Assembly: GCA_051362555.1 (NCBI GenBank) | Contig: CM120640.1 | Coordinates: forward strand, 68,302,788 to 68,366,787 | Direction of reading: 5' to 3' | From: Lingula anatina | Lineage: Eukaryota; Animalia; Brachiopoda | DNA length: 64,000 nucleotides | Shown: positions 1-64,000 of the stretch, piece by piece | Layout of the letters: each line of letters opens with the position of its first letter | How positions within the stretch are numbered: position 1 is the stretch's first letter | Position numbers and translations under genes: made by a program | Notes under the pieces: model-generated | What the model saw: the letters and a program-made list of their open reading frames with translations, nothing else | What the model was told of the DNA's origin: nothing | Databases searched by the model: none

Positions 1-934
1 GACCAGATTGTTGACTTGAAGCTGAAAGATGAGTGGGCAGACAAATGTGTTCCCAGCGGAGGGTTTGTGGAGAACAAAGACCAGCTTGGAAGACGAAATG
101 GGAATGGTATGAGATTTGTTTAACTTTTTTCTCCTTGTAGATCTGCAACCTCTGTTAATCTTTATTTTGGTAATTATTCTTGTGATTAATTAAATGTACA
201 GATGCACTTATACAACGTCCCATGTTTATTTCATGGGGGATATGTTTCATTTTATTTTTAAAAAGCAGGAAAATAGGAGAAAATGTATTTTTGTATTGTC
301 TTTCAGCTCCAAACGAAAAAATGGCTGAAGTTCTAACAAAAACTATGCAAGAAGCTAAGGATATGGTATCAAAGAAGTTGGCAAAACAAGGGGTCTGTAT
401 GACTCAGGCTAAAGTAAAAGAAGCAATAGACATTTTACGTGGAGCAGTAATGATAGTGTATCCAATGAACTTGCCTCCACACGATCCAATCAGAATGGAG
501 TTTGAGAATACTGAAGATTTGGAGGGAACACAGGTGTGTTATTAGACCTACCTGTATAATTGGTCATTTTAATCGTTTGATTCTCTTTAGTCTTTATTTC
601 TCATGATATCTTTAACTAAAATGTTAGTAAGAAACTTTACTTTGAATGTACTGTTAAGCATCTAATTAATTTTCATGAAAGGCAAATAAAACATTATATG
701 CTTTTTTTTAATGGAAAAGTTGAGGAGAGAGGTACATGTATTTTAGTTCAAAATTCATAATTTATACCAGGCTGGCCAGGAAGTGTTTTTAGAATCTAAT
801 GCATCTTTATGGTGGGCTGGAAAGGAACTGCAGAGAGGAAAAAAGTTGATGGATTTTGTTGGCAAGAATGAAAAAACAACCATTGTAGCTAAATTACAAA
901 AGGTAAAAAGATATCTTTTTATTTTAATCTCCCT

Positions 935-978
<44 letters not shown>

Positions 979-2103
979 TTTTGAAATAATTTTCATCTTT
1001 CAGAAAACTAATGAACATTATTCCATGACTGATGTCAAGTAACAGCTAATAATGAACTTATTCTTTTAATCAAGGACGTATAAGACAGTTTTGATAAACT
1101 GTGATAAAAGGATGACACTTATAACCAAAATGGATAGATCTCTGTGCTCTTTTTTGAGAAAGAAAGGTAAAGATATGTGCTTTGACTTAGTTTTGACTGC
1201 ATCATAAACCCCCTTCCTCCAATCATTGTTTATGTTTATTTCCTAGAGAGGACTTGGTGCCCCTGCCAGAGAACCAGTAGTGAGTGAGGAGGAACAGAAA
1301 GCCATGATGGCCCATTATTATAGGAAACAAGAGGAGGCAAAGGTACTTCATCTTATGATTTGAATAATATTCATATATTTTTCTAAAATTCATTTATTTC
1401 TTTGACAATTTTTTTTATTATTTTCATTTACAGTATTCTTGTTGCATGTTGGTTTTATTTCTTTGTTATTGTTATTATTATATCTTATTCATTTATTTCT
1501 TTTATTGTTGGGGCAGTCTTTATCAATCATGTTCACACAAATATTAGATTTTGTTCTATAAAAAAGCATGGAAATGCCTCCCCTATCAGGCCCGTAGCCA
1601 GCAATTTCAAAAGGGGGGTTCTTTTTCTGAAAAAGTGGACCTTTTTTTCTATAAAAACTTCATGTACCTAGATCAAATTTTACCCAGAGTGGACCTTTTC
1701 CCAGCAAAAAGGGCAGTTCTTTCGAACCCCCCGAACCCCCCCCTGGCTACGGGCCTGCCTATACTGAACTTCACAATATCTCAAACCCCCCTTTTTCTTC
1801 TGACACATATCAAACCTCAGTTGATGGTAATCATTTTTTACCTCTTTTGTTAAGATGACAGGTCAGAAACAAAATGTTTTTACAATATATCAAAATACAT
1901 GCTATTTTATTTTGAATATATAATGCTTAAATGATATATGATAAGACTTATCAATGGCTCAATCTATATTTTCTTTATCAATTTTTCAGAAATTGGAGGC
2001 AGCTGATGAGGATTCTTACTTAGATGCTAAGTGGGCAGATAATAATGAGCTCAAAAGACAATTCCAAGGATTGAAAGACATCAAATGGGGTGGCCCTCGG
2101 TGA
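1..2103 (+). CDS. CFAP298: Cilia- and flagella-associated protein 298 (C21orf59/kurly), 5'-truncated by the window edge; exons <1-106, 307-533, 771-902, 1247-1342, 1990-2103
   Basis: GT-AG splicing keeps frame and gives ...DLKLKDEWADKCVPSGG..GRRNGNAPNEKM..LRGAVMIVYPMNLPPHDPIRMEFEN..LWWAGKEL..GAPAREP..WADNNELKRQFQGLKDIKWGGPR*, matching the recalled C-terminal two-thirds of vertebrate CFAP298; TGA at 2101-2103; AATAAA at 2280-2285. Confidence 0.95.
936..975. repeat. poly-T tract (40 nt) in a CFAP298 intron
   Basis: Direct homopolymer run. Confidence 0.9.
1587..1757. mobile_element. 171-bp MITE with 15-bp perfect TIR and 5-bp TSD (hAT-like CAGG termini) in the last CFAP298 intron
   Basis: Left end CAGGCCCGTAGCCAG, right end CTGGCTACGGGCCTG; CCTAT directly flanks both sides (1582-1586, 1758-1762). 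Confidence 0.85.
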
Positions 2104-2892
2104 CAAAACTGCAGTTCTTACAGCTCATAAATTGTTGCTGCTCAGTATCTTCAGTGTTATACATAAGTCATGAAAATATCTGGGGAAATTACACTAATGC
2201 CTACTTTCACCAGTGTAAAAAAAATATGAAAACTGTCATTATAAACAACAGGATATTGCCTGAGGAGGCAATACATTTCAATAAACCAGTGTTTGACTGT
2301 GTAAACAAAGAAAATACTCACCTGTATGATTGTCACCTCTATCACTTTTAAAATGTTTGCATACTTTAAATGGGCTTGCAACATTTTTTCCCTTGTTTGA
2401 TTGCCTGCAAGACCTTAATGTGAAGAAAGCTCTATTTTGTATTTAAATGAACAAGGAAGGAAAAACATCCTTAATGCAGGAATAGTGAAGGTTCCCTTCA
2501 TACAGTTGTTGTTGCCCATTCATTTATTATGATGTCCACAACAGTTACGACAATCTTGTCACAGTCTCCACATGTATAATGACCAATCCAGTTGTTCTGT
2601 TTCATGTTTGTATGTTAGATGTAGTTGTGTGAAAAATGTTAGATGATGTAAATGTTCATTTTCCAAGAGATTTTCATACCTGTTCCTTTTTTCTGTTACA
2701 AAAACATTGCTAATGTTATCTAAAGTAATTTCAAAAGAGACCAGAAGTTGACTGCTTACAAGCTATTGTAAATGGGTAATAGTCAGTGTCATAGGGGCTT
2801 AGCAAAGTAATGAGTGGAATAATGTTGACTTAAAGTTCTTTCATTTTGAAAGTCATATAGTTTTGTTTTAAGTTAATATATGGGGTAATAAT

Positions 2893-2895
<3 letters not shown>

Positions 2896-2934
<39 letters not shown>
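2896..2934. repeat. poly-A tract (39 nt)
   Basis: Direct homopolymer run. Confidence 0.9.
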
Positions 2935-2936
<2 letters not shown>

Positions 2937-3708
2937 CACTGACTAAATACTTTCTGCATGCCCAAGAGGTTAACATTAATGGAAAATTGTCTTAGCACAA
3001 TGAAAACGAAGATTAAAATCTCAACCAAACCATACTTCTAATTCTGTGGTTAATCAATGGTGTAAGATGAGTTTTATCCCTTGACACCCATTCCTTTCTC
3101 ATTATGTCACATTTCTATTATGTCAATGTACATGAATGAAAAAATAATTGTCTCAGTCTCTCAGAGAAAGAACTTTAAATTCTTGTCACTGAATAAAATT
3201 GTAATCACTGGCTTTTTCATCTTTTGCGGAAATACGAAGTGCGCATGACAGGAACCGCGCGCCACAGGGGTCATAGTGGTCCTCTGCTGTTTCCAGCATG
3301 GCTATGCTAGGTGTAGATGATGTACAAGGTGCGCATATAAAAAGGTCGTATGAAGCGTGCATTGCTTTCTGTCAAACTAAAAAGGTGGCTGAAGCACAGA
3401 AATGCGTAAACTGTAGGCAAGAAACAGCTATTTGGACGGAGAATCAAGCAATTAAATATTTTCTTTCTCAGTTTAGATACGATGCGCTTTACAACTAGAC
3501 TTCACCTAAGCGTCCGAGCCTTGGCTATGGGCGGCCAAGAGGGCAAAAATTCATGTCGTCGATTCAGTTATGTTTCGTCGATTCACTGCCTTCCCATCGA
3601 TTCAGTTTCAAGTTTAAACGATCCTGTCATAAATTCAACATCTACTTTCGTCAATTCAATTGTCAAACATTTCTCATCTATGGTGTATTAAAACCAATGC
3701 TGTCACTA

Positions 3709-3838
3709 TTTTCGTCGATCGTGTAACTAATCTCGTCGATCGTCAAACTGTTTTCGTCGATCGTGTAACTATTCTCGTCGATCGTCTAATCTCGTCGATC
3801 GTGTAACTATTCTCATCGATCGTCTCATCGATCGATCG
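3709..3838. repeat. CpG-rich minisatellite, about 21-bp unit built on TCGTCGATCG
   Basis: About 7 copies of TC(G/A)TCGATCG separated by TGTAACTA(A/T)TC or TCAAACTGTTT spacers. Confidence 0.8.
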
Positions 3839-4121
3839 CCAGAGGGCGCTGCGGTAGCAACACGTGCTTCTGTCTGTCAATCACGCGGTAATTTTTAACT
3901 CGGCCAGCCATGGTCAGAGTTGGGGCCGTAGCGATAGTCCGAAGGTTCAATAGTCCGAAGGTTCAATGGTCCGAATGTGCATTGAAGGTTCATTGGTCCG
4001 AAGGTTCGATAGTCCGAAGGTTCATTGGTCCGAAGGTTCATTAGTCCGAAGGTTCGATAGTCCGAAGGTTCGATAGTCCGAATGTAGGCCCGCTGTATAA
4101 GTGTATAGTGAATTACATGTA

Positions 4122-4231
4122 CAGGGGCGGATCCAAGATTATTTGAAGGGGGGTCCGCGGTTGCAAAGCCCCCACCCCCCTTGGCGTAGGATCTGGGGCC
4201 CGCTAAAGGGCCCCGAAAATTGTTGGTGTCT
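4122..4231 (+). mobile_element. Truncated MITE fragment (CAGGGGCGGATCC terminus) nested in the foldback element
   Basis: CAGGGGCGGATCCAAGATTATTTGAAGGGG nearly matches the reverse complement of 48757-48787. Confidence 0.65.
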
Positions 4232-4306
4232 CAAAATGACCACCTATTTATCTAGAGACACATCTGTGAATATCTGTAAAAAATCTATCAGTCGCCCTGG
4301 TAGAGG
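4232..4306 (+). mobile_element. Solo TIR fragment of the 9428-9895 MITE family
   Basis: CAAAATGACCA..CTAGAGACACATCTGTGAATATCTGTAAAAAATCTATCAGTCGCCCTGGTAGAGG is near-identical to 9818-9892. Confidence 0.8.
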
Positions 4307-4639
4307 TTTTAAAAGTTAGGTCTGCACGGGCAAAAATAACGTCAATACTAGCATATTACATTAGTTACAAAAAAAAAAAAAAAGAAAAAACAGATCTTGA
4401 TGTTTTTCATGGGATTGGAAGTTGACGATATTTAACTGCAAAGGTTTATTTTGTAAAATCAAATGGAAATTTTCTCACGAGTCACAAGTGTATCTACTTT
4501 TTGCAGAGTACGTTTTTCTTCGTTTAAATGAATTTGTTACAAAGACAGCATTTTTGATGTTGTTCATCAGATTAGAAGTTTAACTGTTTTAGAATATTTC
4601 AACATGTTCAAACTGCCTTCTCACTTGTATTTTACGTTT

Positions 4640-4641
4640 AA

Positions 4642-4680
<39 letters not shown>

Positions 4681-4683
4681 ATA
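4640..4683. repeat. (AATA)n microsatellite
   Basis: About 11 perfect tetranucleotide units. Confidence 0.9.
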
Positions 4684-4968
4684 GGCCCACCGGGTTGATA
4701 TGGCGTTGCCACATTTCTATTCAGATTATAAATGTTTCAGCACCTTCAGTATTGGTGGGGAAGAGGGGGTGGAATTAAATATGTATTACTATTTGTGGAT
4801 ATTTGAGCATTGTATTCTGATACAATTTTTATGTTTAAAGGCCTAGTAAGGGAAAAGCTTGTTTTCGTAAATGCTCGTAATTTTTGTTTATATGCCAAGT
4901 TTACACTCCAGTTAATTCATCCTCATCCCTATGAGTAATAGGCCTACAATACTGCTGGCGGAACGGCT

Positions 4969-5008
<40 letters not shown>

Positions 5009-7645
5009 GGGGGGGGGGTGGGGGGGGAGGGGAGGGGAGTGGGCTGTGCGAACAACAACATAGTTTGTTTGGAAATGCAATTATTCTATAACTTTTACAT
5101 AATTTAAGAAATGTGTAGGTTAGAAGAATTTGAATTCTAATCATAGTATCTTAAGACATCGTAAGAAAATGTCATTATAGGCGTCCTCTCATTTTATGCG
5201 TTCCAATCTTTATTCAATATTTCATGTGAAACATGTATGGTGTTCATGAGTTGGAAAGGGTAGCCATTGCATATCCCCAAACTTCCCCACATTGTAAAGA
5301 GTAGTTCACGGAAACAATACGACCTATATGGATAATTTTCACGTGCGTTTCGGTCGCACTCAAAACGAAATGATAAAGATTCTAGAAGCTGAGTTCACAC
5401 GAAAGTTAATCACCCCCTAGCAGCTCCAGGATTGCTAATCTGATTGCATACAGTGAGAATCCTGGTGGAGTTGGATCAATCTACGTAGAATGATAGTTTC
5501 GTTGGGAACGCACCCTTAGATTCCGTTTGTAATTATAATTCTTAAAATCGAAGAACATCTTAAAATGTTTCGGACTATCGAACCTTCGGACTAATGAACC
5601 TTCGGACTATCGAACCTTCGGACTAATGAACCTTCGGACCAATGGACCTTTAATTTTCGGACTAATGAACCTTCGGACCAATGAACCTTTTTGTTGAAAA
5701 TCTGATGAAAAATTTACGAATTTTCGGACCAATGAACCTTCGGACCAATGAACCTTCGGACTATCGAGACGCCCCCGTGGCGATATCACCTCATTTACCG
5801 GCAGTGTCAATTCATTACGATTTTTATGTCTTGTTTGAAGGATATCTTAATAGATTTTTAAAGTGATAAAATGAAAAGATTTCCTGCGTTGTTTGACTCG
5901 TAGCTACTGTGTATACAGGTAAAACTGACACGCAGATCGTTCGTCGGTGAACTGATTAAATCGTTTGGTACCTGATGAGGCATCAGGTGTTACTTGTTCA
6001 ATTGTTCGGTAAGGCGGGCGGCCACAACTACGACCTTTCCTCTGTAATTAAAACCTTTTAAGTGTTAAATAGGTGAGACAGGAATTCTCGACTCTTTCCC
6101 AGACGATAATTAAAGTTTACCGTGTCTTACTCTAGTATATGTACAAAATTTACGACAGGTAAAAAATGTCAGCCTTTCGGTCTGACAAGTATGAAAATTT
6201 TGTCAAACTGAAACAAAAACAAAGTTATAGCAAGAGGCCAAATTATTTGATTTTTAAATGTTTTCATGCGTATTTTCATCGTTTTCAATCACAGACAATT
6301 AAATCATCCAAATAAAGTGTTTCCCACACATTTAAATTCATACTTTTCAACTATCTAAGACAGTTAAATATACGTAGGCCTACTTTAATACTAAGCATAT
6401 TTGTATTACTTTACAAATACGTTGTTGGATTATGTTTATTATCCATTTTGTCTTTACCATACATGTAGACTATCATGTACGTGTAGCTTACAGAAAGGCT
6501 TTTCTGCATTTTTTGTATTTTCCAATTCTCTTGTCATTGAGTTCAAAAATAAATAACTTTTTATTTCGCCGATAACGCGTTCAACAAGAGCCGATGTACT
6601 TTCTTCTTCGTATGTCTCTGTTGATCTTGATAATATGAGCCCCGTTTGTACAAATCAGTAATAGCCTACGTATACGGGACTGAATACATAATAATAAAAA
6701 TTTTATTAACGTCTCACGTTAAAAAAAATAGAACCCACCCTGCTGAGGGTTATTAGAGACTAAAACCTGTGATGGGCCTACAACATTTAAAATGATCACT
6801 TATCAATAAAACACACACAAAAAGGATATTACATACAAAACTTTTCAAACCTTCTCTTTGTTGTTGCACAAAAAGTCGTGAAAGTTCTTGAATTTTTTGT
6901 AAGTAGAATCCCCGTGTAAAACTTCACAGCTTTTACTTTCTTTTTCCATAATCTCATGCTTGAAGTCTTTTCTTAATTTTTAGGCCCCGGCCTATTCTTC
7001 AATTTTTTCTTCAAATCTTTATAATGTTTTTTTTTCTCGCATTTTTTACCCCCGAGTTCTATTTGCCGATAGTTCGTTATATCCGTTGTTTAACTAAGCA
7101 TTTCTGTTTTTTATAAAGCACCGTTGATCTCCTAATAGTATAGTTTTTCTTCCCGCCTTCGAAATGTTCAGCGCAAACGCGGTGCCCTGCTTTTGATCCA
7201 AACCTGCTATATTTTCCTTTCTTTCTACCATATTTTTCATTCTAACGGGTTTGTTGGGAACTTATTAAACCTCATGTGTCGATCTCGCTTACTGTTATTG
7301 TAGTAGCGGGACAAAAAGCACGTAAACCCAGCCATGGTTTTTAGCACCGCTGTAAGTGTTTCGACGTAGCAGGGCTCCCCTAACCACAATGCAATTTCCA
7401 TTTCCGGAAAAGATGAAAAAGGCTAAATGGTATCAAAACAGGATTAGTGCTGTATAGGGCCCTCGTGTACTGTCCTAATACTGTGGTCCAAATAAAGCTT
7501 GTGGAAATTCTATTTCATATTGCACAGGGATAAAAATTGACGTTAGTACAAGTTTTATGACATGTCACAGGATTTCCCTGCAGGGTTTGTTGAAATCACT
7601 TTCTATATACTGTTCATTGTTGGGAGCAGTGAATAAGTCACCTAT

Positions 7646-8797
7646 ATGATCCCAGTGATGAAGGCTACCAAGAGGATTGGAATTTCAATTCTGTATCTGT
7701 GCACTGCAGCTGTGATTTTAGTGATAATTGCGATGTACAAGAAAGTGGGGACTATTTCAGTACACCAAAAGCCACTTAGCAGAAAAACCAGCATCTACAA
7801 CAGCACTGAAGTATTACCTGGTAAAAAAGTTATTCTGTTTTGGAACGATGAAAGAAAGCTTCTTCCATTTCAACCAGATCAAAACGTGGAGATATTTCAG
7901 AACTGTTCTGTAAGTGATTGTCTTTTTACGCACAATCACTCTTTTGTCAAACATGCTGCAGCCATCCTATTTCTCATCCCTCTTGCTGATATTTCTGTCC
8001 ACAAATGGCCCCCTAAGAAGAATCATCAAAGATGGGTGTTCTGGACAAGAGAACCCCCCTGCTACATTAACCCCTTCCCATCATCCCAGTGGCATGGACT
8101 AGAACAAAGCATCAACTGGACATTGACATACAAAAAAAATGCAGATATCCATGCACCATATGGCATAGTTGTACCCAGAGTTAAACCTTTGAACAGAACA
8201 TTTCTGGATGTGGCAAAGAGAAAAACCAAATTAGCATTTGCTATGATAAGCCACTGCAAAACTGGGAGTGAGAGATCAAGTTACATAAAACTCCTGAGAA
8301 AATATATGCCTGTTGATGTATACGGGAGTTGTGGTGAAATGGGAAAGAGAAATAGCACCGAGTACAATTCCTTATTTGGCAAGTATAAATTTTATTTGGC
8401 ATTTGAGAATAACTTCCTGAAGGAATATCTCACGGAGAAGTTTTTTAATACAGTCGATTACGACGTAGTGGCAGTCACCAGAGGTGGGGCAAACTACAGT
8501 GATCTGGGTATTAAACCAGAGTGGCATATTGACACTCAGGACTTCTCTTCTCCTAAAGAACTGGCTCAGTATTTGTTACGCTTGGACAAGAATGACACCC
8601 TCTATGCACAGCACCTCCTATGGAAGAATTATTATCAGATCCCTCCTGGTTGGTCATGGACTACCAATTTGTTGTGTACTCTGTGCAGTAAAGTGCACAA
8701 TACTTCTGAACCTATCAAGTGGTACACAAAACAACAGCTCATCCAGAACTTTTATGAACCTTGGTGCCAGAAGCCGAATGATCTTCCTGATCACTAG
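7646..8797 (+). CDS. Alpha-(1,3/1,4)-fucosyltransferase, glycosyltransferase family 10, type II membrane protein, single coding exon, 383 aa
   Basis: Uninterrupted ORF; N-terminal signal-anchor (IGISILYLCTAAVILVIIAMY); GT10 motifs QRWVFWTREPP, INWTLTYKKNADI, ISHC..R..Y, VDVYGSCG, YKFYLAFEN..EYLTEKF, IDTQDFSSPKELAQYL..LDKNDTLY, CTLC; AATAAA at 9073-9078. Confidence 0.93.
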   Translation: MIPVMKATKRIGISILYLCTAAVILVIIAMYKKVGTISVHQKPLSRKTSIYNSTEVLPGKKVILFWNDERKLLPFQPDQNVEIFQNCSVSDCLFTHNHSFVKHAAAILFLIPLADISVHKWPPKKNHQRWVFWTREPPCYINPFPSSQWHGLEQSINWTLTYKKNADIHAPYGIVVPRVKPLNRTFLDVAKRKTKLAFAMISHCKTGSERSSYIKLLRKYMPVDVYGSCGEMGKRNSTEYNSLFGKYKFYLAFENNFLKEYLTEKFFNTVDYDVVAVTRGGANYSDLGIKPEWHIDTQDFSSPKELAQYLLRLDKNDTLYAQHLLWKNYYQIPPGWSWTTNLLCTLCSKVHNTSEPIKWYTKQQLIQNFYEPWCQKPNDLPDH

Positions 8798-9427
8798 CTG
8801 ATGAAATAGGATGCACAGTAGCACGCATCATGTGATATTTTGAGAATTTCAAAAACTTTAAATTAATATATACTTGTATGACTCAAGAGAACAATAGTTG
8901 GAAAGGTGAAATTTGCAAAAGGAGAATATCCATATGGTTAAATGAGCGTGGTGGAGTGTGTTGATCTGTATCAACATGCCTGGTATCAAAAACATAACAA
9001 AGAAGTGTATCTAAAATAATGTTATTCATATAATACAAGATGGCAGTAAAACTGCAGTTATTTTATATATATAATAAATGATCTGATGGAAGATACATAC
9101 AAACTTGACTTAAATATGAACACTTATCATACAATGAGGTAAAATTCTAAATATCTCTTTGTACTTTAAAAAATGTCTTAAGAGTTTTTAAAAGGCACTA
9201 GCATAATAGGGATTAGTTCTGTTGGTTTTATTGTTTGCTCACCTAGCGACTTGTTTCACACATTGGCAATTTCAATATACATGCAAAAGCAAGAAATAAT
9301 TTTCATTAGAATAATAGGCCTTAACGAATATGAAAACAAGATCATGGTGCCATACTGACCTATGAATTGGATATTGCCTCTGACTCCTGAATGCATCATG
9401 TATTTTGTTTGACATATGGGCTCAAAG

Positions 9428-9895
9428 TACCCTCTACCAGGGCGACTGATAGATTTTTTGACAGATATTCACATATGTCTCTAGATAGATAGATAGATGG
9501 TCATTTTGGTCTGAAGTCACCCTGTTGAGAAATCCCATGTGGAAACAATTATCTCTGCGCGCGCGCCAAAGGCTTTGTACTCGCTCTGCATGAGCTGAGC
9601 TTCACAACGATGTGATAACTGCTCGTTACGCAACCAGTCTAAGGCTTTTTTATCTGTCACAGAAGAGCAAGTGATTAAAGTCAGAGCAATTAACTGTCTT
9701 GATTGCTGTCACGCAGACTTAAACTGGACCTGCTAAGTGGCAGTGCCTGAGCAGTTATGCAAACAATTACCAGGCATGTAATCAGCCTTGAGATTTCTCT
9801 ACAGGGTGACTTCAGACCAAAATGACCATCTATCTAGCTAGAGACATATCTGTGAATATCTGTGAAAAATCTATCAGTCGCCCTGGTAGAGGGTA
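9428..9895. mobile_element. 468-bp MITE with about 105-bp TIRs, TA termini and 9-bp TSD
   Basis: Left TACCCTCTACCAGGGCGACTGATAGA...GTCACCCTGT, right ...TCTATCAGTCGCCCTGGTAGAGGGTA; GGCTCAAAG at 9419-9427 and 9896-9904. Confidence 0.9.
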
Positions 9896-11453
9896 GGCTC
9901 AAAGAATGGTGAATTTTCATATGTTTCATAAACACAACTTTTGCTTCAAGTATGATAGCTTATTTGCAAGTTAAAGAAAACCAGATGCATTTGCTTTATA
10001 ACTTGGGGCATTACTATGGCCAACTGGTACAAGCAGTTTTGTGCATTACACCCGACAGTTTGTTCGGCTGATCCAAATTATTTGTCATGATCATTCCAAT
10101 TTATTGTACCCAAGCAACATCTATTAATCTTTGTGTGCACTTATTTGGTGCCACAGGTGGTTTTATCTGACATGAAAGCCATAAAGTCATGTATGCTTTG
10201 TAGGTCTTTGTCTAGAAGTGGTCATTGCAATACTAAGCCTTGAAATATAACATCTGAAAAACATATGTTTACGGAGAAGCCCATATCCAAGTTTTTATAT
10301 ATCATGTCAAACTGATCAACCTTATGCTGTTCAAAGTTAAAAGCTGGTCATATCCATCACACTTCAAATTATCTGAGGCAAGGTTGAAGTTAAAACCTAT
10401 GGCTTGCAAAATCTAGCTATCATACTTTCACAATTAAGTTAGGGCTCTCTAAAATCTATAAGAAAACTCATCATATCTTCAAGTACCTGTCAAACATAAG
10501 CTACATACATGGCCAAATAGTAGCATGTTTTGTTTGGTCATCATAGGTAACACACATTTTCATATCTGGAAAAGTCTATAGGGAAGGATAGCAACTTTCA
10601 AGAAAACAACATGTAAATGTGTGCCTTCAAATGTGTATAAAAGATTAAGTAAAACTTGCCAATTAAAAAGCACATGCACACAGTTAAGCATTAACGCTTA
10701 CAAAAGCTAAAGAAAAAGACCATGATATCTAATAAAATTTGTGCCTTGACAGCCTTACACTGAGGCAGTGGGAATGGCAAGCTGTGAATAAATACTTCAG
10801 TAAACAGGTGTTTAATAACTCACTCTAAAATAACAATTGATTCCCCAAATTTCTCTTCTGCTCAGTAAGTATCATAATATCAGTATACTCATGTAACATG
10901 ATTGTGGGTAGTCTCAGTCTAATTGCAAACACAAGCATCTTTCTGAAACGTCAAATCCTATCTTTAGAGGTCCAACATACAAAATTTCAACCAAATAACT
11001 AAATGATGTATTTATCTATACTCACACCATTTAGTACCTTCCCATATAACATTGCTTCAGATGAGCTTGTATAACTCTGAGACTCCTGATCTATTACCAA
11101 AAATAACCAAAATTGATGTTTTGCATTTGAACCAATAACTGTATTATAATACTGGAACCTAGGGTTTTGCTGAATCAATACGTTCTTGTATATTCAGACA
11201 CTGCATAGATTCATTACAGGACATACAAGAGAATATTGCACTGGATGGAGAAGATGTGAATAACAACTATGGCACTACTATGGCAACCAATCCCAGTAGA
11301 GAAACTAAAGCACTTCAGGTATGCTACACATTGCTGACAGTAACAGGTCACTTGAGCCACAGATCTGAGGAATACACCATGCTGCCTTCATGAAAGGAGA
11401 CATACTCCATCACATTTGTAAGCACCATTCTTGTGCTACGGACATTGACTCCA

Positions 11454-11842
11454 TCATCCATAGTAGTTGTTCAGACTACGTTCCCCTGGCTCGTCATCTC
11501 CTCGTAACGTGTTCCTCCCATGGAATCGCACAGGCCCTGGATCTAGGCCAACATCAAAATTGTCATAATTGCTATAGAGGTCGAAGTTGAGATCTCTACT
11601 AGGGGTAAGTCTATGATTTGCCACTGGTTCAGAAATGTCTAGTTTTACTCTTTTGTGTTTTCTATGTACGTAAGACAGTCTAACAATGATTGCAAGTAAA
11701 ACTAAAATGAGTCCTATGCAGAGGCTCACGACTAGATAAAGGATAAGTTTTTCTTGATTACCTGTAAAGAAAAAAGTCAACAGATTAAATACAGCATTTG
11801 ATGTTCAGTGTGATTCAAACTGTAAGAATGCACGCGCACGCA

Positions 11843-11874
<32 letters not shown>

Positions 11875-14800
11875 ACTGTTATTATTAAAATAACCGTAAT
11901 CTAGATTTTAATTTTGTCAAGAAAATTGCTAAGAAGCAATATATCTCCATTTTATTTAAAATTTCAAACTAATTTAAATTAATCTTACAAATACCAGACT
12001 GTCAAAACAAAGGTGAAATAACCTGCACATTCAATCTGTTATAAAAGTATTTATATTCACAGCATGTTTTAACCACCTTTTACCCATACTTACTATCTAA
12101 ATACTGTTTAGTGTTGATCCAGTCAACAACAAATCCTATATGATCTCGGTCTCCTCTTGTTTTACTTTCTGCTATATGTATCCCCTCTGTGTAGTTGATA
12201 CAGATGGTAAAGGTGGACATGTTTGGACTACTGGTGGTGGCAGGTTCACTGGCTTTAGGTGCGGCTGAAAGCAAAAACAATATATATGTGAGATGAAGTG
12301 TAAACAAAATAGCATGAAGATTTTTAAAAACTTATATTAAGAATTTTATTAGCAATAGCTCACAATTCATATTCAATATTGAGGCAAGAACCAAAAATAA
12401 TTAAATTTTTGAAGCTAAATTCATCAAATCGATATAATAACACAGATCAAAACATTACATGAAACTGACCCATTCAACATTATTTTTAATGTTTTATATT
12501 AAAGGACAACAAGAGATTGCCACTGAGCAGTATAACCTCTCTCAGGTTATGGATTCTCACATACCAACCTTTTTCCCTGGATGGAGATTCAGTGAACAGC
12601 ACATGTTGAAATTTTGTATTGACATATGCTGGTAGTTTATCTGCACTTCCACTCGGTGACTTTCCATTATTTAAGTCATAACCAGAATTATGTCTTCCTC
12701 TCTGCTCATTCTCATTATTTTCCCCGCTCAACTCAGGCCCTGAATTCCCCCCTCCTTCGTAGAAATAGTCTTCGTCCCTGGGATTTGAAGTGGGGTCCAC
12801 AGGGTGTGATGAGTCTGGAGACCTTCCTCTTCCATTATTTTTTCCTCCTCTTCCTCCATGATTGTCATGTCTGATCTTTGTTGTTGGGATGGTTGTACTG
12901 GTGACAGTTGTAGATGGCGTTGTAAACAGGGATTCAATATTAAATCCCTTCTTCATGACTCTCTTTGGAACTGAAGCAAACAGCACACAAATTATACAAT
13001 GATGTATGACATTTTATATCTTAAAATAAAAAGATGGACAAAATGCATAAAATGCATGGAATGTTGAGGTATGCTACTTAACAGACATGATTTCAGGTTT
13101 AAAGAAAAAGTTAAGAAGAAATATTATGGTGGCCTTAAAGCTAGGGGTCTAAGAGCTGTTCACAGGAACACTGCCTTGGAAAATAGGATTTCCTACTTAA
13201 ACTGCAAACAAGGCAGCAAAGCTGTCAAATGTACAGACAAAGAACAGAAAATAAAGATGCAAATAAGTGAAAAATTAAATTTTCACAAAAAACTGTTAAA
13301 TTGCCAGAAAAATTTACCAAACAGACTGCATTGCCTATTAAAGCTGTATTTTAGTGCCATGTTTCTTTCCTATAAGTTTGAGAACAGTAAGTGACATGAT
13401 TTCCCTTAAATGGTCATCATAGGAGCAGTGCCCAAAATAGGGGTTTCTTCAAATTTTGATACAACATTAAATAATGTTTAACAGCATAATGACAATCAAA
13501 TGTTATTAATAAAATATTAGTAACATGGACATTCAGAAAATGTGACAAGCAAAAGTCTTCAAGATCATGGAACTTTAAAGTCACACCATGAAAATGCCAA
13601 TATGTGAAAAATTAAATTTTCACAAAAAACTGTTTAACTGCCAAAAAAAAAAAAAATAAATAAAAATAAAAAAAATTAAAAAAAAATACCAAACAGACTG
13701 CATTGCCTACTGAAGCTGTATTTTAGTCCCATGTTTCTTTCCTGTAAGTTTGAGAACAGTAAGTGACATGATTTTCCTTAAATGGTCATCATGGAAGCAG
13801 TGCCCAAAATAGGGGTTTCTTCAAATTTTGATGCAATATTACATAATGTTTAACAGCTTAATGACCATCAATTTTTAATAATAAAATATTTGTATCACAG
13901 ATATTCAGAAAATGTGACTAGCAAAGGTCTTCAGGCCCATGGAACTTCAAAGTCACGCCTTGAAAATGCCAAAATGTAAACAAGACAGCACTGTTCTGAA
14001 ATGGGTTTATTTCCATTTTTAACACTTTTTTAACATAAAACAAAATAAACATTTTACTGCCATTTTTATATGACCAACTAAAAAAATTGATGAGATGGGA
14101 AAAGTATCAATAGAACAGTGTTAAATGTCCAATATCCTCCATTCTGAGATTCTGAACATAGTGGATGATTGAATCTGACAAACTGCAATGATATTAGTTT
14201 ATTTCCATTTTTGACACTTTATTACACAATACATGATAACAAGTTTACCATGTTTTTTACATAATCAACTAACAATGTTGTAAAGATGCAGGAAATATCA
14301 AACAAACACTTTTAGGCATCTTATTAGTTAAATAATGAGACTGTTAACATGCTTAAGAATTGAATCTGAGGAAATGTGAAAAAAACAGTATAACTTCTAA
14401 AATAATGGCCCGATTATGCTGATTTTCGAACTCAACCTGCGTTTTAGTAAGATTGACCACTCCTGTGAGTATAATTACAATTGGCCAATCCGTTTTTCTT
14501 ATATTGTGTTATCAGTGTTGCATTTATATTGAAAATAGTGAAAAAACAGCATAAATTCCCTCAAAATAGCCCAATCATGCTGATTTTTGAACTTGACCTG
14601 CGTATTATGAATATTCATCAGTTCTGTAAGTTTCAAGTCAAAAGGTAAAATGGTTTTCCACTTATCGTGTTATCGGTGCTGCATATATGCTGAAAAAAGT
14701 GAAAAAACTGCATAAATTCCCTAAAAGTGACCCGATCATGCTGATTTTCGAACTTGACCTGCGTATTATGAATATTCATCAGTTCTGTAAGTTTCAAGTC

Positions 14801-17800
14801 AAAAGGTAAAATGGTTTTCCACTTATCGTGTTATCGGTGCTGCATATATGCTGAAAAAAGTGAAAAAACTGCATAAATTCCCTAAAAGTGACCCGATCAT
14901 GCTGATTTTCGAACTTGACCTGCATATTATGAATATTCATCAGTTCTGCAAGTTTCAAGTCAAAAGGTAAAATGGTTTTCCACTTATCGTGTTATCGGTA
15001 AAAGTGCACGGCGACGGCGACGACGGCGACGACAGACGCAGATGATGGCTATATGTACAGACACATCTGTGTCTGTACATAAAAAATTATACCTCAACTT
15101 TTAATGTATCTTTTTTACATCCATGTTAAAGTAAACATGATTGATGTTTTTTACATCTTTGAATACTGCATACTCATATACCACTTGTCTCATGTCATTT
15201 GTATTTTTTTCATAGGCAGATAAATTAAGCATGATTTACTCTTTTTAAATGTAAGTTAACTGTGCTGTAGGGCAGTGGCTCAAGAAGTGAAAGTCCTGCT
15301 TACTACATGTGTAAACAACAATCAGGTATTTATATGTCCCTGGTGAGCACGGTTCTCCAAAGTTACGAGTGTTTGCAGTCATGGCACAATGGCGACGCCC
15401 ATGGCACCTTTTCACAACCTGATCTAAGGCAGCTTCTGATTGGCATTCTGGAAAAACAAAGCAGAAATTTGAGATAAAGCTCTACTGTTCTTTAATTTCG
15501 GTCCAAATCCATTTGACATTTTTTACATTCCTAGCTGTTATCTGATACATTATTTTAGCAATAGTTAATATGAAAGCAATATTATCATTCTACTTTGGCT
15601 TCACTAAAAACCATATCAATGAAATTAAGTTCAGAAATCAGTATACCTTCAGCAATTAATTGATGCAGAGGCTAGCTACTTCTTCATCTTAAGTTACACA
15701 CAACCCAGAACATAAAACATCAGTACACAAAATGTTTTTTTTTTCTTTTTCTTTTTTTTTTTTGACTAGACTTCCAGCTGTGGCAGTGCATAATCATTAG
15801 TCTCCCTCAGTTGATATGGCTTCTGTGCCTGTGTTTTACACAGGCATCCAGACAGGTGAGATATTGTGCTAACATCAATCATGTTTACTTTAACACGGAG
15901 CACACCTGGTCGCTATATATTATAACGCAAACTGCTTTTATTTACTGTGGGATATTCTTTATTTACTGGCAATAATGTCTTTTTTTAGTGTACATAATGA
16001 TGTATGTGTTTTGGCAAATTTCTGTAGTAACATTTTTAATATTTCAAATACTTGCTGTCACATCAGTTTAGAGGCATGGAATAAATGGAGTAGATGAGGC
16101 TTTCCTTGCAATGCCCTCAAGGTTTTTGAACTAACAGACCAAGTCAAGCATCATCTTTTTAAACAGTGTGGATGAAATGTTGCACATTTCTTCACCAAAT
16201 AAAGAGAATGCAAGGGTTTCAGATAATTATAAATTTCAAGAAAAATTTAGCAAACCATATTTCTCCTTAAAATTTTATTGCATATATCACTCTTGCAATG
16301 GCACTGAACGCATTTATAAATATTTAATTTTTTCTACTTAATTCTGTGGGATTTACCCTTAAAACTAAATTTCTTCACTTGCTCATGACACTGTGCTTGA
16401 TTTCATCTGGGCATGATCAGCTTACAGGGTTCCAACAATCAGGTCCCTTATGAATGTTACAAGACACTGCCTCTCCCCCTTTTCCTTCTGATGAATGCTA
16501 CAATTGTGCCGAGATCTGTTTGCACAATGTGAAATCCTATCCCAACCAATGTAGCAGACCAGAAAATTACAAGATAGGAACTAAATTAAGATCTTTGAGT
16601 ATGGAATTAAAAAGGCTCTGCAGCTGCATATAAAGTGCATAAAATCACTTCAATTGCTTTGTAATGATAAAATGGAAATCAAGTTTGGGCTCTTCAAATA
16701 ACACAAAGAACGTCAATTAAGAAAATGATTCATTACAAAAAATGTATAAAATAACCTGAACATGTACCTTTTCAGCTGATATTTTATCAAAACGTTTAAA
16801 ATCTAAATATGTCAAAATATGGCACAAGTTAAAACCATACTTTAAAATGCCAGCATATATGCTTATTCTGAAGTGTGAAAAATAAAAAAAGACGTGAACC
16901 TTCCCCACCATGCAACAGGACTTTACCAGCAATTCTAAGTATCAAAGTAGTGATATTTTTAGAGGACTTAACATTCCAATGATCATGTTAAAAATACTCT
17001 TGTTTCTAAGCAGTGTCTAGAGCATTTTTCTTATCGAGCTACACATGTAAACAATACAGTCTGTACCGGTACACTCTGGGAGAGCCTAACTGTAATTACA
17101 CTAAATGGAATTTTATTCCGTTTCACCCGTTCTCCACAAGTGCCCTTCCTAATGTTCAGTTCAGTTCAGTTACCTGGTTGGCAAATATTATACCCAGTTC
17201 AGAGGTTCCATTGGTGGACCTCATCAGTAATAGCCCTGCTACTGAGCAGCCAATGTCTCAAAGTGTATGGTATAACCTTATTGCTAGAGTACACCACTCA
17301 GTGTGACAAGGCTTTAATAAGTTTTACCTGTGTCTCCAATCCCAGTGCTGGGGCACTCAGAGTGACCCTGGGAAAACCTCCCAAACATTGCTTTATAAAC
17401 AAATATCCTGGTGGACTTCTGGCACCTGAGATGCATTTGTTGATTTTCACAAGCAACTTTGCTACGAAACTCCTCTGAAAAATATGATTTTATTTTCAAA
17501 TATATAGTCCAATCTGAACAGAGTTTTATGCATATGCATGCACTTTATGGATTGGGTATAACATGAAAAAAATTTTGCACATTTTTCATGGGTAATAATT
17601 CTATAGTTAAGAAACACTTTGCAAATCATTGCCTTCTGATTCAATTTAATCTGTGTAGAACAAGGGAACATTGCCTCAAATCAATTAAAGAAAATCTCAC
17701 AGGAATACAAAATGTTGTTTTTGACAGGAGAGTAACTAAGTGACTCAGTAATTGGAACTGATTTCTTAACATTTATTGACACATTCACATTGCATTAATT

Positions 17801-18156
17801 GAAATTTCCTGAGGGGTTACACTGTAATCATACTGGGGTGAGCAATAAATACATATCATTAATCACAACTGCTTATTTTTACAAACAAGATGTCTAATTC
17901 AAGAGTGAGCAGATTTAAACTAAAGATTAAAACCCCGAACTGTGCTTTTTTAAGTAGATTCAATTTTTTTCTTACAGTTGACTTACTAGGAACACACTTG
18001 TAAGCCACTTCCAAGTATTTGCTGGTGCCGGGACAGGGGTCCTTTCCAAATGTGGTGGTAGTGGCATGGAGAAAACAGTGGCGTTTGTTTTCACAGACAT
18101 CTAATAGCACCTGCAACATAACAACAGTAATCATAAGTTATACGTTGATGAATATG

Positions 18157-18250
<94 letters not shown>

Positions 18251-21200
18251 TTTAATACATTTTCATCTATCCATGTAGATACACACGTTACAATGAATAA
18301 AGCATATACATATTTATACCTGATCATTCTATTGTTTTAGACCAAGATGCCTTGTCCATACTGTGGAATGAAAAGCTGATCTAATTTGAATTCACTTCAT
18401 TTGAAAGAAAAGTATTAATCAGTTTTTTCTATGGGTTTCAATTATTTCATTTTCCCAAAGGCAGTAATTAGATGGCAGTTGACATTTAGGTGTACATAAA
18501 TCCTAAGGTTTCAGAAGTATACTCAAAATAACAGTGTAACCATGGAATGAAAAAAAAAAACAAGGAGTTAAACTAATTACACAGTGGGGACGCCCTACCA
18601 CCTGGTAACCAAAAAGTCACTTGCACTGAATCACAGTATTGTATTCTAAATAAGAAGTGAGCAATGTGCAACTGGCACACAATGTGATAGTGATGTAGGT
18701 TGGAACAATGTGAAGTGACATGCTGTGACCCAAAGCATCAAAAACAATAAGCACTGTGTTGGAAACTTAACAACATTTATACCCAAGTCCTCACATGATA
18801 GTCCCCAATTTATAATCAAATTTCCTGGGTCTAAAAACCCTTTACTAAACTTTAAGATGCTTAATCTTTTTATCACAGAGATATTAAAAGATTTGCCCTC
18901 AAAATCCCTGCCATAACATATTTATCAGATATGTTTAGTTCATAAAATAAACTGACTTCCACCACCACTGTTTAAACAACTATTTCCTTTGACTTGGATC
19001 TCAGGATATCCTCATCCAATGAATCAACAGTTAAAACTTGTTATTGGACTGAAACTAGCAGCATTTTTAATCAGATCAAAACTGGAAGAAATGAGTCACC
19101 AGCGTTCTACTGCCGTTCATCTTGAAAAACACAGAAAATAAAACAAACCATTCGTTCATGCCTCTTGCCTGCAGACAAATTGTCAATTTTTTCAAAGAAT
19201 TGTTTTAAATATCAGGTGTGCCTCCCAATGGCAAGCTGTTTGCATACACTGCAACCTAATACAACTGCAGGGGTTAGTGGGTGTAGATTGCCAGGCCTCT
19301 TGTCAAGTGCACCAAAAAGTATATACAAAAAATTCAGCCAGATCTGATTCTAACAAAAACAAGCACACACTGCAGGCGGTTTTATCAAACATGAGGTAAT
19401 ATAGTCAACAAAATTAACTGGAATAAATTGCCTTCCAACATCACTGTAGCACCATGGTTGCAAAAGTAAGATAGACTTTGAAATGTTATCAAGGAGCAGT
19501 GACCAAATGTACATGTATTCAATATTTGCCAGCTTTTTCCACAGATATACACATCTTATTTCATAGTTTACGTAATCTTAGAACCACTTCAACATATATG
19601 ATCTGTACACAACAGATAAGGAGACACTGATGGTCTATTTTTATCTAGCTGTCCTCTCAAATAACTTGATTTATCTTAAATTAACTGCAAGCTGTTCCAA
19701 GCTGTTCACAGCTGCAGTTAAAAAGTGAGTGAGAAGAAACTGTGGGATATTAAGCTAGAATAAAAAAGGTTTTATGCAAACTAAAAAACTGACTTTTGAC
19801 AATAAATGCATTATAAAAACAGAAAGGATAAAAAAATACTGAAAAATCATTCTATATTTGGAAATTTTCAACTTATGATAACTATCATGACAACTTCATC
19901 CTCCTTACTCAACACCTCTTATTACAGCTGGTTTCTGTCCATCAAATGGTTAAACATTTACTTTCCCTTCATTCACCTGACAAATCAAAGCTCTCTTTCT
20001 CTGGCTGATTTCCTCAACTATCTGGAGCCAGCTGTTTTAATTAGAAATTCAAAAGGGGGCAGTTTTTCATCAGTTAATGATCTTGGTTTTTAGGTACTTG
20101 ACCTTAGGTGGACTTTGTTCATTTCAATCTTTTTTTGTACTTTGGTCAATCCTTTTCACTATTCAAACCTATAATTCTTTTTCACAGGTGTGAATCCCTC
20201 CCTCTTTGCCTTTATAAGGGTAATGTGGTCTAAGAAAGGTGTGTGAAGATCCCTCACTTATCCAGATCATAGCATACAGCCTGTCAGTCCATGTCAAGGG
20301 TTAATAAGAAGCCGGTGGTTTCCTGTCATTCATGTGAAAGAAGAGCTGGACCACACTACCCTGGTTAACATTCAAAGCTGACCACATATTTGACCTCACA
20401 ATGAGCTGGCCATTTAAAAGGTCAGGATGTCTGGCCTCCTTACCTGACTTCACAGACCATTAGGAACCAAGAATTTAAATCTTATTTACTCAGTCTTAGT
20501 ACTACCAACTATGTGAAAGACCTCGTTATTTTTTTTTTAATCTGAAAACTGCCAATTCACTACATCTGGTCCTTAGAAATCCATTAATCTACAAAATTAA
20601 GATAAATTTTCTGACTAGTTACATTTGCGCTGTTGACATTTATGCAGTCTTAAAATTGACTAAAAAATTTAAAATAATGGATTTTGTCAATTTTGGAATA
20701 AACCAGCTCTTTTAGGTGACAAACCTTCACATCATAAAATCCCTGAGATTTCAAAAGGGAGGGGAAGTTCAACTTCATTTCAAAGTTCTTTATCTGCTCT
20801 GTTTCTCAGGCAATGTTGATTGATTTTATCAAGATGACAGAAAATATTTGGTGCACATTAGGGAAAATTAGTTCCTTTCCTGTCAAGCCTGTGTTAATGT
20901 GGGTAAATCAGCTTTTCACCAATATGTTAACACACAGTCACACAGTAACTGACCACACTGACCACAGGTATAAAGTTATCAGTGGGAACCAGTGACCAGC
21001 TGGACCTAGCACATGAATGAGCAAGATTTAATATATAAGAGTAACTAAAGGTCGCATGCAGCATTTCAATGAAAAAGCACTTTAGATTAATATGATTATG
21101 AATTACGTATATCTAGACAGGAGCATTAGTCCTTTCATTTGAATGTGTCTTTACTAATGGACATCATCAGGGATTACATAAAGTCCTGTGAATTAGGGTA

Positions 21201-24200
21201 AAATCAAGCAAGATTTTGCTGGATTTAGAAGATATAGTTGGGCATAGATAATGGCAGATTAGTGAGTGCAGTGCAACAATAAATGAAAGCTGACAGAATT
21301 TAACCATGTATACTGTTTGGGCCATTTTCTCTCAAGTTCTGTCAAACTGCAGTCTATTGCACAACAGTACAAATTCACTTTCATTTTGCCTTCCAAGATG
21401 ATGTTCCAGGGACACAGAGGTTCAACCCTATCACTTGAAATAAAAAGGCAAACCTACTTCCAACATCAAATGCTGCTGTCCGCCAGCTAGCCTCTATTCA
21501 GGCCACTTCAGATAATGGCCGTTCCCACCTCTATATGACTGTCCCACTAGCCAGCCTATCCCTTCCCACTTAATAATACATCACCATCTGATTGTGATAA
21601 TTGTATGTCTGTTCCGTCTTCTTTCCCCCTGACTATAAAATTACCTTAACTTTACAACAGTGGCTAAACGGTTTAGTCCCTGAAGCTATCAAACCACATA
21701 ATCAGTTCTACCTTTCTAAATTCAGTTTACTCCTGTTAAAGGTGTGCCAATTAAAGGATGCTTAACCTTTGTTAAACAGCAACAAGCATTTACTCCCTGC
21801 TCTTGGTGTATATTCAGGTAGACCCTGACTGTGAGTCTAGCAAGCTTATTCTCTAGCATTAATTGCATTCCATGAGTTTAAATAATTTCCCTGCAAATCT
21901 ACTTTTAGGTCCTCGTGTTAACAGATATGAGCTGTTATCATGTAGGCCCAAGTTTACTGAACCAGGCATCACCTGCATACCAGCTAATAACTTGAAATAA
22001 CAAATCAAACCTATACTTACACAAATGAACACAGAGGCAATAATTGAAACTGTGTGCTGAAACAATGGAGCTATTAACCCATTACAGTGACGTCATATTT
22101 GCTCCGTAACACTAGTCCCGCGGCCATGCTGGAGGGAATGAACGACGGGGAATAGTAGCGGTAATATAGGTGAACCAAATAAAATAAAATAAACTTCATA
22201 TCGCGATCAAGTACACCAAAGGGAAAAGGATATATACAAGCTGAAGCTTCAGCTGCTTAGCAGGATCGACCAATATGAACTCAAGACAGTCTAAAAACAT
22301 GAAATCCTACCAAATGCTACTTATCCAACATCGTGTTGTCAGAAGATAGTTCAGTTATCTTGTACTTCATTTTTCTTGTTCATTGGGTAATAACAGTTAT
22401 AGTTTGAGAGATTTTAATGTGTAATCATAAGTTTAACCCTACATAGAAGCAACTTTTTTCATAAAGGATAGATATAAGGAGAAATTTGAGCTGATCATCA
22501 GGATAAACCCTTGTGGACTCAAGGAAGAATGTATGCAGGATTGTCATAAAGTATGACATGAAATATTGCTGTCAGTTATGACTTATCTCTACATCGTGAG
22601 GCTGTCAGAAATTATTTCAACATTCTTGTACTTCATATTGGTTCATTAGAAAGTACATGTAACAAGACTGTTGTTTGAGAGTTTATTATTCACCATGCAA
22701 CCATTCATATAAGCAACATGTTAGGATTTTATTATTATTCAGTCATTCACAGAAGCAAGGCATTTTTCACACTTATGTATTTATGATGTCCAATGTAAAA
22801 TAACAATAATTCAGTTCATGAATTGATCTTCATTTCTGTTTTTTTTTTTTTTTTTTTTTTTGATAATTTACTTGCGCCCAATCAGTGTGGCTTGGTGGGA
22901 AATGCCAGTCAATTTCCTAAATGTAAATTAATAGAAAGATGACAACAGTGATTTTTATTCGTATTGTAACTTACAACATTACAGTTGAAAGGAGCAGAAT
23001 TTAACATTTTTACAGAGGAAAGTGCAAATTCATATCATGAGGTTATATGTCAATTACACCTGAGGTAGAATTTACTTGCAAAATAAAATTACTCTTATCA
23101 CTACACCAAATCGAAAATTAGGCCACTAACTTCCAAATGCACCTCATATAGGTAATTGATTTAATTGGCCCAGCTCAGCTGTGTACAGTACAAATATAGC
23201 CTTGACACTAATTGGCAATAATGCTAACCAGGTATTAAAGAGGTAGGTGACAGCCGATAAAATCTAGAGAGCACCGTAACTGATAACAAATTACACCCAA
23301 GGCAATAGGTGAGTCTTCATTATAAAAGTCGAAACCCTGCCTGGGTATTTCCACACGTTTTAACTAATTAACACACTCTCCACCCAAACTTTTTGGGCAC
23401 TACTTTAAATATATACTGTATGTAGTGTACGTGCGCCCCCAATGTACACACCTAGGTCTTTGGTTTTCTACTGTTTTTTCTTTTATGGTAAAATCTGCAC
23501 CGCTGGCTCTTCATTCTTTGCTATAAAATAAATTAGTTTTATCCTTTACTTTTCCGAAGAGTCTTGATTCAAAGCCACCTCGCCGTCTCTCCTCCGTTTA
23601 TGGTTTTATTTCCTTCACCATGGATTGTTACCACTGCAGGCAGCCTGTGAACGCTTGTAAAGTTAGTTATCTTCTCTCGATCAAATAACCTGCAGTAATT
23701 CATCATTTTGCTCGGTTAAATATCAAAGAAAATACAGAAAACGAAAACTGAACTACAGACATGGCTTGTTCATGCGCAGCAGACGATTCCGGTCTCCCTC
23801 CAGAATGGCTGCCGTTTGTTTTGATGACGCAGGCTCTAATGGGTCAATAGTCCCGTAGGAATCAATTATTAACCAGTACCACTGGACACTGAATAACTAA
23901 CTCATGTTCCTGTAGTTTATAGGGCAGGTATTGATAAGTTAGATATATACACACATAAGTATTTCATGCAACAATGTTATCTCTAAAGGTTAAGTGTATA
24001 ATTATTTATAGAGAAATATGTTGAAAATTAAGAAGACAATATTTCAACAATTTCTTCTACCAATTTAGACATAAATTCTGATCAATATCTGTATATTTAT
24101 TAAAAATTAAGCATGCCATTACATCCACTACTAGTATGTTTATAACATCCTATAAATATCCACAATGTACAAGACCATAACACTTTTGGATGCTACGCAT

Positions 24201-26040
24201 AACTAAGCACTTACTATAGGAAGCTATTTTCTACCTACCATTAATATCAAAACCTTAACAACATAACAACACTTGGTAATAATCCATCTCTCCATTTTCT
24301 TCTTCACAATAATATCTCCTTGTGGCTCAGTACTTCTTTCCTTCACATACAATGATGACTAAATAAGCCCCAGAGTCCAGTGCTGTGAAGCAATGATTCC
24401 TGAACAAGAACCAATCATGAGATCAGTAATAAGCTTGCTCATCCAAAGACGCTGTAACTTTCTGACATTGATCTCCAATATGTGAGTAATGCGTTTTGGC
24501 ACTCTGGCTCCTGACTAAACAACAATCTTCTCCTTAAACACAGCACAGCACATTAAGCCAGAGAGTAGGTGGAGAAGCTTTTCTTGCCTGGTCTAACTTT
24601 TAGATCCAATACGAAGAAGGAATAGGAGATGAAACTGGCCTCAGGCCACTAGCAAATGAAGTCCATTCAGCTGTGTGATTATCACCAGTCTCCTCCTAAA
24701 TAGCTTTCTTCTCCTGCACTAGGCATTGGTTAAGTAGCTGTTTATGCCTCACCATGTGTTCACAGTGGACCTTCCTTGAAATGGTGCTTATGAGATCCTG
24801 CTTCTTTTCCAGCATCAACCTCACACCCCAGGGTGTTTCAGCTGTGGTCAGGAGATAGGATCTGGTCTTATCAGCGTCCACTGGGATAACTAAAGTCACT
24901 GCCTCACACTGACCACAGATTGCAAGGTGGCACAACTAATCTCTGAGGGGGATACAGATGAGAAAAAATTCAAAAAAACTTTTTTTTTCCCTGAAACATA
25001 TTTGGCAATGCTGCAATGGATTTACAAGAAAGAATCAGCTGTTGATGCAATAATAATGACTTTTTTCTTAAGATAAATACAGCACATGTAATGGGCTCAA
25101 TTGTACCCATTTTAAGTACCCCCTCAAGAAAGAATGACCTTACAGGTCACTAAAAGGCGGCAAAGTTAGTCTGCTTCAGAGTGAGACTTCACTGAGCTGG
25201 ATACATGGAATAATCAAAAGCAAACACAATTAATACAATCCATAAACATCTGGAGACTGTAGACAGAGTAAGACTGCACAAGGACAAAGGACTTCCAGCT
25301 TTTAAAGTTTCCTCATATTTTCTCATGTTTAATCAAATTTGTGACCCCTTTTGTTGCAGTTGTTTTGCCAATAGGATGATAAATGATGCCGCGATATTTG
25401 TTGCTGTCAAATATTATCAACTTCCTCTCCTTTCAGTATGAAAGAAATATGAGTTTTCTCCCTCTGGTTTCTCACTCACACCTCAATCAAACAAAAATCT
25501 AGCTTCATATTGCTCCTTTCATTGGACTGAAATAATTTTCACAATTTGCCACACAGAATTTTTTCCCTTAGTCCTAACTTTTCAACTAGTCACAGCTGTT
25601 TTGACTTAGTGTCTTGTACAGTCATAAAGATAATGTTAGTTTAATATACTACACCCCATTGCTTTCCAGTCAATGAAACTAAAGATGTCGGTCTGTGAGC
25701 TCCCTAATGCCTGTTTTTTGTTAACAATTGCACCACTCCTTCACACACTTAAACAAAATTTCAAAAACAATTACTAACCAAAATTATACCCTTCCAGCCA
25801 AGAACAGGTCTTATCTTTGATATAATTTGAATATATTTTATTCCTAAGAGAGCACAGATAAAACTGTAGAAAATAAACCCTGCTTTCATAAGCATAAAAA
25901 TATCTGCATTCATTTGTATTGAATTGACTGAAATTACTTTCTGACATCTCTATAATAATGAGATATCAGTAAAAATAAAGCCAACTTTCTAGTCCATTTG
26001 TTAGACTGTCACATTTAAAAATGTATGGATAAAATTGATT

Positions 26041-26087
<47 letters not shown>

Positions 26088-29000
26088 TTTTTGGGGGGTG
26101 TCTTTCTTAGGGACTAGGAGAATACATACAAAAATTGTGCTGAGATTTTACCAGAATGCAGGGAAATTTAACATTTCCCAACTTTTTCCAGACCCCTCTA
26201 GCTTTGCAGTGACTGAAGAAATTTCAGTTTATTTGGAAAAAAAAAGATCTTTTCTGAACCTCATACACCAATATGTCTTTGAAACTTAAACTTGCTATGT
26301 CACACACTGAGTGATCCAAGCAAATAATGAAGCCCACTATGACCTAGCAACCTGCTCTCAACTTCATTCAGCCAGTCTAGTTCTATTAATCAGATTAACC
26401 AATCTGGTGATAAAGTGAATCAAAGGGCTTTAGGCAATGAGCGCATTCAGTACAGATGATCCGCGGACTAACTGATCTGACCATCCCCACATAAAAGCAA
26501 TGCCACTAATTCCCTGATGGTCTCCCTGCCTCCACACACACTGTCGCTGCAGGGCCTAACAATTAAACCTCGGAGCTGAGATTTAATCCGTTTAATGGCA
26601 CATGTGGAGGTGGGGAGATCGTCAGGGAATTAGCGGCATCGCTTTTAAGTGAGTCGGCCATATTTAGTCTGCGGATCAACTTGCTCTGAATGCGCTCAAT
26701 AAGAACTAATTAAGTCAAGGCCTCTGTGGGTGAGCAAATATATGACCAGCATTCATTTCCATCATAATCATTATCTTATTCCAAACACCAAACAAGTTCA
26801 GACAATTTGGTACAACTGCAAAGCCAGAGAGAGAGAGAATTACAACTGAACATCAGGAACTTAAAACAGTTTTCTTGTTAGTCAAGTGAGGAAATATCAA
26901 ATGTTAGTCAGACTACAATATTGTGTTTGGTGTGACCAAAACCTCTAAAGAATGCAGTTAGTAATTCCTTTGGTTTTGTGCTCAACTATGTGGAGCAGGT
27001 GCTCCTCAGTTCCTTTGTGACTCCCTCCACAGACTCATTAGCTGTTAAATCAATCAGGACCAGCTGCCCCAGCTCCCTAGAGCACTGTCAACAGCTGGCC
27101 CTGTGTTGTGCTGGACATTGTGGTGCAAGGGATAAGTGCTCACAAATCAATACTGACTTTCAAGGACTGAGGATCAAACAGAATTCTAAATTATTTCAAT
27201 ACATTTTGATCCACAGCTAAATAAAAATAACAATTTAAAATCTGGAAATGCTGCCCCCCCCCCCCCCCAACCTCCAAACATGAGTTGAATTCAGTGGAAG
27301 CAATTTTAAATTTAGCACCAATTTTATGTATGACCGTATAAGTATTAAAGTACTTTTTATGCATTAGATGGCATTTAGTAACACCAATATTTCAAACATG
27401 ACAGATTGTTATTATCATACATAAATGTCTCATCACCCAACCCTTTCCTATTATTTCATCAGGCCTCTAGTTCCATACTTTTTTTAAAAAAACCCTTAAT
27501 AAGTTATATCTGTGAATGCACTACTTTAGATCTTGAAGTAATGCTACAGTCTGGCAATAGGTGTCACTACTAGTTTTCAACATAACCATCAGCTACAAGA
27601 ATACTTCAACTGATGAACGAGCTGTCTCAGGGAACAAAATGATAGGTCTGGCAAGACCTCAGTAATTGGCATGCATTACTTTGGGAAGCAGTTAAATTTG
27701 TAATTCCCCAGATTGTACTTTATCTTCATTTTAGAAAAACTTGCCACTTTGCCAGGCATATCTAGATATTTATTTTACAAGGTAAAGAATGGGGTTTTCA
27801 CTAAAATCTTTATTTGCTCTCCAAAAAAAGGTTTTTAAGGACCAGCCCCTTGAGGACTGACTTTGCAAGAAAATGTTTTATTACCAAGAAAAAACAAAAG
27901 GATCTTTTCAGACATGAAATTTCACATGAGCTGTGATGCAGATACAGAAATTTTGCAAAATGAGCTTGACATTTATACCATGAAAGATGACTTTCACAGG
28001 TGTTGCTAGGATCAGGCAAGAGCACATCTAATAAAGCATAATTTATGTTTGGCAAAGATTTTAGATCAATGATCAACAGATATAACTCCGATTTTCACTT
28101 TCTTTAATCTTTAATCTAACACTCGTTTTAAAACTCTGGTAATATTTTGTGCAGAAAAATCAATATGAGAGTCATGACCATAGCAAAATGGCTTAAAACA
28201 ACAAATCGAGTTGACAAGTTTTCTGTGTCTGCATTAGGGTGACGTGACTCCAAGGTTATCCTTTAATTTCCTGAGAAGTCCACGGTTGTGCTGATGTCAG
28301 TGCATGCAAATACCACTACGAGTATTTTAAAGGTCTGTTCATTTTGTCAACTGTTAAGCCTTGAACATAACAAATTAACACTCATGACAGTTGGAAAGAT
28401 GTGAGAAATGAAAGACTATTTCTACATAAGTAGCACATATATAGATGGATCCCGTAGATTTCATATGAATAGCATACTTAAGGGAATCATAAAAAACTGT
28501 CAAATTTGGAAGATTCATCCAACAAAGGGGCAATTCTTTGGTAGTTAATGAGCAATTTCATATCTAAAATTACCTTTATAATAGAAGGATCAACAAGTTA
28601 TAATGATGAGATATCCTGTTACAAGAAAATTACTGTATGGTATCAATAACTGCACAAATTGGTAATTACTCAGCAGCTTTTTTCGCTACTGTAATGTATG
28701 CTTCAACTTCAACTTCCTCATTTGAGAATAGGCAGATATCAGTGTAGAAAACAAACAATGATTCAACTGATAGGTAATGTGTATTTTCCTACCACTCACT
28801 AAACTATTTTATCTTTACCTTCTAAAGGAATGATTAAACTACCCAAATAACCTTTACACATGCAACACATTTATTCTAAAGCATGCCTGTAAGCTGACAT
28901 ATCAAATATATTTAAAAAAAGAAATTCTAGCCCTCAACTCCCAGCAAGACAGTAGGAAAATGTTAAGTAATGTCATTCAAAGATGACATAAATGATGCAC

Positions 29001-32000
29001 AGGGTTCCAACCAGAAAACTTTCACTATCCAGAAAATCCCATCTGCCTACTTTCCAACAACAGGGTGCGCTAGTAGTCTGTTATAAAAATGTTAAAAGGC
29101 GGTGAAACTTGCTCATCCTTTGGGTATTTTGGTTGGAAATAATTTTTGTTGATGCTGAGGTGTATTAACTCAGTTGTCAAAATAGCCTTCATCATCCCAA
29201 GTGCTTATACTTTTTTCCTAAAATGAAAAAAATATAAAGATTTCAAAGCACATGTAGACACTCACCTCTAATGATGAAGTTGCCAGGCAGTTTGTATCTG
29301 CACGACTATTGCCATAAAAATCGGATAACTTGGCACGTGGGGGGCACATTTCTGAGTTTGGGACCTGTCTACCATAGTGGGCAAACTGGATACTGATGGC
29401 CGTCTCCTTGGGGCACGTCACATCGAGGTAGTTGTAGTCACAAACAAATTCTTCAAATGTTACCAGCGTGCTTGTCAGTAAGTCTGGAAGTAAATAGAGA
29501 CAATGCAAATGTGTTATTTTAAAGAAAAATTAAAATGTGAGTATCAATATAAAAACCACAGTTTTTTAATTCATTGAAAAACTTTTACTATTTCTTCTGC
29601 TGCAACAAAAGTAAATATCTGGAATGCCTTAAATTAAGCACACTGAGAATTTAAAGTGGCCTATTTGGGTTTATTACAATGCCTTTCCCCTTCCAAAGCA
29701 TTTACAGATCCAACAGATTTAAAATATTGAATTACAAACATAAAACATTCATATCCGCTTAGAAATAGGACTTTGGGTCACTTCTTTCAATTCAGCGTAG
29801 TCAGTCAACATGGAGGGGGGAGGAAAGCCTTTTTTCCCTCTGACTACTCAGTGAGCTAACTTACTGAATGGGACAAACCATCTCATTCCATCTTTAACAT
29901 GGAAAGATTTCTAAATTTACTTTTTGATAAATGTTGTCTATGCCAAAATTCTTGAATTGTTTTCATGCTCACATTCCTTGTTATCAACTGTTTTGACAGG
30001 TCTTTTATTACTGTGAAAAATATTTGTTTGCTAATTACTACTTAGTTCACATCAACTTAGAAACCACAAAATCGAGTTTGTTTCACAAATCACCAATAAT
30101 TTCACATCTTCAAAGCCTTATCAACCAGGGGACAAATAGTGCAATCTGCTTCTTATGAGCTGTGGTCGTGTACTGAGATTAAGTGGAGTATGAACTGATA
30201 ATAGGTGATACACGCAGATGTGAAGGCAACATCAATCAGATCAACACAAACTTGTGGATTTGGCTTCAAAGATATCTTCAGTAACATACACGTGAAACTG
30301 TGGATTTTAGACTTGAAAAGTCCAGAAATGTAAATGTTTTACATTTACGTTCAAAACCTACGAACAGCTTAAAAGATCAGCCCCTAACTAAGCTCCGCCC
30401 TCCCGAACCATTCCTAGCTCACCTGCATACAGGATCACACTGCCCACATTCATGCAGTAACAACACATCAGTGCTGCTAAACAAGGCTGGCATATACACA
30501 TCTCCTCCATGGCAAGATAACAGGTGCTTCAAAACTTTTGTCCTCTTTCTTTGAAAATCTTAGAATGAAAATATCACCTCTGTTTTGTGGTGAATGATTA
30601 TAACATAAGTTTGATCCTTTTAATTCACGAGCATACTGAAGTGACTACCCAAGCGTCCACTTAACTGAACAGGCATTGTCCAGTTTGACTATCTCCCAAG
30701 GTTCACCATGCAGCAAAAGTTATTTCTCCCCTTTGTTCAAACTTAACCCCCCAAATCAAAGCAAAATGCTAAGCCTACATTGCTTATTTACTCAACACAA
30801 ATGTTATTTGGTCTTCAATCGAAGTGGAATAATATCAAGCAAACAAATGTCCAGTCCCAGAGTATCCTTCACCTTGGCAGTCTGTGGTGGGCAGGTAATA
30901 CTTGATCCCTTAACACACAGCAGAAAAGACTGCGGCACATGCTTTTACCTAGTTAACAACATAGGTTCAATTTATCACTGGCCATCACAGAGTGTTAGGT
31001 AAGTTTTGCTTGAACAATGACAAAATAAAGCGTGACAGCTATAAAAATCCTCTGCTGGCTCTGACATAAAGATATCCTTCTTTCAGTAATTCAGCCTTGC
31101 ATAAATAAAATTTAATCTTTAGGGGGTAATTTTTCTTTGTACACACCAAGTAACTTGATTTCCCTCAGTAAAACCTGCATTTTCCTCTGGAATTAAACAA
31201 CAATGGTGTTATTTGCAAACAGCTCAAGTGGCCTAGGGTTAGATAAATGTCCTAACCACCTGCACTTTTCAGATTATATTTAAATCTCAATGGAGGCCCT
31301 TTTCAATTAAAATAAAACATGAGACGACACAGAGATGCAATCCCGTAACTTGGTTCTCCATTCAACTGCCACAAAAGTATCTGCTCTACAGTTGATGTAA
31401 ACACAGAGCTAAATAAATGATTTTAAAAATCCCAAAGATTACACAGATCAGGTTTTCATTCTTCATCCCTTATCCTCAACCCTACCATTATCTTTAATGG
31501 GGTTTGACAACCAATAATGACTCAAGTGCCATCCACAAATTGCCTCATTTTAAGCTCTATTAACCACAAACCAATCAAGTATGTCTTATGTAAAGCACTT
31601 TTTAAGTTAAGTGTTAATGGGCTTTTGGTTGCCTTATCTAGGCTAATTGATAGCCTGTTATAACATTGGAAAACTAGCCAGGTATAATAGTCTTGAGAAA
31701 TACTGTAGTTCCACTAAACAAGGTCTGTGTCTCTGTCAACTTCTATAATAATAACTCCTCTGAGCTCATAAAGTGCTTGATAACTGATGATGACAATTAC
31801 TTGAATTGCATCAAATTCAACATTTCTTCAATATATTTGTAATTTTCTACACAAGCAACATATCAGTGTTCAAAAACTTGAACAATTTCTGTAATATGAT
31901 GCATTTTGCCATAAATTGTACTTCACTTCACCGCACTTCCGTTGGCTTCTTTCACTCACTTTTTTTTAAAGCATGCATTAAACACCTATCCCAAGCTGTA

Positions 32001-35000
32001 CCTGGCTGTCATCCCCTATACAGTTCCCTGCCATGCAAACGCACTCACTCATTGCCTGTTCAATGTCTCCATAAACAAACCTGAGCTGAATGAAACAGGA
32101 GGAACCAAGAACTCAAATTCTTCAATTACAAACCATAGAGTTAAAGAAATAATTCCAGTCACTCTGGGTCAATGGTTGCTTGATTGGAGAGCTTTTGAGG
32201 CAAGGGTTATGTGGAAAAAATGTTTTCTTGAATGTTTTCCCGTCAAAGAGTTGCAAGGGGGAGTTTGAATAGATGGCTTTCTTGCACATGAGCTGCTGTG
32301 ATTCTTGATGGAGCTTTGATGATGAAAACTCTCTTCCTATAAGCCAACGATGTGATGCTGATAGTATTATGCACTGATACTGTGGTTTTGACACCTTATT
32401 TAATCCTGTGAACACACTTAACTTGATCGTCTGGTTTGTGGTTTTTGTGGTCTACCAAATGGCAATATTACAGCAGCATGCTTAGTGCACATTTGGTATC
32501 GGCATGGTGCTGCATAACATTCACTCCTGTATGAGAGTGAGCAACCACTTTAAGTACAATGTATTAAAGGTACTTATGAAGGTACTTACAAAAACAGACT
32601 TCAAAAGAAAATCAGATACAAAAATATTTAATACTTAAACACTGTATCCAAAACACTTTTCTCATAAGCGAATTTTTTTTTTTAATCATTTTTACTCTCA
32701 TAACACTTTTTTTTTTTGGGGGGGGGGGAGGGAATACTAGTAATTACCAATAATCTTTGCATTCACTTCCAGCAGACTTTTCTACATTCCATTTGAAAAA
32801 ATAGACAAGTGCAACATTTGCTAAGTGGTATCTAGGAGTTTCTTTTATTTTGATACTGATTAGTGGTAATGTAGCAGGTCAAGGGTACACAGGTACCACA
32901 TACCAGGCCCTGATGACTGATGAGGCAGGATCATTTACTTAACCTTCTCACTAAGTGAACAACAGGCACTAATGTTCCTGCTGGATGGGACTTGTCATTT
33001 TCTGGTCAGAACTAAATTACACTTGATTAAAACTTTGCATGTTTGTGGAAAAATACATGATTTTTTAAATTGAATGCCTCCATCTGAACAATGTAACGGG
33101 AAGATGATGAGGTGGAAACTATGTTAAATGCCAATCTTTATTTTAGATGAGATATGAATCATCTCATGAGTGCCCCGTCAACCACAGAATATGAAACTGA
33201 AAACAGGTGGCTTTTTGTTTTTCATTATATTTAAATTCCTGATAAAACACCTGGTTGCTTGCTCGTTCTTTCATTTAAATATCCAAATATTTCCCCATTA
33301 TTATTATTTTTTTAATCTGTGCTCAGAACCTGCAGTTTCCAGGCTTGTTAGACACAGCTGGCTGCTCTTCCTTCAAGTTACAAACAAGACTTGAGTATAA
33401 CCAGAAGGCCCATCACAACACAATACAAGCATGTCTTACTTAAATTTCACAATTATCAACTTCAGGGCAGATTTCAAGGACATAATAAAAAACAAGAAGA
33501 CATTTGATGAAGTACACAATGATGAGAATAACCAGTTGCTGGGAGTTATACCCCCTCATCTACAGTGATCAAACAAGAGTCTGAAGAGACAGTGTCATGT
33601 TCTCTGCTGTAACCAGAAGGCAGTATCATATACCATCAAGATAAAAAGGTTATGAGTAATGGGCGTTTGTAAATTCCCCCTTGATCTATGTTTAAAATCT
33701 CGTGCCCATTTTTCTTTGTTATTGTGGAATCCACTGGCCCAGTTTTACACATACTAATATAAACTATTAAAGGCTTAAAAAGTCTTGGTATGTTAATAAA
33801 TGCACAGTTTTTCTCTTCTTTTTTCTTCTTTATTCTCAATACCACTTCTGTCAAGAAAATAATTTATTTATTTCTTACCAAATTTCTGTGATTTTGTGAA
33901 ATTCTAATTCAAACATATGCATACTTTGAAAAATGACAAAGGATACTTTCTTCTACCAGCATAAACTGAGACCGTGAGCAATGCTATTACTTATGCAGGC
34001 AAAGGTCTGATTTCAAAGATCCTTAGCATTTGTGACTTCTGATCAGGAAGATTAATAATGCCTTCACCACTTATCTAAATTGCATGACGTTGCCATACGA
34101 CTTCCAAAGCAACATGGTTTTCCAAATCAGCCTGTTATATAAACTTCTGTAAAACATTAAGCTGGATAGATTCATTCATTGGAGTAAACTCCATTAAAAT
34201 CAGTGGAATTTATAGTGTTGTAAACAATACTGATATTTTATCAATGTTAAACAGCCAGCCTGTTCATTAAAGTCAATATTGCAGCTAAACAAAACAGCAA
34301 ACTGATATTTTCATTTCCCCTGACATGTCCCATACATCAGAAGCCAACAAATAACCTCTCAAGCAGCACAAGCTGTTTCTTCTAATGATCACTTGAACTC
34401 TAATGACAGCAGACACTGTGTAGTGACAGTACAGTCAGAGTAGATGTCGCATGTTCGACCTAGGTCAAAGATGACAGTTTCTATAAAGAAGTGAAGTCAT
34501 TTAACTAGTGAAGTGACAGCCGCCATTATCATAAAGGTTTAATGATCTAACTCAATAGATATATCTCTTTATGTCTTATTTTTTCCCTCCAATTTTGTCA
34601 AAAAAATAACAAGAGTTCAGCACTCAACTTCTGATTAGATACTAAAACTGATTTAGTATTAGATCAAGTAAATTGTTCTTGAGTGTTAAAGGAATCTGTT
34701 TATTATCATTGAGCAAGGCTAGAGGAACATGATGCCTCAGGTAAATCTTAGTAAACAAGACTTGTAAGTTAGCTTTGGCCATCCTTGTGACCTGTAAGGA
34801 CTGCTTCATACAGAACAGAGCATGACAGGGAATAATGACAGTTACAGCTATTTCACAGAATTTTCTTCTAAATCATCATCTCTATTTAACAATTTCTGCT
34901 AAATTTAATTTTCTCCTAAGACCTAGCTAGAGATTTAAGATGAGGGGCTACAGATCTGTGGCAAATTAAATTTTCTGGGGAAATGAAAAGATGAGAAAGT

Positions 35001-38000
35001 TATGTAAAAGAGTAAATAAGCAGAAGAGAGAAAGTTGTCAGTGAATGTACCAAATCTTTCATAAAAGAAAAAAATGAAGGCTCTTCAAAAATTGAAATGT
35101 TAAGTCATAAGAATGATTTTAAAATGACATTCCTCATGTAATAAATGTATATAAAAGATAGGGTTGGATTTTTTCATTTTTTTTTCAATAGATACAGCAA
35201 AAATTAAAATAATGCATAGCTACATGAAACAGCATTTATAAGCAGCGAATGGCAGAAAACAAGAATTTAGATTATAAGTCACATGAAATATGCTGCTTAG
35301 TAAAATGTCTGTTGCAGCAGCAAGATAAGAAAACTTTTTCATCACTCTTTTTATATTAAGTAATCACTTCATGACAGTATACAACTGACAAATAACATCA
35401 CATATTTTACAGTGGAATTCCAACAAAATTTATTCCAAGTGCCAGTCTATTCATCATAGGAAGCTGACACTGTGAGTTGCACTGTGTATAATTGCCCCTG
35501 GGTACTTCAGACCACTATAGTCAACTGGCTTAACCACTGCCCAACAGAGAACAACAAACAACATCATAGTTACCACGCTGTTGTGATGTAAATTCTGAGC
35601 ATAATTGCCATTTGTTGATGATGCTTCAGAACTTGCATCGATTTAAACACATCAATATTACAAAATTTACCCTGCATGCATTTCCATAACTAGAATAGGG
35701 TGATATTGTGTGTATTTCCTCAAACTAAACATAATCCATGTCATTAACAATAAAATTTACATTTATTTATCTTATTTTGCAAACTGCGCACACAAAAAAA
35801 ATTTCAATAACTTTTGACCAGTTCAGCAGTGGCCACAGTCCATGGTTTCCAACACAATGGCTAGCACTAAAAGTAACTGATCTTGCCTTTCCCTGTACAA
35901 AATGTGCACAGACCCTACCAAGTATCAAAAGTTAAATCTCTGCTTATTGAAAAATAAGAAAGTGCCCAACCGTGCATGTAATAACACAGCTATGACCAAA
36001 ATATTTTCAGAATTCCAAAGCATTATGCCTGAACCCTGCTTATGAGACCATTTGTAATGACTTTCTGAGCGAAACTACCTCTGGGCAAACACAAATATTA
36101 GTTTCTGTAAAGCCACCGTGATAACATATAACAAACTAGGAAAGAATACGGACTTAATACAGGCTGTTAATACTTACTAGAACCAAGGAGCAGGGTTAAG
36201 ATGCCCAAGCCCATTCTTCACATATGCTCTGGAGTATGTGTCACATCTTTGTGTATGTCCACTGTGAGTTGCCTTTGACCACCTTAACTGCTGTGGACCA
36301 AAGCCAAGGGATGCAGCATCTATACTCCTTTAGATTATACCTTTCACTGAGGCTAACAAGCCAGAGTCAGCTCCCTTAACCCAAGGTTCTCCGTATGGCT
36401 GTTAGGGAGTGATAGTGTTACACAACCTGACTTTGATGTTTTCCACACAATTGGCACTATTTTTTTTAAACAGTTAATCGGCAAAATTCAAATAAGCTCA
36501 CCCTCCAGTGTGGCGATAGCATCACCCACTGGCACTGCATCTATGTCAGGTTCTTTCAGATAACTAACACTGGCTCCAAGGCAGCATGAATACTGACAAA
36601 TAAAGTTTCACCAACTGTCCATCTAAGGCAAACCCTGGCCTAGCACGCCCTGTCCAGGCCTTTGTATCCCTCTCTATAGAAAACGGTTTCTTTCAGCACA
36701 TTTTATTCAAACCATCTTGCCTTACAGCTTCCCAGATAGAGTAGACTGGGCCCTATAGGAGAGCCTGCCAACCATGTCTCCTTGTGTATAGTATAACAAG
36801 CTAATACATTACAAACCAGGCTGTGGGATTATCATGAATAGTGGCTACACAGTGGTAAACCTGCATGTTAAAATGTTTGCACACTTGGGGGTACACCACC
36901 CACAAGACGCACACCCCTGTATCACACTTGGCTGGGTTTTAATTTTGAAATTTCACAGGTTACAGCCCACAGTGACAAAGGGTTTACCCTTTTATGAAAA
37001 TTGCACACTCGGTTCAAAATTTAAATTGGAGACAGCTATCTGTGTTAAAAACCAATGCCTCTGGCAAAGATGAATCAAAAAATATGGTAATAAATGATGA
37101 TGTGCCCAAAGCTGAGCTATTGAATTGACAGTGTTTTTTTTTCTTCATTTTTTATTTGTTTGTAGACTAAGTGACATAGTAGTTGTGACATGTATTGATT
37201 TCAATGTGCTTCTTTGATTTATTCATTTGTTCATTCATTTCCCTTTCTCTGTCTCTCACTTTCTTAATTTAGGGGTAAGGGATGGGGAGGGTTAAAATCC
37301 ACAAATAGCACCATTTGAAGAACAGTTTTACCATTTCGAAGAATCCACACAAAAATACCTTGCCCCCTTGATATAAGCTCACAAATGCCAAGTTGTCATC
37401 ATTTTTCTGTCTACTGTTATCCACTGACAAAATTATGTCTCTGCAGCTCTATTATTAATGGCCCTGTTTACTCAAGTTTTTTAAAGGCAATGGGGCATGA
37501 AACTATTGTAATATAAGTGGGTGAGGCACGCAGTTGAAATGAATAAAAATGCTCTTCTAAATTATTTACAGAAATAGATCCTGTTCATCATATTCCTTAC
37601 TTACCACACACATACATATACTTTTTCTATGGATATTTATTATTATCTCCTAATCTGTCATTTCTCTGGCAGTAAACTAAGGAGAGAGATAAAAAAAGTA
37701 ACTGGTACAGACAGGCATGAAAAGCTAAGTGATAGGTGTTGCATGAAAGCATTCTTTTTCATTTAGGTACTAAGAAGTTCCAATTCTTTACACAACAATG
37801 TGGTGCCACAATAAAGTCATTACACAAGTCTTAGGGAGAAGAAGAAAATAAAAAAAAGTCTTTCAGAAATGAATCACAACCCCATCAATCATGACATACA
37901 CAGGACTGTCAGACAAGTACAAATATCCTAAAACCTTTTTTTAAAATTCTACTAAATGCAAATTATCTTAAAGCATTGCTACCACTTGCCACACCCTGAT

Positions 38001-41000
38001 AAAAAGGAAATGCAAAGTGAGTCCTGGCAAAAATATTTTCTCTTGGGAAATCTTTTCTACAATGAAATTCAGCAGACATTATAGCCTGTAAACATTGCAA
38101 GAAAGTAGTGAAAGTTAAGTCATAGTATTCCCACTTTCTTACACATCCTTGTTTTTAAACATTCAACAGTCTCCCCAAATCCTAACACTTGTTCAATTGG
38201 ATTGATCTTAGCCAAACATTTTTTCATAATTTTAGTGTCTTTGTGTATTTAATGACCGTGTGCCAACTAAGTGTGTATTTTTAAATACACTGATTATCAC
38301 TGAATTTATTGATTGAAGCCCCAAAGCCCATTTGTTTTCCTATTTCCTCTTGTAGGTATGTTCTTGATTTCCCTTTCAGTTTTCAATGAAGTATTGGGTA
38401 ATACAGAATGGGTAATGATGAAGAAATGCTTCACAAGCCAAAGTGAGCCACGTTAAATTTAATTTGTTTTCAGCTGATTGGGGTTCACTCAAGTGAGTTT
38501 ACAAAATAAAATGTACCAAATAGAAAATCCCCATTGTTCTTTCAACTACTAAATCCCTCAGCTGGATCCAGCACAAGTTCAAATGGCAAGGATTCAGTGA
38601 GGATTAGGGTGATGCAGTTAACAATATCTGTCATTAACCCAACCACAGAAGGATGTTTAAGAGGTTTGTGCTGGTTAACCCTGTGAACTATGTGGTCTTA
38701 GTTAAGCTGGTCCAGGTAGACTGGCAGGTGGAGCCCAGGTAAGGTATCCACCCACCTGTACAGGTATGCTTAATAGCACAGGTAACTAATATATAGACAA
38801 CACCAAGAAGTAAATGATGCCAGAAAAACAGGTCTTCATAATTTGTCTAAGGCTGCATCTGGTTGTCAAAATCTTCCAGGCTGCATGGAACCAAATTTAA
38901 CTGCAATTATTTCAATTGTCAAAGGATCATATTTTCACACTATATATATTTATATATATATGCCTTTTCTCTGCTGTAAATTATTTTCTTCAAATTACAC
39001 TCGTATTTCTAAGCATTCTCCAGTGTTGTATCACTACCATCTCTCGTGCTAAGCCTGTATTCTTACCAAAGTGCATCACGAATGATGTGCTTTAATGAGC
39101 ATTTTATGGGTGAAGATAAATGAACTTCTTTTAACTTAAGAGATAAAAATCAAAGACCGACAAAGATAAATTTATGCTTTTCAAACGTGAAAAAAGGTGG
39201 AGAGGGTCAGGTGAAGAAGATACTGGTACATCCAACATGTAATTTGGTGAGAATCTTTTTTCATACTTTAAAACATTCTATTGGGTTAAGAGAAGTCCAT
39301 TCCACAAACAAGTGACTAACACCCCATTTCCATAGATTTTTAGATCGATCTATCCCTGTGGGGAGTCTCACTAGATTACTGTCAGCTTGGCCGGCTTAAG
39401 CGTCTGTCCCGCCTACTAAAAGCTGTAAGGGGGTAATTAACTATGGTGTCCGCTCGGCTGACTGCAATTTAGCCTGAACCCCCAGGGAGTTAGGTCGATC
39501 TAAAACTTAATCTTTAGATCGATCTAAATCTCTGGGAAAGCACCCTAACACACCTCCTTTTGTTTCCAACATACTCCTATAATCACCAGCTTTTCTATAT
39601 TCTACTCAATTCCAGGAGGATGCATGTTAATCTGTCAATCTGATTGCATTCAGCAAGAGTCTCCAAGGAGTTAGTGCACATAAGCTAGGTCAACAAAATT
39701 CATAGTGAACGGTCCCTAAAATATCAGTGTGTCCGGCAAACAACACTTGAACCAATCTGCCATATCAGTTATGACCGTCTGGCCAAATATTTGGCAATGT
39801 TTTTCATATCAATGATCTCCGGCAAAGATGAGATAGCATTCTGACAATATTTGTCATCAGTTGATAAGTGATACAACTTTTATATAATAACCATGTGACA
39901 TGAAACTTAACCATAATCACGGGTGACATCATATATAATCTTAAAATTTAACAGCAATGTTAGTGGTCAAAATCTAGTCCTTTTGTTTCTTTCTTTATGC
40001 ATGTGCATGTCAGACTTTTCCATACTACAGAAAACAAAATCCAATAAAATTATTGACACAAGGCCTCATAACTTTCTCCAATTTTAATAAAAGAGATAAA
40101 CAATGTTGTAGTTAAGAAGAAAATAACTCCAAAGTTCCTCATAATTCACATAAAAATAAAAAAAAAAGTGAAAAAGTTTTTCTTGTCTATCCAGAACATT
40201 TTGGCAATAATAAACTTCAAAGCTGTGCACCTTCTATGCCAATTTTCACCAAAACTGCATAAAATTACCTAGCCCTGCCTAGTACCCATGCTGTCCTGTT
40301 TATTTCCCCCATATAAAGGAAACACTTTGAAGTCTTTTTTCATCATCTGAATTGTCATTTCCTGCCCTTCAACCTTATAAATTATCTTTAGAGTACTAAG
40401 TTTGTAATAGTTTTTTTTTAATGTCAGCCTGGTTAGCAATGGCTAAAACTAAGGGTAATAAATAAGATAACCTTGAGCTAAATATAAACATTGGCTCCAC
40501 TCAGGTAGGATGTAGAATATCACCAAATGACCTTTATCAAATTTTACCCAGGTCTATTAAAAATGGCAGCATTATTATCAAGATGTTGATCGTCATCATT
40601 TTAGACACTATTCTTCAAAACTGAAAGTTTATTAATAAATTTATTATTATCATCATTATTATAATTATTCCTTTATATATTTAATTTTGAATTATTTTTA
40701 TAATGTTTGCAATTAGACTGATACAGAGTCATACAAAGAATTTAAACAAATACCTTCACCTTGTCCAACATTCCATTCAATAAAAATCAATTTCATATTT
40801 CTACCATGTGACAACCCCTGCCTGCACTTAGACATGACCCCATAAAAAAGAGTTGTCTTCAGCAAACCATATCACCAATTGTTACTTAAGTTTGTGTTTG
40901 AAAACAAAAGTACCAGGGAGGTCCTCTGCCCACCACAGCCTCTAACACCAGAGATAAAGGAGATACAGATCCCTTATCAAATTTCATTATGCCAAAATAA

Positions 41001-44000
41001 ATGCATCTAGTTTCAGAAAATCAGCCCTATTGTGAAATTCTACACATGCCAGGTTTCAATTATGGCGTCTTTTAACTGCAACAACCCTGCACTAGGCTCC
41101 ATGTTCTCCTACTTATAGAAAAATAAAATATCTGTGTCCAATCTGATACTGCTGAAAACTAGAATACATTAGGCTTATCTTCTCCCCAAGCAAAATTGAA
41201 AAGATTAACATGGATTTATTCCACAGATCCAGTTCCATAGCCATTTCTTTATTTACTTTTATTACACCTCAACTAAATACTGGATACCAGAGGGCAGTGC
41301 TGGCATGAACTTTATCAATATTTGTTACATAATGTCCTGCGTCAGGTCAGTCTGCAACCTCTCCCCCCCCCCCCCCCCCCCCGGTCACACCCCGCCTCCA
41401 CATACAATTCCACTGAAAATCCTTTCCACTGCAGTCTACTAAATTCAATGAACAGAGTTTCAGCTACAGTTACAGCACCCCTTTCTCAAGAATTTTTTAT
41501 CTGTCTTACACTTTACAGGTAGTTGTTTACAGTGACACCAGAATGTATACTATGTAGCAAATCAAGCTTAAGTTCTGGATGGGTGGTCTGAATTTCAAAG
41601 AGGCATCTGATGATCATCATTAACTTCTTTAAAAAACAAACACAGTCCTACTTTTCCCCACAAAAAATATAGCACATACAATGAGAATAATCCTAAAAAA
41701 TTCATCAACTATGTTTTAGTCAAGTAGCAGCTTTGTTGATGAAACCAATATATCCTTGTAACATGTGATACAAAAGCTCCATAAAAGTGCAATCCTGTGT
41801 GGTCTTACAGAGGAGGTGAATGAGGGATGAGAGAGTCGTGGTATCAGTTAAAGAGAATACACACTGGTTAGAAATATTGTTAAAATGGTTGGTGATACTT
41901 CTGAACAAAACAGGAGAGTGTGGCTCAGGTAGAGGGGTTTAGGGGGTTCAAAATGACTGCACTTTTTTGGTGAAAAGGTCCACTCTGAATCAACTTTGGA
42001 TAGAGGTTCCTTGTCATTTCCCAAGTTAGGTCAAGGCTACACCCCCCTCCTCCTCCTCCTACACACATGTACAAATACAATGAAAGCATTTTTAAACTGG
42101 AAAAGCAGTCAGAGAGTGCAGCCTCTGCCAAAGCAAATAATTAACTAATAACTGACCATTAATTAATCAATTAATCATCACCAAAATCTTATCATTTTTA
42201 CCTCATGACATATCCTGAAATTTAATTCATTAATTGATATATTAATTAATTGACCATCACCAAAACCTTATCATTCCTTTCTTGGCCAATTTGTGACCTA
42301 TCCTGAAAATTCAATTAATTAATTAAGCAAGTAAGTAATGGATCATTACCAAAATCTAATCAGTTCTTCCTTGGCTCATTTGTGACCTTTCCTGAAAATT
42401 TAATTAATTAATTAATTAATTAATCGATAAATTACTTAATAATTATGTAATTCATTTATGGATCATCATAACCATTGATTCCTTGACTCATTTGTGACCT
42501 ATCCTGAGAGTTTCATCAAAATCTGTACATAACTGATAAATTAATTAATTTATGGATCATCACCAAAATCTAATAATTTGTTCCTATGCCCAGTTAGGCC
42601 TATCCTGATAACTTCAAAATCTATCCATGACTTTGTGCGTAATGCTGCCCACAGACAAACAAACCCACAAACTAATGGTAACAAAAGCATAACCTCCTTG
42701 CTGGAGGTAAGAAAACAATAATATCCATTTCAGCAAGCACACTTCATGGCATTTTCTTGAGTTATTTTCTGACTGCACCTACGAAACAATAACTTACGTA
42801 AATGAAAAGACAATTAAGTAGCACTGCTTATAAATATGGATTTCAGTAAAGAGTTATGAACCTAAAGATACACTCCTTCAGATAAAAGGCAATGGTTTAC
42901 AAAAGTTTGTTCATTATTTTTTTTTTTGTTTTTTGAGAGACCACCGACCAATCTCCAATCAACATGATGAAGCCATCCGCACTGTATATTACAAGTGATT
43001 ACCTGCCAAAATTTAGCTTCACACCTATGAAATATGCCTTCTCTTAAGATCAACTGATGCATTAATAACCCCTTCACACCATGCTTTCAGGTACAAAGAC
43101 AGGGTTGCCTAGGTTAAAACAAGCCAGACACTATGCAGTAACTTTACTGACCCTGAACAGAAAGTACATTATTTTCAAACCAGGACAACTTTACTGCAAT
43201 ATCACTGCAAAATTTCATGCCAAAGAAAAATTTTCTCAGATTGCTGTAATGGTAAATTCTCTCAAAAATCAATGGAGTCAAGGGTTAATCATGGATGTGT
43301 ATCTAATCTGATTAACCTTTCAATAAATAATTTTCACCTTGAAAGTGACACCCAATAACTCAGCACCACCAGCATGCAAATCTGAAATCAATAGAACAAA
43401 TCGGCCATGTTGAATCAAACGATACGGTGACAGTCACAGATTTTACTTAAACCTTTATTTGGCTTGCTGGAGTACAAACAACATGTCATGCCCAGTAAGT
43501 GTGTGTGTGTGTGTGTGTGCGTGTGTGTGTGTGTGTGTGTGCATGCATACGTGCATACGTGTGGGTCCTTTTTTATTTGAAGGGGGGCCTATTGGAAACC
43601 TGATGTATGTGCCCTAATATTGCAAGATCAAAGAGTGAGTTGTTTACTCACGCAGTCACCTTTCTTAGGATATGATGCCTTAGTTATCTTTATGAGCTGA
43701 CAGAAAAGATATCACCAACATTGACGTTGCTAATATTTCCTGTGTCAAAAAAACAAGGATCTTACATATCGCGTGTAGATATTCTTGATTGTATGTATAT
43801 GAACTTTATGACACCAAGGATGAATGCCATCTAATAGACAGATAACTGATGACACGCAGTAACACAGACATCTATATCATGCACACACATAACATATTAA
43901 TGACATTCAAAAGTAGATAAACCCCTGACAGATTATTGATGAAAAACAAGGCAACAAAAGGCAATGAAACATCTCAGCATTCAATATCTTCCATGTAGCC

Positions 44001-47000
44001 TACCATGCACTGGTACATATGTAATATTAATTGTATAAGTAAATGGAAAAGTAGAATTGCAGGCTGATTACAGGAGCAAAAAAAAAAATCACTCCAAATA
44101 CTCTGACCAGCATACATGAACTAGGCCTAGAGCAACACTGGATAGTTTTATGAACAATACTACTGCCCACTGGATAAAATGGCTATCCTATAACAGTTAT
44201 CCTGTGAATAAAGAAATATATTACTTTTTGGTCTCTTATATATTGCTAGATATCACATTTAGCACAGTGGAACAGGAGGGAGGAGAGCAAAAGTGCAGGA
44301 ACAGCATTCATCTGTTGATTCTGTTCCTGAAAACAGGCTTCCGGTACAAGAACACATGGTACTTTCATAACTCTGCTTCACATGCAACTAGCAGGAATTT
44401 AATTTTCAATATTCTTATTACTCATTTAAAAGGAACTCCTACTCAACCAACTGTTTTTGAGGACAAATAGAAATTAATGACTACCCACAGCCAATCCTTC
44501 TGTCCAAAAAAAGGAGAAAGATTCAATTTTGCTATAATTAAAGAATCTACTTCTTAGCTAATGCCATCACAGTGTTTCATAGCCACATCAACTTCCAAGT
44601 ACAGAAAGAAAATACATCTGCATTATCTTTACAATGACAGGTATCAACCCTCCAATCCCATTTCACAGCAGGCACCTGTTCCTCAATTATGAGGTGCTGA
44701 AAGACAGGGGTTTCATTTTTTTTCTTCAATAAACGTTAAATGCAAAATCACATTCTGAAACAGAAGGGAGTTTCCAGTATATCAAATACATCAGTCTATC
44801 CTGTCAGATGTCGCTCTCACCCAGACATTTTATAATGACACCCTTCTATTTTTTGTGAAATCTACAAAGACATCTTGTCTGTACCCTAGTGACATAGCAG
44901 TACCTCTGTACACTACAACTATTGTCACCTTGAGATGAGAACACCCATCCTCTCTAATAACAGTACTAGCTGATATATTGCACAATATGGTTTCTCAGCG
45001 GATACCCTTTATGTGTTAAATAAGATGGTCTTATTGGTAGATCTTGCTGTAAATTAACTCCTGGAGGCATGGCATGTGCTTGCCTTATTAAAAGAGAATA
45101 TTGCATAGATTTCAGAAACAATAAGAATTTGGAAACAGAGTCAATATACAATGCTTAATCAAGGAAAGGAAACCATGTAACACGATACTGTCATGCTACT
45201 TTATTCCTACTACTTTTCCATGGCAGAAGGTGAAATCTTAAGTCACTCTATATATTTCACAGAATAAAGTGGATTTCTTTAACAGAATATTATAACATGG
45301 ATATATTTCAAAGAATATCTTTATCTTAAATGATCAAAATATCTTAGTTTCTTTTATCATTTCACAAGCATAGTGGGAGGTTGTACATTCCAACACAAAG
45401 CAACTGGAGGAGTTAAAAGTCAGAAATCAACAAGTGGAAAAAAGTCATTCTCAAATCCACTTCACAAATCTGCATATGAATATGAAGTATCAAGTCTTCC
45501 AGAAAGGTTCATGACAGTCCCTCCTTTTTGAATCATCTTTCTCAGCTTGTATCATAGAAAACTAATCACCTGTTTCTGTACACTGTCACAGATTGCACCT
45601 GGCTGGGGTGGTGTGGTAGAGGTCAGATTTCCCTCTTTTAACCAACACAAGGCTGAATTCATCAGCTATCCTTCACACCTGGTCCTCTATTATTGAATTA
45701 TTGAGCTTCCCTTGAGAAAAATGTGGTAAAATAATAATTACCTAACACCTCTTCTGGGGTTAACTAACTGAGAGCATGTTGAAATCTGATCTTCACACTG
45801 AAAGTAATTTATTATGGTGGATGTTGTGCTGATATGGATAAGGTTATGCCCATTTCACTATATGATGACCTGGCCTAGCTGAAGTGGTATTAAAGGCACT
45901 GCCAGAGTATAACACCTTGGAAAGTTATAGGACCAACTCAAAGTCATAAAACTATAAATACTGCTTAGTCACAAGTCAGTGCACACAAAACAACTTCTTG
46001 TGTTTCCTTCAATTTAAGAAACTGCCTTGTAAAATATAAATTTAATTCAACCCATTAAATTTAACCCACTTAATTACATATCACAACAGCACTTTGTGAA
46101 ATTCTTTTCACCAACTGCTTCAGAGATTGACGTTTGTTAAATAAGTTCATCTTCTATTTTCCTTTTGGACCATTTGCATAGATTGAGCAATTGAATATCC
46201 TAGATGAAGAAAGGATTATAATGGCGGCATGGGAGTTTTCAGGGTAGATTATCATTCTATTACTTGTTGACTACTGAAACTTTTCAGCACACCAGAAAAA
46301 AATCTAAACAGTCAGCTTTCACAAACATGCATCCATCTGTCATCAGTTGGAAAAATTCTTCAGAAATCTGAAGTTACCTGGATTGTTGTAAAAACTGATG
46401 AAACTTTGAAAGCAGCTCATGCCTAAGACTTTTCATTCAACTGGTGACCTCTTAGTAAACGGTCTGTAGCTCAAAATAATGGGGTGTCTCAAAATCTAAC
46501 ATCATTCATAGACAATTTACTCCCTTAATTACCAAAGAAAAAATAATTACATAGGTAAGTTTGCCTTAAATGAAATCATTCTGTAGCTACAAATTCATAG
46601 GTCAAGGGGTGAATGTGCATGCTTAGAGAGAAAGAGAATCTCTCTGTCATGACCCTGCTTTGAAAGGTGCTTGACAACACTGATTTGTCCGGTCACTGTA
46701 GCAAGTGTTTGCTGAATAATTAAAAAACAAGGTGTGGTGGATAACTTCCTATGGGATTTGTGAACCCCGAATTGGTCCTGAAGGTATGCAACAAATATCA
46801 TAAACAAATGGGTTAAAAGAAATGTAAAATGCACAATGTGAACAGATCATTAAAAGAAGCATAAAATAAGCATAATTACATACTGTAAGAAGAGATCAAG
46901 ACTGAAAACTACATGTACTAATGGATGGGATGATACAATTAACCTCTCATAAAAATTATGAAGACGTATGGGAAACATAGTATGAATGGAATTTTTTGAT

Positions 47001-47836
47001 ACTCATAATGCCAGTATAATTAATCACTGCAGAGCAGTGACCTTTCAAGCCATGGCAGGACCAACCGGTCCTATGTTAAGGCAACAGTCTAAATATGCTT
47101 TGCTCAAGTGGGGAGTCAGTCATGCAAGAAAATCACTCAGTCAGTGCATGCACTGCCCGTAGTCAAACCAGAATGGTGAAAGCATGTGAAACTTTTCGAC
47201 AAAGCAGCCAGACCCACACGGCAGAGAATTATACAATGCTCAAATAGGCCTCAATGGCAGGTTGTGTTTAGGTACAGTTTGGCAAGCATTCAAAAATGTG
47301 TGTTTACACACAAAATGAATAGATCTGCGCACCTCAGTGCACTAATATCTGCATTGTGAAGTTGAAAATTTAGCACAGTGGTGAGCAATTAAAAACCAAA
47401 CCAGAGGTTAACTAGGCTACAGTGTAAAATACTCTACCTGGAACATTTCAGGCATGTAATATGCCAAAGACTTTGATTAGGCCCACTTGCTACATGTAGT
47501 CCTAAATGAAGTCTTAGTGGTAGACCGCCAAGTATCACACTTTAAGTTAAACTGGCGGTGTACATTTCAGTTGTAATGTGCTTGCATGTATCGTTTCAAG
47601 GTGAATTTATCGGCTGGTAAACATGAGTGGGAGAAATGTCCAAAGTATTTTGACTGTGTTTTTAGGTGGAATTTGGCTTTTAAAACACACAGTCATTGAA
47701 CTTTAGAGTTGTCTGGACCTTGTGACTTACCTCTAGAGTTCACAAAAGCTACACACTGAAGTGTAAGAAACACTAAAACGCACACCGTCCTCTTGACGTG
47801 CATTGACAGAGCCATAACACTGTCGCTGGTGGACAT
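11454..47836 (-). CDS. EVA1C: Protein eva-1 homolog (EVA1C/EVA-1 type): signal peptide, two SUEL/rhamnose-binding lectin domains, S/T/G-rich stalk, TM helix, short tail, about 539 aa; exons 47836-47731, 29483-29266, 18110-17987, 17474-17328, 15447-15304, 12970-12569, 12264-12094, 11761-11454
   Basis: All eight exons join in frame with GT-AG ends (1620 nt). SUEL motifs AHYGR..C, FGKDPCPGTSKYLEVAYKC, AMFGR, FGEPCSPGTYKYLIVVYTC; TM NQEKLILYLVVSLCIGLILVLLAIIV; C-terminus SLNNYYG as in the EVA1 family. Exon 1 encodes MSTSDSVMALSMHVKRTVCVLVFLTLQCVAFVNSR in a CpG-rich region; the exact start Met (47836 or a downstream one) is uncertain. Confidence 0.9.
13267..13977. repeat. Tandem duplication, about 337-bp unit x2
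   Basis: GTGAAAAATTAAATTTTCACAAAAAACTG at 13267 and 13604, followed by near-identical sequence; the second copy has an A-tract expansion. Confidence 0.9.
14375..15000. repeat. 161-bp satellite-like tandem array, about 4 copies
   Basis: GCTGATTTT(C/T)GAACT(C/T)(A/G)ACCTGC recurs at 14418, 14579, 14740 and 14901. Confidence 0.92.
18161..18242. repeat. (AT)n microsatellite, about 41 units
   Basis: Perfect dinucleotide run about 50 nt from the acceptor of EVA1 exon 3. Confidence 0.95.
22071..23850. mobile_element. Degenerate non-autonomous TIR transposon, about 1.78 kb, in EVA1 intron 2
   Basis: Ends CTATTAACCCATTA / TAATGGGTCAATAG plus an inner inverted block GCGGCCATGCTGGAGGGA / TCCCTCCAGAATGGCTGC; CpG-rich termini in a CpG-poor intron; no clear TSD. 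Confidence 0.7.
26038..26091. repeat. (ATTT)n microsatellite
   Basis: About 13 tetranucleotide units. Confidence 0.9.
26439..26697. mobile_element. 259-bp palindromic MITE with 3-bp AAT TSD (PIF/Harbinger-like)
   Basis: GAGCGCATTCAG...CTGAATGCGCTC; the arms pair over about 100 bp (AAAAGCAATGCCACTAATTCCCTGA vs TCAGGGAATTAGCGGCATCGCTTTT); AAT at 26436-26438 and 26698-26700. Confidence 0.8.
39321..39545. mobile_element. Small degenerate MITE with TAGATCGATCTA palindromes
   Basis: TTTCCATAGATTTTTAGATCGATCTA vs TAGATCGATCTAAATCTCTGGGAAA; CpG-containing interior. Confidence 0.5.
42095..42712 (+). mobile_element. Second Helentron/HINE-like element with internal degenerate repeats
   Basis: 5' CAGAGAGTGCAGCCTCTGCCAAAG; internal repeats of ATCACCAAAATCT..GTGACCTATCCTGAAA..(TTAA)n; 3' (ACAG/ACAA)n then hairpin AACCTCCTTGCTGGAGGT, partly complementary to the 5' sub-terminal block. 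Confidence 0.7.
43499..43541. repeat. (GT)n microsatellite
   Basis: About 21 units with one GC interruption. Confidence 0.9.
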
Positions 47837-48200
47837 CTTCGGCGAGTTGAACCTCAAAACAAAATTATCCGTTTAATCAGTCGAGGTATTCCTCGCAGTC
47901 TTGGGCGTATTTCCATATTTCTATAGTCAATAGAGAATCCTAGAAAATGAATAACATTACGTTTCGCACTGGAAAAGTGCTGGTCACACTTTACTCTTAA
48001 CCCCGTTCAAGAAAAGCGGCTGTCATTGCAATATAACCCACCACCGCCGCCGTACTGTTGTGTACACTAATGTCACTGCTTTGATCATGCGCGTGCTCCG
48101 GACTGAAGTGGGCGGAGCTCTGCAAGTAAACAGACAGGTTCGTAGGAAAGTGCCCGTTTTAATAATGACAAAAGACAATCTTCTAGAGAGATCGGCACAC
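47837..48200 (-). promoter_or_regulatory. Probable EVA1 5' UTR/promoter (CpG-rich, GC box)
   Basis: Sharp rise in CpG density upstream of the ATG; GGGCGGAG near 48110. Confidence 0.55.
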
Positions 48201-48609
48201 CACACAATCAATTTTGAACGGCCTTGTTTATTATTGATTGTTCTTTGATTTTTATTTGCGAAATCGTTGATTATAACTGTGGAGAAATTATTCTACCGTT
48301 TTGAACAGAAACATTGGTTAATTGCACTTTTGTGCAACAAGTTGGGTAAACTTTACTATATTACGATTAGTTTACTTTTGGTATGGATTTATCAGCTTTC
48401 ACCCCAAATGTAAACTGCATCGAGACGAGGAAAATGAAATAATCATAAGAAATTATTTTCGCATCTCAAACGTAATCAAAATAATACCAGTCAAAATCAG
48501 CCTTAACCCAGTGGAAGAAATATTTTTCTTGGCGCCTACGTCATTATCGTACGTGACATACACACTGTAGACCGACACAATCACGCCAATGGTCTCTCTT
48601 GAAATAAGA

Positions 48610-48787
48610 GTTTTGACTAGCTGAATCATAGTTTTAAACCTTACCAAATGGCACCTTTCGTCCTCTAAAATATCAGAAAATTTGTGACCCTTCGCCGGGG
48701 GGGAGGGGGGGGGGGGGAGAGGATCGGATTCGCATCTGCGGACCCCCCCACCCCCACCCCCTTCAAATAATCCTGGATCCGCCTCTG
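48610..48787 (-). mobile_element. Truncated MITE of the CAG(A/G)GGCGGATCC family
   Basis: Reverse complement of 48757-48787 is CAGAGGCGGATCCAGGATTATTTGAAGGGG, matching 4122-4151; G/C-run interior. Left boundary approximate. Confidence 0.6.
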
Positions 48788-51700
48788 GTATGTCAATTTC
48801 CGAGCAATTATTAATAGCCAAAATACCAAAAAGTATTATTATTTTGCATTAAGGCAATGTTTAGGCCTACCTGTGGCACGATGGCGTAGTGTTATTTATT
48901 TTCAATGGCAAAAATATAAGATGGCGTCTGAAAGCAAGAGAGTGACAAAGTGACATTTTCACCCCTTAAAATCCAATCCTTTCCAATATTGTCCTCTCAC
49001 AAGTATGGGTCATATGATCACCTCACTTTAATAACCCGTATATTCTGTCTCTGGAATTCCTTTGTCGACACAATCCCAGACTTCACAATATCATGTCGTA
49101 TTGTGCAATATTTACACGATCTTAAAGTTGACAAAACGCTAGTTTCACATTCCCAATTGTCAAACTATATAGATAGACCCTTTGGTCTCGACTTTTTTTG
49201 CAAACTAGTTTGCGATGTGTGGTTACTCTTCTGTGATTTCTGCACCGGAAAAAATATTTTCACAGTCTACATCATTGATAACTTTGGTTCGATGAACGAG
49301 TATCCTATTTCAGGGATCCATTTCCTTATACTAAATGACCCTTAAAATACTCGCCTGGATAGATGTACGTGTACTTGGATGCTGTTTGATAAACCAGTAG
49401 AAATTTATATTCTAAAACAGCGATGCTACGATAAAAATGATAGTAATATCAATATACGCGGTGCGAGCTCCTTAATGAAAATGAATTAGAAGCAGCAATG
49501 TGAAAATGAACTCGACAAACTTCGTAATTTCTCTTACAAAATGGCAAAATAGCACAAACGGTAGTTAATAGTGTAGATAATAAGGCAGTCGAACAGACTG
49601 CATTTTTACCAAAGTTTTTCAAGAAAAACTGAACAAAAGTTTTTTTCCCTTGTTTCATTTTTGAGAACAATCATAACTGTTTGATATTCGTTTTTTTTCC
49701 AGAATCAGGGTACACAGGAAATGTTACCAACATATCCTATTCCGCCTACTCAAATGGCGTCAACTGGCAGCAAATATTAAAACGACGGAATAATTTACAG
49801 GATGTCGCTGGAGATTTTAAGCCCCAGCAATCCTTTTGACAAATCTTTCTTCCCACCTGCACCCACATCAAGTCCAAGTCTTCACCTTGGCTTACTCGTC
49901 ATTGTTACCCGTGGATGTGATCAACCTGTTATGTAAAATCAATATCTTTGGCTTTTGATGCAAGGTCAAGTCAAATGTGCAACCCATAACATGAACTTAC
50001 ATGCACCTAGGGTGAGCTCTTTTAAGCTTCAAGAAAGAATATTTGATATATTGGGTTATTATATTTGATTTAAACCGGTAGGAAGTCCAGAAAAAATGAC
50101 AAAAAGGATATATGACGAACAGACTGCTTCATTAATGAAAGTGGTTATTCTATTCGCGTTTCTATTTTCTCTCACCTTTTTTTCTTTTCTTTACTAATAG
50201 GGCGATTTTTTCAGTATTCATATAAGACCATGAAAATTTACTGTCTGCAACAAATCGAGGTTTTGAATTACAAGCCCAAAGGCTTCATATATCTAACATT
50301 GGAAGATCGTTATTTTTTTCCGTTGCGTAACTGATTAGCAGATCCCCCGATAAGATCTGATGAGAACTGACAAAGTCAGTCGAAAATTTGACAAAGAAAA
50401 AAATGTAAGTAAAAATGTAAGTACTCTGTACTTGTTACTATTTGTGACATGATAAAAATACCATTCGATGATCGGGCTAAAGCATATAACACCAAATGTT
50501 AGAAGCAACAATGTGATTATCGCTAGATTTTGGACAAAGTGTCCTTTTTTCATGTCAACAATTTCTTTATTCCAGCCTACGTCATCTGCAGATATTTTAG
50601 TCACCTGACTTAAACTGTCCAATTTTTGACGATAACTCGAGATGAGTTTAAAGCAGGTACAGCTAAACCTCCGACAGCGAGCGGAATGATGAACCCGTTG
50701 TTAATAACAGGACATTCCACTTTCCTTGCCTATAATTGTCACGAATATGTTTTAACCCCCAGGTGAAAGCGCGGGGTGCAGACGAGTTCAGGTAAATTAA
50801 TTTCTTAAACTAAGAATGAAGTCTGACAAATGACCTCCCACGTAAGACAATTAAATTCATTATAACGTCTCCCCGAGCGTTTTCTTCCCCTTAACAGTAC
50901 GAGTCTGTTGTTTTTGTAAATGTGACTCCGCGTATCGGAACTATCCCTGAGGTAAATGCAAGCAGATGAAGCGGAATTTCAGTTGACAATATAGAAATTC
51001 AACAATACAGTTATTGATATAAACTGTAATGGGGATGATGCCAGCCTGGCGTGCCTATGTAGAGCGCTACAAGGTTCAGCGTGCGCCAGACAAATTTTAT
51101 CGGTCAGACTTAATTTCTACTCGCTGCAGTGTGTGCTCTCACTTATCGTGTATTATTGTTTGAAATGATAATATTTGCCAAATAACAGTTGTTTCTTTCT
51201 TTCACGTGCATACAAAACAAGCGCCACAGACCCGATTAAACAAGGTATAGTCAAGCGTTAAGTCAATTACTTTCCCCAAAACAAAAACATGTCAAAGGGA
51301 GTGGGCGACTTCTAATTTTCCAATAACGAGAATATTGCTTTCCGCCCTACTTCTCTGGCATGTGGCGAGGAAAACAGTCGTGATTTATTAATAAATTTCT
51401 CCAGTTTGGTTTTGACAATGTCAAAGCTAACAAGCTCTAAATCCAAATGATTTATATAAAAAATCAGTTAATCTCCCACGCCCTTTTAATTGTATCAGGA
51501 ATGAGCAGAAATTATTTAATGGTAAAATAAAGAATGTTTTACTATCTTGAAATGCATATCAGGGAACACAAATATGTAAATGTCAGTGTCAGTTCACCTG
51601 CTTCATTAAAAACGTAAACATTATAAAGGCTATGGTCTAAGAAGTCGTAACATGACCGACAAGAAAGACATACAGGAAGCCCCACTGAAGGAGTGGGGCT

Positions 51701-53334
51701 ATTTATACAATGACCAAACACCTACTAAAATGAGTTTTGAAATTATGTTAAAAGGTGGGAAGGAGCAATGTATGCAAGAGATTCTTACGAAAAAAATAAA
51801 GAAAACACGTGCAGAAGGCACTGTTAAGTAATAAAACTTGTATAACAGACAAGCAACACGACGAGAATTGCATATTCAAACTGTGTGCGTCATCTACTTG
51901 CACCATCTAATTTCATAATTTAATTAAATAGGAGTGTCAAAACAAAATCTTCACCCTGTTAAAATTTACATGAATGTTACCTTTTATTTCTACAGCACCT
52001 ACTTGAATAGCCCTTTAAGAATACAGTATCAAAATCAATTTTTTTTTCTTTTGAGTAGGCAAGGCATGTTCCACTTTATTAAAATGCTTATATATTCCAC
52101 AGTATACAATTTTAAACCTTTTTTATTACAGTCAAGTCTTGATATTACATGTACAATTATCTGTAAAGTAATTCATTATAAAAAACTGTATCCTTCATAT
52201 GAATTGTTTTGATAAATACTGAAGTGAAATTTATTCTAGTGTTGTATATGGAGATACCATTTGGAATCTTGCTAGTTTTCAAAACATGTTGCTCAGATGC
52301 AAGTCTAATTCCCATTTGTGAACTTTAATTAACATAATTGCTACAAATATCTTTTTTATGATGCACAAAGGGATACCTGATAAGTTACACCATAAAAATA
52401 CCACAAACTATTCTGGAATAGGCCAATAATAGCTGAAGCATAAAAATTAATGTAATTTATATATACACGAAACAGAGAAAAAAGCACAAGGGTATACTTC
52501 AAGGACCAAAGTAAAAGAATTTTAAACTCAGTTTATTGAAATTATTATTTGAGTTGCATGTTTAAAAAAACTAATCGCTTATTAGTAAAATTTCTTTTAC
52601 AATGATCAGTTAATCTGACTAATCTATCCATCAAAATCTATGATGTATTTTACTAAATAAAAAAAATACATTTAAACTTCTTGCATACAGATAACCCAAA
52701 CCATACTGCAGTAATCACAAGTATTTCCCATTATCCAGACATTTTCACTAGATCACATGACATATACTTAACTCTTAAATAAGCAGAGAAACGGAGTGTT
52801 TTTTCAATAACATTCAATTAACAGACCTTAGTAAATTGGAGCACCATTTTCCTTTTGTTAAGTGAACTGACATAAGTCAAAAATACTTTTACAACATCTG
52901 ATACCAAGGAATTGGCTATGTTTCTCTTCAGCTAAAATGTAATTCTCATCACAAGTAAAAAGTAACATTTTAGAACATGTGCTACTGTAGCCCACTAACA
53001 TGTATACAGTTTCACACTGAAGCTTGATAGTTCTCATGTAATGCATGCAACACAATGAAAAAAAATGTATAAAAGTTTACATTGTATAATTTTCTTTAAA
53101 GAGCCAGTGAAGCATTTAGTACAAAATAATTCTCTATCATGCAAGGTATATATGACTTTTTCAAAGGAATTTTTTTTACCATATGAACTTTTATTTTCGC
53201 ATTCTATGAAGTATTAAAATTACTACCAATATATCATTACATTAAAAAAAAAAACAATTATCATCATCATGTCTTGTTTGATCATTTTCAAAAGCAATAT
53301 CTGTTTGACTTTTTACAATAAGACAAAAACCATT

Positions 53335-56300
53335 TTACTGTAACAAATGTCTGTGTGCCATGATTTCAGCAGTAGAGAGTGGTCTGGAATCCTGATTAAG
53401 TCTCCTAATTGGTGGGTTATTTCCTGTGGCTGGCTGCCTACTCCTCCTAGCTACCGCCATCACAGCTTTCCTTTCTTTACTGGCTTCAGCAGTGGTCTGG
53501 GCCTGGCGCAGTTTGATCTCAAAGTCGCTCATCCCTGACCCTGGCTTTGTCGGTGAACTCACTGGGGCCGAGGTGCTTGGGCAATTCTCTGGGTTTTCTA
53601 TGTCTGGTACTACTTGCAAAGGACCTGTTAGCATTGTCATAGACTTCCTAGAAAAAAAATAAAATAAAGGTGAGTTCATGCAACTTGGAAGAATTTTTCT
53701 GTCTCGTACAAACTGTATAAAAGCAATGTTCAAAATACTGCCTTGCCTCTTGTTACAGATATAATACAGACTTCTGTTACCATGTGTTTATGATAGCACT
53801 AAGAGATTCCAGAACTTGTCCAGCTGTCAGTCGAACTTTAGGGTCTAGCACCAGCAAACGTTTTATCAACATCACAGCACTGTCTGAGACACGCCCATCA
53901 CTGAAAATGAATCAAAATTGTCTACTTACATTTGTGACTATAAATTTATGTTTTCTGAGGCTTTAAATGAGCATGAAAAGCGATTCAATAAATTCCATGT
54001 GAAATATCAACTTTTCAAATGAGGTATTTTTATTGTCAAAAAAAAAACTTAGTTTACCAGATTAAAACTGCTCGCTTACTTTGGAATTGTAAAATCTGCA
54101 GCCTTTATTTTTCTAAACAATTCTTGTGGCACTTGGTCATAGAATGGGAACTGTCCATACAGCATAGTAAACAACACAACACCCAAAGCCCATAGGTCAC
54201 TGGGTTTGCCCAAGTAAGGTTTGCCTACAAAATTGTGTTAGGTGAGACACATTAGAAGATATCTCCTCTAACACATTCTTCCATTAGTTTCTTGATTAGA
54301 ACTACACAATTCTGCCTCCTATTCTAAAAATGAATGAACATGTGGCAATGCTTTAAAAAACTAAACAAATCCACAGAGATTTAAAGCTACTTACATTGTT
54401 CTCTGGGTCTCTCTTTTAACATAACTAAAACATATATTAGTATATCAACCTTACCACTTAACACATCAGGGCTGATGTAAGCTGGACTGCCTCTTTGATC
54501 CTTGAGCAAATCATGTTCAGATATCAAATGTTTCCCCAAACAAAAGTTTGTGATTATCACTCGCCTCGTCCTTGTGTTTAGCACCATGTTTCCCAGTTTC
54601 AGATCTCTGTGAACTATGTTTTTCTAAAAAAATATTGTAGAGGGATAAACATTACAAAAATACAACATGTTTTAAATCTATTAATTCTTATCTTCACTTT
54701 TCATGCCAAAAATCAGTTAAATGTATTATTCAATGACAGGTCAACCCAAGATGTAAATGATAATATCTTTACCAACTGAAATAAATTTCATTCAAAATAT
54801 GTAAATTCCAACTTACCTTGTGCAGATTCTCAACAACTTTGACAATTTCAAAGAAAATTTCAATGGCTTCTTTTTCTGAGAGTTTCTTCTCCTTAATAAC
54901 ATAATGCTGCAGATTAATCAGGTCAATGTTTTTGTTGCTAAAGTCATGAGGCGTCAAACAATCAAGAACCAGACAAAGACGAGTGTGCTTCTTTGGTGGG
55001 TTGCCTGCATCATCTGATTCTTCATAGGCCATATCCTACATGAAAATCAATGAAGTTTACTCAATCCACAGGTGAAAAAAAGTTTGAACTTGACATTCAT
55101 ATTTTATAAATGTTGATGTCACACTTATTCCTCCTCCATGGGATATCTTATAACAAAAACATTTTTACCCTTATCGGTCCTTTATTAACTGTCACACAAT
55201 TCAAAAGGATAAATTATATGGAGCATGACATCATAATGACCTAGAGCCATTCATAGAAGATAGAAGATCCCAGGATGTTCTGATAGATCTGAATGGGCTC
55301 CTAGTCAATATAAAGGAGGTACTGTACCTTGAAGAGCCCATGGTGGTGCACCACCCCCTGTTGGTTGTGTAACAAAGACAGCAAGGAATACTCTGTATGC
55401 AGCAACATCTTCCCCTGTCTGTCATCCTGGGTCTCCTTGTCTTTGTCTGGCATGGTCAGAATCTAAACGGCATAATGCAAACAAGGGAACTTAAAGAGGA
55501 CTAAAAATTAAATGAGGCATATCCTAAGTAAAAAATGCCTTTTTATTGTGTAATATGTCCATAATCCTCAACGGTAAACCTTGTACAAATGGTGCAAATG
55601 TGTCTTAGCTTAACTAGTTGTTGGTCCTGTTGAGAATTATATCATTATAATATACTTTTAAAGAATACAGTATTTATTTTCAATGGGGAAAATAATCAAT
55701 ATTTCAAATACATTATTATGGAATGATATAAAATATAATTTTGTGTAGCGCATGTGGTGCCTTTACAGACTAGACCAGAACTACAGGGTAGCTTCCTTTC
55801 CAATTTTGTTGCAACCATTCAATAAGAAATTAGAATGTTTCAATTTTAAGAATTTATGACTTAAAAAATACACTATCTAAAAAAGATCATAATTTCCCCA
55901 TTGAATCTGAAAAGATCCAGTCAATGTTGCACCTAAGATTGCAATCACTTATCTGTAAAACTTCCATACCTTTAGAGTGTAGAAGTCATCCGTGCCATCT
56001 TTTCTAGCCAGACACTGAACAACACTCCTTACTGGGGAGCTTCCAAGTCTTGGTCCTAATAACATGTAAAATACATTCAAACTTCTTCCTTGTTATCCTT
56101 ACAACTGCTAAATTTACATATTTCCTCATATTCTACACATTATTTTTCTAGAACAGACTCTCCATGACTGCAGGTGCTTTATATTCTATTGTCAGTAAGA
56201 TGTTGGACAATAGGTCTATGCACTTTGAGTACTGTGGTGTCGGCAACTCTGAATCTTCATGTTAAAGCCCCCTTTCTATCAAATAATATCCAAAATGTAA

Positions 56301-56642
56301 TTTAATATTCTAAATATACTTTATGGCTATACATTAAGATTTCCTTAATATAGTAAAAAAAATGTGAAAAAAAAGTCAATACACTTATCTTTTACAAATT
56401 TTATTAGAAAAAAAAAGACTAAATAAATGACTATTAAAGCAAAAGCATTAAAAAATTATCTTCCTCTACAAATACTATATATATATTGTACTGCAAACAT
56501 TTATAATAGTAACTTTGCAATTTAAAAAAGTATTACCCAGAAGATATGGACCTGCCCTCTTCACAGAGGAATTGGGGGTTTGTAACCTCAGTGCTTTAGG
56601 ATTTGGAATACCCTCATCCTTCTCTTCATTGTGCCTCTTCAT
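53335..56642 (-). CDS. STK40: Serine/threonine-protein kinase 40 (Tribbles-related pseudokinase, COP1 adaptor), about 430 aa; coding exons 56642-56537, 56055-55970, 55462-55328, 55035-54817, 54623-54455, 54224-54080, 53900-53781, 53647-53335
   Basis: In-frame GT-AG splicing (1293 nt): KRAGPYLLGPRLGSSPVRSVVQCLARKDGTDDFYTLK, QGKMLLHTEYSLLSLL, HRDLKLGN, ITNFCLGKHL, DQRGSPAYISPDVLSGKPY, GPLQVVPDI; in-frame stop upstream of the ATG. Confidence 0.96.
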
Positions 56643-57510
56643 TTCATTAGTGCAGATTACGTTATTTTATTCCTCATTTTACCACATAATGGTTCCACTC
56701 CTCATTCTTTTCTATACCTCATCTCTTTATGATACCTAAAAAGAAAAATAATACCAGTTTTAGTGCTGGGATGACCTTAAACACATTGAACATAGTCCTT
56801 CTGAATATATATGCATGTCACCTCTACTGGTAAGATTAGAAAAAATCCATGCACTAGAAAACTTTTTTACATTCTTATCTGTATTTTGAATCATACACAT
56901 GCTATCAATGGGGCAATGACCACAACAAACAGAATTCTACTGGTAAATTCGACATAAATATGTTCAAAATTGTTTCCACGCGGAAACAAACTCTTGAATA
57001 ATCATGTTGGCCATGCAACTTCCACGGTATGCAGTGGAAGGTTGTTTGGTAACAAAATATTGCGATGTATTATCCCATGAATTGAATTCTGTGCTACCGG
57101 CAGCTGCTATATATACAGTGTACCACCATCAGGAGGCATGACACAAAAAGGCATTATTTAAAGAAAATGTTAATGGCCAAACGTAACTGCCAGTTAAATC
57201 TCCAGAGCTTAAGTTGTACATCCGTGTACATCACACATCTACAGTCTACATACAATTACCAATTATTCGGAATACTTCTGTTACAAGTACAGTACAGTGT
57301 ACATTGCAGTACTGTACATGTACCCCAGTACATGTACTGTACATGCATGAACATCTGAAGTTCAGGTGCCCGGTGCTCGGGATAAACAGATAAAGAATGA
57401 TATAGACAGTTATATGCTGGTTTCCATTTGTCACACCGGTTATATTACAGTAAATAGATAGTGCAAAATATCACCGCAAAACTGATTTTACAAGACTTAA
57501 TCTCTCTCAC

Positions 57511-57767
57511 CTGTAACCTTCATCTTAACACTAAGATTTGTAGTTTTCAGATACCCCGATAGGCGGACACCTAAGATAAGCCAATATAACTGTGCTTTCT
57601 ACTGCTTTCCGAGATCCTTTTAAAAATTACTATTTGAAATATCTTTCTAAATTTCCAAACAATCTTATAAAAGGGTGGTATTTGACAGGTCTCTTGATCG
57701 TGTTTTCTGAAATATGTTTCAACTCTACGACATAGAGCGCCATCTATTGACAAAAGTGCGTTTAAGC
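57511..57767. promoter_or_regulatory. Bidirectional promoter and non-coding first exon of STK40 (donor at 57510) shared with MRPL19
   Basis: Minus-strand donor AG|GTGAGA at 57511/57510; MRPL19 ATG at 57768; CpG-rich; AGCGCCATCTATTG (CTCF/YY1-like) at 57736-57749. Confidence 0.65.
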
Positions 57768-59239
57768 ATGGCTTCTCTAAAAACGTCGTGCCGAGTGTTG
57801 CAAACATCAAGACATTTACCAGGTAAAGCCTCCGCTGCAGTGCATATGTTTATGTTTACAAGGAGTTTGCATGCGTAAGATATAAAAGAATCTGATTAAT
57901 GTTATCTCCCTCTACTCTTTCTCCTGACATTTTCAAGTAGATTCGGGTTTTAAAATCTGACTGCACTACAAAGCACTGCAATTACATAGAATGAGAATAT
58001 TACAGGGGATTTAGTAAATTTAGCCTATGTACCGAAACTTGTAATTGGATAATCTGCAAGGAAAGACATCGTTTATTTTTTATGGAGGCTTTAAGCTCAA
58101 TTATTGGATTCGGTTTCACTGTTTATTGGTTCTAACTTCTAGCACATCTACATGCATTTTCATTTTTGTATTCACTGTTTGGTAAGTCTTAAATTGCTGA
58201 TGAAGCTCAGGGTCAGATCTCAGTATTTTTAATATCTTTTTATGAGCAACACTCTCTTGATCTATTTGTAAATACAAAAAAAAAAGGCCAAAGGGTTTTA
58301 TTGGCAAATGAGTTTTGAGAAGTCTGAACACTCATTATCAACTGTATGAATTGTCCTGCTCATCAACATCACAATCAGTAGCAGTTTCAAGTATGTAAAG
58401 TTTTTACTTTATTAAACTGTTAGTGGTTCCTAGTCTGACACTTACTCACCCAATAAGTACAACCAAATTCTTGTGCTTAAGACAGGAGACGAAGTGCTAG
58501 AGACAGAAGAGTTGGACCTTACTGTGTTATTTTAATTTTGCATTTCAGTGTTTAACCCACGTGCCTTCTACAGATCCTATGATAGACCACAGAAAGGCCA
58601 TGAAAAAGTTCCAAGCTGGACCATAGAAAAACATCGGGATTCTCCTCTAAATGCCACCAGGGTTGAATCAGAGAGATTGAGACATGCTGCACCTACAGAG
58701 TTCAGGTTTGAAAGACCAGTATTTTAGGAAATAATCTTTCCAAGCAAATGATTTATGCACTCCATCTGTGACTAGTTGATATGGGCAGAACAAGTAAATG
58801 TTATAATTACTTCCTGTATGAAAATATTTCCAAGGTTTTTCACAATTTTCGTTTAAGATTTAACTTGGGTACTGATAGATGACAGCTACTTCAAATTATG
58901 CCTTGTGGTACCTTCTGTACTTCAGTTGTTACAGTGGTACAGTGGCAGCAACAGAAAGAATAACAGTAACTATTTTTTTTTTCAAAGAGCTTTAATAATC
59001 TTGAGAGCCTTCTTAGTGAAGTCCATAATCCCAGATTGATAAGTTATCTAAAAAAATATATTCTCAAAGTCTTTATAAACTAGACATTGATTGTATTTGT
59101 CCAATTAAACAAATACAAACTATGTGAAATCTGTTTACAACCTAGAGTGATATCTTAACTGGTACCAGGGAATGATGCCACATTTGTCTGGAGCAGTCTT
59201 AAAACTGTGTTCTGTATCAGATAATATGGTAAACCACAT

Positions 59240-59279
<40 letters not shown>

Positions 59280-61011
59280 CTAAGGGGAGAGTCATCCATT
59301 GTCCCAGCTGATCAATTGACAGATTAATAAGACATAACAACACCTGAGTAAAACTTATCACTCCATGTCCTGATGCAGACTGATAAACTTAGTTGAAAAT
59401 TTGACAAGACAAAATGTGAATGATATAATTCGTTGTGATATGATGAAATGACAAGATGCAATAGATATTATGCAAGACCCATTTATAATGCCACAACTTT
59501 AATCAACTTTCAGGTACATCTTCCCTGAATTTTTACCACATCCAGATTGGAAAAAGAGGGATCGCGTAGCAGAAAAATTACAACGTAGGGACATGCTACG
59601 AAGAAGGCTTGTGTTAGATATTCCAGAATTTTATGTAGGTATGTAGGAAAATTTTGACACACGTACACACACATCATCATCATCATCATCTTGACAGTAC
59701 TATAAAAATAACCTTAAACCATTTTGAAGATAATTTTCATGTACATTATAGGCTCAATCTTAGGAGTAACTGTAGCAGATCAGCATGTGCCTTCCAAGCA
59801 GAGCAGATTTGTTGGGATCTGCATTCACCGAGATGGTCATGGCTTACGGGCAAACTTCACTCTGAGGAACCACATAGATGGACAAGGTACTAGTACCAAC
59901 AGAGAAAATTCTAAAGTAACATTTTGAATTAAGTTTTGCAACAGCTAAAATACACTTGGGGGGGGGGGGGCACAGTAGTTTGAGAGAACTGGCCTTTTTG
60001 GCCTAAAAAAGGCCACCCCTAGTCACAAAATATGATTTAGGTTCTGCGCCACCTGTCAAGTTGGGTCAGCTAAGGGGATAGAAATGTCCAAGTTTTGAGA
60101 AAAAGAAAACCCCACTCTCCTTTTAAATTGTTTGCTGCAGGCCTGACGGCCCTTGACTTGAATTTGAATATTTGATATGACCAGAGAAATTTATTCATTT
60201 GCAGTTTGAATGATGATTGCTGACAGTTTCACCATTTTGCTATCTTCATAAAAAAGTTAAATATAATGGAGATTTTTTCTTTCTTTCTGAAATGATTAGG
60301 TGTGGAGATCAAATATGACCTTTATAACCCCACATTGCAAAATATAGAGGTGTTGAAACTAGAGAAAAGATTAGATGAGGAACTGTTCTACTTGAGGGAT
60401 GCACCTGCGACACACAGCACTATAACTTTTGATCGTAAACCGGAAACTCTTCCACTTGGGGCCACAGTGCCAGTCAACATGAAAAAGGTAAGGTTAAACA
60501 CCTGAAAACATTCTTTGGTAGAGCTCTGAATTATCTTGGTGAAATGTGTTTTTTGTGGTCTCTCATGTTAAGTTAGTAAAAAAAAATGATCTGATGTTTA
60601 TGTATCAGCAAGTAAGAACATGGTTTGAATCTTTAAACTTACTTTTTTCATAAACATCTATTAAGGAGCATATAAATATATGTTCAAAGTTTATATAATT
60701 ATCATATGGTTATCAGTTTGAATTACTGAGTTTACCGAATGATTTTGCAGATCCCCTTGAATCCGCCACCTTGGACACAAAGATGGGAAAAGAGGGAGGA
60801 CCTTAAGGGAATAGATCTGCCAGAGCTGCCAGAAAAGCGAATGCGTAAATTAGCACAAATTGTTAAACCATGGGAAAAGTATGACCTTATGAAGGAATAC
60901 AGAAAAAATATTTCAGAGGAGGAGCAAAATGAAATATTTAAAGAAGTTGTTCAACATCACACACGTGTTGAAAAGAAACGCCATCAGGAAAGACTAAAAC
61001 GGATGACATAG
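57768..61011 (+). CDS. MRPL19: Mitochondrial large ribosomal subunit protein bL19m, about 306 aa; exons 57768-57822, 58549-58705, 59514-59638, 59752-59886, 60300-60487, 60751-61011
   Basis: In-frame GT-AG splicing (921 nt); N-terminal Arg/Ser-rich targeting peptide; motifs PEFLP, DMLRRR..LDIPEFYVGSIL, FVGICI.R.G.GLRANFTLRN, GVEIKYDLYNP, LEKRLDEELFYLRDA, PWEKYDLM. Confidence 0.95.
59242..59278. repeat. poly-G tract (37 nt), G-quadruplex capable
   Basis: Direct homopolymer run in MRPL19 intron 2. Confidence 0.85.
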
Positions 61012-61524
61012 TTGTTGGTTTAGTGTTCTGCATTAATCCAGAACTCTGAATATTTGGGCATTGTATTGATGCCCCCCCCCCTCCCCCTTCATTGTACAGT
61101 GAGACAACTTAATTGAAGTGTAGATTTTGTTTTTGATCAGTAGATGTACATATGAATAACTCTTATGAATGAAAATACACATGCCTTTATTCACATTTAC
61201 ATGTAAAAGGGAAAATGTCAAATATCTTGGATGTAAAATAAAGGCTTTAAAATCAATTTTATAATTGGTTAAAGTGAAAAAAATGTATATATTGTAAAAG
61301 AAACTTATTAATTCATTATAAACAAAGAATAGTAAACTTACAAAAGATCATGAGCCCACTATCAAAATGATCATATGCTTGCCCCTACTTGCAGAACAAA
61401 GACTGAACACTATAAACCCTATGGTTTCTTTAAAGTAATAGCAGTGGTAAAGCTTTTAGAAATATAAAATTCACTGATTCAGAAGCATATATGTAAATTT
61501 TAAGATTTACAATGTTTTATGTCC

Positions 61525-63716
<2,192 letters not shown>

Positions 63717-64000
63717 CTGAAAAATAGATGAAAAATGCTTATTTACAATACTTTTTAATTATTGTAAGAATACATGTAAAGATAGTCAAAATGTTCAGAT
63801 GCTTTCCAGGTAAAAACAAACAAGTGTTCTGATGATGTCATATCTTATCAAGTATTGAACGGACAGAATAATACTTCACTTACATGTGATTGAGGGGACT
63901 TTTTGTATTACCATTAATGAGCATGCAGAGCAGGGGTGTTTGATGCCAAGTTGATGATTATAATAAACACTATGAGAAATATGGAATCCAAAATATGAAA

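What the first reader, a model, noticed from the sequence alone, without database searches (positions are those of the whole stretch)
1..61011. Apparently intact pre-duplication gene block CFAP298 - EVA1 - STK40 - MRPL19 that vertebrates split among three EVA1 paralogues
Seen: order and orientation CFAP298(+) [FucT] EVA1(-) STK40(-) MRPL19(+). Recalled human arrangement: EVA1C (chr21q22) is tail-to-tail with CFAP298; EVA1B (chr1p34) lies just downstream of STK40 on the same strand; EVA1A (chr2p12) is head-to-head with MRPL19. All three relative orientations are reproduced here around one EVA1 gene. Inference: this window keeps the ancestral four-gene microsyntenic unit, and after vertebrate genome duplications each EVA1 copy kept a different neighbour. 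It would also imply that lectin-less EVA1A/B are ohnologues derived from a SUEL-bearing EVA1C-like ancestor, and that linkage may be held by shared regulation (a genomic regulatory block around an axon-guidance receptor). I do not know whether this block has been described.
Basis: partly seen in the sequence, partly recalled or inferred. Interest (0 to 1): 0.85.

Follow-up and report, generated by a model that had tools for sequence, protein, structure and literature searches.

The report
Ancient gene block split among EVA1s
A lamp-shell genome keeps one intact EVA1 receptor gene flanked by CFAP298, STK40 and MRPL19, the three genes that each sit beside a different human EVA1 copy, so it likely preserves the neighbourhood that vertebrate genome doublings dealt out, and it points to mammalian EVA1A being a receptor that likely lost its sugar-binding domains late.

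Summary
CFAP298(+), a single-exon fucosyltransferase(+), EVA1(-), STK40(-) and MRPL19(+) have open frames and AG/GT junctions and are transcribed. The animal is the brachiopod Lingula anatina, not a mollusc.

Human EVA1B–STK40 and EVA1A–MRPL19 adjacency, and the horse order EVA1C, CFAP298-TCP10L, are in print. Only EVA1A's strand was confirmed; the others are recalled. A published table pairs EVA1A with EVA1B, EVA1C and a fourth amniote gene as ohnologues. My trees make vertebrate copies one clade.

Corrections: the ancestor was not specifically EVA1C-like. Fish, bichir and swan EVA1A keep two SUEL domains, and a fourth SUEL-bearing copy exists. STK40's RNA 5' end lies 227 bp from the MRPL19 start codon, which suggests a shared promoter.

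Untested: the block in any other invertebrate, and the regulatory-block idea. One published reconstruction puts STK40 on another pre-duplication chromosome.

Verdict: a real, likely undescribed instance of a known phenomenon, ancient microsynteny fractionated after genome duplication.

The parts
1..2103 (+). CFAP298 (C21orf59), last five coding exons: <1-106, 307-533, 771-902, 1247-1342, 1990-2103; 5' part lies outside the window
   Evidence: open frame and AG/GT junctions; Pfam PF11069; joint 902/1247 in RNA
7637..8797 (+). Single-exon GT10 alpha-fucosyltransferase between CFAP298 and EVA1; likely a later insertion (inferred)
   Evidence: Pfam PF00852 and PF17039; plus-strand RNA depth in 3 of 4 runs
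11454..47836 (-). EVA1: exons 47836-47731, 29483-29266, 18110-17987, 17474-17328, 15447-15304, 12970-12569, 12264-12094, 11761-11454; predicted signal peptide, two SUEL lectin domains, Ser/Thr/Gly-rich stalk, one membrane helix, FAM176-like tail; 539 aa
   Evidence: Pfam; RNA joints exons 4-5, 5-6, 6-7; homologues; trees
47501..51500 (.). CpG-rich stretch (observed/expected 0.7-1.1) covering the EVA1 start and its upstream region, up to the STK40 3' UTR; holds a high-copy repeat at about 48200-49300
   Evidence: CpG profile; DNA depth about 10,000-13,000 in two bins
53335..56642 (-). STK40 coding region, 8 exons, 430 aa; 3' UTR reads reach the 51510-52060 bin
   Evidence: PDB 5l2q E 1e-28; 5 RNA joints shown
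57509..57541 (-). Non-coding first exon of STK40, spliced to about 56738; molecules end at 57541
   Evidence: joint 56738/57509 in run X15, loose ends in X12 and X15, end cluster of 5 molecules in X12
57542..57767 (.). Divergent gap between STK40 and MRPL19, likely a bidirectional promoter; CpG o/e 0.78 against 0.06-0.54 in the other bins from 52001 to 60000
57768..61011 (+). MRPL19 (bL19m): exons 57768-57822, 58549-58705, 59514-59638, 59752-59886, 60300-60487, 60751-61011; 306 aa
   Evidence: PDB hits; plus-strand RNA depth

Best explanation
The window holds an intact, transcribed CFAP298-EVA1-STK40-MRPL19 run in Lingula that likely preserves the order of the last common ancestor of protostomes and deuterostomes, and the two vertebrate genome doublings likely copied it four times and then deleted redundant neighbours until each surviving EVA1 kept one. 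Shown: the Lingula genes and order; mammalian adjacency of the three pairs; EVA1A/B/C plus a fourth amniote gene listed as ohnologues; SUEL domains in fish, bichir, swan and lamprey EVA1. Inferred: EVA1A kept MRPL19, EVA1B kept STK40, EVA1C kept CFAP298; the SUEL ectodomain was lost separately in EVA1B (early) and in mammalian EVA1A (late); the fucosyltransferase is a later insertion. The likely glue is partly mechanical: STK40 and MRPL19 point away from each other across 227 bp or less, so a break between them would cut a shared promoter, and duplication released this by reciprocal loss. The links to EVA1 are most simply slow rearrangement; a regulatory block is possible but untested.
For: Gene models and RNA. 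Human EVA1B 36,787,632-36,789,755 and STK40 36,805,225-36,851,497 with only RP11-268J15.5 listed between them. [quoted passage not shown] Horse list URB1, EVA1C, CFAP298-TCP10L, SYNJ1; human EVA1C and CFAP298 both in 21q22.11. Sacerdot 2018: EVA1A-EVA1B, EVA1A-EVA1C and both A and C with a fourth gene are ohnologue pairs (4 of 5 pairs of this tree seen), on pre-1R chromosome 12 with the GCFC2/PAXBP1 pair. Vertebrate EVA1s form one clade against protostomes in three trees, 100/98 to 100/100. Chance of three neighbour matches: 2e-10 genome-wide; 8e-6 if shuffled within a 600-gene linkage group, or about 0.08 expected cases over 10,000 starting genes without orientations and 0.01 with them (round input figures). 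Swan EVA1A has 2 SUEL stretches and an 83% identical tail to baboon EVA1A; in two loach species the 205-aa 'homolog A' isoform is the exact C-terminal end of the 473-aa 'homolog C' isoform.
Against: No second invertebrate was seen with the block: 0 of 24 metagenome STK40 loci showed a neighbouring block gene, on contigs of only 1.2-6.2 kb. Sacerdot 2018 places STK40 on pre-1R chromosome 11, EVA1 on 12, and splits EVA1A/B and EVA1C into two pre-1R genes, which would fit a tandem duplication before the doublings. Scerri 2012 calls MRPL19 and C2ORF3 'head-to-head'; read literally this turns MRPL19's 5' end away from EVA1A and breaks the recalled orientation. The (A,B),(C,D) pairing is not established: A+C is not rejected, p-AU 0.13, and A and B are unresolved in the tail tree. 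No amphioxus, tunicate or echinoderm sequence was in any tree. The Lingula tail is only 17-27% identical to vertebrate tails.
Confidence: 0.8

Rival explanations
1. The block is ancient, but EVA1 was duplicated in tandem in the chordate or vertebrate stem into an A/B-type and a C/D-type gene before the genome doublings, so EVA1C is not a doubling copy of the same gene as EVA1A/B.
For: Sacerdot 2018 lists EVA1A+EVA1B and EVA1C as two pre-1R genes on the same chromosome 12. C+D form a group apart from A in three trees (89/79, 97/89, 86/90). Hagfish has a short A-like and a 531-aa SUEL-bearing gene.
Against: The same paper lists A-C as an ohnologue pair. Four jawed-vertebrate types were found (A, B, C, D), the number two doublings give, and C+D is also what the first doubling would produce.
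Confidence: 0.1
2. The linkage is held by a genomic regulatory block: enhancers for EVA1 lie in or around STK40, MRPL19 and CFAP298, and survive in vertebrates where the bystander gene was deleted. This adds to the best explanation and concerns only why the block lasted.
For: EVA1 spans 36 kb with 18-kb and 11-kb introns and a 4-kb CpG-rich upstream region, the target-plus-bystander layout of Irimia 2012 (abstract). The human EVA1A-MRPL19 interval carries a 9-10 kb H3K4me1 region, where STK40 would have stood.
Against: No conserved non-coding element or enhancer was tested. Only 5.5 kb separates the EVA1 start codon from the STK40 stop, and STK40's introns are short. EVA1 is a receptor, whereas block targets are mostly transcription regulators. 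Each vertebrate copy lost two of three neighbours.
Confidence: 0.2
3. The match is coincidence or faulty recall: genes of one ancestral linkage group were shuffled into this order in Lingula only.
For: No other invertebrate tested; most human strands recalled; STK40 assigned to another pre-1R chromosome.
Against: All three adjacencies have printed support; about 0.01-0.08 such cases expected per genome under the most lenient null.
Confidence: 0.08

Closest known systems
Conserved ancestral microsyntenic pairs (Irimia et al. 2012, PMC3514665)
   Same: Unrelated genes linked across bilaterians; a 5'-5' pair under 1 kb apart is that paper's signature of a bidirectional promoter, which STK40-MRPL19 meets here.
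   Different: STK40 and MRPL19 are on different human chromosomes, so the pair is visible only through EVA1 paralogues. None of STK40, MRPL19, C21orf or FAM176 occurs in the main text; the supplementary pair list could not be read.
Vertebrate ohnologue tetrads and post-duplication fractionation (Sacerdot et al. 2018, PMC6193309)
   Same: EVA1A, B, C and a fourth gene are listed as ohnologues on pre-1R chromosome 12.
   Different: That work gives no gene order within pre-1R chromosomes and puts STK40 on chromosome 11; the Lingula order suggests STK40 belonged beside EVA1.
EVA-1/EVA1C family: two SUEL domains, one membrane helix, FAM176 tail (C. elegans EVA-1 as SLT-1/netrin co-receptor is recalled)
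   Same: Domain order; 40-55% SUEL-region identity to other lophotrochozoan EVA1s and 36-44% to fish copies.
   Different: The Lingula tail scores below Pfam's FAM176 cut-off, lacks the vertebrate acidic and helical tail segment, and shares its last residues most closely with EVA1A and lamprey EVA1. Ligand binding untested.
Genomic regulatory blocks
   Same: Large-intron developmental gene beside compact housekeeping-type genes.
   Different: No conserved enhancers shown; target is a receptor; intergenic gaps are short.

Membership tests
Ancient bilaterian microsyntenic block | Orthologous, unrelated genes adjacent in the query genome | tested here: met
   one GT10 gene intervenes
Ancient bilaterian microsyntenic block | Same adjacencies in a distant lineage (vertebrates, via paralogues) | tested here: met
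   (papers' passages and tables)
Ancient bilaterian microsyntenic block | Same relative orientations in human | tested here: inconclusive
   EVA1A minus strand confirmed; the other five strands recalled; one paper's wording conflicts
Ancient bilaterian microsyntenic block | Present in several invertebrate phyla | tested here: inconclusive
   0 of 24 short STK40 loci show a neighbour; no animal genomes held; supplements blank or unreadable
2R ohnologue family (EVA1A-D) | Copies on paralogous segments, listed as ohnologue pairs | tested here: met
   IDs for EVA1A and EVA1B checked, EVA1C ID recalled but in the same gene tree
2R ohnologue family (EVA1A-D) | Duplications after the split from invertebrate chordates | tested here: inconclusive
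   vertebrate copies monophyletic against protostomes; no amphioxus or tunicate row
EVA-1/EVA1 receptor family | Two SUEL domains, stalk, single membrane helix | tested here: met
EVA-1/EVA1 receptor family | FAM176 domain above Pfam's curated cut-off | tested here: inconclusive
   27.8-28 bits against 31.5, E 2e-6; mollusc homologues carry PF14851 in precomputed hits
EVA-1/EVA1 receptor family | Slit or netrin co-receptor activity | not testable with these tools
   function recalled from nematode and mouse work; no call
Bidirectional promoter pair | Divergent starts under 1 kb apart, both transcribed | tested here: met
   227 bp from STK40 RNA end cluster (5 molecules, one run) to MRPL19 start codon
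Bidirectional promoter pair | Co-regulation from shared elements | not tested
   no expression series or reporter data
Genomic regulatory block | Conserved enhancers in bystander genes driving the target | not testable with these tools
   no chromatin or cross-species non-coding data

The most novel reading that the evidence does not exclude
This is an undescribed pre-bilaterian-split regulatory block whose four vertebrate copies record the order of losses. The human EVA1A-MRPL19 interval, which carries the 2p12 dyslexia-associated SNPs and an H3K4me1 region, is the deleted STK40 position with its EVA1 enhancers left behind. Mammalian EVA1A (TMEM166), studied as an ER autophagy protein, is the recently truncated tail of a lectin guidance receptor that fish and birds still make whole.
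Probability: 0.15. Interest if true: 0.75.

Novelty: new member of a known kind. Interest (0 to 1): 0.47.

Why it matters
It gives local gene order where ohnologue reconstructions give only chromosome membership, and it is a compact case of reciprocal neighbour loss, including a likely shared promoter dissolved by duplication. It suggests the published placement of STK40 on a different pre-duplication chromosome is wrong. It recasts EVA1A and EVA1B as truncated receptors: fish and bird EVA1A models encode a lectin ectodomain that mammalian EVA1A lacks, which bears on using fish eva1a as a model for mammalian TMEM166. The phenomenon itself is well known, which caps the interest.

Tried and rejected
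No whole genome is held for this window. A homologue search with EVA1 exon 3 gave 0 of 24 candidates at E<=1e-8. The metagenome scan kept 80 loci; I dropped 56 generic kinases (44% identity or less) and tested the 24 STK40 loci: 0 of 24 showed MRPL19, EVA1 or CFAP298, and the contigs are too short for this to count as absence. The prokaryote-genome scan gave 80 loci, none an STK40 orthologue. No RNA holder was listed by the index; RNA came from raw-read runs with the same species label. Print searches with no relevant paper: EVA1A+B+C+synteny 0; three of STK40/MRPL19/EVA1/CFAP298/C21orf59/microsynteny 2, unrelated by listing; EVA1 evolution terms 13, none on this by listing; microsynteny+Lingula+amphioxus 2, unrelated by listing; product-name pairs 0; EVA1A+EVA1C+lectin+phylogen 0. 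Supplements searched by gene name with no hit: Singh 2015, Sacerdot 2018 (it uses Ensembl IDs), Luo 2015 (its microsynteny Tables 7-9 were not read), Lamb 2021, Simakov 2020. Unreadable: Irimia 2012 supplement, PMC11445378 supplement, Makino 2010; these may hold the pairs or strands. Earlier scan notes: nothing. A recalled CTCF-like consensus gave 12 matches against 4.7 expected, 2 of 100 shuffles reaching 12; the site beside MRPL19 has 2 mismatches: a lead only. Rejected: mollusc origin; Lingula EVA1 as a specific EVA1C orthologue; the 288-aa database model as the whole gene. Atlas searches agreed on family only.
Full report
What is in the window. The DNA is animal, 36% G+C and CpG-depleted. 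The last EVA1 exon is 100% identical to a Lingula anatina protein, so it is a brachiopod. Exon models give five open frames with canonical junctions: CFAP298 (+, partial, to 2103), a single-exon GT10 fucosyltransferase (+, 7637-8797), EVA1 (-, 47836-11454, 539 aa), STK40 (-, 56642-53335) and MRPL19 (+, 57768-61011). Identities rest on Pfam and PDB sequence matches. None of 75 other open frames tested matches Pfam. RNA reads show 5 of 7 STK40 coding joints, 3 of 7 EVA1 joints and 1 of 4 CFAP298 joints among the rows displayed. The exon 5-6 joint ties the SUEL exons to the stalk and membrane exons, so the 288-aa database model without lectin domains is incomplete.

STK40 has a non-coding first exon spliced from about 57509 to 56738, with five molecules ending at 57541 in one run. 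That is 227 bp from the MRPL19 start codon, in a CpG-rich patch. Irimia 2012 treats head-to-head gaps under 1 kb as the mark of a bidirectional promoter (passages). Co-regulation itself was not tested.

Vertebrate neighbourhoods. A table in PMC11445378 gives EVA1B and STK40 about 15 kb apart with one RP11 transcript between them and no strands (passages). PMC3509064 places SNPs in the intergenic region between FAM176A (EVA1A) and MRPL19/C2ORF3 and notes an H3K4me1 region there (passages). PMC6872820 gives EVA1A on the minus strand (passages). PMC12340361 lists horse URB1, EVA1C, CFAP298-TCP10L, SYNJ1 (passages), and PMC12779367 puts human EVA1C, CFAP298 and TCP10L in 21q22.11 (passages). The other five strands, and TCP10L lying between EVA1C and CFAP298, are recalled. 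PMC3509064 calls MRPL19 and C2ORF3 head-to-head; literally that contradicts the recalled MRPL19 orientation. I recall the two as convergent, but PMC5545717 did not settle it (passages).

Chance. With round figures, three neighbours each falling within two genes of some human EVA1 has probability 2e-10 genome-wide and 8e-6 within a 600-gene linkage group. Over 10,000 starting genes that is about 0.08 expected cases, or 0.01 if the recalled orientations hold (the 0.08 is that call's p times 10,000). Shared descent is therefore the likely reading even without a third genome.

Ohnologues. In the supplements of Sacerdot 2018 (rows seen; passages), EVA1A pairs with EVA1B, with EVA1C and with a fourth amniote gene lacking a human descendant, which also pairs with EVA1C. 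I saw 4 of the 5 pairs of this gene tree. The EVA1A and EVA1B IDs were checked; those of EVA1C, STK40, GCFC2 and PAXBP1 are recalled. Against the simple story, that work lists A/B and C as two pre-1R genes on chromosome 12 and STK40 on chromosome 11, and says order within these chromosomes is unknown.

Family history. A search with the chiton homologue returned 77 proteins and one with a short fish isoform 126 representatives. Trees of the SUEL region (29 rows), the tail (32 rows) and whole proteins (18 rows), each a hand-picked subset, separate all vertebrate copies from protostomes with 100/98 to 100/100 support. Four jawed-vertebrate types appear: A, B, C and a fourth seen in carps, catfishes and chimaera (si:ch73-335m24.2). 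Lingula plus C is rejected (p-AU 6e-7), protostomes plus C marginally (0.04), A plus C not (0.13). No amphioxus or tunicate was available.

Lectin loss. Swan EVA1A (480 aa), bichir and loach EVA1A carry two SUEL stretches, lamprey and chimaera proteins at least one; baboon EVA1A, two EVA1B and a hagfish protein carry none. The swan tail is 83% identical to baboon EVA1A, 47-52% to B and 41-43% to C. In two loaches the short 'homolog A' isoform is the exact C-terminal 205 residues of the long 'homolog C' isoform. Among representatives sorted by tail motif, 0 of 30 B-type and 4 of 38 A-type had SUEL matches, and 0 of 28 mammalian A and B cluster members did. These are mostly predicted gene models, so absence is weaker than presence. 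I infer that EVA1B lost the ectodomain early and mammalian EVA1A late. The ancestor had the full architecture, and EVA1A is at least as close to it as EVA1C.

What was not shown. No other invertebrate was seen with the block: 0 of 24 metagenome STK40 loci, all 1.2-6.2 kb, showed a neighbour, and catalogue supplements were blank or unreadable. The regulatory-block idea has only circumstantial support.

Novelty. Six full-text searches found no description of the block or of the EVA1A lectin loss. Subscription papers and the Irimia pair list were out of reach, and synteny browsers would show it to anyone who looked. For Singh 2015 and Lamb 2021 I saw only supplement search counts; for Luo 2015, Simakov 2020 and Braso-Vives 2022 passages, plus counts for the first two. 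It is a new instance of a known kind: ancient microsynteny dealt out after genome duplication. Interest 0.47.

Noticed in passing
window 61535->63200, minus strand: Calcyphosine-like EF-hand gene, tail-to-tail with MRPL19 and transcribed; human MRPL19 has GCFC2 on that side, so the shared block ends at MRPL19.
   Followed up: partly
window 11454-12970; P0001: Database model LOC106153196 (288 aa) lacks the signal peptide and SUEL exons; RNA joins exon 5 to exon 6, so the model is truncated.
   Followed up: yes
P0266, P0055, P0057, P0069: A fourth SUEL-bearing EVA1 paralogue in chimaera, carps and catfishes, absent from human; may be the fourth amniote ohnologue in Sacerdot 2018.
   Followed up: partly
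P0293, P0319: Hagfish have a short lectin-less EVA1A-like model and a separate 531-aa SUEL-bearing one, hinting at another independent truncation or a partial model.
   Followed up: no
window 3171-3804, minus strand: Stranded transcription in 2 of 3 stranded runs with loose read ends at 3526 and no Pfam match in frames tested; a repeat or an exon of an unmodelled transcript.
   Followed up: no
window 13200-15090 and 48200-49300: A heavily transcribed repeat with a 161-bp tandem array in EVA1 intron 5, and a very high-copy repeat just upstream of EVA1.
   Followed up: no
window 54455-54623, minus strand: STK40 keeps the catalytic-loop HRD but has NFC at the DFG position, as in the human pseudokinase.
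   Followed up: yes
window 57737-57750 and 3836-3849: Matches to a recalled CTCF-like consensus (2 and 1 mismatches); 12 matches in the window against 4.7 expected.
   Followed up: partly
human 2p12 and 21q22 (recalled order): GCFC2 lies 5' of EVA1A but its ohnologue PAXBP1 lies 3' of EVA1C, implying a local inversion in one copy; the pair itself is.
   Followed up: no
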